A stretch of 64,000 nucleotides of DNA, taken from contig OZ244048.1 in assembly GCA_965215265.1 (NCBI GenBank), positions 3,424,001 through 3,488,000 on the forward strand. Reading direction: 5' to 3'. The stretch is from Candidatus Poribacteria bacterium. Lineage in GTDB: Bacteria > Poribacteria > WGA-4E > WGA-3G. The notes beneath the pieces are model-generated. The model saw only the letters and a program-made list of their open reading frames with translations, searched no databases and had not been told where the DNA came from. Both the position numbers and the translations under genes were made by a program. Shown here in pieces: positions 1 to 64,000 of this stretch (the stretch's first letter is position 1; each line of letters opens with the position of its first letter).

Positions 1-1417
1 CGCGCCTTGAGAGCCCCGCTTTATCAACCACCCGTACGACCTCATCCACGTCTTTGTAAGCTTCTGAAACCTCTTCTTGCAGTGTCCGTCTGCCTTCTGC
101 ACGTACGAAGATGCCTTGTGCTTCCAGGTCTGCCCGGATAGAGCGGCCTTTCGTGAGGGCGATTGCCCGTCTGCGCGAGAGGACTCTCCCTGCACCGTGG
201 CATGTCGTCCCCCACGTCTCTGCCATCGCGCCTGGATTGCCGACCAACACATAAGAGGCTGTCCCCATATCACCAGGAATCAGTACCGGTTGTCCGACTT
301 TCTGATATTTTTGCGGAATCTCCGGATGCCCTGCGGGGAAGGCACGGGTCGCACCTTTTCTATGGACAAAAAGCTCGCGTTCTTTGCCGTCAACCATGTG
401 TTTTTCAAACTTACCGATGTTATGTGCAACATCGTAGACGAGCTCTAAGCCGAGCTCATCTTCGGTTGTTTCAAAAAACTGCATGAAAGTCTGGCGGACC
501 CAGTGCATAATGCATTGTCTATTGTTCCACGCGTAGTTTGCACCACATGCCATCGCCGTAATGTAATCCTGTCCCTCCTTTGAATTAATGGGTGCCGAGG
601 CAAGTTGCCGGTCAGGGAGGTTAATCCCGTATCTTTCTGCGACTTTAACCCAACTCTTGACGTGCTCGTCGCAAATCTGGTAGCCGAACCCGCGCGAACC
701 AGTGTGGATCATGACGCAGACGTTCCCCTCAGTGAGCCCCATCACTTCGGCAGCTTCGCGGTAAAAGATTCGATCAACAACTTGAATTTCGAGGAAATGG
801 TTGCCGGAACCGAGGGTTCCGAGTTGATTTTTTCCTCTCTGGAGGGCCCGTTGACTTGCAGCATCGGAATTCGCGCCTTGCAGGAAGCCTGTGGCTTCTG
901 TAAATTGAAGGTCGTGTGGATGGCCGTACTCTCGCTCAATTGCCCAGCGCGCGCCTTTTTCCAACATCTCCCGTTCTTCTCCGATAGAGAGTCGAATCTG
1001 GCCGGTGGAACCGACACCACATGGGACATTTTCAAATAACTTACTGACAAGTGCCTTCGTTTTGCCTGCTAGTTGTTTTGCATCCAGGTTTGTTCGGACT
1101 AACCTCACACCGCAATTAATATCGTATCCGATGCCGCCCGGGGATACGACACCGTCGGCTTTCGGATCTGTGGCTGCGACACCACCGATGACGAAACCGT
1201 AGCCCCAATGCAGATCGGGCATCGCCAGTGAATGTTTGACAATACCGGGGAGATGCGCGACGTTTGCAACCTGCTGCAGTGCCTCGTCGCTTTTTGCCTG
1301 TTCAAGGAGTTTCTCATTGGCGTATATAATGCCGTCTACGCGCATACCTTTCATATAACTTTTCGGGATGCGCCAACGGTATTCATCCAGTTTTTGAAGG
1401 GTTATGTTGTATTCCAT
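1..1417 (-). CDS. rtcB: RtcB family RNA ligase (3' end runs off the window)
   Basis: Missing from the ORF track. Manual translation from ATG 1417: MEYNITLQKLDEYRWRIPK...AMPDLHWGYGFVIGGVAA...SPGGIGYDINCGVRL...EAYKDVDEVV, which are RtcB motifs. Confidence 0.93.
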   Translation of the reverse strand, partial: MEYNITLQKLDEYRWRIPKSYMKGMRVDGIIYANEKLLEQAKSDEALQQVANVAHLPGIVKHSLAMPDLHWGYGFVIGGVAATDPKADGVVSPGGIGYDINCGVRLVRTNLDAKQLAGKTKALVSKLFENVPCGVGSTGQIRLSIGEEREMLEKGARWAIEREYGHPHDLQFTEATGFLQGANSDAASQRALQRGKNQLGTLGSGNHFLEIQVVDRIFYREAAEVMGLTEGNVCVMIHTGSRGFGYQICDEHVKSWVKVAERYGINLPDRQLASAPINSKEGQDYITAMACGANYAWNNRQCIMHWVRQTFMQFFETTEDELGLELVYDVAHNIGKFEKHMVDGKERELFVHRKGATRAFPAGHPEIPQKYQKVGQPVLIPGDMGTASYVLVGNPGAMAETWGTTCHGAGRVLSRRRAIALTKGRSIRADLEAQGIFVRAEGRRTLQEEVSEAYKDVDEVVRVVDKAGLSRR

Positions 1418-1459
1418 AATAACTCTCTATTTTACATGGTTCAGATGGTTGATTGATTT

Positions 1460-1891
1460 CTAATGCGGTGTTTCGTCTGATTGGGTTAATAATTTGATGA
1501 GTTCTGCTTTGGTTTCGGCGTCTAAGGCGCGTAAATCTTCTGAGCTAAGCCCAGCCAGTCGTTCTTCCAGTTTCATGCCCTGAAGCCTTTCTTCCAATGT
1601 CATGCTCTGCAGCTGTTCTTCCGGTGTGATGCCCTGGAGCCGTTCTTCTAGTGTCATTTTTTTGAGCAAATCGGGCCCCATGACATCAATAATCCGCCGG
1701 AGCTGTTTATCGTATAAATTCTCTCTTTTTGCCATTTTGAAGACCTCCATTGTGATTTCTGGCGCTACCCGCGCCGCATAGGAGAGGTAAGCCAGATTAT
1801 CCTCGCCGATGAGTTGCTCGACAAACTGGTAAAACTTCCGTTTGGACGAGGCAAAGAGCAGCAGGGGGTAATTTTTCGCCACCAGTTCCAA
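1460..1891 (-). CDS. Tandem copy of the C-terminal half of the upstream nuclease-like gene; probable product is a 91-aa protein from ATG 1735
   Basis: Near-identical to 1921-2330 but lacks the nuclease motifs. GGAGG (1748-1744) lies 8 nt before an in-frame ATG at 1735. Four 9-aa xEERLQGxx units. Confidence 0.7.
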   Translation of the reverse strand: MELVAKNYPLLLFASSKRKFYQFVEQLIGEDNLAYLSYAARVAPEITMEVFKMAKRENLYDKQLRRIIDVMGPDLLKKMTLEERLQGITPEEQLQSMTLEERLQGMKLEERLAGLSSEDLRALDAETKAELIKLLTQSDETPH

Positions 1892-1937
1892 TTCATTACC
1901 CGCAAAATTCAGGGAGTTTTTAATGTGGTGTTTCGTC

Positions 1938-2792
1938 TCATTGGGTTAACAACTTCAGGAGTTCTGCTTTGGTTTCGGTGTCTAAGGCGCGTAAATCTTC
2001 TGAGCTAAGCCCAGCCAGTCGTTCTTCCGGTGTGATGCCTTGGAGCCGTTCTTCCGGTGTGATGCCCTGGAGCCGTTCTTCTAGTGTCATTTTTTTGAGC
2101 AAATCGGGCCCCATGACATCAATAATCCGCCGGAGCTGTTTATCGTATAAATTCTCTCTTTTTGCCATTTTGAAGACCTCCATTGTGATTTCTGGCGCTA
2201 CCCGCGCCGCATAGGAGAGGTAAGCCAGATTATCCTCGCCGATGAGCTGCTCGACAAACGGGTAAAACTTCCGTTTGGACGAGGCAAAGAGCAGCAGGGG
2301 GTAATTTTTCGCTACCAGTTCCAATTCGTTACACACAAATAGGTTCACAGGCAATAAGTCCGTGCTTTGATAATGCCCGATACCTACGGAGTCCCACTTC
2401 ACATCAGATGGGCAGCGGCTCAACACGTTTCTGGGTTGACGCGCGGAGACGATTGTCACCGTCATGTCAGCTGCCGAGATTTTCTGCTCGGCCAGGTAGA
2501 GGTGGCTGCGCCCACGAATGAGGTGGTATCCGTCTCGTGTGAGAGCATCGGCTTTGCCTTTGAATTCAATCTGATTGTAGCGGCTGAAATAGTTGAAAGC
2601 GGTTTGTGTCTGAACTCTCTCACGCTGTTGAGCGGTTTCCAAGACGAGCAGCGCATCGATGGTGCGTGGGAGCCGGCTCACCTCCACTTGTGTTTGGATA
2701 GGGATGGCGAGTTGCCCGAAGTTCACTGTCAAAACTTCTTTGAAGACAGGGTCAAGAAAATTGCGTTCGCTTGTTGGGTTATCAGTCGCCAT
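1938..2792 (-). CDS. PD-(D/E)XK nuclease-like (Rpn-like) protein with C-terminal EERLxG repeats
   Basis: RLPRTIDALLV...NQIEFKG (D...ExK) and three 9-aa repeats. Paralogous to 30862-31947. ATG 2792 follows AAAGGTG. Confidence 0.7.
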   Translation of the reverse strand: MATDNPTSERNFLDPVFKEVLTVNFGQLAIPIQTQVEVSRLPRTIDALLVLETAQQRERVQTQTAFNYFSRYNQIEFKGKADALTRDGYHLIRGRSHLYLAEQKISAADMTVTIVSARQPRNVLSRCPSDVKWDSVGIGHYQSTDLLPVNLFVCNELELVAKNYPLLLFASSKRKFYPFVEQLIGEDNLAYLSYAARVAPEITMEVFKMAKRENLYDKQLRRIIDVMGPDLLKKMTLEERLQGITPEERLQGITPEERLAGLSSEDLRALDTETKAELLKLLTQ

Positions 2793-2977
2793 TACACCTT
2801 TACACCTTTCCATCTCTACAATCTGATAGTGCGTAACTGCTTTGTGTTATTATATCGTATTTTGGCGCAAATTGCAAGCAAAATCCGGGGTGAGGTGTGG
2901 TAGCATTCAGCACGAAACCTATGCGCAAGCCGCCTCGCACTTTCTATTTACCTTGGCATAACAGCAGCCTCTCCTTT

Positions 2978-5900
2978 TTATGAAGGCTGTCCACTCTCAT
3001 CATCAGATTCAGGCATTACCTGATGAGGTAAGCGCTCAATGATTCTGGTTGATTGGACGCTGATGTAAACGATGCGCTCTATGGCTGTTATCAGGTCTCG
3101 TGGATGCTCGAACCAGCCGTTGGCATCGTTGATGATGCCACTCTCCTTGTCCTGCTTGATGCGATACCTGTCTATAAACCACTCCAAGGGGGTTCTGCCG
3201 TTGACCAGGTAACGATGCGCTTCTTCCGGGATACCGGTCAATTGGACGTGTTCGTTGAGCATCAGCGTTGTTTTCTGCGGCTTATCGGCAAATCGCATGG
3301 CCCGGGTGCCGAGCCGAAAATGCTGCGGTTGCGGCACGCCCTGCTGTGCGAAAATAAGTTCCAACGGAATGCGTTCACCCGTCTCGTAACTGAGGTGGAG
3401 TTCGGCGAGTCTGGAGCCCGCTTCCGCGAAGGCGTGGAAATCGGGTGCAAACGGGATGCGTGGTAACATCTTGGACAAATCGTTGGCGAATTGTTCCCGG
3501 TAACTGGGTGCGTGCAGTACACCGTAAACGTAGTCGAAGATGTCGTCTTTGCTGATGGTGTCGTCCCTGTAATGTTCACGGAAGGCAAGTAGTGCGGTGT
3601 CTGAGATATTGTCAATCCGTTTGGGTGAATCGTCAACAGAGAGAAATGAGTCAGACGCGTCTGGTTTATCCGAAGGTTTCGGATATTGCCACCGCGGGAA
3701 GCATTGGCACGCTTCATTAAAGCCGAGATCCGGCAGGGTATCAGTAATAAGCGCGGAAAACGATTTTTTTGAACCGATGCCGGGGACACATATCACTCGG
3801 TTTTCGCTGGAACTGTCTGGGAAAATCTGGTGCATCTGGTACCGCCTCTGTATGAACGTGTAATCTGTGTAACAATTTGTGGCAATGAAAGGTCGGTACA
3901 CAACCTTTTGGATATAACTCTCATTAAATGCGGTTTTTCTCCTCCGCCTTAGGTCGTTCTCAAGATCTGTATTCCACTTAATATTTGTGGCGTAGCGGTT
4001 GACGACCTCCGCTATTGTTAATTCCGGGTTTTCTTCAAGTTTAGAGAGTGCGGCGAGGTAGTCTTGCGTCATCTGTCTTGCATTTTCAGCACATGCCTCG
4101 CGTGAGAAATTATAGATATATGCGTCTCTACTTGTGGCCAAACCTTGCGAATATAACTTAAATATCGCATCGTCTGCTTTTCCTGCTTTTGCCTGCTTTG
4201 TCCCCATCGGATAAAATTTACTAAACGCTTCACTGCGCTGCTCAATCCAATCGTGGTGGGCGTTAGGCGTAATTATCTGCCAATCGTTGAACCCTTTTAT
4301 AGATACTGCCTCGCGGAGTGCATCCAGTTTTTCCTCGCGGGTGAGATAATCGCCGATGTCACGGTAGTGGATGCGGCATCCGTCATGGGAGGCGTTTGGG
4401 TTTTTGACAAGGATTGTAATAGCAACAGGGGCCCGTGAGCCTTGACCGAACACGTTATCTCCTTCAGCACGTCTCCGTTCCCCGGATGTTCTCGCATTCC
4501 CTCGTAGGTTTAGGACGTGGATGGAGCTGAACTCCTCCACTAAACAGGCGCGGATGCCTGCATCGGCGTTTCCGTCAATCCATGAGCCGTTGGTGACGAA
4601 GGCGATAACGCCTTCATCCAGCCTATCAGATGCCCAGCGGATTGCTAACTTGTATGTGTCGTATAGACTGTTTTTTAGTGTTGCGGTAGAACGTTCTGCG
4701 TAAGTCTCTCTGACACGGTTTTCAAGTTCGGGATAATCAATGTTGGGGTTGTCGTCGGCTGCGCTCCGCTGTCCTACGGACCAGGGTGGATTGCCGACGA
4801 TGACCTGGATTGGGAGTTGCTGTTGCCGTTCGGCACGTTCGTTGTTGTCGGGCAGCCACTCCTTCGGGAAAAGGGTGGGAGCTTCTTCCTTGTTCAGGTT
4901 GAACGTATCCGTCAGCACGATGCCCTTAAAGGGTTCGTAGGGGCTGTCTTCTCCGTGCCGGCCACGGAACGCTTCTTCTATATTCACGGCGGCGATGTAG
5001 TAGGCGAGCAGCACGATTTCATTGGCGTGGAGTTCCTCCCGGAACTTGCGCCCCACATCGTCCGGGTGGATAAGCCCAGATTGTAACAGTCGGACGGGAA
5101 AGATGCCGGTGCCCGTAAACGCATCCAGCAGATGCACTCCTTCATCGCTGAGGCATCGGCCAAATTCATCTCGCAACACCTCCTCGGCACTGTGCAGAAT
5201 GAAGTCTACAACTTCAATCGGTGTGTAGACGATACCGAGGCGTTGTGCGTCTTTCTCCAAGGCAGTGGCGAAGAATTTCTCGTAAAGTTCCAACAGAACG
5301 CGTTGTTTGCCTTCGCTGTTGTCTATACCGCGTGCACGGAGTTGGACGCTCTCGTAGAAACGGGCTAAATCGCGTGTTTCGTCCTCCAATCCGAATTCTG
5401 AGAAATCGGCTTGAAGGGCGTTCAGGGCCCTCGAGACAGGGTTGCTGGCGGCGAAGTCGTAATGTTCAAAGAGTGCTTCAAAAACAGGGCGTGTCAAGAT
5501 GTGCTGTGCCATCATCTCTATGGCGTTGCTCCGGGTGATTGAGGCGTTTATTGAACTTTGCAATTCTGTATGGAACGCGTCGAACCATTCACGCAGTGCC
5601 TCATTTTCGAGGGTATTGAGTAAGCCTTCAATTCTTGCGGTGACTCGCAAAAAAATATCGGCGACATCCTTTGCCCAGCTCTCCCAGTATTTTCTGTCTC
5701 CGCAGTTCTCAACGATTTTGGCGCAGATGGCATCGGCGGGAATCTCCAGGGGCAAAAAGAGTTGTTGCGCGTTTAAGGCAGCCGGGGTGTCCGTGCCATC
5801 TCCATCAAGGTTATATCCGGTGAAGATTATCCGAGGGGTGGGGGTGTTGTTGAGGTCTATTCTGTTGATTTCGGCGTTGAGCCTGTCGTCGTGTGAGCGG

Positions 5901-7813
5901 AGGGCGCGGAGAATCTTCCACACTGCGGCGAACCGGTTATTGTCGTTGAGAATATTGGCCGGATCTGCGCCTGCGGGTATTGCCACCGGCAGGATGATGT
6001 AGCCGTACTGCTTGCCGGGCGCTTTACGCATCACACGGCCGACTGCTTGCACGATGTCCACGTGCGAGTTCCTCGGGGCCATGAAGAGCACTGCGTCGAG
6101 GGCGGGGACATCGATGCCTTCGGTGAGACACCGTGCATTTGAGAGAATACGGCAAACCCCGTCAGAATCACCCTTTAACCACTCAATCCGTTTTTTGCGG
6201 GCGAGCGCATTATCTTTTCCATCCACGTGCTCGGTTTCGCACTTAAAGTTGTGCGGGCGGTGCGCGTCCGGCATTCGTTCTATAGCACTCTCTATAACCC
6301 CGTCCCAATGTTTCACAAGGTTCTTTGACGCGGCGATGGTGTTGGTGAAGGCGATGGCACGGGTTAGCGGTTTGATTGCCGCATCGTCAGGGGTTTTTCT
6401 TTCCGGGTTTTGGAGGGCACGCCAGCAGCCTACAATCTTCGTCGCGTCGTTAATGTTAAGGGCGCTGCCACCGGATGTGCGGTATGTCTGCAGCGCTGCA
6501 TCCGCATTAGGTTCGTATATGGAAAGCACGACAACCTTGTAGTCAGAGAGCAGATCTTGTTCGACGGCTCTAGAGAAGGGCAGGTAATGGAATGCTTCGC
6601 CGTAGGTGTCCGCATCGTCCATAGAGAACACTTCAATATCATGGCGTGCGGCTTTTGCCTTCGCGCTTTCGGTATAGAGGCGTGAGGTAGCCGTCATGTA
6701 GAGGCGCTTCTTGGCATGGATTCGGGCGTTGTCGTGTACCAGTATAAAGTGAGAAGTGTCTTCATCTGAGGCTGCGATGCCTGTGGTTCGGTGTGCTTCG
6801 TCGCAAAGGACGATATCAAACGGCGGGGCGGCTGCCGCTTGTGCTTGTTCGACGATGGGGAGTGAATGGTAGGTGCAGAACACGACTTTCATAGTGTCCG
6901 TGTCTCTTTTCTGAAGCGCTTCAGAAATCACATCGGGCGCTGTCGTCACTGGTATTTCCAGCTCCAGGATGGATGCCTCCTCGGTGGTTTTCCCGGCTCG
7001 GGTATCGGAACAGATGCCGATGTAGCGGTGCGGGATGGCCTGTTGTTCTGCCCATTCTCGCATCGCTTGTGAAAAGAGCCCGATGGAGGGCACGAGGTAT
7101 AGCACCCTGCCACCGACACCGGCGATAGCCTCGGCAATGCGGAGCGCCGTGAACGTTTTGCCGGTGCCGCACGCCATCAGGAGTTTGCCACGGTCGGAAT
7201 GTTTGAAGCCGTTGATAACGTCATCAACCGCTTCTTTTTGATGCGGGCGGAGGCTGAACTTTTCTGGTTGAGAGTCGAGTTGTTCGGGCGCTTGCTCGGC
7301 GAGGTCCGGCCAGTTGACGGGGCGGCTGGCGAGCTCGGCGGCACTGAGGCGTTGGCAGGGCGGTTGCAAGCCGTCGAGAGTCCTATAGACGTTGGCACTC
7401 CAGCTGTCGCTGGTGTCAACGAACAGGCGCGCGGTGAAGGGCGCACGACCGGATGCCGAGATAAAGGTGTCCACATCTTGTTTTCTGATACGTGTGTTTT
7501 CAGCGTAACATTTGCACTGGATTGCGCAGTAGCCGCCTTCGCGTTCTTCCGCTACCAGGTCGATGCCGATATCCACCCCATCGAACTCTGGGCGAAGCGC
7601 TGCCCATTCAGCCCAGAGATACACATCGGAAAACCGATTTTTATAGAAGGCATCTTCAAGCAGATAGCGCCGGATTAAACGCTCGAAAAGTCTGCCGACT
7701 CCGTATTGGGTATTCGCATTTTCGCGAATGTAGTGGAGGGCCGTGTAGAAGCCGTTATCTTTTTGTTCGGTTCCGCTTTGTAAGTCTAAGTAGATTTGTG
7801 TGGTTTCTGACAT
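2978..7813 (-). CDS. Type ISP restriction-modification enzyme (LlaGI/LlaBIII-like)
   Basis: Mrr-like nuclease (DIGIDLVA...AIQCK), SF2 helicase (GTGKT, DEAH, QAVGRVMR), adenine MTase (DAFTGTG, NPPW) and a C-terminal target-recognition region in one 1611-aa chain. Confidence 0.92.
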   Translation of the reverse strand: MSETTQIYLDLQSGTEQKDNGFYTALHYIRENANTQYGVGRLFERLIRRYLLEDAFYKNRFSDVYLWAEWAALRPEFDGVDIGIDLVAEEREGGYCAIQCKCYAENTRIRKQDVDTFISASGRAPFTARLFVDTSDSWSANVYRTLDGLQPPCQRLSAAELASRPVNWPDLAEQAPEQLDSQPEKFSLRPHQKEAVDDVINGFKHSDRGKLLMACGTGKTFTALRIAEAIAGVGGRVLYLVPSIGLFSQAMREWAEQQAIPHRYIGICSDTRAGKTTEEASILELEIPVTTAPDVISEALQKRDTDTMKVVFCTYHSLPIVEQAQAAAAPPFDIVLCDEAHRTTGIAASDEDTSHFILVHDNARIHAKKRLYMTATSRLYTESAKAKAARHDIEVFSMDDADTYGEAFHYLPFSRAVEQDLLSDYKVVVLSIYEPNADAALQTYRTSGGSALNINDATKIVGCWRALQNPERKTPDDAAIKPLTRAIAFTNTIAASKNLVKHWDGVIESAIERMPDAHRPHNFKCETEHVDGKDNALARKKRIEWLKGDSDGVCRILSNARCLTEGIDVPALDAVLFMAPRNSHVDIVQAVGRVMRKAPGKQYGYIILPVAIPAGADPANILNDNNRFAAVWKILRALRSHDDRLNAEINRIDLNNTPTPRIIFTGYNLDGDGTDTPAALNAQQLFLPLEIPADAICAKIVENCGDRKYWESWAKDVADIFLRVTARIEGLLNTLENEALREWFDAFHTELQSSINASITRSNAIEMMAQHILTRPVFEALFEHYDFAASNPVSRALNALQADFSEFGLEDETRDLARFYESVQLRARGIDNSEGKQRVLLELYEKFFATALEKDAQRLGIVYTPIEVVDFILHSAEEVLRDEFGRCLSDEGVHLLDAFTGTGIFPVRLLQSGLIHPDDVGRKFREELHANEIVLLAYYIAAVNIEEAFRGRHGEDSPYEPFKGIVLTDTFNLNKEEAPTLFPKEWLPDNNERAERQQQLPIQVIVGNPPWSVGQRSAADDNPNIDYPELENRVRETYAERSTATLKNSLYDTYKLAIRWASDRLDEGVIAFVTNGSWIDGNADAGIRACLVEEFSSIHVLNLRGNARTSGERRRAEGDNVFGQGSRAPVAITILVKNPNASHDGCRIHYRDIGDYLTREEKLDALREAVSIKGFNDWQIITPNAHHDWIEQRSEAFSKFYPMGTKQAKAGKADDAIFKLYSQGLATSRDAYIYNFSREACAENARQMTQDYLAALSKLEENPELTIAEVVNRYATNIKWNTDLENDLRRRRKTAFNESYIQKVVYRPFIATNCYTDYTFIQRRYQMHQIFPDSSSENRVICVPGIGSKKSFSALITDTLPDLGFNEACQCFPRWQYPKPSDKPDASDSFLSVDDSPKRIDNISDTALLAFREHYRDDTISKDDIFDYVYGVLHAPSYREQFANDLSKMLPRIPFAPDFHAFAEAGSRLAELHLSYETGERIPLELIFAQQGVPQPQHFRLGTRAMRFADKPQKTTLMLNEHVQLTGIPEEAHRYLVNGRTPLEWFIDRYRIKQDKESGIINDANGWFEHPRDLITAIERIVYISVQSTRIIERLPHQVMPESDDESGQPS

Positions 7814-7961
7814 ATTAGTTCTTTTCAGCTCCTTTGCGAACGGGGATGTAGGGTCTTCGGAAGGATTGTTGTTGTGGTGCTTGGCGTGTCAGGGTGCCGT
7901 TCTGGAGGTGAGGGATATCTGGAATCAGCGGCGGCGGCGCTAGTGGCAGCGCTGCGAGCAG

Positions 7962-8003
7962 AAAAAAAGCCTGCCCTGTGCTTGAGGGTGCCAGTGGGCA
8001 GGC
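7962..8003 (-). terminator. Intrinsic terminator in the leader of the type ISP gene
   Basis: Minus strand GCCTGCCC-19 nt-GGGCAGGC followed by T7, about 150 nt upstream of ATG 7813. Confidence 0.7.
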
Positions 8004-8053
8004 GTGCAGTCGAGTGAAAGTGAAGTTGAGGCGAGCTGGTGATGCGCGAGAAC

Positions 8054-8227
8054 TTAACAGATATAAGGGGGGGGGTAAATCGTTCTTTTTGCTGACGGAC
8101 CCGGCAGATGGCAGTTATCGGCGGCAGTCGTAATACGCGTGAATCTCGATTGAGTGCTTGCGTGCAACGGCAGCGCGGTATTGAGAGAGAGGACAGATTT
8201 TACTGAAGTGCTAAGAGTTATATGCAT
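8054..8227 (-). CDS. Putative 57-aa leader ORF ending in a C9 tract (…TIYPPPYIC*)
   Basis: Open from ATG 8227 to TAA 8056-8054; C9 at 8075-8067. The SD is weak, so translation is unproven. Confidence 0.5.
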   Translation of the reverse strand: MHITLSTSVKSVLSLNTALPLHASTQSRFTRITTAADNCHLPGPSAKRTIYPPPYIC

Positions 8228-8453
8228 GAGCGTTATGGTTACCCGCGAGGTTGGAAACCCTTATCTGTCGAGGCAGGGGGTGTTTCCTAACTTGCGAGTT
8301 GAAAGATCTATTTATTTTTAGAATCAACTATATAGCGAACATCTGGTTTTTCAGACGTTCAGATAAAACTCGGTTTGATTAAGACTAGCGGTTTGAAACC
8401 GGGTGAACCAGAAACATTGTCTCAGCAATATTTTCAGAGAGCTGTGCGTGACA

Positions 8454-9629
8454 TTAAGGGGACAGAGTTGGCAACTCTGGTATTTCCATCCATCGTCGGT
8501 TTTTCCAAGACTCCCATCCCTTTTCTGCTAACTGAACGCCTTTGGCGCCGGCAAGAAGTGTCCAGGGGAACGGTTCATCAGCGACGACATGTCTGAGGAA
8601 GAGTTTCCACTGTGCCTTGAAGGCGTTTTCGTAGGTTTCCTGTTCTGGTACCTTGAGCCATCCATCAAAGAATTGGATAGGTTGTTCGATGTCAGGATTC
8701 CAGACGGGACGTGGGGTTGCAGAGAGAGGCTGGATGCAGCAATCGCGTAATCCAGCAACAGCAGAGCCGTTCAATCCGTCTACGTGTATTGTCAAGAGAT
8801 CGTCGCGTCGTACTCGGACTGCCCAAGAGGAGTTAAAATGAGCGATGATGTCACCTTCTAATTCAAAAGTCGAGTATGCGGCATCTTCGGCTGTACATCG
8901 GTATGGTTTGCCTTCTTCGTCCCAGCGTTGCGTAAAATGTGTCGCTGCAATGCAGGAGACACCTTTGACTTCGCCGAAAAGGTTGTCCAGTACGTATCGC
9001 CAGTGGCTAAACATATCGAGTATAATTCCACCGCCGTCTTCAGCCCGATAGTTCCATGAGGGCCGTTGTGTCGGGATTAGATCACCTTGGAAAACCCAAT
9101 AGCCGAATTCACCTCGGACGGCAATAATTTTCCCGAAAAAATCAGCGTCAATGAGACGTTTCAGTTTTTGGATGCCGGGTAACCAGAGTTTATCCTGAAC
9201 GACTCCGTTTTTGAGTCCGGCGTTTGTTGCCTGTTGGTATAGGCGATACGCATCTTCAGTCGTGGTGGCGGTTGGTTTTTCACAGTAGATGTGTTTGCCG
9301 GCGGAGATTGCGGATTGAACCGCCTTGACACGCTGTGACGTGACTTGCGCGTCAAAATAGACAGAATAACCGTCATCGGCGAGGACAGCATCCAAATCAG
9401 TACTCCATTTTTCAACACCTGTAGTCTGGGATAGTTTCTCTAGTTTGGCTGGGTTTCTACCGACGAGGATAGGTTCAGGCATAATCACTTTTCCTTCCTC
9501 AAGTAGAATGCCGCCTTCTTCAGCGATTGCTAAGATGGAACGGATGAGATGTTGGTTGGTGCCCATTCTTCCGGTGACACCGTTCATGATGATGCCGATA
9601 CGTTGTACTTCTTTGATCTGATTCGTCAT
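8454..9629 (-). CDS. Gfo/Idh/MocA family oxidoreductase
   Basis: IIMNGVTGRMG Rossmann start, HIYCEKP. Confidence 0.88.
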   Translation of the reverse strand: MTNQIKEVQRIGIIMNGVTGRMGTNQHLIRSILAIAEEGGILLEEGKVIMPEPILVGRNPAKLEKLSQTTGVEKWSTDLDAVLADDGYSVYFDAQVTSQRVKAVQSAISAGKHIYCEKPTATTTEDAYRLYQQATNAGLKNGVVQDKLWLPGIQKLKRLIDADFFGKIIAVRGEFGYWVFQGDLIPTQRPSWNYRAEDGGGIILDMFSHWRYVLDNLFGEVKGVSCIAATHFTQRWDEEGKPYRCTAEDAAYSTFELEGDIIAHFNSSWAVRVRRDDLLTIHVDGLNGSAVAGLRDCCIQPLSATPRPVWNPDIEQPIQFFDGWLKVPEQETYENAFKAQWKLFLRHVVADEPFPWTLLAGAKGVQLAEKGWESWKNRRWMEIPELPTLSP

Positions 9630-9731
9630 AGAGGTCCTTATTCTCAATATCATCCAATGTTGAAGAGTTCATCAAGTTCAAAGAGTTGCTGCAAGCCAGT
9701 CTCCTTTTGGTGTGGAGTATCCGGCATGTTC

Positions 9732-10178
9732 TCAAAGCGGTTTGTCGGTGCATTGGGATGCTGCGCCTTCTGGAAGCGGTGGTGCATCAACGCCTGCTTT
9801 CGGGAGTGTGCCTGTTAATTCTTGTTTCCAATGTGCGACATCTCCTGCTGGCCCATAACAGTAGACCATCTGCATGGGTGTATCACTAGTGTTCGTTAAC
9901 TGGTGAAAAACCCACGAGGGAATAAAGACGGTCTGACCGGTGGATACCGTTTGTTTCTCTTCGCCCAGGCACATTTCCCCTTTCCCTTGAACGATGAAGT
10001 AGATTTCTTCCTGTTCGTGGTTATGCCAAGGGACTTGTCCGCCGTTTGGGTATAAGGTTACGAACCCCATACAGAAGTTCTCTATCTGAATTGGAGAAGC
10101 CCCTCCGACGAGGTTTTTGGTTGTGCGGCGGGCGGGATAACTGCGTCCGTCGATGTTGTTTACATCTGCAATGAGCAT
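9732..10178 (-). CDS. Cupin domain protein
   Basis: PWHNHEQEEIYFIVQG...FIPSWVFH cupin motifs; AAAGGA before ATG 10178. Confidence 0.85.
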   Translation of the reverse strand: MLIADVNNIDGRSYPARRTTKNLVGGASPIQIENFCMGFVTLYPNGGQVPWHNHEQEEIYFIVQGKGEMCLGEEKQTVSTGQTVFIPSWVFHQLTNTSDTPMQMVYCYGPAGDVAHWKQELTGTLPKAGVDAPPLPEGAASQCTDKPL

Positions 10179-10507
10179 TATGTGTTGTCCTTTGTAGGTG
10201 TGAGCTCTGTATCGCGATTCCGCTCTATTCAAAAAGTTCTGTTACTAGATATGAAACCGTTCGATAACACTCTCCAATGTAAGCGGCGTGATATCTGTTT
10301 CCGAACGATAGGCTGTCACTGTTGCAGTGCGTTTATCAAGCGTGTTTTTGATAATGTATCACAAAATTCTGATGAAAATACTCAAGGACTCGATATTGAA
10401 AATTCTAATCTAATATTTTTGCTCTCCTTCGGTGCTGATTTATGTTGGTGGCGCGCTTCATGAATTATTTTTTAGTTTTCATCAAAGCGCGCTTACCGCG
10501 CTGCATT

Positions 10508-13144
10508 TTAAGATTCTGAGTCCTCAATGACAGCCTGCGCTGCTGCTAGGCGTGCGATCGGTACACGGAACGGTGAACAGGATACGTAATTAAACGCTAG
10601 GCTGTGGCAAAATTTCACGGAATTCGGTTCGCCGCCGTGTTCACCACAGATGCCCACCTTCAATTCGGGCCGTGTCGTACGCCCTTTTTCACATCCAATT
10701 TTTAAGAGAGTGCCGACGCCATCTTGATCTAGTACTTGGAACGGGTCGTGCTCAAGGATGCCGTCTGCGACGTACTGCCCGAGGAACTTTTCAGCATCGT
10801 CTCGGCTCATCCCGAACGTTGTCTGCGTAAGATCATTGGTTCCGTAAGAGAAAAACTCCGCTTGTGCAGCGATTTTGTCGGCTGTGAGTGCAGCCCGAGG
10901 CAGCTCAATCATGGTGCCGACGAGGTACTCGACGCGTGTGCCTGATTCAGTAAAGACAGTTTCAGCTGTTTCAAGGACGACTTCGCGCTGTAAATTAAAT
11001 TCGTTGATATGTCCGACAAGCGGAATCATGATTTCCGGGAGTACCTCAATCCCGCGCTGTTTGACATCAACGGCTGCCTCAAAGATTGCACGTGCCTGCA
11101 TTTCAGTTATCTCTGGATACATAATACCGAGCCGGCATCCGCGATGTCCAAGCATCGGGTTGAATTCATGCAAGTCCTCGACGCGTTCACTGAGTTTCTG
11201 AGGCGGGACATCGAGGCGTGCGGCGAGTTCCTCTATTTCGGTGTTATTCTTCGGCAAAAATTCGTGCAGCGGCGGGTCAAGGGTCCGAATAGTGACGGGG
11301 TATCCTGCCATTGCTTCAAAGATACCGATGAAGTCTGAGCGTTGGTGTGGAAGGAGTTTCGCCAGTGCTTGTTCGCGTTCTTCAGTATCGTCGGCGAGAA
11401 TCATTTCTCTTACTGCATCAATACCGGTTCCAAAGAACATATGTTCGGTTCTGCAAAGGCCGATGCCTTCAGCGCCAAATTGCCGTGCGTTTTGGGCATC
11501 TTCTGGTGTATCTGCATTGGTGCGGACGTTCAGTGAGCGAAGTTCATCTGCCCATTCCATGAGTGTGCCGAATTGTCCACTCAGTTCAGGTTGTATGAGT
11601 TGGACTTCTCCATCGAGGACATCGCCTGTGGAGCCGTTGAGGGTGATAAAATCGCCTTCGACGTATTGCTTTCCACCGACGTAAAATTCTAAAGTTTCCT
11701 CATTAATGAAGAGAGCGCTACATCCGGCGACACAGCATTTTCCCATTCCTCGTGCGACAACGGCTGCATGGCTTGTCATACCGCCGCGTGCGGTGAGAAT
11801 ACCTTCGGCAGCATCCATTCCGCCAATATCTTCAGGCGAGGTTTCAGTTCGAACCAGAATGACTTTCTCGCCATCGGAGGCGAGCTCTTCGGCACGAATT
11901 GCTGTGAAAACGACTTTACCGACTGCTGCGCCTGGTGAGGCTGGTAGGCCTTGGGCGATAATTTCTACATTTGCACTCGGATCGACTCGCGGATGTAGCA
12001 GCTGGTCCAAGTCCCCTGCAGGGACGCGGGTCAAGGCCGTGTTTTTATCAATTAACCCTTCTTCAACCATTTCAACGGCGATTCGGACAGCGGCCTGGCC
12101 GGTCCGTTTCCCGTTGCGAGTCTGGAGCATGAAGAGCTGCCCGTCCTGAATCGTGAATTCAACATCCTGCATATCGCGGTAGTGTTTCTCAAGCCGTTCT
12201 CCGATATCGACTAATTGTGAATAGGAATCCGGTAAGATATTCTGCAGTTCAGCGATAGGAAGTGGTGTGCGAATACCGGCGACGACATCTTCGCCTTGGG
12301 CGTTCATCAAAAATTCGCCATAAAATACGTTTGCGCCGGTGGATGGATTCCGGGTGAAGGCCACGCCGGTTCCTGAGCTGCCGCCCATATTTCCGAAGAC
12401 CATCGCTTGGACGTTAACAGCCGTGCGTCCGATTTCTTCCGAAATATCGTTGAGTCGTCGATACGTGATGGCACGCGGATTGCCAGAAGACTCAAATACG
12501 GCATCGCGTGCCATATTTAACTGTTGCCTCGGCTCATCAGGGAAATCGTTGCCGGTTCTCTGTTTGATGATGTGTTTGAATTCATCCACGAGGCTTAAAA
12601 GTGCGGCGGCATCAAGTTCCGTATCTAATGTAATTCCATTTGCTTTTTTCTTTTCTTCAAGTAAATGTTCAAACTCGTCATGCTCAACACGAAGGACGAC
12701 GTTTCCAAACATCTGAACGAAGCGGCGATAGGCATCGTACGCGAAACGCTCGTTTTTCGATTTCGCGATAAGCCCTTTTACCGTGTCATCATTCAAGCCG
12801 AGGTTGAGAATAGTATCCATCATTCCCGGCATTGAGACAGCAGCCCCGGATCTAACAGAGAGAAGCAACGGGTTTTCAGTACCGCCAAACGTTGAATTGA
12901 TTGCTCCTTCTATTTTGCGTATGTTATCGTCAATCTGAGCATCAAGTTCGGTTGGGTACTGCTTCTCATTTTCGTAGTAAAATTTGCAAACCTCGGTTGA
13001 GATAGTGAAACCGGGTGGTACTGGGATACCGAGGTTGGTCATTTCTGCGAGATTTGCTCCTTTACCACCAAGTAGGAGCCGCATAGTAGCATCGCCTTCA
13101 CCTTTACCGGCACCAAAGAAGTAAACGTACTTTGGTTTTGACAT
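10508..13144 (-). CDS. ppdK: Pyruvate, phosphate dikinase
   Basis: LLGGKGANL, SVRSGAAVSMPGMMDT, GGMTSHAAVVARG phospho-His motif, GICGEHGG; AGGAGG before ATG 13144. Confidence 0.97.
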   Translation of the reverse strand: MSKPKYVYFFGAGKGEGDATMRLLLGGKGANLAEMTNLGIPVPPGFTISTEVCKFYYENEKQYPTELDAQIDDNIRKIEGAINSTFGGTENPLLLSVRSGAAVSMPGMMDTILNLGLNDDTVKGLIAKSKNERFAYDAYRRFVQMFGNVVLRVEHDEFEHLLEEKKKANGITLDTELDAAALLSLVDEFKHIIKQRTGNDFPDEPRQQLNMARDAVFESSGNPRAITYRRLNDISEEIGRTAVNVQAMVFGNMGGSSGTGVAFTRNPSTGANVFYGEFLMNAQGEDVVAGIRTPLPIAELQNILPDSYSQLVDIGERLEKHYRDMQDVEFTIQDGQLFMLQTRNGKRTGQAAVRIAVEMVEEGLIDKNTALTRVPAGDLDQLLHPRVDPSANVEIIAQGLPASPGAAVGKVVFTAIRAEELASDGEKVILVRTETSPEDIGGMDAAEGILTARGGMTSHAAVVARGMGKCCVAGCSALFINEETLEFYVGGKQYVEGDFITLNGSTGDVLDGEVQLIQPELSGQFGTLMEWADELRSLNVRTNADTPEDAQNARQFGAEGIGLCRTEHMFFGTGIDAVREMILADDTEEREQALAKLLPHQRSDFIGIFEAMAGYPVTIRTLDPPLHEFLPKNNTEIEELAARLDVPPQKLSERVEDLHEFNPMLGHRGCRLGIMYPEITEMQARAIFEAAVDVKQRGIEVLPEIMIPLVGHINEFNLQREVVLETAETVFTESGTRVEYLVGTMIELPRAALTADKIAAQAEFFSYGTNDLTQTTFGMSRDDAEKFLGQYVADGILEHDPFQVLDQDGVGTLLKIGCEKGRTTRPELKVGICGEHGGEPNSVKFCHSLAFNYVSCSPFRVPIARLAAAQAVIEDSES

Positions 13145-13212
13145 CAAAAACCTCCTAATTTTGGGTAGATGTATCACATGTACACGGTTGAAAACCGTGG
13201 CTACTGCGTTAT

Positions 13213-13366
13213 TTCGTCTATTGGCGTACCGTCGCGCTTTATGCTTTGTGAATGACAGTGTCCAGTTCGTCAGAGCCGCTTTATGCTATGCCTAAGATAT
13301 CTCCAACGAGATTTGTAAAGGTTTTAACATTGCAGCAGCCTTTATGGTACTACAGTAGTAGACAAA
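13213..13366. repeat. Imperfect palindromic element made of two inverted degenerate ~75-bp arms
   Basis: Left arm TTCGTCTA...CGTACC...GCTTTATG...TCGTCAGAG; right arm (reverse complement) ...AAATCTCGTTGGAGATATCTTAGG. Homologous to the elements at 15560, 18362, 50052 and 50426. Confidence 0.6.
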
Positions 13367-13374
13367 AAAGTTAA

Positions 13375-14781
13375 TTAAATTGAATAAATTGCACGACTCG
13401 CTTCATCAAATTCAGGTTTAAACGGATCGTTAGAGAGGTAGAGGATTTGATACGGCTCATAAAGTTGAATGTAGCTCCAATTGACACCGCCAATTACCTT
13501 TCCTTGGTTAACCTTTTTGATAAATTTCCCCCGGAATTTGGCACGAGTTCTTTCTGGGGGATTGTGCTCTGCATGGCGAATCTGCGCTGCATCAACAATT
13601 CGTTCGATTTCCTCCCGTTCTTCGAGGGCATAGTAGAGGCTCGCCTCTGGACGTACACTGTGGTATTTCAGGTCGAGCAGCCTGACTTCAGGGGAATTCC
13701 AATGCAGAGAACGGTTCGCCAGGTATGTCTGTAGCCATTTCCATTTAATGACCCAGTCGAGTTCCCTATCTAATTGCATCGGGTCTTTTTCCAAGCAGGT
13801 TAGAACGTACTCCCAGCGTGCCATGAGTTGTTCGGTTGTCTGATCGGATTCAGCCTGTTCAAGGTACCGCTTCGCACATTCCAAATATTGCCACTGCAAT
13901 TGCACTGCGGTTAATCGTTTTCCATTTTCAAGTTCAATCTGTCGTGTGCAAGTTATATCATCGGAGATTTGTCGGATAGCTTGTACGGGTTTGAGGAGTT
14001 TAAACCGTTGCTGAATGAAGTTATCCTCAATCATGCGAAGTACTATCCCGGTTGTGCCGACCTTCAAGAAAGTGGAAAATTCAGACATGTTAGAGTCGCC
14101 AACAATAACGTGTAAGCGTCGATATTTTTCTCTATCGGCGTGAGGTTCGTCGCGTGTGTTGATAATTCCGCGTGCGGTCGTTGTGCCGATTGAAATTTCT
14201 TCACGAATATGGTCTGCTCGTTGCGAGATGGCGTATAATTCTCTATTAGGGAGTTGCCTGCCGTGTTCTGTGAATTGTCCTGCGATTTTGCCTGTCTTGA
14301 TTTTTCCTGCGCCTGTGAAGACTTGTCGCGTAACAAAAAACGGGATCAGCTGCGCTGCCAATTGCCGGAAGTGAACGTGCCGCTCCATCAAATAATTTTC
14401 GTGGCAGCCATAGGTATTGCCAGAGGTGTCTAAGTTGTTTTTAAAAATGGAAATTTTCCCACGGAATCCGTCATTCCGCATCCGCCTTTCCGCTGTGCTT
14501 GCGAGGCGTGTGATAATCCGTTCGCCGGCTTTATCGTGTGCGACCAGCTCGGCGACATCATCGCACTCCGGGGTTGCGTATTCAGGGTGGCATCCAATAT
14601 CTTGATAAAACCGTGCGCCATTTTCAAGGAAGACATCTGGATACATGCGCCCGGCGACGATTTCTCGGAAAAGATACATGACGGTATTTTGGACAGTGAG
14701 GGACTTCCCCCGCTGTTCATCGGGTGTCCATATAATTCCGAACTCCGTTTCAAGTCCGTAAATTCTACGTTTCATGGGCAA
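13375..14781 (-). CDS. pafA: Pup-protein ligase
   Basis: KRRIYGLETEFG, FLENGARFYQD.GCHPEYATPEC, NTYGCHENYL, INTRDEPHAD, RRLHVIVGDSNMSE; last gene of the operon. Confidence 0.9.
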   Translation of the reverse strand: MPMKRRIYGLETEFGIIWTPDEQRGKSLTVQNTVMYLFREIVAGRMYPDVFLENGARFYQDIGCHPEYATPECDDVAELVAHDKAGERIITRLASTAERRMRNDGFRGKISIFKNNLDTSGNTYGCHENYLMERHVHFRQLAAQLIPFFVTRQVFTGAGKIKTGKIAGQFTEHGRQLPNRELYAISQRADHIREEISIGTTTARGIINTRDEPHADREKYRRLHVIVGDSNMSEFSTFLKVGTTGIVLRMIEDNFIQQRFKLLKPVQAIRQISDDITCTRQIELENGKRLTAVQLQWQYLECAKRYLEQAESDQTTEQLMARWEYVLTCLEKDPMQLDRELDWVIKWKWLQTYLANRSLHWNSPEVRLLDLKYHSVRPEASLYYALEEREEIERIVDAAQIRHAEHNPPERTRAKFRGKFIKKVNQGKVIGGVNWSYIQLYEPYQILYLSNDPFKPEFDEASRAIYSI

Positions 14782-14808
14782 CTTTTCTCCAAATTACGAG
14801 GTCTGTTT

Positions 14809-15534
14809 TCAGGAAGCGTTTAATAATTCCACGACCTCTGTGGTAGAGAGACGTTGGAATTTGCGTCGCCCTGGACCCCGGACGAGGGACGCTACCTCAA
14901 TTGTGTCGGCGGAGATTTCATAATCTGAGTCAGTTTGAGTTTCGATTGCTTGAAAAGTCTGGTTTATGAGTTGGAGTGCTGCCGCCATCTCTAGATTGTC
15001 AACGTAGTTTTGTTCCAGAATTTCTGTGATTTCTGCGGCGCGCCCGCCAATAGCAGCGTATTTTTCCTCTTCCCAATAAATGCCATCATAGTGAATATGG
15101 TAAATCTGATTCGCGTAGCTGCCATTGCTGTTTGAGTTATCCGTGCTGCCTACCTCACAAACGAGAAGTTCAATTTCCAAGGGTTTTGCATCCCAGGCTT
15201 GCGCGACTGCGCCCATGTGTTGTGAATAGAGGTTTGTCAGCCATTTTGCGGTAACATCTTCGCGGTAGTAGCGGAAGCCTTTAATTTCCGCTTCGCGGAT
15301 ACCCGCGACGCGGAGTGCCTCATATTCAGCGATGCGCCCGGCCGATGCGAGTGCAATCCGATCATAAATTTCAGAAATCTTAAAGATAGATTTGCGAGGG
15401 TTTTCTGCTACCATCAGCAGTCCGTCTCGGTACTCTAAAACGACAACCTCTTTCGCTTGTTCAATGCCTCGCCGGACGAAATCCTCTTTGTCTTGACGGA
15501 TCTGTTCAGGGGAAACATAATAAGGTGTGGACAT
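14809..15534 (-). CDS. prcA: 20S proteasome alpha subunit
   Basis: PYYVSPEQ N-terminus and KISEIYDRIA, as in actinobacterial-type PrcA. Confidence 0.92.
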   Translation of the reverse strand: MSTPYYVSPEQIRQDKEDFVRRGIEQAKEVVVLEYRDGLLMVAENPRKSIFKISEIYDRIALASAGRIAEYEALRVAGIREAEIKGFRYYREDVTAKWLTNLYSQHMGAVAQAWDAKPLEIELLVCEVGSTDNSNSNGSYANQIYHIHYDGIYWEEEKYAAIGGRAAEITEILEQNYVDNLEMAAALQLINQTFQAIETQTDSDYEISADTIEVASLVRGPGRRKFQRLSTTEVVELLNAS

Positions 15535-15559
15535 TCAATTCCTCTTCACGTTTTGATTA

Positions 15560-15719
15560 TTCGTCTACAGGAGCCCATTACCGCTTTATGTTTTGATAAC
15601 CTTAGCACAAATCTCGTCAGAGCCCTTCGATGTATTGATTCATTACCTAAGGAGCCTCCGACGAGAGCTACACAGTGATTACCAATACATAACGCATTGA
15701 TGGTACGGAGATATACGAA
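15560..15719. repeat. Imperfect palindromic element (two inverted arms) between prcB and prcA
   Basis: The right arm reverse complement TTCGTATATCTCCGTACCATCAA...CTCGTCGGAGG..CTTAGGTA matches 50426-50503. Confidence 0.7.
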
Positions 15720-15723
15720 TTAC

Positions 15724-16569
15724 CTAATTCAATGTTTCCAGACGAGAGATTAACGCCTGATACAAGGTTTCAACGGTTTCATCAGGTATTTCGGAGACTC
15801 CTGCTTCCGTAATGATGCTGACGGTTGGAAAAATTTTCCGGATGAGATCTGGTCCTCCCGTAGCAATGTCTTCATCGGCGGCATCCCAAAGTGCTTCAGC
15901 AACTATTTGAAGTGCGGTTTCTTGGGGCATCCCGGGCCGGTAAAGTTTCTTAAGTGTTGCCCGGGCATCCTTACCGCCGGAACCGATGGCGTAAAACTCG
16001 CTTTCCTCGTAACGTCCGCCGATTGCGTCATATTTAAAAATTCGTCCGCGCTGCTGCTTCAAATCGTACCCTGTAAAGAGTGGCAAAACGATTAAGCCTT
16101 GCATAGCGAGACTCAAATTTGAACGGACGAGGTGTGATAGGAAATTTGCCTGGCCATCCAGACTGAGACTGATGCCTTCGGTTTTTTCGTAGAATTCGAC
16201 TTCAACTTGGAAAAGTTTCGCCATCTCAATGCAGGGTGCGGCGGCACCTGCGACAGCGATGGCAGCGTGCCGGTCAATTTGATAAACCTTTTGAATTCTG
16301 CGTTCGCCAACCTGATAGCCTTCAGTTGCTTGCCGGTCACCTGCGATAACGACACCTGTGTTATAGACAACAGCTAGGACCGTTGTCCCTTCGTACCAGG
16401 GGGGCGTTTCGCCAGGGTGCGGTGGCATAGCGGTATTGGCTCCGGTGGTTCTCTTGGAATGTGCCTGCGTTTCAGGCGTATGCCCAGTTAAATGCGTTAG
16501 CAATTCCGGGTGCCGCCGTTTCAAAATTTGGAAGAAACCGGACGTACCGTAATCACCAAGGTCGAGCAA
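15724..16569 (-). CDS. prcB: 20S proteasome beta subunit
   Basis: Propeptide then G|TTVLA catalytic Thr, AGDRQAT, IGSGG, DAADEDIATGG. Confidence 0.93.
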   Translation of the reverse strand: MLDLGDYGTSGFFQILKRRHPELLTHLTGHTPETQAHSKRTTGANTAMPPHPGETPPWYEGTTVLAVVYNTGVVIAGDRQATEGYQVGERRIQKVYQIDRHAAIAVAGAAAPCIEMAKLFQVEVEFYEKTEGISLSLDGQANFLSHLVRSNLSLAMQGLIVLPLFTGYDLKQQRGRIFKYDAIGGRYEESEFYAIGSGGKDARATLKKLYRPGMPQETALQIVAEALWDAADEDIATGGPDLIRKIFPTVSIITEAGVSEIPDETVETLYQALISRLETLN

Positions 16570-16571
16570 TT

Positions 16572-16769
16572 CTACTGCCCTCCCCGTTGGATATAGTTTT
16601 CAACAAATTCCTCGGAGTCTTCTTCCAAAATCTCGTCAATTTCGTCCAGAAGTGCGTTTAAATCTTCGGCGAATTCCTCGTCCAGCTCCTGATTTTCAGG
16701 GATATGTTGGATGTCCTTGGTGTCATCCACGTGTTGCTCATTGAGTTCCTGCTGTTTTTCGACTGACAT
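16572..16769 (-). CDS. pup: Prokaryotic ubiquitin-like protein Pup
   Basis: 65 aa, acidic, ends LLDEIDEILEEDSEEFVENYIQRGGQ; lies between dop and prcB. Confidence 0.93.
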   Translation of the reverse strand: MSVEKQQELNEQHVDDTKDIQHIPENQELDEEFAEDLNALLDEIDEILEEDSEEFVENYIQRGGQ

Positions 16770-16836
16770 TGTATTCCCCTTAGTTTAAATAGGCGCGTAA
16801 TGTCCGCGCACAGCGTGTTAAATTCTACTCTATAGA

Positions 16837-18318
16837 CTATTTTGAGGCAGTTTCTTTGATTTTCTTAACAAGTTCTTCTGCTGTACAGGTATGCAGCAGC
16901 TCGCCGACAATCTCTTGTGTGCCGAAGTGCGGACGTTCCATCATGATTTTGTCAAACCCTTTTTCGGCTTTAAAAACCAAGGAATTCCAACTGGCACTGT
17001 GAATGTGATTCGGGAATTTTCGCAAACAGGTGCCGCGAAAGTACGCCCGAGTATCTATAGGTGGATAATGCATTGCCTGAACGGTTTCCTCTGGTGTAAG
17101 TAACCGTTTGACATGCCCATTTTTAAGTAACCTGAGATAAAGTCCTTTATCTGGACGAATGTCATGATACTGCAAGTCCAACATCTGTACCTGTGCGTCT
17201 GTCCATTTGAATCCGTGTCGGTTTTTATATGCGTCAATTAGTTTCTTTTTTATAATCCAGTCAAGATATTGGCTGAGCCGGTTCGGATTGATTTCTAAGC
17301 CATCCAGTACATAGGCCCATTTTTCGAGAACATCTTGGACAACAGGGGTGCGTTCTTCTATTGAGAGATGTGCCTGTGCCAGTTCAAGGTAGGCACGTTG
17401 TATTTCAATGGGGTTCCGTTCCTGTCCATCCATCAGTTGAATTGGGTTTTTACAGGATAAATCGCGCGAGATGCTTTTTATAGCGGCGACCGGATCCTTT
17501 AACCTGAACTGCTCTCCGACAACGCCTTTCTCTATTAACTGTAAGACGATAGCAGTCATTCCTATCTTCAAGTAAATGCTGAATTCGGACATGTTGGCAT
17601 CGCCAACGATGACGTGCAACCGGCGATAGAGTTTTTCATCGGCATGCGGTTCATCACGTGTGTTAATCAACGGCCGGTCCATCATGGTTCCGAGTCCGAC
17701 CTCTTTTTCAAAGAAATCGGCGCGTTGCGACAGTTGGTATTCTGTTTGAGTTGTCCCATTTTCAGCACCGACTTTGCCGCTCCCAGTAATGATGATGCGT
17801 GTAACGAGGAAAGGCGTGAGGCCATTCACGATGGCATCAAAGGGCAGCTGGCGCGACATAAGATAGTTTTCATGGTACCCGTAACTATGCCCTTTGTAAT
17901 CTGTATTATTTTTGTAGATGATAATTTCTTGGTTGTCTAATAAAAGCTGCTCGGCTGCAGCCCGGCTGACTTCCAAAATTAATTCGCCTGCCTTTTCGTA
18001 TTGCAGCAAAGTCCGTGCATTTGTACATTCCGGGGTGCAGTACTCCGGGTGCGCGTGATCGACGTAGTAACGTCCTCCGTTTACTAAAATGTCGTTGATA
18101 GCATTGTCATTTAAGTGGTTACTTTCTGCTTCCACCATAAACCCGCGTGCATCCATCAATGGTTGTTCTTGTTCATAATCCCAGGTGGCGGTTCTGACAC
18201 TTCCGGTTTTATAGGCGTTGACAACCAAAGTTGAAGCGGCAACTGGGTCTTGTTCTCGTGCGTTTTTAACCGAGATACCGTACTCGGTCTCTGTTCCGAT
18301 GATCGTTGGTATGTCCAT
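16837..18318 (-). CDS. dop: Pup deamidase/depupylase
   Basis: IIGTETEYGI, Dop-type WDYEQEQPLMDARGF loop, NGGRYYVDHAHPEYCTPEC, TRAYFRG. Confidence 0.9.
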   Translation of the reverse strand: MDIPTIIGTETEYGISVKNAREQDPVAASTLVVNAYKTGSVRTATWDYEQEQPLMDARGFMVEAESNHLNDNAINDILVNGGRYYVDHAHPEYCTPECTNARTLLQYEKAGELILEVSRAAAEQLLLDNQEIIIYKNNTDYKGHSYGYHENYLMSRQLPFDAIVNGLTPFLVTRIIITGSGKVGAENGTTQTEYQLSQRADFFEKEVGLGTMMDRPLINTRDEPHADEKLYRRLHVIVGDANMSEFSIYLKIGMTAIVLQLIEKGVVGEQFRLKDPVAAIKSISRDLSCKNPIQLMDGQERNPIEIQRAYLELAQAHLSIEERTPVVQDVLEKWAYVLDGLEINPNRLSQYLDWIIKKKLIDAYKNRHGFKWTDAQVQMLDLQYHDIRPDKGLYLRLLKNGHVKRLLTPEETVQAMHYPPIDTRAYFRGTCLRKFPNHIHSASWNSLVFKAEKGFDKIMMERPHFGTQEIVGELLHTCTAEELVKKIKETASK

Positions 18319-18361
18319 AATGAGTAAGCGTGCTTTGGATGCCCGCTAAATCTATTCCGTT

Positions 18362-18487
18362 TTCGTATATCTCCGTACCATCAACGTCTATGTTTTGATA
18401 ATTCGTGTTTTTGTATATCTCCGTACCATCAACGCTTATGTCGTGGGTACTCGTGTGTAAATCTCCTCTGAGCCATTCTAGGTTATG
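18362..18487. repeat. Two tandem copies of the dispersed repeat arm
   Basis: GTATATCTCCGTACCATCAACG at 18365 and 18413 (48-nt period); the second copy continues ...ACTCGTGTGTAAATCTC as at 50426. Confidence 0.8.
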
Positions 18488-18526
18488 ATTCCTCAGAGGG
18501 AACTCTCGGAACTGTGCCTTTCTGTG

Positions 18527-20353
18527 TTATAAGAACGTCCCGCCTCGCGTGACTCGAACATCCTGCTTTCTCTCGCGTGCGGGTTCATTCATCAAGGCAC
18601 GGATATTGACTATTTTCTCGCCCTTTCGGCCTGAAATCTTTGCCCAGTCATCCGGATTCGTGGTATTGGGCAGATCTTCATTCTCGCGGTACTCTTCCCG
18701 GATAGCACTTTTCATATCGGCGATTGACAACCCTTTTTCTTCTCTATCTGAGCTGATAAAGCGTTTAATCGCTGCTTTTTTGGCGCGTGAGACAATGTTT
18801 TCAATCATTGCTCCACTGACAAAATCCTTGAAAAAGAGCGTTTCTCGCTCGCCGCGTGCGTAAGTTACCTCAATAAACCTATTTTCATCAGTGCTCGCGT
18901 ACATTTCATCGGCTGTCTCCTCAATGAAATGCTGTGTGAGTTGCTCCATATCTCCATTAAACCGTTCGATTTCGTCTTTGGCGAATGGAAGTTCAGGCGT
19001 GAGATATATAGCGAAAATATCTTTTGCTCCTTCAAGCGTGGGCCGGTCAATTTTAATTTTAATATCCAGGCGTCCCGGGCGCAACACGGCCGGATCGAGT
19101 AGGTCTTGGCGGTTGCTTGCCCCGATAACAATGACATCGTGTAGGTTTTCTACACCGTCAATTTCGGAGAGGAACTGCGGTACCAAGGTTGATTCCATAT
19201 CGGAAGAGATTCCGGTGCCTCTGGATCGAAATAGCGACTCCATTTCATCAAAGAAGATAATAACCGGGAAACCTTCTCTAGATTTTTCGCGTGCTTTTTG
19301 AAAAACTTCTCTGATTTTGCGCTCGGTTTCACCGACGTACTTATTAAGGAGTTCCGGGCCCTTGATGTTAATGAAATAGCTGCGCACGTCCTCCCTGCCG
19401 GTTTGTTGACGAACGCGTTCGGCTATCCCACTTGCAACTGCCCGGGCTATCAAGGTTTTTCCACAGCCTGGTGGGCCATAGAGCAGCACGCCCTTGGGTG
19501 GCTTAAGTTTGAATTCCTGATATTCTTCCTGATAGAGGTATGGCATCTCGATTGCATCGCGGATTGCTTCGATCTGTGTGTTCAGCCCGCCGATGTCTTC
19601 GTAGCCGATATCTGGAACTTCTTCAAGGAGCAGATCTTCGACCTCCCGTTTGGGGAGTTTTTCCATAACCATGCCACTGTGTGAGTCAATGAGAACGTTA
19701 TCGCCTAACTTTAAAGTCTCATCTTTGAGCGTTCCCGCGAGTCGGACGACGCGTTCTTCATCCGTGCGGAGACTTACGATGGCGCGTTCTCTAGTGATGC
19801 GTTCTTTAATTTTTACGACATCACCGTGCTGTTCAGCGGGGTTGACCCCAATGACGTTCATGCCGCTATTGACGATAACCTCTTGGCCGACTTGAATGTC
19901 TTGTGTTTTGAGTGCCGGATCCAACCGGACGCGCCACTTCCGGCCGCTGATGTCAACATCCACAGTCTTATCATCATTCCATGCGAGGAAAACCCCGTAA
20001 TTATTAGGAGGTGCGCTGAGTTCCTCAACTTTCTCCTTGAGGAATTCCAACTTTTCTTTCGCTTCTTGGAGTGTGGCTGTCAACTTCCTGTTGCGCCGGT
20101 GTGCCGCCATGAGTTCACGTGTCATTTCATAGAGACGTGCATCAGTATCTTCGGCACGGGCAACGCGTTTATGGCTCTTTAGTGCTTCGTTTTCAGTTTC
20201 AAGCCTCTCTATTGTCCATTTAAGTTCCCGAATCTGCTGTTGATACCACGCTTCTTCGGATGTTGCTTCCTCCGAATTGGGTTCTTCAACGAGTTCGTCA
20301 AGGAAAGAATCCTGGGAATTTTCGTTTCTGATCGCCATACGTGAGGTTCTCAC
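18527..20353 (-). CDS. arc: Proteasome ATPase ARC/Mpa
   Basis: N-terminal coiled coil, OB interdomains, LLEEVPDIGYEDIGGL, GPPGCGKT, IFFDEME, EDLPNTTNPDDWAKISG. Confidence 0.93.
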   Translation of the reverse strand: MRTSRMAIRNENSQDSFLDELVEEPNSEEATSEEAWYQQQIRELKWTIERLETENEALKSHKRVARAEDTDARLYEMTRELMAAHRRNRKLTATLQEAKEKLEFLKEKVEELSAPPNNYGVFLAWNDDKTVDVDISGRKWRVRLDPALKTQDIQVGQEVIVNSGMNVIGVNPAEQHGDVVKIKERITRERAIVSLRTDEERVVRLAGTLKDETLKLGDNVLIDSHSGMVMEKLPKREVEDLLLEEVPDIGYEDIGGLNTQIEAIRDAIEMPYLYQEEYQEFKLKPPKGVLLYGPPGCGKTLIARAVASGIAERVRQQTGREDVRSYFINIKGPELLNKYVGETERKIREVFQKAREKSREGFPVIIFFDEMESLFRSRGTGISSDMESTLVPQFLSEIDGVENLHDVIVIGASNRQDLLDPAVLRPGRLDIKIKIDRPTLEGAKDIFAIYLTPELPFAKDEIERFNGDMEQLTQHFIEETADEMYASTDENRFIEVTYARGERETLFFKDFVSGAMIENIVSRAKKAAIKRFISSDREEKGLSIADMKSAIREEYRENEDLPNTTNPDDWAKISGRKGEKIVNIRALMNEPARERKQDVRVTRGGTFL

Positions 20354-20435
20354 TTTCTAAAGCGACGTATGAGATTGCCTGGGCTGAAGGCTGTCTCGCT
20401 ACGTCGAAGGAATACAAATCAGTCACATTTATCAG

Positions 20436-20464
20436 AGTATAGCATGTCAAAAAAATTGTGTCAA
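20436..20464 (-). promoter_or_regulatory. Sigma70-type promoter for the arc operon
   Basis: TTGACA-17 nt-TATACT with an extended -10 TG. Confidence 0.7.
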
Positions 20465-20574
20465 GAAAAAGTATGCGACAGAGACAGCTGAGTTAGTTGT
20501 TTCTATCTCGCTTTGCTTTTCCTTCAATTTGAACCAATCAGGCATGCATACCGACACCTTTCGTGGTGGAATTG

Positions 20575-21630
20575 TTATGACTTATCTTGATCCGGAACGT
20601 CTTCGGTTTCAGAAGGGAGTTCGCCGGCGCTAGCAGAAGGAGATAGGTTAAAACTTGCTCGAATTTTGGATTCGATTGCCTCGGCAACCTCCGGGTTATC
20701 CTCAAGGTAAGTTTTGACGTTATTTCTGCCCTGGCCAATCCGTTCTCCGTTATAGGCGAACCAGGAACCGCTTTTTTGGATGAATTCATTCTCAACAGCG
20801 ATGTCTAGTAGATTCCCTTCTTTAGAGATACCTTTGCCGAAGGTTACATCAAATTCAGCCTCTTTAAACGGCGGTGCGACCTTGTTTTTGACAACTTTGA
20901 CTCGGACGCGATTTCCGAGGATGTCGTTACCTGCTTTGATTTGCTGAGATCTAAGAATCTCTAAGCGAATAGAGGTATGGAATTTCAGCGCGAGCCCACC
21001 GGGTGTAGTGTTTGGGTTGCCGAACATCACGCCAATTTTTTGACGGATCTGGTTTGTAAAAATCACACAAGTTTGGGATTTATTTGTGATACCAGACAGT
21101 TTACGTAGTGCTTTAGACATCAAGCGTGGCAGCAATCCGACGTGTGCATCGCCCATTTCACCTTCAATTTCGGCTTGCGGTGTGAGTGCTGCGACAGAAT
21201 CAACAACGACTACGTCAATCGCGCCGCTGCGGATCAAGGTTTCCACAATCTCTAACGCCTGCTCTCCTGCATCCGGTTGGGCAATGAGCAGATTTTCCAT
21301 GTTCACCCCGATGTTACGGGCGTATGTGGTATCCAGGGCGTGTTCAACGTCAATAAATACGGCAGTTCCGCCCAATTTTTGTGCTTCCGCCACAATGTGG
21401 AGTGCCAAGGTCGTTTTGCCGGTGCCTTCGTGTCCGTAAATTTCAACGATTCTGCCGCGCGGCACTCCTCCGACACCAAGTGCCAAATCAAGAGCCAAGG
21501 AACCTGTCGGAATAGCGTTGACAGGGACTACCTCACTGTCTGTAAAACGCATAATTGAACCTTTGCCGAATTCACGTTCAATTTGCGAAATCGCCTGGTC
21601 AATCACTTTCTGTTTGTTTTCATCTAACAT
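20575..21630 (-). CDS. recA: Recombinase RecA (divergent)
   Basis: [53 protein letters not shown]. Confidence 0.96.
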
Positions 21631-21727
21631 ACTTCAGAATTTCTCCTTATCTCTGTTTTTATGACGGACTGTAGGGTAATCCAGGCTATATTTGCCTAGT
21701 AGAATGAAAACTATCGAGATGCAAGGT

Positions 21728-22330
21728 TCATCCTACTAACGAAGTATTCTGGAACTGAACAATTTTTAGGGGTGTATAGATTGCCCCTGTAGGATGCAAC
21801 CGGCTTTGCATGAACGTAATTTCATGCACTGTCATGGTAGCTTCATCAATTGTATCATATTTCTTAAAAAGATGCAGAAGCGGTTTTAGATTGACTCGGT
21901 TTCTGAGCCTCGCAAGCGTCAGATGCGGGTGAAATCTATTTTCGCTTGAGTATCCTAAGTAATTTAGTTGACGATTTATAGATGCTGCCAGCCGTGCCAC
22001 AGCTGTCGCACCTGATTTGATTCCCACCCATACAACTCGCGGATGGGACATATTGGGAAATGCACCGATGCCACCGAATTCTATCTGGAACGGAGCTTGC
22101 GTCGCTGTAGCTGCTTGCAGGGCAGTGCTCACCTCTCCAACGGCTTCAGTCTGGATATCCCCGAGGAACTTCAAAGTGAGGTGGAAATTTCCGGACTTTG
22201 TCCATGATGGCTTACCCCCGGCTATCTGCGGCTCCTCGTGTAGCTGCTGCTGTATAGCAAGCAGTAGGTTCTGAATTGCTCTCGGTATTTCAACGGCTAC
22301 AAAACAGCGAATTGGTGATTCTGACTTCAT
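21728..22330 (-). CDS. thpR: RNA 2',3'-cyclic phosphodiesterase (2H family)
   Basis: Two HxT motifs (FHLTLKFLG, FHPHLTLAR); position upstream of recA. Confidence 0.9.
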   Translation of the reverse strand: MKSESPIRCFVAVEIPRAIQNLLLAIQQQLHEEPQIAGGKPSWTKSGNFHLTLKFLGDIQTEAVGEVSTALQAATATQAPFQIEFGGIGAFPNMSHPRVVWVGIKSGATAVARLAASINRQLNYLGYSSENRFHPHLTLARLRNRVNLKPLLHLFKKYDTIDEATMTVHEITFMQSRLHPTGAIYTPLKIVQFQNTSLVG

Positions 22331-22947
22331 ACATCGGCTCCGGGATCATATCCGTTTGTTGATTGCATCAAATCGTATAAGAACTTGCGATTTCTAACAA
22401 TGAATTCTAAGCCTGAAACAACTGTGAACACCAGCGGGATGTACATCATAAAATAGATAGGCCCGCGTGCCTGAACGATGAAGGTGCTATCATCCCAGAA
22501 TGTCAGCAAAGCAAGGCTAATCAAAATAACAATCAGTTGGGATAGCATCTTGTATTTCCCGAATTTATTGGCTGATACTACCTGTCCGTACTTTGTTACA
22601 AAGATGACGCGCAGTCCTGTCACCACAAATTCACGTCCAATGATGGTTACAACCATCCATGCTGGAACTAAACCCCCTTCAACGTCTTTAAAACGGGTTA
22701 AACAGATTAACGCTGCCGCCACTAACAACTTATCGGCGAGCGGATCCATGAATTTTCCGAAGTCGGTTACGCCCTGTTTTCGTGCAATTTTGCCATCAAG
22801 ATGGTCGGTTACTGCAGCAAAACTAAAAACGATAAGTGCAGGAAGCATCTGATTTGCTCGAAAGCAGAGCATCAACGGTGGCACCAGTAACAGACGTAAA
22901 AGCGTTAAGAGATTTGCCAACCGTAAAAGCGTCCGGAAATTCACCAT
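22327..22947 (-). CDS. pgsA: CDP-diacylglycerol--glycerol-3-phosphate 3-phosphatidyltransferase
   Basis: TDHLDGKIARK..VTDFGKFMDPLADKLL, GREFVVTGLR. Confidence 0.9.
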   Translation of the reverse strand: MVNFRTLLRLANLLTLLRLLLVPPLMLCFRANQMLPALIVFSFAAVTDHLDGKIARKQGVTDFGKFMDPLADKLLVAAALICLTRFKDVEGGLVPAWMVVTIIGREFVVTGLRVIFVTKYGQVVSANKFGKYKMLSQLIVILISLALLTFWDDSTFIVQARGPIYFMMYIPLVFTVVSGLEFIVRNRKFLYDLMQSTNGYDPGADV

Positions 22948-22992
22948 ATTTTGCCGTGCACCGTTCTAAATTTATGTTTTAAAAGCCGTAAA

Positions 22993-23739
22993 TTATTCAT
23001 CAGAGAGATCTATTATTTCAGCATCTTTCGGCACGACAAACGTGAAGATCTCTGGGGTTAACTTCTTATCACGTTCAATCTTCTTGAGCGCGACAATTAC
23101 ACTTTGTGTGGTGCCATCGTCAAATTCGGTTTTGTAGCCAAATTGCACAGGCAGCCATTCGCCTGCTTTGACCCAGATTTCAACGGTTTCCTGAGTGATT
23201 GCAACAGTTGTTTGCGGTGTTGATGGACTGACTAAGTGCGCTTTGGGCGTTAACCGGATTTGATGGATGCCTTTCGGGTTTGCCACTTCATCGGGAACGA
23301 TTACCATGTCATAGTTTTTTGGCACATCCTCAAGTGATTCTCCAATGCCTGGCAATAATTCCTTGCGCACAGAGTTTTTCAACTTCATCTTATTGACTTG
23401 ATTGAGCAACGGTGTGTACGTCCATCCGTACTCACCGTCTAAAACGGTCAACTGGACGATTTTTGAGCTATCTTTTCGGTCAACATATTCCTTACGAAGG
23501 AGATTTGGTTTCCCAAACACTAACCGCCCGCGTGCAACGTTTTCCCTATTCGCGAACAACGTTGTCTCCTCAAATTCGGCACTGAAATTCTCAGATTTCG
23601 TATATGCTGCTTTGAAATTCTGAAAAATTTCTTCAACGGTATAGACATCAGATTCTTCGCTATCTGTGCTGGTAAGCAGTGCAGAAGTTAGTAAGACTGA
23701 AAAGAGCATTAACAGGATGCCCCAATAGATTTTTCTCAT
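22993..23739 (-). CDS. LolA-like outer-membrane lipoprotein carrier
   Basis: Signal peptide, FSAEFEE...GRLVFGKPNLLR, VLDGEYGWTYTP, C-terminal FTFVVPKDAEII. Confidence 0.75.
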   Translation of the reverse strand: MRKIYWGILLMLFSVLLTSALLTSTDSEESDVYTVEEIFQNFKAAYTKSENFSAEFEETTLFANRENVARGRLVFGKPNLLRKEYVDRKDSSKIVQLTVLDGEYGWTYTPLLNQVNKMKLKNSVRKELLPGIGESLEDVPKNYDMVIVPDEVANPKGIHQIRLTPKAHLVSPSTPQTTVAITQETVEIWVKAGEWLPVQFGYKTEFDDGTTQSVIVALKKIERDKKLTPEIFTFVVPKDAEIIDLSDE

Positions 23740-23897
23740 AGCCAGCCGGTCCCTATATAGTCAGAAACATTTACCCTGCATTCGTAAGCAGTGTGCTGTT
23801 AAAGTTGCAAGTGTCTGCTTAATTGATTCTAAAATAGTATAGCATGCTTTGTTTTCCGATGTCAATCTTAATTTTGGGTTTTTGCCAATATATTCGA

Positions 23898-24416
23898 TTA
23901 ACGTTCCGTCGCTACCGCTTTTTCGATGTCTGTTTTCGTGGCAGGCAGTCGGAGCCAGTCGGTAAGTGCAATTTCGAAACCAGCGGTTTCCTCTAACGCG
24001 CACGCGACGAGACGTTCTAAAGTTTCGGTGACGCGACTATCTCGAAAGATTGCCTGGAACCAGATAGCGAACGTTTTAATGGCATCGGCGGATGCAGCAA
24101 ACGTCCAAAAAACAACCCGACAAAAACCGTGCCCTTCCTCAATCCGCTGCTGTGAAATCCAAACGTGCTTAGGAAATCCCTGAAAAAGAGGCAGCAGTTC
24201 CGCAATTAAACTACAGAGTTCTGTATTCAGATACGGCATGTCAGGCTGTATATCCTCTAGGCTGTCGCTGGGCTCTGTACAACCGGCTGCATCCTCAAGG
24301 AGCTCAAAGTGGATTGCATATTTGTGTGCATGAAGCGGCGGTTCAGTGCCTTGAAGTAGTGCTTGTTCTTTTTTATTACGGAATAACAAATTTTCTTCCT
24401 CTGCTGACGTGGACAA
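23898..24416 (-). CDS. Hypothetical protein
   Basis: 172-aa ORF filling the gap divergent from metH; no recognised motif. Confidence 0.5.
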   Translation of the reverse strand: MSTSAEEENLLFRNKKEQALLQGTEPPLHAHKYAIHFELLEDAAGCTEPSDSLEDIQPDMPYLNTELCSLIAELLPLFQGFPKHVWISQQRIEEGHGFCRVVFWTFAASADAIKTFAIWFQAIFRDSRVTETLERLVACALEETAGFEIALTDWLRLPATKTDIEKAVATER

Positions 24417-24479
24417 AACTCACTTTATATGATATAGTATATACACAAATGCATCATAATATCAACAATACAGGGAACA

Positions 24480-27400
24480 ATGACACAAATTGAACGAATA
24501 ACATGTCTCAAAGATCAACTAAAGGAACGCATTTTGATTTTGGACGGTGCGATGGGCTCCATGCTGCAGAGCTATCGGCTTTCTGAGGAAGATTTTCGGG
24601 GTGAACGGTTTGCGAACCATCCGTCTGAGCTCAAAGGGTATAATGATTTGCTCTCTCTAACGCAACCGCAGGTTGTCCGTGAAATCCATGCCGCTTACTG
24701 TCAAGCAGGTGCAGACATTATTTCAACCAATACGTTCACCAGTACCGCGGTTTCAATGGTAGATTATCAACTTACTTCTTTACCCGTCGTTCCCTCGGAC
24801 GGTGTTTCTGGTGTCCTCCGTGCGAACGTTTCTTCTGACAAAAACCGAGATATGGCGTATCAAGTCAATTACGCCGCCGCGGTCCTTGCACGCGAGGTAG
24901 CGAACAAATGGACATCTCCTGAAAAACCACGCTTCGTTGCAGGTAGCATGGGGCCCACCAATCGCAGCTGCTCCATTTCACCGAATGTGAATGACCCAGG
25001 CTATCGTAATATCAGCTTCGCCCAACTCGTTGACGCTTACACAACACAGGCGGAGGGGTTAATTGATGGCGGTGCCGATCTACTATTAGTTGAAACGGCG
25101 ATGGATACGCTCAACTGTAAAGCGGCACTTTTCGCAGTTCAGATGCTTTCAGAAGTGCGTAGTATTGATATCCCGCTCATTGTTTCATCTGACAGAAGCG
25201 GTGGCGGTGGCCGAAATCTATCAGGTCAGACAGTAGAAGCGTTCTGGAATTCTGTTCGGCATGCTGACCTTCTCGCTGTTGGGTTAAACTGCGGATTCGG
25301 TGCAGAACAGATCTACCCTTATCTCGCCGACATTGCGAAAATTGCAGATATTCCTATTATCTGTTATCCGAATGCAGGACTTCCGAATGAGCTCGGGCAC
25401 TATACGCAGACACCCGTCGAAATGGGAAACTATATCCACGAATTCGCTCAAAACAATTTCCTTAACATCGTCGGCGGTTGTTGTGGCACGAAACCTGAAC
25501 ATATTGAAACCATAGCCAAGGTTGTTGCTGAATATCCACCCCGGCAACCTGTACCGCAGAAACGTGCTTGTAGATTGAGCGGTCTGGAGGCTTTCAACAT
25601 CACACCTGACTCTCTCTTTATTAACGTTGGTGAACGCACAAACGTAACAGGCTCCCGGCGATTTGCAACACTGATAAAAAAAGGAGACTACGAAGCAGCC
25701 TTGGAAGTCGCCCGGGCACAAGTCGAAAATGGCGCACAACTTATTGATATTAACATGGATGCAGGGTTGTTAGATGCCAAAACGGCGATGGTGACATTTC
25801 TTAACCTCATTGCGGCGGAGCCGGATATTAGCCGAATCCCTATCATGCTGGATTCAAGCCGATGGGAGGTTATAGAGGCAGGCCTCGCTTGTATTCAAGG
25901 GAAAGGCGTTGTCAATTCAATTAGTTTGAAAGAGGGGAAGTCAGATTTTTTAGCGAAAGCCCGGCAGGTACGCCGCTACGGTGCGGCTGTCATCGTCATG
26001 GCATTTGACGAAGAGGGACAGGCGGAAACCTATCAACGGAAGGTTGAGATCTGTCGTAGGGCGTATCAACTTCTAACGGAAGAGGCAGAGTTTCCGCCTG
26101 AAGACATCATCTTCGATCCGAATATATTCACTGTAGCAACTGGGATTGAAGCGCACAACGAATACGCACAAGCATTTATTGACGCGTGCCGGGAGATTAA
26201 AGCCACCTGTCCGTATGCGTTAGTTAGTGGCGGTGTGAGTAACATCTCTTTTGCTTTCCGAGGCAATGACACCGTGCGCGAAGCGATGCACGCCGCTTTC
26301 CTTTATCATGCCATCAGAGCAGGCATGGATATGGGAATTGTCAATGCCGGGCAGCTAGCAGTCTATGACGAACTTCCAAAGGCGCTCCTTAAGGCTGTTG
26401 AAGATGTCTTATTCAACCGGCGTTCGGATGCAACCGACAGACTTGTTAACCTTGCTGAGAAACTAAAAGGGACGAAGAAACGGCTGCATATCACGCAGGA
26501 GTGGCGACAACTCTCTATTGAAAAGCGGCTCCGGTACTCGCTCGTTGAAGGTATTCTTGAATTCATTGAGGCCGATACAGAAGAAGCACGGCAACACTAC
26601 CAATCCCCCATCCAGGTTATTGAGGGTCCTTTGATGGACGGCATGAATCAAGTAGGTGAGTTTTTCGGTGCGGGTAAGATGTTCCTCCCGCAAGTTGTCA
26701 AAAGTGCACGTGTCATGAAAAAAGCGGTTGCATACCTACAGCCGTATATTGAGAAAATGCAGCAAGCACAAGTGGATATGGTAACTCATAAGGAACAGCG
26801 TGCAAAGATTGTCATGGCGACTGTTAAAGGAGATGTCCATGATATTGGGAAAAATATCGTCGGTGTGGTACTAGAATGCAACAACTACGATGTAATTGAC
26901 CTAGGTGTGAAAGTACCGGCAGAAGAAATTCTGGAGACAGCGCGGAAAGAGAACGCTGACTTGATCGGGCTGAGCGGGCTGATTACGCCTTCATTAGATG
27001 AGATGGTGCATGTAGCATCCGAAATGGAACGTCAAGAGTTTAGCATCCCACTTCTTATTGGCGGTGCGACTACCTCAAAGGTGCATACTGCAGTTCAAAT
27101 TGAACCCGTGTACACGGGAACAACGGTTCATGTCAAGGACGCTTCACTGAGCGTTGGCGTTGTCAGTTCGCTGCTGAGCCGTGAAAAACAGTGTAAGTTT
27201 ACGAAGGAAACGCGGCGAGAATACGAATCAATTCGGGAACGTCGTTCTAAAAACAGAAAACAGTCGAATCTTTTACCGTTTTCCGTAGCGCAACAACGTA
27301 AATTCGTATCCGATTGGCAGAATTATCAACCGCCTATTCCAAAGATTACTGGCATTCAGGTCTTAGACGATTATCCGTTAGCAGAATTGGTTGACTATAT

Positions 27401-28229
27401 CGATTGGACTCCGTTCTTCACGACGTGGGGTATCCGTGCTAAGATGAAAAAAATGGGACCTGAAGCTCGCGAACTCTTTAACGATGCCCAAGAACTGCTC
27501 AGGTTCATCGTCAAGGAAAAGCGGGTTCGTGCCCGTGCCGTCGTCGGGCTCTTTCCGGCTAACAGCGTGGGCGAAGATACTGAAATTTACGTTGATGAAT
27601 CAAGGAGAGAGGTGCTTGCAACGCTGCATCACCTCCGGCAACAGACAGAACAACCGTTCGGCAGAGCGAACTTGAGTCTCGCGGATTTCATCGCGCCCAA
27701 GGCAACCGCTCTACAGGATTATATCGGTGCATTTGCGGTGACGACAGGCATCGGTGTTTCAGAACTCTGCGACGAATTTGAAAAAAAACAGGACGATTAC
27801 AATAGCATTATGACAAAAGCCCTAGCTGACCGGCTGGCGGAAGCATTCGCAGAGCGGATGCATCAGCGCGTTCGCACAACGATCTGGGGGTATGCAGAAG
27901 ATGAAACGTTGGATAACGATTCACTGATTGCGGAAGAATACCGGGGGATTCGTCCTGCCCCAGGCTATCCTGCTTGTCCTGAGCACACCCAAAAGCGCGT
28001 GTTGTTTAGTTTGTTGGACGTTGAGAAAAATATAGGCATCTCTCTCACTGAGAATCTCGCGATGGCCCCTGCAGCATCAGTCAGTGGTTGGTATTACGCA
28101 CATCCGGAAGCGCGGTATTTTAGCATCGCCCGGATCGGTGCAGACCAGCACGCAGACTATGCTGCAAGGACAGGAATGACACTTGAAACGGCGGAACGTT
28201 GGCTCAAACCGCTGCTAGATAAACGGTAA
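24480..28229 (+). CDS. metH: Cobalamin-dependent methionine synthase
   Basis: [32 protein letters not shown]12 motif, [10 protein letters not shown]. Confidence 0.97.
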
Positions 28230-28250
28230 ACTGTTTGAATAGGCAAAAAC

Positions 28251-29150
28251 ATGCAAACATCTCATAAATATTTGGATCCGGTGGCACTTTCTCGCATCGG
28301 TAGCATGGAACTGGTCGCCCGGCTCGTTGTGGAAGGGTTCATCACCGGTTTACACAAAAGTCCGTATCAAGGATTTAGCGTCGAGTTTGCAGAACATAGA
28401 CAGTATATGCCCGGCGATGAAATCCGCTATATTGATTGGAAAGTGTTCGGAAAATCTGACCGGTACTATGTCAAAAAATTTGAAGAAGAAACGAACCTCC
28501 GTGCGTATATCCTACTTGATACGAGTGCGTCAATGAATTTTAGTCAAGGAGATAGCGAACGAAAAACGTTGACGAAGTTTGAATACGGTTGTTATCTCGC
28601 AGCATCCTTAGCGTATCTTATGCTGAAACAACGTGATTCTGTCGGATTAGCAATTTTCAATACGGAGATTGCTGAGTATATCCCGCCACGAGGGACTGCG
28701 ACGCATCTCCGTGCCATCATGTCTGCCTTGGAGCATGCCCAACCGGGTAAGGAGACGAATCTGAGCAGCCTCTTCCATGAACTTGCGAAGCGGATTGTCA
28801 GGCGTGGATTAGTTATCGTGATTTCCGATCTTCTTGATGAACCGACCGCGGTCATCTCTGCTTTGAAACATCTCCGTCATCAAAAGCACGAGGTTATCGT
28901 TTTCCACCTGCTGGACCCTGCGGAACTGAACTTTCCGTACAAAGGCTCAGTTGTTTTTCGGGATATGGAGAGCGGGCAGACACTTTCAACGCAGGCAGAT
29001 ACGTTAAAGGCTGCCTATCTCATGCAACTCAATGAGTTTATCCAGAATTATCGCCGTGGATGTGGCGGGAGCCTAATTGATTATGTGCAGATGGATACAA
29101 CTACGCCGTTTGATTACGCGCTGTCGGCTTATCTATCACAGCGAAATTAG
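28251..29150 (+). CDS. DUF58 domain protein (MoxR/vWA associated)
   Basis: GLHKSPYQGFSVEFAEHRQYMPGDEIRYIDWK, LLDTSASM. Confidence 0.9.
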   Translation: MQTSHKYLDPVALSRIGSMELVARLVVEGFITGLHKSPYQGFSVEFAEHRQYMPGDEIRYIDWKVFGKSDRYYVKKFEEETNLRAYILLDTSASMNFSQGDSERKTLTKFEYGCYLAASLAYLMLKQRDSVGLAIFNTEIAEYIPPRGTATHLRAIMSALEHAQPGKETNLSSLFHELAKRIVRRGLVIVISDLLDEPTAVISALKHLRHQKHEVIVFHLLDPAELNFPYKGSVVFRDMESGQTLSTQADTLKAAYLMQLNEFIQNYRRGCGGSLIDYVQMDTTTPFDYALSAYLSQRN

Positions 29151-29164
29151 AAAACGAGGGACCT

Positions 29165-30331
29165 ATGAAAACCTATCGGATTGCAATTCTAGGCTGTAGA
29201 GGACGTGGCACAGCCGCTGCCCGTGCGTATCACGCACATCCACGTGTAGAGATTGTCGGACTCTGTGACCTGATTGAAGAACGGCGAGATATATTAGGTG
29301 CCGAAGTCAATGTCCCCGCACGGTTCGCGAATTTAGACGATATGATTCTACAGACGACTCCTGACATTGTCGCGATTCCTACCGGTACAGAATTTCATTA
29401 TGACTTGTGTCTGCGCGTTTTGGAACACGGCATCCACATTGAGGTAGAAAAACCGATGTGTGTGGATTTAGTTCAAGCAGATGCGGTTATTGCCAAAGCA
29501 GCCGAGAAAAATGTCAAGGTTGCCGTGCATCATCAAGGCAGGGTGGGTGCGTCGATGCAGGCGATCGCGCATGCCTTTAATGCTGGCAAAATCGGGGAAC
29601 TGCGATATATCTATGGAAGTGGGAAAGGCTACTACGGTGGATACGGCTTGATGAACATCGGTACGCACATGCTCAACAACATGTTGCATTTCGGGAAACG
29701 GTGCAGAAGTGTTGTGGCACAACTCATGACAGGTAGCCGGCCGATCGTGCCGGAAGATGTCGTTCCATCGCCAAGCGGCATGGGGACTATCGCTGGTGAA
29801 TATATCACAGCGACTTTGCAATATGAAGGTAATGTTACAGGGACCTTGCTTCAACACCGGTTTGATAAGATGGATACTGCAGCGTATTCCATGGAACTCT
29901 ACGGTACCGAAGGCAGACTATTTTGGAAGAGCGGGGGTGCATGGTGGTTACCCCATCCACACTATCTCCCTGATGGTACAAACGACCGATGGGAGGCATT
30001 AGAACTTATCTATCCTGAGCACTACGATGTCAAAAGCGGGGCAGCGGAGGCAGATTATTGGTTCGTAGAGGAATATGTCCGCGCATTGGATGAAAATAGG
30101 GAACATGAATGCAGTGGGACAGCGGGCCGCCACATTATTGAGATGATGATGGGTATCTTTGAATCTGCGGCGTATGGCAGGCGGGTCGAACTACCACAAA
30201 CAGACCGGCGGCACCCTTTGCTCCGGTGGCGCGAAGGAACCGGATTAGAATCGCCTGCGGAGATGCCGCGCGGTTATGGAGAATGGTTGGCGTTGGAATC
30301 CGAACGGATCGCCTCGCCAGTGTTAAGGTGA
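29165..30331 (+). CDS. Gfo/Idh/MocA family oxidoreductase
   Basis: IAILGCRGRG, EVEKPM, NIGTH. Confidence 0.85.
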   Translation: MKTYRIAILGCRGRGTAAARAYHAHPRVEIVGLCDLIEERRDILGAEVNVPARFANLDDMILQTTPDIVAIPTGTEFHYDLCLRVLEHGIHIEVEKPMCVDLVQADAVIAKAAEKNVKVAVHHQGRVGASMQAIAHAFNAGKIGELRYIYGSGKGYYGGYGLMNIGTHMLNNMLHFGKRCRSVVAQLMTGSRPIVPEDVVPSPSGMGTIAGEYITATLQYEGNVTGTLLQHRFDKMDTAAYSMELYGTEGRLFWKSGGAWWLPHPHYLPDGTNDRWEALELIYPEHYDVKSGAAEADYWFVEEYVRALDENREHECSGTAGRHIIEMMMGIFESAAYGRRVELPQTDRRHPLLRWREGTGLESPAEMPRGYGEWLALESERIASPVLR

Positions 30332-30636
30332 TGGACAAAGTCTTGCACAAGTCCCGTGTGCGTGTGAGGGAGAGGGAGTTGGTGCAGGTCTGTCAAACTT
30401 GCTTGAGTGCCTGAGTTCTCATGCGTCAAGTCTCCACTATTCAGGGACTCGCAACGGAGACATCCTTCGGTGTCGTAGACTTCAATCGCGTCCACTGAGA
30501 AGCCCACATTCCAGTTAATGTTCGCCACTGCATGCGCTCGACTCTTAAAGCAGAGCGTAAACACGGCGGAGTCTTCGACATCAATATCCAAGCAGACGGT
30601 ATCGGCATAGCCGCGCGCCGATACGATATCGCCCAT
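30274..30636 (-). pseudogene. C-terminal fragment of a Gfo/Idh/MocA oxidoreductase
   Basis: DVEDSAVFTLCF...IEVYDTEG...LVQDFVHHL resembles the family's C-terminal domain; no Rossmann part; begins at the direct-repeat boundary (30641). Confidence 0.55.
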
Positions 30637-30640
30637 CAGA

Positions 30641-30788
30641 TTTTGTCAAGGCAGTCTCCAGATTTCGTTTCTCAAGGCGGCCTCGGTGCTTCTCTGAAAG
30701 CAAAAAAAACCAGGGGCAGCCATGTGAGGGTGGCTGCCCCTGGTTTAGGTTAGGTTAGGTGAATTTACATCTCACTGAGTTTACTCTT
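30641..30788. repeat. ~150-bp direct repeat, copy 1
   Basis: Aligns with 32002-32154 (TTTTGTCAAGG...CTCAAGGCGGCCTCGGTGCTTCTCTGAAA...TTAGGTTAGGTTAG...CACTGAGTTTA). Confidence 0.9.
30702..30746 (-). terminator. Intrinsic terminator
   Basis: AAACCAGGGGCAGCCA/TGGCTGCCCCTGGTTT stem with T8 on the minus strand. Confidence 0.85.
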
Positions 30789-30861
30789 GTGCCTTAAGCG
30801 TCGCCCAGCGTTCTGTGAGTTTACCGTCCGCACTCAGATGCCCTTTCAAGCGGGTTGTCTG

Positions 30862-31947
30862 CTACGTGTCGGTGTGGTTGTCAGCTGCCTCCAGCTGCCG
30901 GACGAGTTCTGCACGCACCTCTGGAGATAAATTCTGAATCTCCGCCGGGCGAAGTCCGGCTAACCGTTCATCGGGAGTGAGTCCTTTGACGCGCTCATCG
31001 GGGCTCAGGCGTGCTAACATATCGGCCCGTTCTGCGGCGGGTAGACTCGCCAACATATCGGCCCGTTCTGCGGCGGGTAGACTCGCCAACATATCCGCAC
31101 GTTCTGCCGCAGATAGCCTTGCTAACATGTCCGCACGGGCTTCAGCGGGCAGCCGTGCGAGCAGATCCGCCCGGTCTTGAGGACTCAAGCGGGCGAGCAT
31201 GTCCGCACGCTCCTCCGATGTCAGTGCCGACAGCAGCTTCGGACCTAAAGTCGTCGCAACTTCGCGAAGACGACTCTGAAAGAAATCTTGACGTCCTTCC
31301 ATTTCACAAACCTCCTCCGTGACTTCCGGCTGCAAATACAACGCGGAGTCAAAATATAACGTATTCTCTTCCGTTATCACCCGCCGCAGGAACGCACGAA
31401 ACTGTTTCTGCGACGACGCAAACAGCAGCAACCAATAATTCGGTTCAACCAGTGCCACTTCATTGCAAACCAACAGATGCACCGGCACGCCATCCATCAA
31501 CCGATAATGCCCTGCCGCCAATGGCTCCCACGGCTCCCCAAAAGGCGGACGGGAGAGCAGCACCCGCGGCTTCCGAGACGACACTATCGTCAAGGTAACC
31601 TCCGTGTCTGGCACCTTATGCGCTGCGAGATAACCACGCGCACGCATACAAATCCGGTGATACGCCGAGGCATTCAACGGGTCGTTCTGCCCTTTGAACT
31701 CGAACAGATTATACGTGCGTAAGTAAGAGAGCAGCGGATTCGCACGCACTCTCGCCCGGGCTGCGGCACTTTCGAGGAGAGCGAGTGCATCTATACGCTG
31801 CGGCAACCGGTTGACTTCTATCTCTGTCTGGATAGAGGCACCCAGCCCAGAGAATAGCAGGGCGAGGAACTCTTTGAAGAAAGGGTCCCAGAGTTTCCGT
31901 TTGCTTTGTGTTTCTTTAGATGTCTCTGGTGCCGTAGTTTGCCTCAT
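30862..31947 (-). CDS. PD-(D/E)XK nuclease-like (Rpn-like) protein with 13-aa C-terminal repeats
   Basis: RLPQRIDAL...NLFEFKG; CNEVALVEPNYWLLLFASS shared with 1938-2792; repeated ERADMLAxL units. Confidence 0.72.
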   Translation of the reverse strand: MRQTTAPETSKETQSKRKLWDPFFKEFLALLFSGLGASIQTEIEVNRLPQRIDALALLESAAARARVRANPLLSYLRTYNLFEFKGQNDPLNASAYHRICMRARGYLAAHKVPDTEVTLTIVSSRKPRVLLSRPPFGEPWEPLAAGHYRLMDGVPVHLLVCNEVALVEPNYWLLLFASSQKQFRAFLRRVITEENTLYFDSALYLQPEVTEEVCEMEGRQDFFQSRLREVATTLGPKLLSALTSEERADMLARLSPQDRADLLARLPAEARADMLARLSAAERADMLASLPAAERADMLASLPAAERADMLARLSPDERVKGLTPDERLAGLRPAEIQNLSPEVRAELVRQLEAADNHTDT

Positions 31948-31980
31948 CTATCTGCTTAGACGCTCCACTTCTCATAATAA

Positions 31981-32010
31981 AGTATAGCAGCCTCCCTATT
32001 ATTTTGTCAA
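31981..32010 (-). promoter_or_regulatory. Sigma70-type promoter of the nuclease-like gene
   Basis: TTGACA-18 nt-TATACT with TG extension; the -35 hexamer lies in the end of the direct repeat. Confidence 0.6.
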
Positions 32011-32154
32011 GGCCGTCTCCAGATGTCGCTTCTCAAGGCGGCCTCGGTGCTTCTCTGAAAACAAAAAAAACCAGGGGCAGCCATGTGAGGGTGGCTGCCC
32101 CTGGTTTAGGTTAGGTTAGTTTAGTTTAACTTAGATTTCACTGAGTTTATTCTT
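32002..32154. repeat. ~150-bp direct repeat, copy 2 (contains terminator 32063-32107)
   Basis: Aligns with 30641-30788; identical hairpin. Confidence 0.9.
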
Positions 32155-32167
32155 CCGAGTTAAGTTG

Positions 32168-34649
32168 TTATTTTGACAGCGGCGAGATATCCGACACTTG
32201 CGTATCACTGAGATCCAACTTTTTCAAGTTGGTGAGGTTTGACAGAGGTGTGATATTCTCTACTGGCGTACCCGAGAGAGACAGCTCTAGCAAGCTGGTG
32301 AGGCTTGACAGTGCCGAGATATCCGACACTGGCGTACCCGAGAGAGACAGCTCTAGCAAACTCGTGAGGCTTGACAGTGCCGAGATATTCTCTACTGGCG
32401 TACCCGAGAGAGACAGCTCTAGCAAGCTGGTGAGGTTTGACAGGGCTGAGATATCCAACACTTCCGTATCACTGAGATCCAACTCTTCCAAGTTGGTGGC
32501 GTATTCAAGTCCAGTCAGATCGCTAATGTCTGAGCCACCTACATCAAGCTCTGTCAAGAGGAGTATATCTCTCTGGAAAACATCCATATCATCGGCGATG
32601 TCGAGTTTCTTCTTGATTCCCGTAAGGAGCGTCTCATCCGGAATGTTCACCACCGGCGAACCCGCAAAACCTACCACTGTCAAGTTGGTGAGGCTTGACA
32701 GTGCTGAGATATCCGACACTGGCGTACCCGTGATATCCAGCGTTTGCAAGTTGGTGAGGCTTGACAGTGCCGAGATATCCGACACTGGCGTATTAGTGAT
32801 ATCCAGCGTTTGCAAGTTGGTGAGGCTTGACAGTGCCGAGATATTCGACACTTGCGTATCACTGATATCCAGCGTTTGCAAGTTGATGAGGCTTGACAGT
32901 GCCGAGATATCCGACACTTGCGTATCACTGATATTCAGCGTTTGCAAGTTGGTGAGTCTTGATAGGGCTGAGATATTCGACACTTGCGTTCCCGTGATAT
33001 TCAGCGTTTGCAAGTTGGTGAGTCTTGATAGGGCTGAGATATTCGACACTTGCGTTCCCGTGATATCCAGCGTTGTCAAGTTGATGAGGCTTGACAGTGC
33101 CGAGATATTCGACACTTGCGTACCCGAGAGATCCAGCGTTTGCAAGTTGGTTGCGTGTTCAAGTCCAGTCAGATCGCTAACGTCTGAGCCACTTAAATCG
33201 AGACTTGTCAAGCCTAGTATATTTGCCGAGGTGACAGCCGTCCCCGCGGCGATGTTGAGTGTCTCCTTGATTTCCGCAAGGAGCGCCGCATCCGGAATGT
33301 TCAAATCGACGACTGTATTTACAGGCACTGTCAGCGTATTCGAGGCCTTGCTCAGGTTGCCCACTATGTCCATTGTGGCATTCTCTGGCACCGTTATTTC
33401 CACATTTCCGTCAAAACCCGACGGCGGCGTGATAGTCGCTCTGTAGACTTTGAAGGCGGAACTATGTTTCACCCTCCCGCTATCATCTACATTCGGACTA
33501 TTAAAACCGGGATCCCGATGGTCTAAGCCGATTAACATCGGGGCTGAAACCTGCCAATCAGCCGCGGTGGAGCCCAGTGTCATCACTGTGCCATCTACCG
33601 TGAGCGTGATGTCCGTCGCCTCGAAGCCTCGCGTGGTATCTGCAATCACACCATCATCGTCACTTCCAACCCCATAATTGTAGAATAGGAATTCCACATT
33701 AAAGGGCGCTGTCTGAGTGTCAGTTTCGGTAACAGCCGCATCGGGTGCTGTCGTTGAAAAATCCACATAGTCGGTGCGGTAACCCGTGCTAACATCATGA
33801 GTCTCAGCCTTGATCAGCCCGGGAATCCTCACATTCGCCCGGATAGTATCTATGAGATACTTAAGACCGTCATGAATAGAAGGCTCCTGCAGCGGAGGCA
33901 TCCGGCCATAAAAGACCCGCGAAAGCTTCTGTGTGTAGTCTGCATTACCCGTAGTTTTCCACTTATGATCATCGGGGGTGGTATTGACGGGGTTCGCGAC
34001 GTCCTCGCCATTATCTATGATGAAATTATTTGCATCGTCAACATAGGGATTGCTACTATGAACTATAACAACGCCATCGCCGAAAACGTCATCGCCGTCT
34101 TGCACCTCGTATTTGAAATATACGACTTTATTAGAGGCTCGCGCAGCGGTCCTTGCTGAATCATAGACGGCACGTAGTGTAGTGCCACCGGGGTCATCCT
34201 CACCGTCCATCCGTAGCTCCAGGGCCGGCAGATCGGACGTTCCATCGTTCTCGACTTTGACATCTATACTAAATGTTAACTCAAAAACGATTTCATCTGT
34301 ACTACTGAAAAATTTAACCGCTTGGCCCGTGGTGGGGTTGGAGTACCCCGGGGCAGTAAGAATGTTTGATGTATGGTTTGCTACTAGATCCGTCCTAAAA
34401 TTTCCACCCTGCTCCCAATTTGCAATTAAATATGCCCTGCTGTACGCATAGAGCGAATCGCCTGTATGTGTACCTTCACTCACTATCTCAACCTTCTCTA
34501 ACGTCGGTTTCGCTGCCTGCACGGTAGCCATCGGTGCGGCTAACATCGCAACCCCGGCTATCGAAATTACAGATGAGATAAATCTGACACTCAACACGGA
34601 AATAAAATACTTAACATATAGAAGGGGGGGGGTGCATTCTTCTCTTCAT
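32168..34649 (-). CDS. Secreted internalin-type LRR protein; the 5' end is out of frame at a C9 tract
   Basis: 22-aa repeats LQTLDIxxTxVSDISALSSLTN in two blocks, each after an NIPD cap. AAGGAG-led ATG 34649 is in frame with ORF 32168-34597 only if C9 (34632-34624) is C8 or C11. Confidence 0.85.
32175..33150. repeat. 66-bp tandem repeats encoding LRRs (two blocks)
   Basis: Recurring GAGGCTTGACAGTGCCGAGATAT with 66-nt period. Confidence 0.9.
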
Positions 34650-34920
34650 CTTATCTAACTCCTTGTTATTCTTTATCCCGTTACGGAATAAACTTGACTT
34701 GACTTTATAGTTCGGACTAAGTTTCCGAACAGACTACGTTTTCAACACTTTTTGCCAATTCGTAAGACGTGCACACAGGTGTTCAAGAAAAGGAAATCGT
34801 GTTTGTGAGGCACTTCCCAAAAAATGCAGTGCATTCACAAACTCTCAACGGGCACGTCAGCTCATTCTTTCACTTTTAAAGAACACTTTTGCTCTCTTCG
34901 CAAAAGGTTATTTGATTTAA

Positions 34921-34949
34921 AGTATACCTCAAGAAGAAGTGTTTGTCAA
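34921..34949 (-). promoter_or_regulatory. Sigma70-type promoter of the LRR gene
   Basis: TTGACA-17 nt-TATACT, implying a 5' UTR of about 265 nt. Confidence 0.7.
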
Positions 34950-34989
34950 ATTAAAAATATAAGGCAATGCACTCCGTAATGAACATGTT

Positions 34990-36867
34990 TTATCTCCTTT
35001 GGAATCGGCGTTCCAGTTCATCGCGTCCCATTTCAACGATAATCGGGCGCGAATGAGGGCAATTGAACGGGAGTTTCGCCTCAGATAATTCTCTTACGAG
35101 GTGAAGCATCTCCTTAGCATCCAGGGTATCTCCGGCTTTGACTGCGGATTTGCAAGCGAGGGTTATCAATGCTTTATCAATGGCTTCTGGCAGTTCTACG
35201 TTGCTGTGCTGTTCTTCAGGGAGTCCGTCGAGTATATCGGTGACTGCCTGTGCGGCAAGTCGAGTAGGCAGTGTTGACGGAATTGCACGGATGAGAATTG
35301 TATTTCCGCCGAATTCCTCCAGATCGAAACCGAGTTTTTTGAAGATGTCGACGTGCATTTTAAGCCTTGCAAGCTGCTGTGGGTTGCTCTCTAAGGTAAC
35401 CGGCAGCAGCAGCCCCTGTACGGGAATGCCGTTTTCTTTGAGTTGGTTGACGAACCGTTCATAAAGCACGCGTTCTGCGGCAACGTGCTGGTCGATAAAG
35501 AAAATTTTATCCTTTGCTTCAGCAACGATATAGGTTTTAAAGAGGTTAGTTTTGAGTTCAACGGCATCGAAATCGAGTAATTTAAGTGTTGCACCTTCCG
35601 GAATCTGCTGTTGTGGTGGTTGGACGACGGTTGCAGTGGAGGTGAGTTCTGTGCGTGTCTCCTCTGTCGGCTGCGTCTCTACTGTGGTCTTGGAGGTGGT
35701 TTCGCTGGTAGACTCGGGTTCATCGGCTGAAATTTCGGTGTCTGTGGCAGCAGTCGGTGCCGGATGCTTTGGCTGCGGAGTAACTCCTCGTGTAGCGGTA
35801 CGTGAGCCTTGGATATTTCGGATGCTGTTTCCTTTTTCATCAGCCGTTTGAATAGGGGTTTCGATTTTCGGAATATATTTCTGTTTTTGTATAGCGTTTC
35901 GGATTATTCGTACGATTGCGCTGTAAATTGTGCGTTCATTCCGGAAGCGTACCTCAATTTTGGCAGGGTGGACGTTGATATCCACGGTCTCGGGTTCTAA
36001 GGTTAGGAAGAGGAGTGCGACGGCATGTCTATCTTTTGTCACCATGGCGCTGAGTGCCTCTGTAAGCGCGGCCCCGATGATGCGGCTCCGGATCGGCCGT
36101 TGATTGAGGAAGAAGAGTTGATATTCCCGATTAGGCTTCGTGAATTCGGGTTTTCCGAGCAATCCGTACAGTTTCAATTCCGGCAATTCCTCTTTAAATT
36201 CGATAAGATTTTCAGCGAATTCCCTACCGTACAGGAGTCTGACGCGCTCGAGGTAAGAATCACAAGCACGTACATCGAGTATGGTTCTGCCGTTATGTTT
36301 CAGTGAAAGCTGGATATTGGGGTGTGCTAACGCAGTCCACGTGACCTGGTTCGTGATATGGTTCATTTCTGTGGTATCAGTTTTGAGGAATTTGAGGCGT
36401 GCGGGCACGTTGTAAAAGAGATTGTTAACCGACATGTGTGTGCCGGGGGAGCAGCCGCTTTCTTGGACAGAACGGAAGACACCGCCATCAAGGTTAACTT
36501 GGGTGCCCTCTATCGCCTCTGCTGCCCGTGTGAGAAGTTCAAATTGTGAGACAGATGCGATGCTGGCTAACGCTTCGCCGCGAAATCCGAACGTCTGGAT
36601 ATTTTCTAAGTCTTCAATCTGACTGACTTTACTGGTTGCATGCCGTTCTAGGGCAAGCAGTGCATCTTCCCGTGACATGCCGATTCCGTTATCCGAGACA
36701 CGGATGAGCCGTTTTCCGCCGGCGCGAATTTCAACACGGATGCTGGTGCTGCCTGCGTCCACTGCATTTTCAACGAGCTCTTTGACGACGGAAGCGGGAC
36801 GTTCGACGACTTCGCCCGCGGCGATTTTATTGGCAACATCAGCAGAGAGTATTTTGATTTTTGGCAT
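34990..36867 (-). CDS. mutL: DNA mismatch repair protein MutL
   Basis: IAAGEVVERPASVVKELVEN, GFRGEALAS, DQHVAAER endonuclease motif, ACK, CPHSRP. Confidence 0.96.
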   Translation of the reverse strand: MPKIKILSADVANKIAAGEVVERPASVVKELVENAVDAGSTSIRVEIRAGGKRLIRVSDNGIGMSREDALLALERHATSKVSQIEDLENIQTFGFRGEALASIASVSQFELLTRAAEAIEGTQVNLDGGVFRSVQESGCSPGTHMSVNNLFYNVPARLKFLKTDTTEMNHITNQVTWTALAHPNIQLSLKHNGRTILDVRACDSYLERVRLLYGREFAENLIEFKEELPELKLYGLLGKPEFTKPNREYQLFFLNQRPIRSRIIGAALTEALSAMVTKDRHAVALLFLTLEPETVDINVHPAKIEVRFRNERTIYSAIVRIIRNAIQKQKYIPKIETPIQTADEKGNSIRNIQGSRTATRGVTPQPKHPAPTAATDTEISADEPESTSETTSKTTVETQPTEETRTELTSTATVVQPPQQQIPEGATLKLLDFDAVELKTNLFKTYIVAEAKDKIFFIDQHVAAERVLYERFVNQLKENGIPVQGLLLPVTLESNPQQLARLKMHVDIFKKLGFDLEEFGGNTILIRAIPSTLPTRLAAQAVTDILDGLPEEQHSNVELPEAIDKALITLACKSAVKAGDTLDAKEMLHLVRELSEAKLPFNCPHSRPIIVEMGRDELERRFQRR

Positions 36868-36975
36868 CTGTTATTTTGTGCCGTACACTTGCGAAACACG
36901 GCACCTCCTTATGTCCATACCGGCATTATAGATGAATAACACCGGCAATATTCATGCCATCTGAAAATTAGCATG

Positions 36976-39063
36976 CTATTGTCCGTTTTGATAGAGGTAA
37001 CAGTGACATGAATGCGTTTCTGTGAAGTTCGTTACAGTTGGATATTTAGTGTTGCAATGGGGCATGATTTCGGCGCAACGTGGGTGAAAATGGCACCCCG
37101 CCGGGCGATTAATGGGCGATGGTACATCCCCTGCCAATTGAATCTTTTCAACGCCTGTTTCAACATCCATTTTCGGGACAGCCGACAGAAGTGCAGACGT
37201 ATAAGGGTGCTTTGGGGCATCAAAAATCTCTTCGGTTGTTCCTTGTTCCACGATGCGTCCGAGGTACATCACCGCCACCTCATCTGCAAGGTACTCCACA
37301 ACTGAGAGATTATGTGTAATCAGCAGGTAAGTGAGTCCCAATTCGTTTTGCAAGTCCTTGAGCAGGTTTAGAATTTGCGCTTGCACCGATACGTCTAAAG
37401 CACTGGTTGCTTCGTCACAGATTATAAATTCTGGGTTGACGGCGAGACATCTGGCGATGCAGATGCGCTGCCGCTGCCCCCCTGAGAATTCATGCGGATA
37501 GCGTGTTACCATATCCGGCGATAAGCCGACGCGTTGCATTAATTCTGCAACCCGTTCTCGACGTTCTGCAACCGAGTCACCGATGTTATGTGTGTGCATC
37601 CCTTCTTGAATAATGTCACCGACGTTCATGCGTGGATTTAATGAAGAGTACGGGTCTTGGAAGATGATCTGCATCCGTTTCCGGTATGGATGCAGCTGCC
37701 TCCGTGTCATGCTGGCGATGTCGGTACCATCATAGGAAATTTGCCCTTTGACAGGCACGCCTAGCCGCAGAATCGCTTTGCCGAAGGAGGTTTTGCCTGA
37801 GCCTGACTCACCGACGAGTGCCAACGTCTTGCCTCGCGGGATTGTCAAATCAACGCCATCAACGGCATAAACATATCCGGCAGTGCGTTTGAAGATGCCC
37901 TTCAAAATTGGGTAGTGGACGCAGATATTCTTAAGTTGCAGGGCGGGGTCCTCTCTGCTCTTCGCCCGGGTTGAGTCTGCTACTGCGCCGTCTGTCGGGG
38001 CTCCCACTCTTGGACCACGAATTTCTGTGTCCGGTTCGCCGGTGGTAACAGCGAAAGGCGGTGCGGGAGTGTAGAGATGACAAGCGACTTGATGCTGTGC
38101 GTCCGTTGTTGGTGTGCTTTGAGTTGTTAGAGTAGAGGGCTGCAAAATTGGCGGGATGCTCTCGCAACCGTCCATCGCTTTCGGGCAACGTGCAGCGAAT
38201 CGGCAGCCTTCTGCATACTCAGTCGCTTTAGGAACACGTCCGGCTATCGTCTGTAATTCAGTGCCGCGTTTATGGCGTGCAGGTGTGGATTCCAATAATT
38301 TGACGGTATACGGATGCTGTGGGTTGTTGTAGAGCATGTCCCATGTCCCCATTTCAACGATTTGCCCGGCGTACATCACAGCGACCCGGTCTGCCATGTT
38401 TGCGACAACTGCTAAGTCATGGGTAATCAGTAACACTGCCATTTCAAATTCTTGTTGGAGGCGTTGGATAAGTTCTAGAATCTGTGCTTGGATGGTGACA
38501 TCGAGTGCTGTGGTAGGTTCATCAGCGATGAGTAGGCTGGGTTGACAAGAGAGTGCCATCGCAATCATCACCCGCTGTTTCATCCCGCCGGACATTTGAT
38601 GGGGATATTCGTCGTAACGAGCAGCGGGCTCTGGAATTCCGACGCGGTCGAGCATCTCAATTGCGGCATTTTTGGCCGCGCTGCCACGGAGGTTTTGATG
38701 CGCACGAATCGCCTCTGAAATTTGGTCTCCGATGGTGAAAACTGGATTGAGACTGGTCATCGGTTCTTGGAAAATCATCGCGATATCGTTGCCCTGAATT
38801 TTGCGTTTTTCGATGGCGGAGAGCCGCGTAATCTCTTGTCCTTTGTAGTGGATGGCTCCCCCGGCAATAAAGCCTGTCGGCTGTGGGACAAGCTGGATAA
38901 GGGAGAGTGCGGTGACGCTCTTTCCGCAGCCTGACTCACCAACAAGCGCGAAGATTTCATTGTGTCGGAGTTCAAAAGAGATTCCATCCACCGCACGGGC
39001 TAAACCTTCCGGTGTCCGAAAATACGTTCTGAGTTCTTCTACGCGAAGCAGTGTTTCATTCAT
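36976..39063 (-). CDS. Fused oligopeptide/dipeptide ABC transporter ATPase (OppD-OppF type)
   Basis: Two ABC domains ([16 protein letters not shown]), YPHxxSGG, HPYT and GCxFxxRC C-terminal motifs. Confidence 0.92.
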
Positions 39064-39211
39064 AAAACTACTATAGCATGAAAATCCGTAGAAAGTCAAG
39101 CAAGTTTTGGGAAAGATTTCCAAAAAGACTTGACATGAGCATAGATTTATTGGACAATAAGGATAGGATGCGAGGATATAATCCTAAAAATAAGAGGAGG
39201 CATTGAGACTC

Positions 39212-40219
39212 ATGCGATTTTTGACGGCTGAACAGAGCGTGCAACAACTGCTTAAAACAACTCCACCGCTGCATTTCAAGGGTGCAACCCAGGGCGAGTG
39301 GCGGCAATGGCGGAGAACATTTCGACGCAATCTCGCCAAAGAGCTCGGCAGCAAGCCGGAATCGGTGCCGCTTGAAGTGGAAACGTTGGAAAAAATTAAG
39401 TTTGATGGATATACCCGTGAAAAAATTGTGTTTAACCCGGATCCGTTCTCTTCTATACCGGTGTACGTTTTAATTCCGGATGGCGCGACTGAAGAGAAAC
39501 CTGCACCTGCAGTGCTATGCGCGCACGGGCATGGTGTGGGGAAAGACGGTGCGGTGGGGATAGTGGAGGACTATCAGAAAGAGTACGCTGTTGAATTGGC
39601 GAGACGTGGATTTGTAACGCTTGCCCCGGATTGGCGGTGCTTCGGTGAACGGAAAGATCGCGATGAATGGGCCCGGCGGCCAGGGCGCGATGGCTGTAAC
39701 ATCGCCTACCTTGCACTCGGCTATTTCGGTTATCAATTGCTGCGGCTCAATATATCCGATGGGCAGCGGTGCTTGGACTATCTGCAGTCGCGTCCTGAGG
39801 TCGATGTTCGTCGATTGGGATGCATGGGCTGTTCGTTTGGGGGCACGATGACGACGTACATTGCTGCACTTGACAAGCGGGTTAAAGCGTCTGTTATCGT
39901 CTGTTACCTGAGTACACTGATAGATGCGCTCAATGACCGTGGACGGGGCAATACGTGCGGTTCACAGTTCATGTTCGGGCTGCGAAAGCATGGTGATATT
40001 GCCGATGTGGCGGGGTTAATCGCGCCCCGTGCCTGCATGGTGCAAATCGGTTCAGACGATAACTGTTTCATTGAATCGGATGCACTTTCGGCGTTCGCGC
40101 ATCTCGAAACTATCTACACCGCCTCCGGCGAACCGGAAAATCTGGTTTTGGATCATTTTCAAGGTGAACATGAAATTGATCTGGAGGCAGGCATCGCATT
40201 TCTGATGGAACGACTGTGA
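39212..40219 (+). CDS. Alpha/beta hydrolase (dienelactone hydrolase/acetylxylan esterase-like)
   Basis: VLCAHGHG, GCSFGG nucleophile elbow, GEH; AGGAGG upstream. Confidence 0.8.
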   Translation: MRFLTAEQSVQQLLKTTPPLHFKGATQGEWRQWRRTFRRNLAKELGSKPESVPLEVETLEKIKFDGYTREKIVFNPDPFSSIPVYVLIPDGATEEKPAPAVLCAHGHGVGKDGAVGIVEDYQKEYAVELARRGFVTLAPDWRCFGERKDRDEWARRPGRDGCNIAYLALGYFGYQLLRLNISDGQRCLDYLQSRPEVDVRRLGCMGCSFGGTMTTYIAALDKRVKASVIVCYLSTLIDALNDRGRGNTCGSQFMFGLRKHGDIADVAGLIAPRACMVQIGSDDNCFIESDALSAFAHLETIYTASGEPENLVLDHFQGEHEIDLEAGIAFLMERL

Positions 40220-40239
40220 TTTTGGGGATGCACGCGTGT

Positions 40240-41514
<1,275 letters not shown>

Positions 41515-41567
41515 TTATGTTACCGGGCGGCATTGGAAAACCGCCCGGCTGCCTCTGTGGATGCGAA

Positions 41568-42713
41568 TTAATACTCGCGTTTATGCCAATCTTCTTCCCA
41601 GAGGTTGAATGAACCTTCGCGGTACGGATGTTCAGCGATGAGTGCTTCGTTCAATTCCATGCCGAGTCCTGGTCCGTTAGGGAGACTAAAATAGCCATCA
41701 ATGACTTCTGGGCAGCCTATAGCTGCCTCTTTAACCCAGGCCTCAGAGAAATCGTTGAAATGCTCCTGGATTTTAAAATTTGGCGTTGCTGCAGCAAAGT
41801 GCAAAGCGGTTGCCGTAGAGACTGGGCCGCCAACGTTATGTGGTGCCACGGTCATGTAGCACATATCTGCCATCGCTGCTATTTTCTTCGTCTCGGACAA
41901 GCCCCCGGTTTGCGTAATGTCTGGCTGCAGGATATCCGCTGCTTGTAAATTAATCAATTCGCGGTATTCATATTTGTTGTGGAGCCGCTCACCTGTGGCA
42001 ACCGGTAGGTTTATCTTGTCTGCTGCTTTTGCAAGTGCTGCGATATTATCCGGTGGGACGGGCTCCTCAACCCAGCTCGGTTTGAATTGCTCAAGTTCAG
42101 TGGCAATCTCGATTGCGGTATAAGGACTAAACCTGCCGTGCATCTCGACGAGAATTTCAACATCTGCTCCGACAGCATCACGTACGGCTTCAACAAGCGA
42201 AACCGACTTCAATTTCTCTTCATAAGAGAGCTCATAGTAGCCTGCCCCGAACGGATCGAATTTGAGTGCCTTATACCCTTTCTCTAAAACTCTTTGGGCG
42301 GCGGCATGAAACTCTTCAGGCGTACGTTCGACGCGATACCATCCGTTGGCGTAGGCCTTGAGCGCGTTGCGGCATGCCCCCCCGATTAATCGGTATATAG
42401 GCTGGTTGAGTGCTTTGCCGATAATGTCCCAACATGCAATTTCAACGACGCTAATTCCTGTTGCGACGATTTCGCCTGCACGTCCGTAGTCGTTCCGGAA
42501 CATGCGCTGATAAAGGTCTTCGGTGTTGAAGGGATCGCGGCCAATGACGTGTCGTTTTTTCGCGCCATCCAGGTATGCCACGAGTGCATCGGTCCGGTTG
42601 TTCATCCGTACTTCGCTGATGCCTGTTAAGCCTTCATCGGTTTCTACTTTAACGAAGGTTAAATTCCGCCAACTTGTGCCCATCACCAAGGTTTTGACAT
42701 CTGTGATTTTCAT
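41568..42713 (-). CDS. Mandelate racemase/enolase superfamily acid-sugar dehydratase (DgoD-like)
   Basis: AYANGW, KFDPF, EMHGRF, WVEEP, ATGER, APHN. Confidence 0.85.
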   Translation of the reverse strand: MKITDVKTLVMGTSWRNLTFVKVETDEGLTGISEVRMNNRTDALVAYLDGAKKRHVIGRDPFNTEDLYQRMFRNDYGRAGEIVATGISVVEIACWDIIGKALNQPIYRLIGGACRNALKAYANGWYRVERTPEEFHAAAQRVLEKGYKALKFDPFGAGYYELSYEEKLKSVSLVEAVRDAVGADVEILVEMHGRFSPYTAIEIATELEQFKPSWVEEPVPPDNIAALAKAADKINLPVATGERLHNKYEYRELINLQAADILQPDITQTGGLSETKKIAAMADMCYMTVAPHNVGGPVSTATALHFAAATPNFKIQEHFNDFSEAWVKEAAIGCPEVIDGYFSLPNGPGLGMELNEALIAEHPYREGSFNLWEEDWHKREY

Positions 42714-42714
42714 A

Positions 42715-44082
42715 TTAGCTCCTCGCTTCAGCCTCTGTGATGCTACGCTGCCCACTCTGCTGCGTTGCTGCTTTTTCAATGGTTGGTGCCTCTTCGCCTG
42801 CTTCGAGCATCCGCCGAATCAACCGTTCCTGCATCACCTCTGTCACAATTTCATGTGATTGCAATCCGATGAGATTCCGCAATTCATACGGATCCGTCTG
42901 AAGGTCGTAGAGGTACTGTTCTACGTAATACGATGAACCGGCATCTCTGCTGCCGCTTTTCTTGGGTGCGTCAACACCGTATTTCCAACGTTGTGTACGC
43001 ACGGCCCGTCCGACTTGTGCTTCGCTGATTTGGACGAAGACCTCCTCCGGCCAGTCGTCCGTTCTTCTATGCACGAGTGGCAGGATAGATCTGCCTTGCA
43101 TTTCGCTTGGTACTGTGAGTCCTGCTGCATCCAGCAGCGTTGGTGGCAAATCAACAAGACTGACGAGTTGTTGGAGTTGTCCACCGCCAATGAAACTGGG
43201 CCCGTGAAAGGCAGTCGGAACGCGAATAGAGCTCTCATGGCATGAACGTTTATATTCACCGTTGCGGGTTTTAAAATGGCATCCGTGATCAGAAGTAAAG
43301 AGGATGATTGTATTGTCAAGCAGCTTGAGGCTTTTGAGTGCGTCGAGGATCCTTCCTAATGCTTCGTCGAGCCGTTTTACCATACCGTAGTAGCCGCCGA
43401 GGTGCTGGTGCGTTGAGCCGCCCAGTGCGGCGAGGTCCGGGGGTATCCACTTGCCTGTGTAGCGTTCACGATAACCGTCCGGTGGTGGATAATCGTCCAA
43501 ATGGTTCTGGTGATGTGGTTCAATGTATGAAGTAAAGAGGTAAAACGGCTCTTTTTTGTTGCTGTCAATGTAACGAATGACGGCATCGGTAAGTGCGTCA
43601 ACACGGTACCCGGGCAAGTCGACCGGCTGATTGTCATTATCGTAAAGTGTGGTTTGATAAGCATCGGACGTAAATTCCAAGACGTTAGAGGCCAACCAAT
43701 AGTCGTATCCGCCACGGTGCTGGGCAGGGACAGGTCCTGGGCCTGTCCCCCCGCTGTAGAGGTGCCATTTACCGATGTAGCCAGTGGCATAACCGGCCTC
43801 ACCGAAGTGATGCGCGAGCGTTTTAAGATTTGGGGATAGTGAAATCCCGTTGCGGAAGCAACCGGTGCGTGTTGCGTATAAACCGGTTTGTAGGCATGAT
43901 CTTGCAGGTCCGCACACCGGCTGGCAGGTAAATGAGCGGTGGACATGCGTTCCGCGCTGTGCGATGCGGTCGAAGTTCGGCATCAGGTCAAGCGGATTGC
44001 CGTGCAGTCCAGAGGTATCCCACCGCTGCTGGTCGGTGAAAAAAACGATAACATTGGGTTGATGGGCATCTGTTTGTGGCAT
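42715..44082 (-). CDS. Formylglycine-dependent sulfatase
   Basis: PNVIVFFTDQQR, CGPARSCLQTG (CxPxR), GKWHL, TSDHG. Confidence 0.92.
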   Translation of the reverse strand: MPQTDAHQPNVIVFFTDQQRWDTSGLHGNPLDLMPNFDRIAQRGTHVHRSFTCQPVCGPARSCLQTGLYATRTGCFRNGISLSPNLKTLAHHFGEAGYATGYIGKWHLYSGGTGPGPVPAQHRGGYDYWLASNVLEFTSDAYQTTLYDNDNQPVDLPGYRVDALTDAVIRYIDSNKKEPFYLFTSYIEPHHQNHLDDYPPPDGYRERYTGKWIPPDLAALGGSTHQHLGGYYGMVKRLDEALGRILDALKSLKLLDNTIILFTSDHGCHFKTRNGEYKRSCHESSIRVPTAFHGPSFIGGGQLQQLVSLVDLPPTLLDAAGLTVPSEMQGRSILPLVHRRTDDWPEEVFVQISEAQVGRAVRTQRWKYGVDAPKKSGSRDAGSSYYVEQYLYDLQTDPYELRNLIGLQSHEIVTEVMQERLIRRMLEAGEEAPTIEKAATQQSGQRSITEAEARS

Positions 44083-44150
44083 AGCATTCTCCTTAATCTG
44101 TAATCGCTGTCTATTTTAACAGATGCGAAGGAATTTTCGCAACTTTTTTC

Positions 44151-45119
44151 TTGCAAGCAAGACGGCTTTATGATAAATTTAAGGGAAACAGAAAGTGGAC
44201 GGATTCTATTATTGTGAAGGTTTTGATTAACATCGTGCACGGCATCATCGGTGCCGTTGTCATATCCGTTTTCTGCATCTGGCGGGTTGGTAGTTTCGGG
44301 GAAGCACGCCATACCATCAGCATCATCGGTGCTATTGTCATCGCAATTGCTGGGCTATATTTGCTCCGCAGCCGTTGGATTCGCTGGGGGAGTAGACAAC
44401 TCTGGCTGAAATACCATCAACGGTTTGCTTCGTTAGGGTTGTGCCTAGTGCTTGTTCACTCTGCATTTCAGCCGCTTATGTGGCACTCGTGGCTGACGTT
44501 TTTGCTCGCACTATTGAATTTGGGTACCGGTATCGCTGTCAGTTTCACGGTGCGTCGTACGCGGCAGTTATTGCTTCGGTGCCATCTTGTCCTTGCACCG
44601 ATTCTACTCATCAGTATTGTTTTCCATGGACAACAAAAATTGGAGCATGACGGATTCTTTCCGCTCACCGACGTGCACGATGTGCCTTGTGCGAGGTGTC
44701 ATACGTCTGGAGCCCTGCTATTCCATGTGGATGGGTTCCTTCAACAAGAATTAGATACGGCTAAAACCGTTCCGGATGATATCCATTGGCAGTTCTCACT
44801 ACAAGAGATTAATATTGAACAAACTGCCCAGCTCTCTGTGAAAACCGAGGGGCAAGCTTGGAAGGTTAAAGCAGGTGCCCGTGTCTATCATATAGGCGTG
44901 TTAGAAAACAGTGAGAAGCTCGGCGTTTATGCCGATTCTGCTTATCGCAGCTACACGTGCGTTGTGTGCCATGAGCATAATACGCCGGCGCTCCGCACAG
45001 CACACGAGTTACATGGAGTGGCTGAATTCCATAGATGCCTTGTCTGCCATCAGACTGAAATTGCTGGTAAAAAATACGGAAGACAGCGCGTCAATTGGGA
45101 CTATGACCCGAATTGGTGA
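44151..45119 (+). CDS. Membrane protein with His-containing TM helices and three CxxCH motifs (cytochrome b/c-like)
   Basis: About five hydrophobic segments with His; CARCH, CVVCH, CLVCH. Start uncertain. Confidence 0.7.
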   Translation: MQARRLYDKFKGNRKWTDSIIVKVLINIVHGIIGAVVISVFCIWRVGSFGEARHTISIIGAIVIAIAGLYLLRSRWIRWGSRQLWLKYHQRFASLGLCLVLVHSAFQPLMWHSWLTFLLALLNLGTGIAVSFTVRRTRQLLLRCHLVLAPILLISIVFHGQQKLEHDGFFPLTDVHDVPCARCHTSGALLFHVDGFLQQELDTAKTVPDDIHWQFSLQEINIEQTAQLSVKTEGQAWKVKAGARVYHIGVLENSEKLGVYADSAYRSYTCVVCHEHNTPALRTAHELHGVAEFHRCLVCHQTEIAGKKYGRQRVNWDYDPNW

Positions 45120-45138
45120 CGAACATATAGAAACTGAT

Positions 45139-46098
45139 TTAAGTTAACAAATGGTACAACTGTGGGACAGTGACCGAGAAATCGCCGGAAATATGGTAGC
45201 TCTCTCCTCCATCCTTGACGGTGCGGATGAGAATCGTTTTCTTAGGCCGGTGGTAGTAGTGTGCGTCGGTAGGATTACCCTCTTCTTGGAAATCCGGAAA
45301 ATCGATCAGGTCGAAGTTAGCGGTGGTGAAATGTCGGATTTCCTCGCCCCTCTGTGCAGCGATATTGCGTGCCATGGAGAGGCTTTTGAGGTAGACCTCG
45401 GGTCCCATGACAGCGGACCCTAAGTTTAGGAAAACGCCGCCTTCCAATTGTGAGATGCTGTGTGCGAATCTCAAGAAATCTACGCCCGTGGTCGAGCCCA
45501 TTGCGGCGTAATCGGCAGCAGGATGCTGGTCGATGATGTCATAGCCGATGCCTTTGTGAACGGTGAAGGGTATCCTGAACCTATATGCGGCGGCAAACAT
45601 GCTAACATCGCGGTACGGAAACGGGATGTTTTCTTCGCCCTCTTGAATTAAGCGTCCGACTGCTTCGCCGAAGCCGAGCTTGTCGCGATGTGCTCGCACA
45701 ATTGCTTCATTCAGATATCGGCCGGTTTCCTCCCAGTTGCCAAACTTTCCATCCCAAATGTACTGTTCTACATCTTCAAGGGTTGCGCCGATGTGGGCGA
45801 GTTCAAAATCGTGTATAGCGCATGCCCCGTTGGAAGCGATATGTGTAATTAACCCACGTTCCATCAAATCTATGATAAACCGCGAGTTGCCGCAGCGCAT
45901 CACATGCGCGCCCATCATCCAGATGACTGGCTTAGCACGGCGAGAGGCTGCCATAATCCGATCGGCAACAACAGAAAGCCGGTCATTCTGATACGGCGGG
46001 ATTTCGGCATTCAGTGGATAGACATCTGCCACGCTCATTTTATGCTTGCGTTCGGAGAGAGGTAGGATTTTTAAGTGATTGCGGTTAAGGTAGTGCAT
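45139..46098 (-). CDS. Conserved protein, probably deoxyhypusine-synthase-like fold
   Basis: MMGAHV..CG, HIASNGACAIHDFELA, LNLGSAVMGPEVYLK; family recalled from memory. Confidence 0.5.
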   Translation of the reverse strand: MHYLNRNHLKILPLSERKHKMSVADVYPLNAEIPPYQNDRLSVVADRIMAASRRAKPVIWMMGAHVMRCGNSRFIIDLMERGLITHIASNGACAIHDFELAHIGATLEDVEQYIWDGKFGNWEETGRYLNEAIVRAHRDKLGFGEAVGRLIQEGEENIPFPYRDVSMFAAAYRFRIPFTVHKGIGYDIIDQHPAADYAAMGSTTGVDFLRFAHSISQLEGGVFLNLGSAVMGPEVYLKSLSMARNIAAQRGEEIRHFTTANFDLIDFPDFQEEGNPTDAHYYHRPKKTILIRTVKDGGESYHISGDFSVTVPQLYHLLT

Positions 46099-46461
46099 AA
46101 TCTATTATCCGTTTTTCAAGGCTGGATTGGCGTATCAGTTTGGAGGTGTCGTGGACTTTACTTTTTTTAATCGGGTTGAACGGGAGTGGCCCAGTGCAGC
46201 CCGGGCGGCACGCCTGAAACTCACAATTGCCGGTCACTTAGCAGCATTAAGGCAGAAACCACGCGTTCTCACATCGCAACGGTTCGCGGAGGAGAAGCGG
46301 TTACGGATGACCAAAGGAGTAGATAGAAAACCGCAGCTGTAAATTTCAGCCCTATCCGTTGACTAAAAAAACAAGTTAGGATTATGGGTTTAGATAATCA
46401 AAAAACTTACCTAAGCGCAGTGGGATATCGAAACTCCTAATTACGCTGCGTGATGGTAAGC

Positions 46462-49400
46462 CTATTCAGCAAACTTCGCTGAGACAATCTTTGACATCCC
46501 TGCTTGTTCCATCGTCACGCCGTACATGATGTCGGCGATTTCCATAGTGCGTCGGTTGTGCGTGATAATGACAAACTGTGTATTCTCTGCATAAGTTCGG
46601 ATGAGATTGGTGAATCTTAGGACATTTGCCTCGTCAAGTGCTGCATCCACTTCGTCAAGTACACAGAAGGGGCTCGGCTTGATTTTGAAGACAGCAAATA
46701 GGAGCCCGATTGCGACAAGTGAACGTTCGCCGCCTGAAAGTTGTGTGATGCTCTGGGGGCGTTTGCCGGGTGGACGTGCAATAATCTCAATACCAGATTC
46801 AAGGACATCGGATGCGTCAGTTAACAACAACTCGGTTTCGCCGCCCCCGAAGAGTTGTGCGAACACCTCTTGGAAGTTAGTTTGGACCTGTTCAAACGTT
46901 TTCAGGAATACGTCCCTTGAGGTCTGGTTAATTTTCCGGATCGCCTGATAGGTAGCTTGGATAGACTGCTCCACATCGGTGCGTTGCGCGACAAGGAAAT
47001 CGTACCGCTCCTTATGCTCTGCGTGTGCCTCAATGGCCTTTAGGTTGACAGCCCCCATCGCCTCTAATTCCGCCTTCAACTTTTCAGTCGTATCCATCAA
47101 ATAGGCCTCTGTAATTTCTTCAATCGATTGATGTTGGAGCCGGGCATGCTCAGTTATCGTCACCTGATATTTATCAAAGGTCTGTGTTGAGATAGACTTG
47201 ATTTGCATCTCAAGTTGGGTGGTGGTTACTTCGAGTTGATGTCGTTTGCGGTTCTGCTTATCAAACTGTCTTCGGAGTGTGCGTGTCTGCTTCTGCTGGT
47301 GGGTTATTTGTTCGATGAGGGTTTGGCGTTCTTCAGTTAGTTCCTCAAGTTCAGCTTCCGATTCAGCGCGATTTCCTTCGGTGCGTAGGAATTGGCGCTG
47401 TGCTTCTGCAATTTGTTCTCCGAGATCGAATTTTGTTTGTTCGTCGTCATCTATAATAGTTTGTTGTGCTTTGATGTTCTCCGCGGTTTGTCGTTGTGTT
47501 TCCTCAATTGTGCTTAATTCGGATTTCAAACTTTCCAATTTCTGCCGTTGTCCTGCGAGGAAGATCTCCATCTTTTGACAGCCGTCTGCGACTTCTTCCC
47601 GTTTTCGGTTTTCACTGTGAATCTGCTCGTTCATCCGTTGGACGCGTCGTTGGTTCTGGGTCCGTTTTTTCTCAAGTTCAGTAATTTCATCAGCGAGTTC
47701 TTGTTGTTGTTGGCGAGATAGCTCTACGGCTTGGTGGAGATTCTTATTTTCCATCTCCACTTCAGCGAGTTGGCGTTTTAGGCGTGTGACGAGAAGATTC
47801 GCTTGTTCCAGTTCTTTGGTTAAAGCAGCTTTCTCGACTCTTTTATTTTGCCATTGTGCCGTAAGTTTCTGCCGGGTCTGTTGCAATTCGGCCAATTTAG
47901 CGGCATATTTTTTTCGAGCATCATCCTTTTCAGCAACCGTCCGCGTCAACTTCCGAATTTTATTTTCAAGTCCTTCAAGTTCGCGTGAACGTGTGAGCAA
48001 TCCACTCTTCTTTTGGCTGGTCTGTCCGCCGGTGATAGCCCCGGAGGTATTAATGACTTCACCATCAAGTGTAACTAAGCGTGCCGTAGGACGGAACCGG
48101 CGTGTCAGTGCGACGGCTGCATCCAGTTCTTCGGTGATGAGCGTATTGCCGAGGAGATGCTGAATAGCGATTTCATACTTGCTGTTGTAATCAACGAGTT
48201 CTTCTGCGATGCCGATGACTCCCGGTTCGTATAAAAGTGTATCGTCGGAAAAGGTTCGTCCGCGCAAGATGTCGAGGGGGAGGAATGTGACTCTACCTGC
48301 CCGGTGCTTCTTGAGGAAGGCAATGGCACTTTCAGCATCTTCAGCGGTTTCTGTGATAACATTCTGTATGGCACTGCCGAGGGCGACCTCTATAGCGGTT
48401 TCGTAGTCTGTATCCGTGCTGATTAATTCCGCCACGATGCCACAAATTCCGTGAAATTGTGCTGGGTAGTGGTGCTTTGCCTGCATAATTGCACGAACAC
48501 CAGTGTAATATCCTTCATAGGCGGATTGCAATTCCTGCAAGGATTTGAGTCGTGAGACATTCATGCCTAACGTTTCTTGTAATCCGCGCATTTCGGATTC
48601 GGCTTTTCGGAGTTTTTCTTGGTTCTCGTTCAGGGCGGCTTCGGTTTGATTTTTGTGTGTCTCAATCTGAAGGAGTTCCGCCTTCAATTGCGTCTCAGCG
48701 TGTTGTGCTGCTGCGTAGGTGTCAGTTACGGTTTTTAGTTCTGCGTTGACAGCATCAGCATTCTCAGAGATGCGGTTAAGGTTGCTCTCTGTGTTTTTCA
48801 GGCTGTGTTCGATAGATAATCGTCTGCTTTCATGCTGTGTCAAACTGGTTGTGATGTCTTGGAGAAGAGTTTCCGTCTCCTCGACAATCTGCCTCGCGCT
48901 TCTGGTACGTGAGGCTAAGTCGTTTAAAAGTTGTTGTCTTCCTGTTAAGCGGTTCTCTTCAACCTTGATAGAGGCTGCGAGTTTGCTATATTCTTGCGTC
49001 TGTTCCTTTTTGCGTGTTAAAAGGTTAGCTTGCTGTCTGTTTAAAGATTCAAGGGTTTCAAGGGCGCGCTGCCGTTGTTGTTGGATGTTCAATTGGCGTT
49101 CTTTGTGGAGGATTATCTGACGTTCAATTTTCTCAATTTGCGCTGATATCTCTTGCAGTGTCTGGGTTGCAGCAGTGATGGCGGTATCAAGTTCGGCCCG
49201 GCGGCTGGTGGCGTGCTCAATCCGTTCTTCACCCGCTTGTAGCTGCTGATTTGCCGCCTCTAGTTGGAAGATTACCGTGTCTAAGTCGGACTGGGTTTCG
49301 CGATACTCTGTTGCCAGTTTTTCGTACTCACGGCAAGCGAGACTTAGTTCTAATTGCTGTAATTCTTGTTGAAGTTTTTGATAGTGTTCGGCTTGTTCAG

Positions 49401-50025
49401 CTTGTGCTTTGAGAGATTCCGTTTCGTGCTGTAATTCCTGAATGACATCATTGATACGAACCAGGTTCTGTTCGGTCTCTTCCAATTTACGGATGGCAGT
49501 CTTCTTGCGGTGCTTATACTTGGTGATGCCAGCGACTTCGTCAAACAGGAAGCGCCGTTCTTCCGGCCGCACGTTAAGGATGAGATCTATTTTGCTCTGT
49601 TCCATGACGGAGTAAGCGTCAACGCCAACGCCGGTGTCCATAAAGAGCTCGGTGATATCACGTAACCTGCACGGTGTTTGATTAATAAGGTAGCTGCTTT
49701 CTCCGTTGCGAGTGAGTTGTCGAGACACTTCTACATGGGGCACCGCGAATTTAAGATTCTGGGCTATATTTGAAAAGGCGAGTGAGACGCTTGCTTTTTG
49801 CGCAGGTTTGAACTGAGCACCGCCGTTGAAAAGGAGCTCGCGCATATTAGCGCATCGAAGTGCACGGGCACTCTGTTGTCCTAACACCCAGCGAATTGCA
49901 TCAGAGACATTGCTTTTACCGCAGCCATTAGGCCCGACAATCGTCGTGATACCCGGTTCCAATATCAATTCAACCTCTTCGGCGAAACTCTTGAATCCGC
50001 TAATTTTGATGCTATTTAAGTGCAA
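46462..50025 (-). CDS. smc: Chromosome segregation protein SMC
   Basis: GFKSF, GPNGCGKSN, coiled coils, hinge GRVTFLPL, LSGGE, LDEVDAALD; AAAGGAG before TTG 50025. Confidence 0.97.
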   Translation of the reverse strand: MHLNSIKISGFKSFAEEVELILEPGITTIVGPNGCGKSNVSDAIRWVLGQQSARALRCANMRELLFNGGAQFKPAQKASVSLAFSNIAQNLKFAVPHVEVSRQLTRNGESSYLINQTPCRLRDITELFMDTGVGVDAYSVMEQSKIDLILNVRPEERRFLFDEVAGITKYKHRKKTAIRKLEETEQNLVRINDVIQELQHETESLKAQAEQAEHYQKLQQELQQLELSLACREYEKLATEYRETQSDLDTVIFQLEAANQQLQAGEERIEHATSRRAELDTAITAATQTLQEISAQIEKIERQIILHKERQLNIQQQRQRALETLESLNRQQANLLTRKKEQTQEYSKLAASIKVEENRLTGRQQLLNDLASRTRSARQIVEETETLLQDITTSLTQHESRRLSIEHSLKNTESNLNRISENADAVNAELKTVTDTYAAAQHAETQLKAELLQIETHKNQTEAALNENQEKLRKAESEMRGLQETLGMNVSRLKSLQELQSAYEGYYTGVRAIMQAKHHYPAQFHGICGIVAELISTDTDYETAIEVALGSAIQNVITETAEDAESAIAFLKKHRAGRVTFLPLDILRGRTFSDDTLLYEPGVIGIAEELVDYNSKYEIAIQHLLGNTLITEELDAAVALTRRFRPTARLVTLDGEVINTSGAITGGQTSQKKSGLLTRSRELEGLENKIRKLTRTVAEKDDARKKYAAKLAELQQTRQKLTAQWQNKRVEKAALTKELEQANLLVTRLKRQLAEVEMENKNLHQAVELSRQQQQELADEITELEKKRTQNQRRVQRMNEQIHSENRKREEVADGCQKMEIFLAGQRQKLESLKSELSTIEETQRQTAENIKAQQTIIDDDEQTKFDLGEQIAEAQRQFLRTEGNRAESEAELEELTEERQTLIEQITHQQKQTRTLRRQFDKQNRKRHQLEVTTTQLEMQIKSISTQTFDKYQVTITEHARLQHQSIEEITEAYLMDTTEKLKAELEAMGAVNLKAIEAHAEHKERYDFLVAQRTDVEQSIQATYQAIRKINQTSRDVFLKTFEQVQTNFQEVFAQLFGGGETELLLTDASDVLESGIEIIARPPGKRPQSITQLSGGERSLVAIGLLFAVFKIKPSPFCVLDEVDAALDEANVLRFTNLIRTYAENTQFVIITHNRRTMEIADIMYGVTMEQAGMSKIVSAKFAE

Positions 50026-50051
50026 AGGGAAATCTCCTTTCAATTCTTTCT

Positions 50052-50114
50052 TTCGTCTACTGCAGCCCAATAAAGGCGTTTGTTATGTAAAAACCTGTAA
50101 AAATCTCGTCGGAG
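50052..50114. repeat. Degenerate repeat arm upstream of smc
   Basis: TTCGTCTACT...ATAAAGGC...AAAACCT...AAATCTCGTCGGAG matches the reverse complement of the right arm at 13290-13366. Confidence 0.6.
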
Positions 50115-50425
50115 GGTTCTGATGTTTAGATTCAAAACATGTCCGCAAGAAGCCTAAACGGATGCTCAAATTTTAGTTCATACAGTTTTCTAGGGAATGA
50201 ATCCTATTGCTTATTACGTTAAGTAAAGGTGTCTCGTTTCAAATTCTTATTTTTTGTTATCTGAAAGCGATAAAGCGAGATGAACGTCAAACTTCTCGCC
50301 TCCATTTCCCCAGAGGCTTTTTGAACGATTCCTTGAACAGAAGCTTACACGGACACCGTTTAGCTGATCCGGTTGGAGTCTTTATCAATATCGCTTAGCG
50401 GTTCAGATATTCGCCATCACGGTTT

Positions 50426-50503
50426 TTCGTATATCTCCGTACCGTCAACGTTTATGTCGTGAGTACTCGTGTGTAAATCTCATCGGAGATGACTTAGGTA
50501 TAG
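50426..50503. repeat. Repeat arm downstream of comF
   Basis: TTCGTATATCTCCGTACCGTCAACGTTTATGTCGTGAGTACTCGTGTGTAAATCTC, near-identical to 18411-18465. Confidence 0.85.
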
Positions 50504-50536
50504 TCGCTTTTTAGAGATATGTTATGGATTCTGATG

Positions 50537-51328
50537 CTATGACGTTTTAGCAGCTGCTGTGCGTGCCAACGTGAGCACGTCAATTTCGGCCGGATCTGCG
50601 CGCCATAGTACCTTTACTGCCTCCTGAACAGTTGCACCGGTGGTAAAAACATCGTCAACGAGCAGGAGCTGTTTTCCACGCACGCTTTCTACCTTACGAA
50701 GTGCAAAAGCTTCGCTGATATTTTCTTGTCGTGCTTTTCTACCACTAAGGTTGCTCTGCTGCTGTGTATCTTTATCTCGAATGAGGGTATCTGTTACAAC
50801 CGGCACGTTTGTTGTGTTTGCAATTCCTTTAGCGAGGAGTGTAGCTTGATTGAATCCGCGTTCGCGCAGTCTATTTTTATGTATCGGTATCGGTATGATA
50901 ACGTCATAGTCCTCGATTCGGCAGTCAGTCGGAAGATTGGCTGTCATGAGTTGAATCAGCGGTTTTGCCAGTGCCGTTCTCTTTTCAAACTTAAAAAGGT
51001 GTATTGCCTGACGGAGTGTCCCTTGATAAAAAGCGATCGTCCGAAGTTTTCCGTATCGTGGAGGCTTACGTGCACATTCATCGCAGGTATTCGCTTGAGA
51101 TGATGCATGCGGGTGTTTGTCAGAATAGAGTGGTACACCACAGATGTCACAGCAAGGTGGTTGGAGCAATTGAATATCGTGCCAGCATGCATCACATAAG
51201 TACGGAATTGACTCAAGCCCGATGAATTTTTCGCAACCCCGGCATTGTGCTGGATAGAGGAACGTAATGAACGTTTCAACGGTATGTCGAAAAATATTCA
51301 GAGACTTTAACTGAGGCAGCTGCTTCAT
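50537..51328 (-). CDS. comF: ComF family protein (double zinc ribbon plus PRTase fold)
   Basis: Four CxxC pairs, PIPIH..RLRERGFNQ, LLVDDVFTTGAT. Start taken as ATG 51328. Confidence 0.88.
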   Translation of the reverse strand: MKQLPQLKSLNIFRHTVETFITFLYPAQCRGCEKFIGLESIPYLCDACWHDIQLLQPPCCDICGVPLYSDKHPHASSQANTCDECARKPPRYGKLRTIAFYQGTLRQAIHLFKFEKRTALAKPLIQLMTANLPTDCRIEDYDVIIPIPIHKNRLRERGFNQATLLAKGIANTTNVPVVTDTLIRDKDTQQQSNLSGRKARQENISEAFALRKVESVRGKQLLLVDDVFTTGATVQEAVKVLWRADPAEIDVLTLARTAAAKTS

Positions 51329-51356
51329 AATGAAAATCTCATATAGGTATTGGTGT

Positions 51357-52325
51357 TTACAGTTGGATTCTGCCCTTGATTGCCTGTTCAGCTGCGAGGC
51401 TGATGCGGATTGCCTCAAGCGCGACCTCAGCGTCTTCCAGACAAGGCTGCTGATGCGCTGCATTCCGGATTTCAGAGAACCAGAGCTCTTGCAGAGTTGG
51501 TTGCGGCGAGTTAAGGATACGGATAGTTTCGATGCCTGAAGGCGTTGAACAGTGCCATGCATCTCCGTCGTTGCTGAGTGTGCCGCCCGTGAGAACATAT
51601 CTAATATGTTGTTCAGCGGCATTAATCGGTATACCGCCTGCCCAGGTCCACTGTCCAATGCCCCCGCGCTTGAATTCCACAGTGAGCGTGTTGACGAAAC
51701 TGCGGTATTGGCCGCTTTCGGTTAATCCTTCGTAGGCAGCACTACTTTCTACCGACGTAGCGCAGCCAAAGCAATCAACGATAGGATAGATATGGTAAAT
51801 AAAGAAGTGCACGGGCATTCCGGAAACGTGTAGATTAAATAAAATCTCAGGTCGAGCGCCGCGCCCGGGGGTTAACCTCACAAAAGAGGTGAGCTGCAAT
51901 GTACCGAGCTCACTTATTTTCTGCTTAAGTGCTTTATGGGTATTAGAGACGACTTCCGGGTGTGAAACGCGTAGTACACGTTTCCGTGCTTTCGCGAGTT
52001 CCAGTGCTGCTTCGCCTTCACGGATATCGCTGGCGAGCGGATATTCTACAAAGACATGTTTATCGGCTTTCAACGCAGCAAGGGCAATTGCGCCGTGGCT
52101 GTCGTTATGTGTGCATATCACTACCGCCTTTATATCGTTACGTTCAACCAATTGTGTCCACTCAGGAATAAACGTTGCGGTACATTGAGCAGCAAGCTGC
52201 CGTCCAGTTTGTTGGTTTCTGGAAGCTATCGCCACCACCTCTGCGGTTTCCATTGACGCAAACTGTTCCAGATGATGGCGTGCCATACCTCCAGAGCCGA
52301 TAATTCCGACTTTAATGTGGTTCAT
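51357..52325 (-). CDS. Gfo/Idh/MocA family oxidoreductase
   Basis: VGIIGSGGMA, KHVFVEYP. Confidence 0.85.
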   Translation of the reverse strand: MNHIKVGIIGSGGMARHHLEQFASMETAEVVAIASRNQQTGRQLAAQCTATFIPEWTQLVERNDIKAVVICTHNDSHGAIALAALKADKHVFVEYPLASDIREGEAALELAKARKRVLRVSHPEVVSNTHKALKQKISELGTLQLTSFVRLTPGRGARPEILFNLHVSGMPVHFFIYHIYPIVDCFGCATSVESSAAYEGLTESGQYRSFVNTLTVEFKRGGIGQWTWAGGIPINAAEQHIRYVLTGGTLSNDGDAWHCSTPSGIETIRILNSPQPTLQELWFSEIRNAAHQQPCLEDAEVALEAIRISLAAEQAIKGRIQL

Positions 52326-52423
52326 ACTTCCTTAATATGGGCTTACAAGCTTCGCCCTAAAATGTGTTTTCTTATGTGTAGCACTGTAACCGATTGCATA
52401 CAGCGGTATCACCTACAATTCAA

Positions 52424-53638
52424 TTATGCCCAGCCTTGGCTTTCGCCTCCGATACGTGCGCTGCTAATTTTTTCGTAATAGCCGCTTTTGCGATAGGCTT
52501 TCAAAGGATTGGGTTCACGTCCCATCTCCAGTCGAACTTGTTCTAACAGAGGATTGACATCGGTCTCATAAGCCTGCTGGAGGATGCTCTCTGCTTCAAC
52601 CAGGTCTGCCCGGTCCTGTGCATCTACGAGTGCGTCCCGGTCAATAAGTAGTGCTTTGGCGTAAGCTTTTTGCAAGTTGCAAACGGATTGGATGCTCGCC
52701 TCGACCTTTGGTTTTAGGTTGTGACTCTGATCAATCATGTAGGCGATATCGGTTTCAGTATCCGGATCGAGTTCGGCTGCGACAAGTTCTGTGTAAATGA
52801 GGAAAAGCTCCTGAGGATTGATTGAGCCGACCGTCAGATCATCATCTGCGTATTTTCTACAGTTGAAATGAAAACCGCCGAGTTTGCGTTCATCAATCAG
52901 ATATGCGACAATAAACTCAATATTGGTACCTTGTGGATGATGTCCTAAATCTACCAGCACCTGTGCTTTAGGTCCGAGTTTAGTGGCCATGAGGTAGGCT
53001 GTGCCCCAATCAGCTAAATCGGTGTGATAGAAAGCCGGTTCAAAGAATTTATATTCGATCAGCATCCGTGTGGCTTCAGGCAGCGCGTCGTAAACTTCGC
53101 TGAGTGCTGCTTCCATCCACTGTTTGCGTTTTCTAAAATTGGCTTGGCCTGGGAAGTTGGTGCCGTCAGCAAACCACAAGCTGAGCAAATTCGATCCGGT
53201 TTTCTGCATGATGTCAACACACTCTAATATATGTTCTATTGCGAGTCTGCGGATTTTGTTGCTCGGGTTACAAATACTTCCGAGTTTATACATCTGATCT
53301 TGAAAGACGTTGGGGTTAATAGCGCCGATACCAATGCCGACATCGGCTGCATATTGTCTCAATGCTGCCCAATCATCTGTCTTATCCCATGGGATGTGGA
53401 GTGCGACGGTAGGTGCAATTCCGGTAAATCGGTGAACAGTAGCAGCGTCTTCCAACCGTTCTGCAGCATTTCGTGCCGCGCCGGGCTGCTCAAACACGCC
53501 AAATCGGGTACCGGAATTCCCGTACCCCCAAGAGGGTGTTTCAATATGTTGCTGTTTCAGATGTGCTTTGACGACTTCAATCTGAATTCCCTGTTTCTCT
53601 AACGTTTCAGCTAATAAGTTATATGCCAGACTGCTCAT
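52424..53638 (-). CDS. rhaI: L-rhamnose isomerase (RhaI type)
   Basis: [50 protein letters not shown]. Confidence 0.88.
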
Positions 53639-53835
53639 GCGGCTCCTCCGATTAATTGATTTCTTGAATATAGCGTGCGGCTTGCAAGCGTCTCGTATAT
53701 TATTATACTACATGTTTATGTTTTTTTCCATAGAAGAAATTTAAGGGCTTTCGTCAGTTCAAAAAGAACCTTGACACGTTTTGGGACGACTGTTATGCTT
53801 AAGGAAAACAGTGTGTTAAATGAACGGAGGATCCC

Positions 53836-54714
53836 ATGCTGAATATTGGAATTTTCGCACCGTATCGGACGGACCATGAACGGAACATCGCGTTCTGCAA
53901 CGATACAGGTGTCCATCACATTGTTCACAGTGCCACTGCGGTAGCTCAACAAGCTTCGGATGGTATCCCATCGGTCTCTGAATTGAAGCAGTTGGTGAGG
54001 CAATATGCCGATGGTGATGTAGCGATTCGTGCGTTGACTCCATCCCGGATCAGCCAATCAGCGTTTTTAGATAGAGATATCCGGGTGAAGGAGTTAACTC
54101 TCCTCAAACGAACGATGTCGGCGATGGGCGAAAGTGGTATCCCTTTCCTTCATCTCTATCTCAACGTAGATGCTATTGAAGGCGGTCCCTCGGAACGTGC
54201 GCGACTCTGGGACGGTTTAATTTCAGTCTATCACGAACTCGCTGAGATTGCTGAAGAGACGGGTGTACTCGTTTCGACACACCACTATCACCTTCCGAAT
54301 AGATTATTGTGGAACTATGAAACGATGAGTGCGCTTTTAAGTGCGGTTCAAAGTGACATGCACGGTGTTACTTACTGCCAAGGTAAATCTCAAATGGCAG
54401 GGGATACGCTTGCGGAGGATATTCTGAATTATGGCGACAAGATTTTCATGTTTCACATTCGGGATGTGGTAACCTGCACGCCGAGCGGCGCGGATGCCAT
54501 CGTCCGACAACGACTTCAGGATATCGGATACCTTGAGGTGCCCTTCGGAACCGGTGAAGTTGACATGGTAGGCTCAATTCGGGCGTTGAAACAGATTAAT
54601 TATCACGGTGAAATTTACCCAGAGCATTTTCCAGCGATTGCCGGGGATTCTGTCGCCGGGCTCGCTTGGACTATTGGGTATATTCGTGCGTTAGACCTGG
54701 CAGTGGAACCTTAA
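53836..54714 (+). CDS. Xylose-isomerase-like TIM barrel (UxuA/sugar epimerase-like)
   Basis: KIFMFHIRDV, FGTGEVDM, YHGEIYPEHFP. Confidence 0.7.
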   Translation: MLNIGIFAPYRTDHERNIAFCNDTGVHHIVHSATAVAQQASDGIPSVSELKQLVRQYADGDVAIRALTPSRISQSAFLDRDIRVKELTLLKRTMSAMGESGIPFLHLYLNVDAIEGGPSERARLWDGLISVYHELAEIAEETGVLVSTHHYHLPNRLLWNYETMSALLSAVQSDMHGVTYCQGKSQMAGDTLAEDILNYGDKIFMFHIRDVVTCTPSGADAIVRQRLQDIGYLEVPFGTGEVDMVGSIRALKQINYHGEIYPEHFPAIAGDSVAGLAWTIGYIRALDLAVEP

Positions 54715-54731
54715 CAGGAGGATATTTCGCA

Positions 54732-55508
54732 ATGCAACCTGATAATATTCTGGCTCCACTCAGCAAGGAACAGATAGCCCAATATGATAAAGACGGGTGT
54801 TTATTGGTTTCTGGGTTAATTCCAGAGGACATTGCGGAACGTGCCGAAGCAGCGATGTGGGAGTGTATCGGCATGGACGCGTCGGCACCGCCATCATCAT
54901 GGGAGGGTGCCCCGGGCGGCATCCGACTTTACAATGACGTCGATTTAGTCAACTGCTACACGCCGGAATACCTCGCGGCATCCGCACAATTGGCAGACGC
55001 AGATCCGACTACCTTTAGCAAAACAGATACTCACCCTAAAACTTATTGTGCCCCTGACTTCCTTGAAGCAGAAAAATCCAATGAAGATCTCACCCGTTTT
55101 TTTCGATGGGATTGTGCTTACGTGATTAACGTTTTTCCCACAAAAGGAGACTGGGTGTTACAGGAGCCGCACATTGATCATTCGTTGCCGGAGCATCATC
55201 ACAAAACGTTCCCTGCGGTATTCCGTATCGGGACGTTAACCTATCTGAGTGACGTAGGGCATCACGGCGGTGGTACTGTTGTGTGGCCGGGCTCTCATCA
55301 AAAGATAGAAGCGATAGCTAAGGTAGCTCCGGCGCGTTACGCCTACCGGGATGCCCTGTCGAGAGATATGCTGACTATGCAATTGGGTGAACCGATTGAG
55401 TTGGAACCGCGCCGTGGGGATGTGCTATTTCTACACCACTTATGTGCACATGCGGGCAGTCCCAATCTGAGTAACCGACCGAGATTTGCCCTAAATATGA
55501 AGTGGTAA
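54732..55508 (+). CDS. Phytanoyl-CoA dioxygenase (PhyH) family protein
   Basis: PHID, GGTVVWPGSH, GDVLFLHHLCAH..SPN..R; AGGAGG upstream. Confidence 0.85.
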   Translation: MQPDNILAPLSKEQIAQYDKDGCLLVSGLIPEDIAERAEAAMWECIGMDASAPPSSWEGAPGGIRLYNDVDLVNCYTPEYLAASAQLADADPTTFSKTDTHPKTYCAPDFLEAEKSNEDLTRFFRWDCAYVINVFPTKGDWVLQEPHIDHSLPEHHHKTFPAVFRIGTLTYLSDVGHHGGGTVVWPGSHQKIEAIAKVAPARYAYRDALSRDMLTMQLGEPIELEPRRGDVLFLHHLCAHAGSPNLSNRPRFALNMKW

Positions 55509-55571
55509 GGGTAGTGCGTTCTGGTATCGTCTTCACAAGCCCGGTTTTCCGAAGCGTACCTACAGAGAGGA

Positions 55572-55602
55572 GTAGGCGGTGATGTCTATTCTCACCGCCT
55601 AC
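55572..55602. terminator. Perfect 11-bp hairpin between convergent genes (terminator or REP-like)
   Basis: GTAGGCGGTGA-9 nt-TCACCGCCTAC. Confidence 0.6.
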
Positions 55603-55621
55603 ACCAAACAAGCCCTCTGTT

Positions 55622-56626
55622 TCATCGTTTTGGCCGGGCAGGGCTCTCTGTTTCTGCGGATTCATAAATCAAATCCATTAATTCGGATTGGATAATCCCG
55701 TTGGTTGGGCTGGTTCGGGGTTCTGCTCTCCCCAATATAGCATCAATGAAGTTGTCATCCGGGGTACCAGCAGACATATCGTCAGTAATGGGCGGTGCCT
55801 CTAGTGCTTCATTGCCTTTCCAGACGCGGATCCATCCGCCTCCCCAGCCATCAACTTCAATGCGTCCATTCTCAAAGATTAGGGCCATGTGTGTGCCGCC
55901 TGGACTGGGACAGTTGCCACTAACAGCCATTGATGCGAGGACACCGTTTTCAAATTTGACGTTAATAGAAGAATTGATATCGACCTCCCGGTCTTGGTTA
56001 TCAGTAAAAGCATAAACTTCAGCGACGTTTGCTTCAACTGTCCAGCAGAGGCTATTGAGGAGGTGTGCTCCACTATCGTAAGCCTGTCCGCCCCCGGAGA
56101 GTTTCGGGTTTTGCCTCCAGGTTCCGGTCGTTCCGCCCTTCCATCCTTGTGTAATGTAGCCGACTACCAACTCAAGTTTACCAAGTTCTTGGTTTCGGAT
56201 AGTCTCGCGAATGTAATAGAAGTTAGGGGTGCAGGGTGTATTGTAACCGATTGTGAGTATCAATCCCGTCTGTTTGACCTTCTCTGCAAGCGTGTACGCG
56301 TCCTGCGAAGAGGTGACCATCGGTTTTTCCATGAGTACGTGGCAGCCTGCTTCAAGTGCTTGCATCCCTTGCTGAAAATGCAGGGTATGTGGCGTAGAAA
56401 TTACGACAGCGTCTGGTTTTGTTTCGCCAAGCATGTCTGCGATATTGTCATAGGCCCCTGGCCGCGGTGCGAGCCCTGATAGATTCCGGTCGATGTATCC
56501 GTTTGCAATGTCAGTGTTGACATCACACGTGCCGACAATTTGTACATCAGGGTTTGCATTCATTCGCCGTGCGTGGCCGGAGGAATTTCCGCCACAGCCA
56601 ATCATAGCAAGCCGAATTTTAGACAT
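55622..56626 (-). CDS. Gfo/Idh/MocA family oxidoreductase
   Basis: AMIGCGG, HVLMEKP, SGGGQAYDSGAH. Confidence 0.88.
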   Translation of the reverse strand: MSKIRLAMIGCGGNSSGHARRMNANPDVQIVGTCDVNTDIANGYIDRNLSGLAPRPGAYDNIADMLGETKPDAVVISTPHTLHFQQGMQALEAGCHVLMEKPMVTSSQDAYTLAEKVKQTGLILTIGYNTPCTPNFYYIRETIRNQELGKLELVVGYITQGWKGGTTGTWRQNPKLSGGGQAYDSGAHLLNSLCWTVEANVAEVYAFTDNQDREVDINSSINVKFENGVLASMAVSGNCPSPGGTHMALIFENGRIEVDGWGGGWIRVWKGNEALEAPPITDDMSAGTPDDNFIDAILGRAEPRTSPTNGIIQSELMDLIYESAETESPARPKR

Positions 56627-56677
56627 ATTTTTCTCCTTTTTTCGGGATTAGGTATAAAAGTTACACAAGACGGCGTA

Positions 56678-57475
56678 TCAAGCCGCGCTCAACTGTGCAA
56701 CGTTCAACGCACCTTCCCCGAATACTCGTGTAAAGGTTGCCCCGTGGTGCGACCGGGTGTTGCCATGCATGTAGCAAACGCTGAAGGCACGCCGCGGAAT
56801 ATCAGTTTGGTTCGTACCGGAACTGTGAAGCAACCAATTGTGTAGCAATACCACTTCACCTGCCTTCAATTCCAGAGGGACTGGTGTAGACTTGGCAACG
56901 ATGTCATCAATCTGTTCTTGTGCCAGGAAACCGGAGCCGTGTGACGGATTGATAAGCGTGCTATGCGATTTTGGGATGATATGCACACAGCCGTTTTGAA
57001 TCGTGGCTGCATCTAAGGCAGTATAGATGGTAATCTGCGGGTCTCGATCTAGATCTGTCCATCTATCTTGGTGCCAGACGAGGTAAGTGCCTTCGTGCGC
57101 GGGTTTATTCATAAACATTGCGCGAAAACATGCGATAGGGACATCGTCCCCGTAGATTTCCGCGCATACTTGGCGAAAAATAGGTTTCTGAAGATATGTC
57201 AAAAAATAGGGATCCAGCTCCAGATTCTGAATTTTTCGATACAATAGGGTGGCCCCTTTATGTCCTTTGGACTGAGGCCCGGGTGAATTTTTCCCCGGTT
57301 CCCGGTCTAATTGCATCATGATTTTTTCATAATCCAAGGATGCTTTGCCGAGCATGATGTCATCCATGCGTTGTTGTAACTGCGCGAATTCAGCGTCGCC
57401 GGCTACCTGCCCGATACGAACGTAGCCATTTTCCCAAAAGTGTTCCCACTGTTCAGTTGTTATTTGCTGCTCCAT
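56678..57475 (-). CDS. PhyH family 2OG-Fe(II) dioxygenase
   Basis: WHQD, NGCVHIIPKSH, LLHSSGTN..RR. Confidence 0.88.
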   Translation of the reverse strand: MEQQITTEQWEHFWENGYVRIGQVAGDAEFAQLQQRMDDIMLGKASLDYEKIMMQLDREPGKNSPGPQSKGHKGATLLYRKIQNLELDPYFLTYLQKPIFRQVCAEIYGDDVPIACFRAMFMNKPAHEGTYLVWHQDRWTDLDRDPQITIYTALDAATIQNGCVHIIPKSHSTLINPSHGSGFLAQEQIDDIVAKSTPVPLELKAGEVVLLHNWLLHSSGTNQTDIPRRAFSVCYMHGNTRSHHGATFTRVFGEGALNVAQLSAA

Positions 57476-57914
57476 GGCACACCTCCAAACTTAAAACGAA
57501 AATGTTATGCTTTTTAAGTATAACACATCTCTGCTCAAAATTTGACAAAAAAGTGCAAATTAACAATAATTTCCTTTTAAAGAGACTAAAAATTTTGCAA
57601 CTTTTCAGTCCGTTATTTGTAGTACAAATTATGCTTGGTGCTCCTGGAACACTTAACGGGTATACGCTGTACGCTTTTGCAATTTGCACTATTTGCCAAA
57701 TACGTTTACCAAATCATCTCGGTTTCAATTTTTGTGATGTTGTGCTTCCCTGCAGGAGAAATTTGGGCATTCTGGACGAAACGTGAACATTTATTCCCAA
57801 AGGTAGTGCGAGTATCGGTTTAGAGTTTGAGAACCAATGTCGCGAAAGTGTTTGAATTTGCACAAGGGCCTCAGTGCAATCTGATGTAGTTTTACAGTTT
57901 TTAGGCGTTATTAC

Positions 57915-59165
57915 ATGCGAAAATGTACAAACCGTGGCCTATTCATCTCATGTTGTCTCCACATCGCATTAATATTAGCGGTGTCTCCCTTTCTTTCGAA
58001 ACCTCTTAGTGAAACGAAGCAGAGCCTATCCGTTGTGATGCTAAAATTGGAACCTAAGCGGCGGCTACGGCGACAGCGGTTGCGGACTCGCGCCCCGATG
58101 GTAACACAGACTTCTCGCATTGCGGCATCAATCTCTTCACTGTCTGCACGGACGTATGCACCTCACTTTCACGCGCCTGAAGCACCCGTTCAGGCCGAAT
58201 TAGTTCCGCAGATAGTCACGCACGCCGACATACCGCAAAAGGAGATACCTGCTATGAGAAACGCCGGTTTCGGAATGCGTTTGGTAAGCGCAGCACCAAT
58301 AGCCATCAAGGGGTGCCACGGTATCAAGGCTGAAGTGCCCTGGCACCGTGGTTACAGTACTGGAAGGCACTTTGCAAACCAAACGCAGGTAGAGGACTTC
58401 GATATGGCGGATTTTGAGAATACGACTCTGGGGCTAGGGCTCTTTAACACCGACGTGATACCGGGGCACGGATTAATCGGAGAGGTTTATGTTCCCGGTG
58501 CTCCGCTTTTGACGATGCCTATTTTTGAACTTTTTAGCCCGCTTCACACTTTCGTGACAGCAAATTTGGATGTACCACCGCGAGACTATACCGAAGGGTT
58601 TCCTACGTCCAAGATGAAAGTTGTTACAGAGAATTTCGCGATTCGTTTCCAAGGAGAATTGGCTATAGATACGCCGGGACAACATATCTTCTGGCTTTAT
58701 TCCGATGATGGCGCGAGGTTATATGTCAACGGAAAACTGATTGTTGATAACGACGGCATCCATGCACCGCAAGTCAGAGAAGGCAGCGTATGGCTACCAT
58801 TAGGCATGCATCCGGTTGAAATCCACTATTTTCAGGGTCCACGATACACTATAGCATTGCAATGGTTCTATCAGCCGCCAAAACGGAGTGCACGTCATGT
58901 GTCGCGCCCATCAAATACGACTAAAAGCTCTAATAATGCGGTCTGGGTTCCCGGACAGGTTGTTCCGCCTGAGGTTATTTATCGTCCTGGCAAGCCGCGC
59001 ATTCCAGATGCCTTGAAGAAACTCCAAGAGCGGCTTAAAAACATTAAAAACATAAAACCCAAAACGGAGATGTTAAATGAAGTCCACGATGACTATAGTA
59101 TTCCTTTTCTTGATTGGACATTTTCTTCTCTATGCGCAAAATTACAATGGGACTGTTGCTTTTGA
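57915..59165 (+). CDS. Membrane-anchored PA14 domain protein
   Basis: N-terminal ISCCLH hydrophobic anchor; ENFAIRFQG...SDDGARLYVNGKLIVDNDGIH PA14 motif. Confidence 0.82.
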   Translation: MRKCTNRGLFISCCLHIALILAVSPFLSKPLSETKQSLSVVMLKLEPKRRLRRQRLRTRAPMVTQTSRIAASISSLSARTYAPHFHAPEAPVQAELVPQIVTHADIPQKEIPAMRNAGFGMRLVSAAPIAIKGCHGIKAEVPWHRGYSTGRHFANQTQVEDFDMADFENTTLGLGLFNTDVIPGHGLIGEVYVPGAPLLTMPIFELFSPLHTFVTANLDVPPRDYTEGFPTSKMKVVTENFAIRFQGELAIDTPGQHIFWLYSDDGARLYVNGKLIVDNDGIHAPQVREGSVWLPLGMHPVEIHYFQGPRYTIALQWFYQPPKRSARHVSRPSNTTKSSNNAVWVPGQVVPPEVIYRPGKPRIPDALKKLQERLKNIKNIKPKTEMLNEVHDDYSIPFLDWTFSSLCAKLQWDCCF

Positions 59166-61449
59166 TTGTCCGGGTGTGCCTTCCTCCAAATTTCAATTTG
59201 ATTTGGATCGGCGCGTCATTGCGCAGGTTATGGAAGATCCGAATTTTGAGAGTATTCCTCTATTTACGAGACTGGAAAGTCTGCGTCTCCGCTACTACCA
59301 AAGCGTCGACGTAACGAAGATTCATCAGTATTATGGCGATACACTCAAATCACGCGGATGGAACGCATTGGTAGCATCGCAGCGTGAATTAAAGGAGAAA
59401 AAAGGGAGACTTCACCTCTATGTGCTCATGGACAGCGACATCACCTTGGGAATTTTCGTCATCTCCGAAAGTAAAGACGGTGTTTATCTGATAAACATCG
59501 TTGGGGAGATTCCGTCTAAACAGGTTAGTGAATTACTGCGTAACCTCAATCATCTGGGCATTGAAATCCCTGAATTGATGTCAGTCAATGAGTTAACGCC
59601 TGCCCCCAAAACTGGAGGGCAGCCGTCACCTCTTACAGAGAAAAACGGAAGAATAAAGCAGACACAGTTGTATAAAACGGGGGCTGATTTGCGAGTACGA
59701 AGTCCGCTGGCGTGGACTTATCAGGGGAAGCCAATCTACATATTAAAGAGACGAGGCACACAAGAAGAACTTGCCAAAATGCGAAACGGACTTGAAGGCG
59801 GATCCGGGGATATTGAAAAGGCCGTCCCGATTATCGACAAGCTGCTCCATCCAAAGCGGATAACATTACGAATAGAGAAGGAAGGAACGGAACGGACGGC
59901 TGTCCTGACTGTAGTACGGCCAGCATTCAGATTGGAGTCCCTAACGATTTCAAAATCTGGCACAGTCCGAAAACAGAGGGAAACGTTCGCAACTGGAATA
60001 ACCGAGGAGGCATTTCCTGCAACCCGGTTCCGGATTGCAGGAGCACCTATTCACGAGATACGTATCCGGGGTAATCGAAAAGTTCAGGAAACAGAGATTA
60101 GAAAGACACTCGGAAATGCTTCGGAAGATATTGAAGAGGCACTTAAGACTTTATTTCAGGTTATGCCTTATTTTAACGAAGTAAACCTAGAGATTGCGGA
60201 GGAAAATACGAAGCGGGTTGCTACTATCACCGTGGATGAAAAATTGCTCTCTTCGGATGTCTACCTCAGTCTCAATCCGCCATTGAGGTTTAGCTTTAAC
60301 CGCGTCATAGGCTGGAAAATCGACACCGGTTTTGCAATAGGACTGCGGAAACAGGTGGGGCCGTTATGGGTGTGGAATGTGGCGGATCCGGTTGAGGAGC
60401 AAGCATCCAAACTGTTTGGAAAAGTAGGTTACGCCTTTGGAAATCCGCGCATCCACTATCGTCTCGGTGGAGCAGCGAATTGGGGAAAGCCCTACGTCTG
60501 GCATCTCGGATTGACGACGCAAATCCATCGAGGTGCTGTCGCCATCGGGTCTGAAATTTTTCCCGGTTACAACAATGGCCTGTCCACGCTTTACCGTGTG
60601 TTTGGCGGGCATGATTTTGCCAACTACTATTTACGCAACGGAGTTGAGGTAGCATTCCGCTGGTTCCCCGTGATGCCAACCCATGCTTTCAATTTTCGCG
60701 TGGTTGCGGAATCCCATGAAAGCCTACAAAAGCGTACAGATTGGAATATCACAAATTGGCGTTCAAATCGTAAGACGCGAGGCAATCCCCCGGTAACCGT
60801 TGGACAGATGCGAAGCATCACGTTTCAGTACGATTTTAAGACCCGGAAAAATAGGCTCGGTTGGCATAATACCCTCCTCATTGAACATAGTAATGCAGCA
60901 TTCGGTTCCGATTTTGACTTTACGCGTTTACACTTGCACCTCAGGTACGCTTTCCCGCTTGGGAATAACCGTATCCGGACCCGATTGCTGTTCGGTTTTG
61001 CTAATACAGTGCTGCCAATCCAACGTCAATTTGTCATTAGCGGTCCAGGTGGGTTGAGAGGATATCCTCTGTTCGCTGCTGCAAATGACGTGGAAAGGGC
61101 AGCAACCGGCAATTGGTATCGGTATTCCGACTATGCATTTACAAGCGACAGTGGGTTCCTGCTCAACCTTGAATATTACTATCGGCTGTCTAACGTACTC
61201 GATATGGATTTTTTCAAAAACGTTTTTGTGGTTGGATTCTTTGATGAAGGACAAGTATGGGGTGCCTCTAACAAAAATACACGTTTTGATCCGGAGGGTA
61301 ATGTGGGCATAGGTTTGCAGCTCGGTGAAAATAATGCTATTTTTAGGATTAACTTTGCAACACCTATCCGTTCTAACTCGCCGGGGTTGAGGCGGCTCTC
61401 AATTGGACAAAGCGCTGTGATCACTGCGGTGTGGTATCAGAGTTTTTAG
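59077..61449 (+). CDS. Omp85/BamA-like outer-membrane protein with a DUF4252-like N-terminus
   Basis: Signal peptide, POTRA-like IHEIRIRGNRKV, GGLRGY, beta-strand C-terminus ending WYQSF. Confidence 0.72.
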   Translation: MKSTMTIVFLFLIGHFLLYAQNYNGTVAFDCPGVPSSKFQFDLDRRVIAQVMEDPNFESIPLFTRLESLRLRYYQSVDVTKIHQYYGDTLKSRGWNALVASQRELKEKKGRLHLYVLMDSDITLGIFVISESKDGVYLINIVGEIPSKQVSELLRNLNHLGIEIPELMSVNELTPAPKTGGQPSPLTEKNGRIKQTQLYKTGADLRVRSPLAWTYQGKPIYILKRRGTQEELAKMRNGLEGGSGDIEKAVPIIDKLLHPKRITLRIEKEGTERTAVLTVVRPAFRLESLTISKSGTVRKQRETFATGITEEAFPATRFRIAGAPIHEIRIRGNRKVQETEIRKTLGNASEDIEEALKTLFQVMPYFNEVNLEIAEENTKRVATITVDEKLLSSDVYLSLNPPLRFSFNRVIGWKIDTGFAIGLRKQVGPLWVWNVADPVEEQASKLFGKVGYAFGNPRIHYRLGGAANWGKPYVWHLGLTTQIHRGAVAIGSEIFPGYNNGLSTLYRVFGGHDFANYYLRNGVEVAFRWFPVMPTHAFNFRVVAESHESLQKRTDWNITNWRSNRKTRGNPPVTVGQMRSITFQYDFKTRKNRLGWHNTLLIEHSNAAFGSDFDFTRLHLHLRYAFPLGNNRIRTRLLFGFANTVLPIQRQFVISGPGGLRGYPLFAAANDVERAATGNWYRYSDYAFTSDSGFLLNLEYYYRLSNVLDMDFFKNVFVVGFFDEGQVWGASNKNTRFDPEGNVGIGLQLGENNAIFRINFATPIRSNSPGLRRLSIGQSAVITAVWYQSF

Positions 61450-61461
61450 AGGGACTGCGAC

Positions 61462-62247
61462 GTGAACACTCTATCTATTTTTATCCGTTGCTGTTGTGCT
61501 GCGTGGTGCGGTTTTTCGCGCCCGAAACTTATTGCAATCGTTATTTTCATACTGCTTTGCGGGTCTTCTGCGCTGCCAAACGGCGAGAACAATAGGTACG
61601 ACTTTACTTTTGTCCGTCTCAAATATGGTGGTGCGCTGACGCGGCGTAGTAGTTGGCAGGTCGACTGGCCGGCTTCCGATAGAAACTTTATCTGGCAGCT
61701 CAGTAAACAGACAAACATTGATGTTGCTCCCCGCGAAAAGATTATCGAAGTCGGTTCAAAGGAACTGTTTGAATATCCGTTTGCGTATATGTTAGAGGTG
61801 AGTAGTCTGCGCCTAAGTCGGGCGGAGGCAAAAAATCTACGGGAGTATCTGCTGCGCGGCGGTTTCATCTTGATAGACGATTTCCATGGTGAACGCGAAT
61901 GGCGAATGTTCTATAAAGAATTCAAGAAAATCTTTCCAGAGCGCGAACCGGTGGACATTCCAATTTCGCATCCTATTTTCCGTTGTTTCTTCAAGATTGA
62001 GAAATTAGTCCAGATACCTGGGCTCCGTTCGCTTTTTAGTGGTAGAACATACGAACGGTTTGACGGCTATCCAGCCTATTGTCGCGGTGTTTATGATGAC
62101 AAAGGTAGGCTTCTGATGATGATCAACTTCAACACCGACCTCGGGGATGCGTGGGAACATGCCGCTGAGGATTTTTATCCACGTGAGTACTCCGATATGG
62201 CATTGAAAATGGGGATTAACGCTGTTATTTACGTCCTAACGCACTGA
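61462..62247 (+). CDS. DUF4159 domain protein
   Basis: FTFVRLKY, DWPASD, LREYLLRGGFILIDDF, NTDLGDAWE, GINAVIYVLTH. Confidence 0.88.
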   Translation: MNTLSIFIRCCCAAWCGFSRPKLIAIVIFILLCGSSALPNGENNRYDFTFVRLKYGGALTRRSSWQVDWPASDRNFIWQLSKQTNIDVAPREKIIEVGSKELFEYPFAYMLEVSSLRLSRAEAKNLREYLLRGGFILIDDFHGEREWRMFYKEFKKIFPEREPVDIPISHPIFRCFFKIEKLVQIPGLRSLFSGRTYERFDGYPAYCRGVYDDKGRLLMMINFNTDLGDAWEHAAEDFYPREYSDMALKMGINAVIYVLTH

Positions 62248-62456
62248 GGTGTCAACAAATTTTTGGAAATCCGGATAAAAAATTTGCAACGAGATTTAAT
62301 ATCTGATACTGCTACTATGTACCGCGCTTGAAACCGTAAACTTTCTCTTAACGTTTGTGTTAATAAAATTCGATTGCGATTCCTTTCAAAAAGCAAAATT
62401 CTTAAACTTTTAGCGTTAATTTGAGGTCTAAATTGAGTCAAAACGGAGGAAAAAAC

Positions 62457-63218
62457 ATGCTAACACGTAAACAGAAGTTAGATTTTTATGAAAACGGTTA
62501 CATCAAAGTTCCGGGTGTTGTACCGCAGTTAATGGTGGATGCCGCGAGACAGGCGATTAACCATTCCATCGGTGCTGTCGGCTTGCACGAAGGCGACCTG
62601 GAACGGTTCAGGGCGCAATCTTACTGCAACGAGATTAGGAACGCTCCTGAGATTGTGCATTTGTACGACAAAACGCCTCTTCGGGAGCTAGCAGAATCGT
62701 TAATGGGTGAAGGCAAAGTCAATGTGCCGGGTTCAGCCCAGATAGCCTTGCGATTCCCGGGCCCGTTGCACACGGACCCAAATGAACCGAACGGGCACCT
62801 CGATGGACTAGGTAGCGGTACAAATGGAATGCCGAAAGGTGTTTATCGGCGTGGTTTTACTGCGCTTGCAGTTGTCTATCTGGCGGATGTGCTGGATCCG
62901 TACAGCGGTAACTTCACCGTGTGGCCGAAATCGCACAGTTTTTTCGCGGACTATTTTAAAAAAGAGGGACATGAAGTATTGGCGAACGGTATGCCGCGTC
63001 CTGAACTTCCTGAAGGACCGGTGCAGATAACCGGCAAGGCAGGAGATGTTGTTCTCACACATCACCAGATAGTCCACACTGCAGCACCTAATGCGGCGGC
63101 AGATATCCGTTATGCTGCCATCTTCAGGCTGCGCCATGTTGACTGTGAGCAGAATGGACATGATGGCTACACGGATATCTGGCGAGAATGGCCAGGTATT
63201 CAAGAAGCAATATCTTAA
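62457..63218 (+). CDS. PhyH family dioxygenase
   Basis: GHLDG, GNFTVWPKSH, GDVVLTHHQIVH..APN; GGAGG upstream. Confidence 0.85.
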   Translation: MLTRKQKLDFYENGYIKVPGVVPQLMVDAARQAINHSIGAVGLHEGDLERFRAQSYCNEIRNAPEIVHLYDKTPLRELAESLMGEGKVNVPGSAQIALRFPGPLHTDPNEPNGHLDGLGSGTNGMPKGVYRRGFTALAVVYLADVLDPYSGNFTVWPKSHSFFADYFKKEGHEVLANGMPRPELPEGPVQITGKAGDVVLTHHQIVHTAAPNAAADIRYAAIFRLRHVDCEQNGHDGYTDIWREWPGIQEAIS

Positions 63219-63353
63219 ATCTAACCGAAAATAGAGTGCGCATGGTTTTTAGTCGTCGTGCTTTAAAATTTGTTCACTTGCACTCTATTCTATACCAAGT
63301 GTAATCGACTACAAAGTGAACGGGATCCGGAGATCCCGTTCTATAATAAGATT

Positions 63354-64000
63354 CTATCTGGTGTTTTTAATATCCGCCCAAGTCGTGCTCAGTTTGTCTG
63401 CCGGTTCAATGGCAAACGGATTTCCTGGGCCATTCGCAAGGTGCTCGACTTCTTTTTCAGAGAGTGCCCGGTGGAACATCAAAAATTCATCCATCAGTCC
63501 TCCGAACGCCCATGTGGGGCCCACCCCGGCATCAAAGGCCCCTGCTTCTGAGCCAATTCCAATAAATCCGAACCGTTCTAGCCCCGCGCCGATAACTTTC
63601 GCTGGGGCATCTACCTTTGCATCCAACTTACCATCAACGTATATCCGTTTCTCCTTGCCATCAAATGTGGCAGCAACATGGTGCCACTTTTCATCTGTAA
63701 CCTTAGTCTCACCATGCCAATCATGACAACAAGGACAACACGTATCAAAAGCGACGAAGGTTGTGTTACCGAGCAGGTCATCACCCGCAGCAAAACGGAA
63801 GAATTCACTCCTGTCCCAAGAGGCAATCATTCCATTTTTATCTGTTTTAATCCATGCAGCAAGGCTGAGTGCTTCAATCGGTTCGTTGTAATGGTGTTCC
63901 CGTACTGAAATATACTCGGCTGCGTTCCCCGGAAACTCCATACACTCCCCGACTTTGCCTTTGACTATCTCAAGGTTATTGCCGTGAAGGAAGCCGTCAT
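63354..64000 (-). CDS. LamG-like jellyroll protein (5' end outside the window)
   Basis: Frame open to the window edge; WHHVAATFDG..RIYVDG, GLMDEF; tail AIEPADKLSTTWADIK. Confidence 0.85.
   Translation of the reverse strand, partial: DGFLHGNNLEIVKGKVGECMEFPGNAAEYISVREHHYNEPIEALSLAAWIKTDKNGMIASWDRSEFFRFAAGDDLLGNTTFVAFDTCCPCCHDWHGETKVTDEKWHHVAATFDGKEKRIYVDGKLDAKVDAPAKVIGAGLERFGFIGIGSEAGAFDAGVGPTWAFGGLMDEFLMFHRALSEKEVEHLANGPGNPFAIEPADKLSTTWADIKNTR

Follow-up and report, generated by a model that had tools for sequence, protein, structure and literature searches.

A C-run within an upstream reading frame as a candidate remote switch of a type ISP restriction-modification gene in Candidatus Poribacteria

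Based on the analysis of a 64,000-nucleotide window from a Candidatus Poribacteria genome (the whole stretch of DNA under study, in whose coordinates all positions are given), we describe a run of nine cytosines (C9) that lies in a short upstream open reading frame (uORF) ahead of a type ISP restriction-modification (R-M) gene. We see an evenly balanced chance that this run serves as the switch in a uORF-dependent leader that controls the gene. The initial annotation of the region had read it as a tract-length-controlled attenuator, an interpretation which sequence comparison partly supports: the anatomy, and its recurrence in paralogs and before unrelated genes, speak for it, while the terminator missing from three sister leaders and the lack of any run-length variation seen at the locus speak against it. 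From the features described below we infer uORF translation, termination at 7962, coupling to the gene, ON and OFF states and a useful rate of run-length change.

The R-M gene (2978..7813, minus strand) is intact and encodes 1611 aa, with Pfam matches to Mrr_cat_2 (1.3e-36), ResIII (2.4e-21), ISP_coupler (1.8e-41) and Type_ISP_C (2.6e-94), as well as to Helicase_C and, more weakly, to N6_Mtase/Eco57I. Nuclease, SF2 helicase, coupler, N6 methyltransferase and specificity domain stand in one polypeptide in the full order of type ISP enzymes, from which the protein itself does not differ; what distinguishes the case is the presence of five intact ISP paralogs in one genome (A, the copy studied here, and four others, B to E), which diverge mainly in alignment columns 1000-1400. 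The ISP coding sequence itself is free of a C-run.

On the same strand, the uORF occupies 8227-8054, with its ATG at 8227-8225 and, at C9, 57 codons followed by TAA at 8056-8054, where the initial annotation had placed the leader. The run belongs to a module at 8052..8079, composed of TTTA (8079-8076), C9 (8075-8067), TTATATCT (8066-8059) and GTTAAGT (8058-8052), and the uORF stop is the TAA within GTTAAGT. The tract is decoded in the uORF as Tyr-Pro-Pro-Pro. The leader had been credited with a weak Shine-Dalgarno (SD) sequence; in our scan none is recognisable, either for this uORF or for most of its sisters. Pfam assigned no family to the uORF peptide, and Rfam gave 0 matches at E up to 1 on both strands of 7600-8700. 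Between the run and the ISP ATG lies a spacer of 253 nt (7814..8066, minus strand), which is C-rich and G-poor (C 37.5%, G 17.8%; 35-49% and 12-23%, respectively, in 80-nt windows along the leader) and whose internal stop triplets all fall in the C9 frame (4/4). Deleting one C in silico gives a 133-codon frame to TGA 7827-7825, 12 nt before the ATG, and inserting one C gives a 137-codon frame to TAA 7817-7815, a single base before the ISP ATG at 7813, both as originally claimed. Stops of an upstream frame at or near the start codon, of the kind associated with translational coupling, are found in these two forms (TAA-N1-ATG and TGA 12 nt upstream) in both A and B.

Both shifted frames, and not the unshifted one, cross an intrinsic-terminator-like hairpin followed by U7 (7962..8003, minus strand), as had been reported. 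The hairpin, GCCTGCCC..GGGCAGGC, spans 8003-7969, with the T7 at 7968-7962; it has an 8-bp G+C stem plus inner pairs, folds alone at -20.0 kcal/mol and recurs when longer stretches are folded, in both the MFE and the centroid structures. The uORF stop precedes it by 51 nt, close to the "about 50 nt" first estimated. A simple terminator scan did not list 8003-7962; the loop exceeds the 3-8 that its rule accepts. A homologous hairpin and U7 module is present in seven leaders of another run family (cluster 2), where it is predicted to be stronger (-25.8 to -28.1 kcal/mol) and forms with a different 5' pairing partner than the hairpin of ISP A; the homology of cluster 2 with ISP A/B extends from the run to the terminator. 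The hairpin and U-run are missing from ISP leaders C, D and E (3/5), and therefore hairpin masking cannot be the general mechanism.

As for the other signals, a sigma-70-like site (CTGAAA-N16-TATAGT, 8327..8354, minus strand, 9/12 in a consensus scan) stands upstream of the uORF, and in paralog B, which is nearly identical, the corresponding position is taken by TTGACA-N17-TACAAT (11/12); promoter-like sites of this kind, all of them consensus matches, precede the uORFs. The ISP gene has a Shine-Dalgarno sequence, AAGGAG (7834-7829, minus strand), predicted to pair with UCCUU at 7865-7861. This pairing appears in both MFE and centroid structures (with UCCUU in A and GCUCC in C), in folds whose z-scores (-0.68, -0.87 and -1.25) are non-significant, and since the proposed sequestration of the site depends on these folds only, we count it against the switch. 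The genome also carries a rho gene (Rho_RNA_bind, 96.2 bits, in a 443-aa frame), so that both sequence ingredients of Rho-dependent polarity, a C-rich, G-poor RNA and the factor, are found, and Rho may act here.

In the mechanism that we propose, transcription would begin upstream of the uORF and, at C9, translation would end at the TAA in the conserved GTTAAGT, short of the intrinsic terminator. Since the C-rich, G-poor leader would then be left untranslated, most transcripts would be expected to break off at the hairpin/U7 or through Rho-type polarity, and the predicted paired ISP ribosome-binding site would stay closed. A one-base shift (from heritable DNA slippage to C10 or C8, or possibly from RNA polymerase or ribosome slippage on the run) would let ribosomes enter either of the two frames open for about 80 codons, which read through the terminator and stop at the ISP start, with TAA-N1-ATG in one case and 12 nt short of the ATG in the other; termination would be suppressed by the translating ribosome, which would pass to the ISP start by coupling.

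Terminators are repressed by a ribosome that translates across them, and also when they lie within a translated frame or directly after it (PMC4824070). In the E. coli pyrBI leader, as in the one described here, a leader ORF (pyrL) crosses an intrinsic terminator upstream of the gene, and a close ribosome blocks the hairpin and allows downstream transcription (PMC5021804). The signal there is the closeness of ribosome and RNA polymerase, whereas here the frame would be set by the C-run, with two alternative long frames, and the hairpin is missing from three of five ISP leaders. There is also a likeness to tnaC and mgtL/mgtP, where translation of a short uORF decides Rho- or structure-dependent termination before the gene, uORF translation acting as a gate for Rho and the mgtP leader using consecutive proline codons (PMC12360218, PMC5021804); those leaders sense a metabolite or the translation state and are not known to have a frame-setting repeat tract. 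With E. coli fim and C. difficile flgB the proposed switch would share a heritable, stochastic DNA change in the leader that decides termination before the operon (PMC12360218), but those are recombinase-driven inversions which are not known to involve a homopolymer or a uORF frame.

The frame pattern is not rare enough at a single locus to carry the argument. Two or more frames remained open to a point no more than 16 nt from the ATG in 231/5000 dinucleotide-preserving shuffles of this leader (228, 161, 295 and 268 of 5000 for B, C, D and E, respectively), which puts the chance of the pattern, from this locus alone, at about 5% or less and makes its support modest. The initial annotation had cautioned that GC-richness makes long open frames less improbable; the spacer is C-rich and G-poor rather than simply GC-rich. 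We regard the pattern as more than chance because it is repeated in other leaders. The module AACGATTTA-C8/9-TTA..GTTAAGTTC is present in all five ISP leaders, each with exactly 253 nt between the end of the run and the ATG, and these leaders form two classes, A/B and C/D/E, whose spacers share 56% gapped identity (51.8 +/- 1.7% when shuffled) and 75/253 positions ungapped. In C/D/E, where GTTAAGT stands 6 nt further from the run than in A/B, the internal stops again fall in the C9 frame (6/6). Frames 0 and 2 are open in both classes; frame 0 ends stop-N1-ATG in both (TGA-N1-ATG in C/D/E), and in C/D/E frame 2 closes with an ATGA overlap. The run is C9 in paralogs C and D and C8 in E, whose uORF continues to the ATGA overlap.

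These same observations bear on a quite improbable alternative, namely that the run module is a passenger leader repeat, that the open frames follow from a C-rich, stop-poor composition, and that the ISP gene is transcribed from its own promoter. A promoter downstream of the hairpin had been named at the outset as a finding that would refute attenuation, and there is a promoter-like site there, CTGACA-N16-AACAAT (7865..7892, minus strand, between the terminator and the ISP start, 9/12 in the consensus scan), which lies 52 nt upstream of the ATG in both A and B, could serve the gene as a promoter of its own, without the leader, and resembles in position promoter-like sequences seen by eye upstream of the ISP genes of relatives. 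The alternative also draws on the uORF without an SD, on the single-locus shuffles of only about 5% (13-24% for several other examples), and on the ISP genes of other genomes, which lack the module: it was carried by 0/17 ISP loci in a first screen and by 0/79 in a second, where the C-runs of L060 belong to another repeat and the region inspected was truly upstream in only 67 of the 79. The absent module, the SD-less uORF and the site at 7892-7865 are all counted against the switch. Nevertheless, a passenger would hardly give a 253-nt length and frame-specific stops common to two classes that align almost at random, nor frames that end exactly at the start codon in ISP A-E, in cluster 32 and in four cluster-2 copies; moreover, no promoter-like site is listed between run and ATG in the class C leader, and the core of the present leader is free of the substitutions of a diverged strain (see below).

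The module extends well beyond the ISP genes. The genome contains 100 C/G runs of at least 8, with a length peak at 8-9, and the C9 at 8075-8067 is of a length (about 8 or more G/C) at which slipped-strand mispairing can occur. The flank TTTA-Cn-TT..GTTAAGT is found in 20/48 sequence clusters, GTTAAG following the run within 30 nt in 20/48 cluster representatives (background 0.004 per window) at distances of 6-17 nt. Of 19 scanned run-associated ORFs, 14 are DNA methyltransferase or R-M genes. The same leader design occurs before unrelated genes, in this genome and in another genus: cluster 32 has TGA-N1-ATG before an ORF that, from a reading of its N-terminus rather than from a scan, we take to be DUF1156-like; in four cluster-2 copies, upstream of an FlgD_ig protein family, the frame is open for 128-443 nt up to an ATGA overlap; and in a further family (G004) one or two frames extend uninterrupted over 413-424 nt as far as the SD of a gene for a secreted protein, a C8 copy having a 195-codon uORF. 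Shuffles reproduced the long examples in 69, 123 and 98 of 3000 cases and the shorter ones in 575, 724 and 404 of 3000; all of these examples were gathered after the pattern had been noticed.

The runs inside R-M genes follow a rule that simple stochastic ON/OFF switching does not predict. In R-M paralog clusters 1, 3, 4, 5, 6, 10, 12, 17, 26 and 42 all intragenic runs are out of frame; all would be in frame at C10, and no copy is at C10 or C7 (22/27 C9 runs need +1, and 12/22 C8 runs need +2/-1). Assembly error as the source is argued against by the controls, since 100/113 A/T runs of at least 8, 42/42 C/G runs of 7 and 291/303 of 6 are in frame. In cluster 32 and the ISP leaders, too, the frame picked out by the +1 rule is the one that ends stop-N1-ATG. 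With every run-bearing R-M paralog family out of frame, slippage of the ribosome or RNA polymerase stays a rival, in which the anatomy is the same and the run acts at the RNA or ribosome level, as a slippery site or a Pro-Pro-Pro stall, instead of as a heritable switch. We hold this to be fairly unlikely. Frameshifting by -1/+1, or RNA-polymerase slippage, if efficient on C-runs, would divert a constant or regulated share of the ribosomes to the long frames; alternatively, the strength of the stall (through EF-P or prolyl-tRNA) would tune coupling to the downstream terminator or Rho site. The conserved flank next to the run resembles an expected slippage stimulator, and in E. coli without EF-P polyproline that precedes rut sites or the pyrL terminator modulates termination (PMC5021804). 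On the other side, C8 and C9 copies require opposite slips, and the flank is antisense to about half of the genes (25 intragenic runs sense, 26 antisense), which a single RNA-level stimulator does not account for.

The orientation of GTTAAGT is fixed relative to the C strand, with genes on either strand, which the switch model leaves unexplained. A further reading, which we consider unlikely, takes TTTA-Cn-TT..GTTAAGT as a dedicated, lineage-conserved module on which a specific process acts, either programmed slippage of ribosome or RNA polymerase or a motif-guided factor that alters run length. About 40 R-M genes would all be kept below their in-frame length by one or two bases, the copy placed in a uORF would switch enzymes like the five ISP paralogs from a distance, and the symbiont would draw a varying selection of active enzymes from a very large restriction repertoire.

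For the uORF-dependent switch, and for its RNA-level rival, much depends on whether the run changes in DNA. Contigs of 4 runs all show C9 at 8067-8075 without any indel, as the RNA-level reading would have it; contigs hide minority variants, and for this reason the constancy is weak counter-evidence to a heritable switch. One strain among them has 24 substitutions nearby and still C9; none of the 24 falls in the core 7932-8127, with 9 in each flank, and its uORF is intact with 7/58 residues changed. The stretch was found in no RNA run. Near-identical paralogs, on the other hand, indicate that the DNA run does change: run length differs in 5/15 pairs with at least 97% identical flanks, against a flank indel in 1/15, and one pair with 100% identical 300-nt flanks has C8 versus C9. 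MutS and MutL are encoded in the genome, which we count against the switch.

Homopolymers of G/C of about 8-11 are also characteristic of the simple sequence repeat (SSR) contingency loci and phase-variable R-M genes of Neisseria, Haemophilus, Helicobacter and Campylobacter, where, according to the sources consulted (including a C. jejuni Ribo-seq preprint), runs are concentrated in R-M and surface-protein genes and set ON/OFF by frame. The runs described there are intragenic or intergenic, unlike the present one, which sits in a uORF distinct from its gene and 253 nt ahead of it; the runs here, furthermore, have the conserved GTTAAGT flank in common and belong to an uncultured sponge symbiont. 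A literature search for phase variation in Poribacteria returned an incidental match alone. In Neisseria meningitidis siaD, poly-C slippage reportedly causes an early translation stop, upon which Rho lowers the downstream transcript; that tract is said to lie inside the regulated gene itself, unlike the one considered here.

Intergenic SSR runs act in promoters, and a corresponding explanation, very unlikely in our view, places the run in the spacer of a promoter TTTACC-N17-(TG)TAAGTT, C9 giving the 17-nt spacing; run length would tune a short leader or small RNA ending at U7, or readthrough into the ISP gene. By eye, TTTACC matches at 4/6, the spacer ends in TGT and TAAGTT has A2 and T6; cluster-2 copies read TTGACC-N16-TATATT or similar, and their homology with ISP A/B covers the stretch from run to terminator. 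Against this, the promoter scan did not list the site, the spacing is 23 nt in C/D/E and the run-to-GTTAAG distance varies across clusters, the module also occurs within ORFs and antisense to genes, copy B has a near-consensus promoter upstream of its uORF, and neither the frame pattern nor the 253-nt length is explained. A phase-variable promoter, with -35 and -10 elements around the run at a spacing of 16-18, was rejected, the by-eye match fitting A/B only.

If the uORF-dependent switch is real, it would join repeat-tract phase variation with leader-peptide attenuation and translational coupling in one device, and a gene would be controlled from 253 nt away with no mutable run in its coding sequence; in the literature searched we found no description of such a remote C-run uORF switch. 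The GTTAAGT flank and the uniform out-of-frame rule could point to an undescribed decoding or mutating mechanism. For the Poribacteria, the finding would be a first indication of a large set of contingency loci in uncultured sponge symbionts, with about 100 runs, mostly in R-M genes, and would bear on phage defence and gene flow in a dense host-associated community.

The type ISP restriction-modification (R-M) gene of the window (ISP A; minus strand, 2978-7813, ATG at 7813, 1611 aa) encodes the full type ISP set (Mrr-like nuclease, helicase, coupler, methyltransferase and Type_ISP_C) and is preceded, on the same strand, by an upstream ORF (uORF) which extends from the ATG at 8227 to the TAA at 8056-8054 (57 codons) and contains a run of nine cytosines (C9, 8075-8067), read as Tyr-Pro-Pro-Pro. 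Removing one C in silico lengthens the uORF to the TGA at 7827-7825 (133 codons), and adding one C lengthens it to the TAA at 7817-7815 (137 codons), a single base short of the ISP ATG. The leader also carries a hairpin (GCCTGCCC..GGGCAGGC, minus strand, 8003-7969; folding energy of -20.0 kcal/mol) with a T7 tract directly on its 3' side (7968-7962), which was not reported by the consensus terminator scan because its loop is above the size limit of that scan. All of these elements (the uORF, the C9 run, both shifted frame ends and the hairpin with its T7) are present where the initial annotation had placed them. No Rfam family was found in 7600-8700 and no Pfam match for the uORF or either long frame (both with E up to 1), and the latter result does not favour the presence of a hidden protein gene.

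The spacer between the run and the ISP A start is C-rich and G-poor (253 nt, 37.5% C, 17.8% G), and all four of its internal stop triplets fall in the frame used at C9. In 231 of 5000 dinucleotide-preserving shuffles of this spacer, at least two frames had no stop until 16 nt or less from the ATG, and the open-frame pattern at the window locus is, by itself, suggestive and no more.

Four further ISP copies (B to E) were found by blastn in the same genome (4.83 Mb, single contig), giving five in total, all intact (1606-1612 aa) and all with AACGATTTA-C8/9-TTA..GTTAAGTTC upstream. Their leaders form two classes, with A and B near-identical and C, D and E making up the second. Between the classes the spacers show a gapped identity of 56% (shuffles 51.8 +/- 1.7%, maximum 56.4%) and only 75/253 identical positions without gaps, the sole clear signal being 107 matches at a 6-nt offset. 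Despite this divergence, the distance from run to ATG is exactly 253 nt in both classes, and the internal stops all lie in the C9 frame (4/4 and 6/6). The uORF ATG lies 152 or 134 nt upstream, depending on the class, and the run is read alike (..TIYPPP), with an immediate stop at C9. The initial annotation had proposed looking for both open frames in homologous leaders, and the two shifted frames are indeed open in both classes: one (frame 0) ends as stop-N1-ATG, with TAA or TGA, in both, and the other (frame 2) stops 12 nt short of the ATG in A/B and within an ATGA overlap in C/D/E. In copy E, which has C8, the uORF continues to the ATGA overlap. Judged from the sequences, the anatomy is real, and its repetition is too precise for composition alone.

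Within one class, the nuclease-helicase part of the ISP proteins is nearly identical, and the differences fall mostly in alignment columns 1000-1400. Separately, the two ISP classes, compared through A and C (G000:905435 onward, in the window's own genome), are 100% identical over ~100 residues (columns 800-899) and 43-80% identical in the neighbouring segments, which suggests gene conversion between paralogs. An inverted repeat (GTTAGGAAAC..GGTTTCCAAC, minus strand, 8250-8291), located between a promoter-like site and the uORF, is common to A and B, and GTTAGGAAAC-like units recur in a relative (L008), 5' of an ISP gene.

The same design was also found before other genes. In one sequence group of runs (cluster 32), the uORF stop at C9 is the TAA of a downstream GTTAAG and one frame is open to the TGA-N1-ATG of the next gene. 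Another group (cluster 2) comprises nine copies in front of genes for a FlgD_ig protein family, with a leader homologous to that of ISP A/B from the run through the terminator, and in four of these copies the end of a 128-443-nt frame overlaps the gene as ATGA. In a genome of another genus, the uORFs before a secreted-protein gene family have their C9 stop in GT-TAA-G, a further one or two frames are open for 413-424 nt and reach the SD region, and the C8 copy has a 195-codon uORF. In shuffle tests the long examples gave 69/3000, 123/3000 and 98/3000, the short ones 404-724/3000; these values should not simply be multiplied, since the non-ISP examples were gathered after the pattern was known.

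The terminator attenuator put forward in the initial annotation is maintained in part. The hairpin with its U7 is found in A/B and a homologous module in cluster 2, where the hairpin is stronger (-25.8 to -28.1 kcal/mol, plus U7), but a hairpin plus U-run is absent from the ISP C/D/E leaders. The 3' arm in ISP A/B is the same as in cluster 2 and its 5' pairing partner is different, which argues that hairpin formation has been retained. Promoter-like sites were found by the consensus scan upstream of the uORFs (9/12 in A and 11/12 in B; C has two). A promoter downstream of the hairpin had been named beforehand as evidence against attenuation, and a candidate site (CTGACA-N16-AACAAT) does sit between terminator and ATG in ISP A and B, whereas in ISP C the scan listed none between run and ATG; this promoter-like site is a live objection for A and B. 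Models in which the run acts as a promoter spacer or through a small RNA were ranked low. The C content of the leaders is 35-49% and their G content 12-23%, and the genome has a rho gene. Additionally, in both classes the ISP SD is predicted to be paired with a pyrimidine stretch lying 5' of it, in folds not significantly more stable than those of shuffles.

Genome-wide, there are 100 C/G runs of at least 8 (including 8067-8075 and 34624-34632 of the window), lying for the most part in DNA methyltransferase and R-M genes and grouping into 48 sequence clusters. The counts by length (36+30 at 7, 20+24 at 8, 27+19 at 9, 1+3 at 10 and 6 at 11) rise again at 8-9 after dropping to 66 at 7. The runs have TA directly before and TT directly after, and GTTAAG occurs within 30 nt on the 3' side in 20/48 cluster representatives (background 0.004 per window; motif upstream 1/48; reverse complement 0/48 downstream and 1/48 upstream). 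The flank of these 20 clusters reads TTTA-Cn-TT..GTTAAGT. TAC8+-N5-16-GTTAAGT is found in 33/176 genomes of the phylum (reversed-pattern control 0/176), mostly in one family (29/111), of which one genus has none (0/40). Fourteen of the 19 run-associated ORFs scanned are DNA methyltransferase or R-M genes, and the other five are an LRR protein, a FlgD_ig protein, ComEC, DUF4007 and an ABC-2 permease. The orientation of the flank is fixed relative to the C strand, with genes on either strand (25 sense, 26 antisense), and the C strand shows no replication-strand bias (50 vs 50, on a skew curve that is not a clean V). GTTAAGT as a mere supplier of stop codons was rejected, because only 5/20 clusters have a third-frame stop there and the motif is found antisense to genes as well.

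Several further features of these runs were observed. Part of GTTAAGT is often complementary to the bases that directly follow the run, in this genome and in relatives (C-TTA..TAA-G; TTAACT..AGTTAA in ISP C/D/E; ACTTA..TAAGT in relatives), so that a short hairpin may form right next to the run. The minus-strand C9 at 34624-34632 belongs to one of a 13-copy LRR protein family with a lipoprotein-like signal peptide; it follows AAGGAG-N9-ATG at 13 nt, and run length (C7-C9) and frame vary among the paralogs. Run-bearing methyltransferase genes often form tandem pairs in the same orientation, ~1.8-4 kb apart (G000: 224762/226577, 1195626/1197434, 1292291/1294312, 3023040/3024929, 3122558/3124524 and 3698672/3702599).

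Regarding run length itself, no indels were seen at 8067-8075 in the contigs of four of the 19 sequencing runs listed, none of which was an RNA run; these contigs are all C9 (contigs hide minority lengths) and cover the locus without joints or pile-ups of starts or ends. One diverged strain has 24 substitutions in 7500-8302 and none in 7932-8127, and keeps the uORF and frame 0, with the frame 2 stop shifting from 239 to 227; this retention does not discriminate, since 3183/5000 random sets of nine substitutions likewise keep both frames. Among paralog pairs with flanks at least 97% identical, the run length differs in 5/15 and a flank indel occurs in 1/15. MutS and MutL are present in the genome.

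At 51 of the 100 runs, at least 80 codons are open on each side; 13 of these runs are in frame and 38 are not. No copy in the R-M paralog clusters is in frame, and none is at C10 or C7, a result that runs counter to simple switching; a length of C10 would bring all of them into frame (+1 is needed by 22/27 C9 runs and +2/-1 by 12/22 C8 runs), and in the ISP leaders the same +1 rule leads to the frame that ends stop-N1-ATG. Assembly error as a general cause was rejected based on the in-frame controls (100/113 A/T runs of at least 8, 42/42 C/G runs of 7 and 291/303 of 6), and an error specific to C/G runs of at least 8 may still play a part. For the out-of-frame R-M runs, OFF may be the majority genotype everywhere, or else these runs may be decoded by ribosome or RNA polymerase slippage.

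The closest ISP loci elsewhere are labelled Candidatus Poribacteria. The run module (TTTA-Cn-TT..GTTAAGT) was found at none of the relatives' 17 ISP loci, nor at any of 79 loci in a wider screen (the screened segment being the true upstream region in 67), and metagenome contigs scanned with A/B-type and C/D/E-type leader flanks, leaving the run gap free, gave no match for either. C-runs upstream of one ISP gene (L060) were rejected as the module, as they belong to a different palindromic repeat, and the genome of another locus (L065) was rejected as a close strain, its match being 72% identity over 215 bases only. A different simple repeat occurs at the same kind of gene in a same-genus genome (G001), with (TCA)13 and (ATC)5 lying 46-69 nt upstream of two ISP starts; among its loci L006, L020, L066 and L069, whose ISP genes are without the C-run module, (TCA/CAT) is repeated 13 times in one copy and 5 in another.

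Known mechanisms related to the proposed one are the pyrL attenuator, uORF-gated Rho termination, invertible switches working through Rho and the classical repeat-tract phase variation of R-M genes; no published description of a repeat-tract frame shift combined with uORF attenuation or coupling was found in the literature searched. The best reading is that these leaders would act as a uORF frame switch, via antitermination and/or anti-polarity plus coupling, in which the terminator is one part and not a universal one, and in which the frame shift would be either heritable, through DNA slippage, or else produced by slippage during expression.

What the first reader, a model, noticed from the sequence alone, without database searches (positions are those of the whole stretch)
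8052..34649. Same C9 / 'PPP-x-I-C-stop' leader cassette upstream of two unrelated accessory genes: candidate shared frameshift switch
Seen in sequence: on the minus strand, 8076-8052 reads ACCCCCCCCCTTATATCTGTTAAGT and 34633-34609 reads ACCCCCCCCCTTCTATATGTTAAGT (23/25 identical). These were the only 9-nt C/G runs I noticed in the window. Each ends a short leader ORF in the same register (…IYPPPYIC* and MKRRMHPPPSIC*), in front of a type ISP R-M gene and an LRR surface protein respectively. In both, the +1 frame continues productively. Established: homopolymer tracts drive phase variation of R-M and surface genes, and polyproline stalls ribosomes (EF-P). Inference: ordinary slipped-strand tracts do not need a conserved 13-nt 3' flank or identical length. 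This may be a portable regulatory cassette working by DNA phase variation, RNA polymerase slippage, or programmed +1 frameshifting on Pro codons just before a stop. The LRR gene has its own consensus promoter about 290 nt further upstream, which argues against the motif being a promoter.
Basis: partly seen in the sequence, partly recalled or inferred. Interest (0 to 1): 0.92.

Follow-up and report, generated by a model that had tools for sequence, protein, structure and literature searches.

The report
Oriented poly-C switch cassette in Poribacteria
The two nine-C runs are real copies of a short cassette that this uncultured sponge-symbiont genome places at about fifty defence and surface genes, most likely as mutational on/off switches, and its conserved flank is still unexplained.

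Summary
Both C9 runs exist, each followed by GTTAAGT. Genome-wide, 48 of 100 C/G runs of 8 or more bases (20 of 49 unrelated flank families) carry GTTAAGT within 30 nt 3' of the C run, and 0 of 100 carry it 5' (about 0.1 expected by chance). The best reading is slipped-strand contingency loci, not ribosomal frameshifting.

Site 2 lies in the signal-peptide codons of an LRR protein family with 14 paralogs. Their runs are C7 to C9; 6 are in frame and 8 are not, and the window copy is out of frame.

Site 1 cannot fuse to the type ISP restriction-modification gene. It lies in an upstream ORF within the transcribed leader. At C9 the uORF stops at the TAA inside GTTAAGT. At C8 or C10 it reads about 80 codons through a terminator-like hairpin and stops 14 or 4 nt before the enzyme's ATG. 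That gating design is inferred and has only modest statistical support.

The flank is a DNA-level element. It occurs on either strand relative to genes. Methyltransferase lineages that gained poly-G also use the codons CTT AAC (6 of 7), against 0 of 18 without poly-G. Its function is unknown. No RNA or read-level data were available.

The parts
8067..8075 (-). C9 run of site 1, inside the 5' leader of the type ISP gene
   Evidence: Contigs of 4 public runs bridge it with no insertion or deletion.
8052..8058 (-). GTTAAGT flank motif. Its TAA (8056-8054) is the stop of the upstream ORF in the C9 state.
8054..8227 (-). Upstream ORF as it stands (ATG 8227-8225, 57 codons, TAA 8056-8054). It is the only ATG-started frame that crosses the run. 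Its Shine-Dalgarno sequence is weak.
7814..8066 (-). 253-nt leader between the run and the enzyme's ATG. It is C-rich and G-poor (C 0.38, G 0.18). Two of its three frames stay open to within 14 nt and 4 nt of the ATG (stops TGA 7827-7825 and TAA 7817-7815).
   Evidence: In the shuffle test, two frames reach the last 30 nt in 4.4% of 5000 shuffles.
7962..8003 (-). Terminator-like hairpin (GCCTGCCC...GGGCAGGC) followed by T7. Only the extended upstream-ORF frames read through it.
   Evidence: Read and folded (-21.5 kcal/mol; the z-score against shuffles is not significant). The scan did not list it; I attribute this to the hairpin's long loop, which I did not test.
8327..8354 (-). Weak sigma-70-like promoter candidate (CTGAAA-16-TATAGT) at the edge of the duplicated unit. 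The 96% paralog has TTGACA-17-TACAAT at the matching place.
2978..7813 (-). Type ISP restriction-modification enzyme, 1611 aa
   Evidence: Its start is conserved in relatives.
34624..34632 (-). C9 run of site 2, at codons 6-9 of the LRR protein's leader
34609..34615 (-). GTTAAGT flank motif. Its TAA (34613-34611) ends the present 12-codon frame.
34611..34664 (-). Shine-Dalgarno AAGGAG (34664-34659), ATG (34649-34647) and the short frame as it stands
32168..34597 (-). LRR protein body (809 codons from the first GTG). It is out of frame with the ATG at C9 and in frame at C8 or C11.
34921..34949 (-). Near-consensus sigma-70 promoter of the LRR gene (TTGACA-17-TATACT, 11 of 12)

Best explanation
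Both C9 runs belong to a genome-wide set of about 50 hypermutable homopolymer switches (simple-sequence contingency loci) in a Candidatus Poribacteria genome. Replication slippage changes the run length, and the length sets the reading frame.

At site 2 the run sits right after the start codon of a secreted LRR protein. C8 or C11 gives the full protein. C9, the state in this assembly, stops at the TAA inside GTTAAGT.

At site 1 the run sits in a small upstream ORF within the transcribed leader of a type ISP restriction-modification gene. At C9 the ribosome leaves at that TAA, 51 nt before a hairpin-plus-U7 and a C-rich, G-poor stretch. Transcription is then expected to end there, either intrinsically or through Rho, and the enzyme is off. 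At C8 or C10 the ribosome reads about 80 more codons through the hairpin and stops 14 or 4 nt before the enzyme's ATG. That should keep the transcript going and couple translation, so the enzyme is on.

The conserved flank (TTTA, C8-11, TT, an A/T-rich stretch, TGTTAAGT) is a DNA-level element tied to the run itself. In C-sense loci it supplies the off-frame stop codon. Its further role is unknown.

Shown: the sequence anatomy, the length polymorphism among paralogs, the strict orientation of the flank and the codon coupling. Inferred: actual switching, translation of the upstream ORF, and termination with coupling.
For: (1) Long C/G runs are over-represented. Counts for lengths 6 to 11 are 500, 66, 44, 46, 4 and 6, so the decline stops at 8-9.
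(2) Paralogs with near-identical flanks differ in run length. The LRR family has 1 C7, 7 C8 and 6 C9, with 6 of 14 in frame. A lipoprotein-leader family carries 8-11, the type IIG family 8-9, and the type ISP family 8, 9, 9.
(3) The gene classes are those typical of contingency loci: many N6_N4 methyltransferases, Eco57I/MmeI-type enzymes, type ISP and type I-like enzymes, LRR proteins, NPCBM lipoproteins, ABC transporters and ComEC.
(4) The upstream-ORF design recurs. In 6 of 7 upstream-type families one ATG-started ORF crosses the run. In one length class it stops 9-39 nt after the start of the run. In another class it ends between 14 nt before and 1 nt into the next gene's start. That includes ATGA overlaps in the second type ISP family and in the lipoprotein family.
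(5) The runs lie inside transcribed leaders, downstream of consensus promoters.
(6) A Rho gene is present.
(7) C9 at site 1 is not an error of one assembly, because contigs from 4 runs of 4 studies show no indel there.
(8) The flank acts at the DNA level. It is strictly oriented relative to the C run (48 of 100 on the 3' side, 0 of 100 on the 5' side). It occurs on either strand relative to genes. Families share only a 17-30 nt core. Among methyltransferases with the FAGSGTT...LN...GG motif, 6 of 7 poly-G genes use CTT AAC for the Leu-Asn pair and 1 uses CTT AAT, while 0 of 18 genes without poly-G use CTT AAC. The tree needs 3-4 gains or losses of poly-G.
Against: Site 1 is C9, the predicted off state, in this assembly, in its 96% paralog and in contigs of all 4 other runs laid. 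No length change was therefore seen at this site. Contigs hide minority variants.

The shuffle support for the open leader frames is modest. Two frames reach the last 30 nt in 4.4%, 5.4% and 6.9% of shuffles for three families. One frame does so in 19-42% for three others. One family fails the test.

The upstream ORFs have weak or distant Shine-Dalgarno sequences. The hairpin's folding energy is not better than shuffles.

In a related genus (G007), few of the 47 runs examined show a tight upstream-ORF design; most are plain in-gene runs.

Related type ISP genes in other Poribacteria lack the leader. Only 1 of the 79 loci scanned has any C run of 7 or more within 700 nt upstream, and 12 of those loci held fewer than 700 nt of upstream sequence.

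The genome has MutS and MutL, which should dampen slippage.

The stop-codon role cannot explain why the flank is kept in genes that read the G strand.
Confidence: 0.6

Rival explanations
1. The cassette is the landing site of a trans-acting factor that acts on the run itself. The factor could be a DNA-binding protein, nickase or methyltransferase. It would raise, lower or time run-length switching, or read out run length. Switching would then be targeted rather than passive slippage.
For: The flank has a strict orientation relative to the C run whichever strand the gene reads. Only GTTAAGT and a few neighbouring positions are conserved, while the 6-15 nt spacer varies. Each related genome has its own dialect shared by unrelated genes: CACATACGTTAAGT in G004, TTTACATTTGTTAATTA in G006, GTTAACC in G002 and GGTA-C9-TCTGTAC in G015. 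Codons co-change with poly-G in three methyltransferase lineages. Mismatch repair genes are present, so unaided slippage should be repaired.
Against: No candidate factor was identified. GTTAAGT is not enriched genome-wide (409 observed against 391 expected). Poly-C runs without the motif (52 of 100) also vary in length among paralogs. No known phase-variation system needs such a site (recalled).
Confidence: 0.17
2. The flank similarity has no function of its own. Short cassettes are copied between loci by gene conversion or microhomology-mediated repair seeded on the identical C runs. The flanks are therefore homogenised within a genome.
For: Dialects are genome-specific. Two methyltransferase genes from different clades of one genus share an identical stretch of about 19 nt across the Leu-Asn codons and spacer, yet the G001 gene is only 46% identical in protein to the G000 query, and they fall in different clades.
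Against: Spacers between the run and the motif differ in length (6-15 nt) and in sequence among families, while GTTAAGT is invariant. Copying would carry the spacer along. Families share no homology outside the core that could support recombination.
Confidence: 0.12
3. Run length is fixed at C9, and expression comes from RNA polymerase slippage on the run, which would give a constant mix of frames.
For: C9 is the commonest length (46 of 100 runs). It is uniform in several families (4 of 4, 3 of 3 and 2 of 2 copies) and in 4 runs at site 1.
Against: Other families vary from 7 to 11, and some copies are directly in frame. Slippage is known mainly for A/T runs (recalled). No RNA data were available to test it.
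Confidence: 0.07
4. Programmed +1 ribosomal frameshifting occurs on the proline codons before a stop, perhaps tuned by EF-P.
For: C9 encodes Pro-Pro-Pro in both window frames, and a stop follows soon after.
Against: The stop is three codons after the run, not adjacent. No fixed frame relation exists, because GTTAAGT is read as Val-Lys, as Leu-Ser or as a stop in different paralogs. The cassette lies antisense in at least 6 gene families. At site 1 the shifted frame does not join the enzyme.
Confidence: 0.03
5. The run is the spacer of a promoter, so that its length tunes the -35/-10 distance.
For: At site 1, TTTACC - 17 nt - TAAGTT can be read across the run (by eye).
Against: The distance from the run to the motif ranges from 6 to 15 nt, so the implied spacer would be 15-26 nt. 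The -10 candidate lacks the conserved T in most families. Consensus sigma-70 promoters lie well upstream. Half of the cassettes lie deep inside genes.
Confidence: 0.02

Closest known systems
Poly-G/C contingency loci of Campylobacter jejuni, Helicobacter pylori, Neisseria and Haemophilus (recalled; C. jejuni G8/G9/G10 on/off examples seen in passages of bioRxiv 10.1101/2022.11.09.515450)
   Same: Runs are 8-11 G or C in restriction-modification and surface genes. Frames switch on and off with run length. Many loci occur per genome, and paralogs sit in different states.
   Different: Here about half of the runs carry a strictly oriented, conserved 3' flank (GTTAAGT) and a preferred 5' TTTA. No such flank is described for the known systems (recalled; none found in searches). 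The host is an uncultured sponge symbiont with intact MutS and MutL.
Phasevarions: phase-variable type III mod and type IIG methyltransferase genes, for example the C. jejuni cj0031 poly-G (recalled)
   Same: Repeat runs lie inside DNA methyltransferase genes. This genome has dozens (N6_N4_Mtase and Eco57I/MmeI families).
   Different: At the window's type ISP gene the run is not in the enzyme gene but in an upstream ORF. Regulon effects of methylation were not tested.
Leader-ORF attenuation (pyrBI type) and uORF-dependent Rho attenuation (mgtCBR, corA, topAI/toiL). The latter is listed in the Rho review PMC12360218 (passages read); pyrBI is recalled.
   Same: A translated leader ORF overlaps a terminator or a C-rich stretch. 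Whether the ribosome covers it decides read-through. The leader ORF's stop abuts the start of the next gene.
   Different: The input here would be a heritable frameshift in a homopolymer run, not a metabolite or a stall. In the passages read, the review lists invertible DNA as the stochastic input for Rho-linked phase variation (fim, C. difficile flgB) and no repeat-run uORF.
Promoter-spacer homopolymer switches, such as the Bordetella fim poly-C and Neisseria porA/opc (recalled)
   Same: A homopolymer run upstream of the regulated gene.
   Different: The run here lies 190-245 nt downstream of the promoter, inside a translated frame.

Membership tests
Simple-sequence contingency locus (slipped-strand phase variation) | A homopolymer run of about 8 or more bases within a reading frame or a regulatory leader | tested here: met
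Simple-sequence contingency locus (slipped-strand phase variation) | Adding or removing one base switches between a full-length and a truncated reading | tested here: met
   (LRR gene: C8 or C11 gives 826-827 codons, C9 gives 12). (upstream ORF: 57 codons against 133-137).
Simple-sequence contingency locus (slipped-strand phase variation) | Long runs are over-represented in the genome | tested here: met
   C/G run counts for lengths 6-11 are 500, 66, 44, 46, 4 and 6.
Simple-sequence contingency locus (slipped-strand phase variation) | Run length is polymorphic between cells, strains or recent paralogs while the flanks stay the same | tested here: inconclusive
   Met among paralogs. Not seen between strains at site 1, which is C9 in contigs of 4 of 4 runs. 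No raw reads were available.
Simple-sequence contingency locus (slipped-strand phase variation) | A measured high, reversible switching rate | not testable with these tools
   The organism is uncultured, and only contigs were on hand.
Programmed +1 ribosomal frameshift site (prfB type) | A slippery codon directly followed by a stop or a hungry codon, with a fixed site in all copies | tested here: not met
   The stop is 3 codons after the run. Lengths and frames differ among paralogs. The cassette is antisense in several families.
Leader-ORF attenuation / translational coupling | A leader ORF that, in one state, covers a terminator or a C-rich stretch and ends at the start of the next gene | tested here: met
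   for site 1, with recurrence in 6 of 7 upstream-type families. The statistics are modest.
Leader-ORF attenuation / translational coupling | Termination in the leader that is relieved by translation | not testable with these tools
   No RNA data. Only the presence of a Rho gene was shown.
Sigma-70 promoter with a homopolymer spacer | The run lies between -35 and -10 hexamers 16-18 nt apart | tested here: not met
Type ISP restriction-modification enzyme | Mrr-like nuclease, ResIII/helicase, coupler, N6 methylase and type ISP C-terminal specificity domain in one chain | tested here: met
Integron core site (GTTRRRY) | The 7-mer together with an inverse core and an imperfect palindrome of 57 bp or more | tested here: not met
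   The 7-mer fits the recalled consensus. No inverse core or long palindrome exists in most families, and the shared core is only 17-30 nt.

The most novel reading that the evidence does not exclude
Poribacteria carry a dedicated, sequence-addressed phase-variation system. A cassette of about 35 bp (TTTA, C8-11, TTCAYAT-N-GTTAAGT, with genus-specific dialects) would be recognised by a trans-acting factor that directs or controls run-length change at roughly 50 chosen genes. Placed in leader ORFs, the cassette would turn whole restriction-modification operons on and off through ribosome-dependent anti-termination.
Probability: 0.18. Interest if true: 0.9.

Novelty: new variant of a known kind. 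Interest (0 to 1): 0.72.

Why it matters
Phase variation through homopolymer runs is a textbook matter for a few pathogens. It is thought to need nothing beyond the run. This case differs in three ways.

First, it occurs on a large scale (about 100 runs) in an uncultured sponge-symbiont phylum. There it would diversify both the defence repertoire, with dozens of methyltransferases and restriction enzymes, and the eukaryote-like LRR proteins thought to mediate host contact.

Second, half of the runs carry an oriented, conserved flank that imposes itself even on the codons of conserved protein motifs. That points to a cis requirement which current models of slipped-strand switching do not include.

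Third, the run can act from a leader ORF through translation-dependent read-through. That would link two well-studied mechanisms, contingency loci and leader-ORF attenuation, which have not been described together in the literature I could search.

All three points can be tested with existing sponge metagenome reads and simple reporters.

Tried and rejected
Promoter readings were rejected. I tried -35/-10 assignments on both strands, an extended -10 (TGnTAAGTT), ECF-type boxes, and a -10 that starts at the last T of the motif. None gives a constant spacing across families, and real consensus promoters lie elsewhere.

A general genomic role for GTTAAGT was rejected: 409 copies against 391 expected.

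Larger shared modules were rejected. Blast among the 49 family representatives finds only the 17-30 nt core.

Resemblances recalled from memory are leads only. These were the integron core GTTRRRY, the XerD arm of dif, the PrfA box, ArcA direct repeats and a stretch of 16S rRNA near position 1090. None was tested beyond the missing second half-site or palindrome.

Orientation relative to replication could not be assessed, because the cumulative GC skew has no clear turning points.

Expression: no RNA holder is listed among the 21 runs found, so transcript ends, slippage and read-through could not be examined. All runs laid were contigs, so minority run lengths could not be seen.

Generality of the upstream-ORF design: in G007, 47 runs in 38 fetched stretches gave only a few loose cases. 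Related type ISP loci in other species lack the leader.

The LRR leader cassette was not found in the 60 other genomes of the family that were searched.

Metagenome scans gave 0 hits for the LRR leader. The general cassette gave 4 hits, all in stretches of 39-44% G+C and 3 of them one identical sequence; they were not followed up.

Literature: no paper on Poribacteria or sponge symbionts with phase variation, homopolymeric runs or contingency loci was relevant. No paper held 'phase-variable', 'uORF' and 'poly-G' together (search 57). The search for 'GTTAAG' with 'methyltransferase' gave nothing relevant (search 78). Supplementary files were not consulted.

Full report
WHAT IS THERE. On the minus strand, 8076-8052 and 34633-34609 each read A, C9, TT, six bases, then TGTTAAGT. 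They agree at 23 of 25 positions. These are the only C/G runs of 9 in the window; the only other run of 7 or more is a C7 at 42377. Downstream of the first lies a 1611-aa type ISP restriction-modification enzyme (2978-7813). Downstream of the second lies an 809-codon LRR protein frame (32168-34597).

THE ORGANISM AND THE SCALE. The window is part of a single-contig genome of 4.83 Mb with 48% G+C. Relatives of the type ISP gene found in named records are overwhelmingly Candidatus Poribacteria, a phylum of sponge symbionts.

The genome holds 100 C or G runs of 8 or more. Counts for lengths 6 to 11 are 500, 66, 44, 46, 4 and 6, so the expected decline stops at 8-9. Grouped by flanking sequence, the 100 runs fall into 49 families. 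In 48 runs (20 families) GTTAAGT lies within 30 nt on the 3' side of the C strand. No run has it on the 5' side. The reverse complement appears once on the 3' side and never on the 5' side. The chance expectation is 0.001 per window. Only 1 of 66 C7 runs has the motif.

The base before the run is A in 18 of 21 motif families, usually as TTTA, and the run is followed by T. Anchored on the motif, the consensus is T-n-A-y-A-T-n-T-GTTAAGT-w-t-t. The run lies 6-15 nt upstream of the motif. Outside a core of 17-30 nt, the families share no similarity. GTTAAGT is not enriched in the genome overall (409 against 391 expected). It is therefore a companion of the runs, not a general signal.

WHERE THE CASSETTES SIT. 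Pfam scans show that the runs lie in or before the following gene classes:
- many N6_N4 DNA methyltransferases
- Eco57I/MmeI-type enzymes
- five type ISP genes
- a type I-like enzyme
- 14 LRR proteins
- nine NPCBM-domain lipoproteins
- two ABC transporter genes
- ComEC
- a DUF4007 protein

Three arrangements occur. In the first, the C strand is the sense strand and the run lies within the gene. In the second, the G strand is the sense strand, so the motif reads ACTTAAC and precedes poly-G. In the third, the run lies 130-500 nt upstream of a gene on the same strand. Because the flank keeps its orientation to the run and not to the gene, no ribosome-level or mRNA-level reading can explain it in all cases.

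SITE 2 (LRR). A near-consensus promoter (TTGACA-17-TATACT, 34949-34921) is followed by AAGGAG (34664-34659) and ATG (34649). The run begins at the sixth codon. At C9 the frame ends after 12 codons at the TAA inside GTTAAGT. With one C fewer, or two more, it joins the LRR frame to give 826-827 codons.

The genome has 14 such leaders with nearly identical upstream sequence. One has C7, seven have C8 and six have C9. Six are in frame and eight are not. In different paralogs GTTAAGT is read as Val-Lys, as Leu-Ser or as a stop, so its conservation is not a protein constraint. This is the classical picture of a family of independently switching surface proteins. This leader was not found in 60 other genomes of the same taxonomic family.

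SITE 1 (TYPE ISP). The run is 253 nt upstream of the enzyme's ATG, and neither alternative frame joins the gene. The enzyme's start is the same as in relatives.

The locus (window 2017-8333) is duplicated at 96% identity elsewhere in the genome. Three more paralogs at 70-75% identity carry the same arrangement. Those copies have consensus promoters about 195-245 nt upstream of the run: TTGACA-17-TACAAT, and TTGCAT-17-TATAAT. The window copy has only a weak candidate, because the duplication ends there. The run is therefore inside the transcribed leader.

Exactly one ATG-started frame crosses the run (ATG 8227). At C9 it stops at the TAA of GTTAAGT (8056-8054). At C8 it runs on to a TGA at 7827-7825, 14 nt before the ATG. 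At C10 it runs on to a TAA at 7817-7815, 4 nt before the ATG.

Between those points lies a hairpin of eight G-C-rich pairs plus inner pairs, followed by seven U (8003-7962). It sits within a leader that is 38% C and 18% G. The genome encodes Rho.

In the second type ISP family the extended frame ends in an ATGA overlap with the enzyme's start. One of its three copies (C8) is in that state. The same logic appears before a DUF4007 gene, an ABC transporter, a putative methylase (N-terminal motif judged by eye; Pfam found no family in its larger frame) and the nine lipoprotein genes. In each, one length class stops within 9-39 nt and another ends at or next to the next start. One further family fits poorly.

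I read this as a heritable frameshift in a leader ORF. It decides whether ribosomes cover the terminator or C-rich stretch and deliver themselves to the enzyme's start.

The caveats are real. Composition-preserving shuffles give two frames reaching the last 30 nt in 4-7% of trials for three families, and one frame in 19-42% for three others. The Shine-Dalgarno sequences of the leader ORFs are weak. The hairpin is not more stable than shuffles. A related genus shows few tight cases.

IS C9 REAL, AND DOES IT VARY? Contigs of four public runs from four studies bridge site 1 without any insertion or deletion. One of them differs by 33 substitutions over 1236 bases. So C9 is not an error of this assembly, and it is also the prevailing state elsewhere. 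That counts against frequent switching at this particular site. However, contigs drop minority variants, and no raw reads or RNA were on hand. The evidence for length change therefore rests on paralogs.

THE FLANK IS SELECTED AT THE DNA LEVEL. Methyltransferases of the N6_N4 class share the protein motif FAGSGTT..A..LN..GG.R.FILVE. In this genome the four copies with poly-G use CTT AAC for Leu-Asn, and the nine copies without poly-G use CTC AAC or CTG AAC.

One search returned 26 rows, 25 of them distinct sequences. Among those 25 homologues, drawn from 61 genomes of the family, 6 of 7 poly-G genes use CTT AAC and one uses CTT AAT. None of the 18 without poly-G uses CTT AAC. A maximum-likelihood tree needs 3-4 gains or losses of poly-G.

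In the poly-G genes, the conserved residues between Leu-Asn and Gly-Gly are also replaced by residues whose codons fit the cassette spacer. The cassette thus overrides a conserved protein motif on at least three occasions.

Related genomes have their own versions shared by unrelated genes: CACATACGTTAAGT in G004, TTTACATTTGTTAATTA in G006, GTTAACC in G002 and GGTA-C9-TCTGTAC in G015. The strict pattern occurs in 13 of 24 other genomes of the family and in 0 of 16 genomes of three sister families, with 0 hits for the control pattern throughout.

WHAT THE FLANK DOES. In C-sense loci its TAA is the off-frame stop. That holds at site 1, at site 2, in the type IIG family and in 5 of 6 upstream-type families, with an earlier TAA in the sixth. 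This cannot be the whole story, because the motif is equally kept where the G strand is read. The remaining options are a recognition site for a factor acting on the run, or homogenisation by copying. The variable spacer and the invariant 7-mer favour the first option. I could not test either.

COMPARISON AND NOVELTY. The behaviour is that of simple-sequence contingency loci and phasevarions, and the leader design is that of leader-ORF attenuation. Three things are new:
- the host, for which no report was found for this phylum or for sponge symbionts
- the oriented conserved flank
- the use of a run inside a leader ORF; the Rho review, in the passages read, lists only invertible DNA as a stochastic input to Rho-linked phase variation

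I rate it a new variant of a known kind. Interest is 0.72 and confidence in the overall reading is 0.6.

Noticed in passing
window 34990-36867 (-): A complete MutL gene lies directly upstream of the switching LRR gene. The genome also has two MutS-family genes. The organism therefore keeps mismatch repair while holding about 100 long C/G runs.
   Followed up: partly
window 2017-8333; genome 1456025-1462343: The whole type ISP locus with its leader is duplicated at 96% identity. Three further paralogs at 70-75% identity carry the same poly-C leader.
   Followed up: partly
loci L030-L087: Type ISP enzymes 59-67% identical to this one occur in genomes labelled Acidobacteriota, Bryobacterales, Latescibacterota, Rhodothermales, Alpha- and Gammaproteobacteria, Opitutales and others. 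That suggests exchange among phyla. Whether these genomes share a habitat was not checked.
   Followed up: no
genome 3229028-3229035 (locus L135): A C8 run with an ATTAAGT flank sits near the 5' end of a ComEC/Rec2 competence gene. DNA uptake may therefore also be switchable.
   Followed up: no
genome 1073311, 2499906, 4633644, 4466485 (LRR paralogs): In one LRR subfamily the frame that encodes a good signal peptide is not the frame of the protein body. This suggests a second frameshift site or decay.
   Followed up: no
G002, many places: A multi-copy element is made of an A-run, C8-9 and a palindromic GTAGGGCGAGGGCCTGTCCCTCGCC unit (REP- or MITE-like). It is a different home for poly-C in a related genome.
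   Followed up: no
G001:C1:898849-898922: An exceptionally long C run of about 24, followed by TTAACGGATGATAACGAT, in a family whose other copies carry C9-C10.
   Followed up: no
loci L157, L158, L160 and L159: Four metagenome stretches of 39-44% G+C carry GATTTA-C8/9...TGTTAAGT. Three of them are the same sequence. Whether this is chance or the same cassette in another lineage is open.
   Followed up: no
window 42377-42383 (+): A C7 run without the flank motif. It is the only other C/G run of 7 or more in the window.
   Followed up: no
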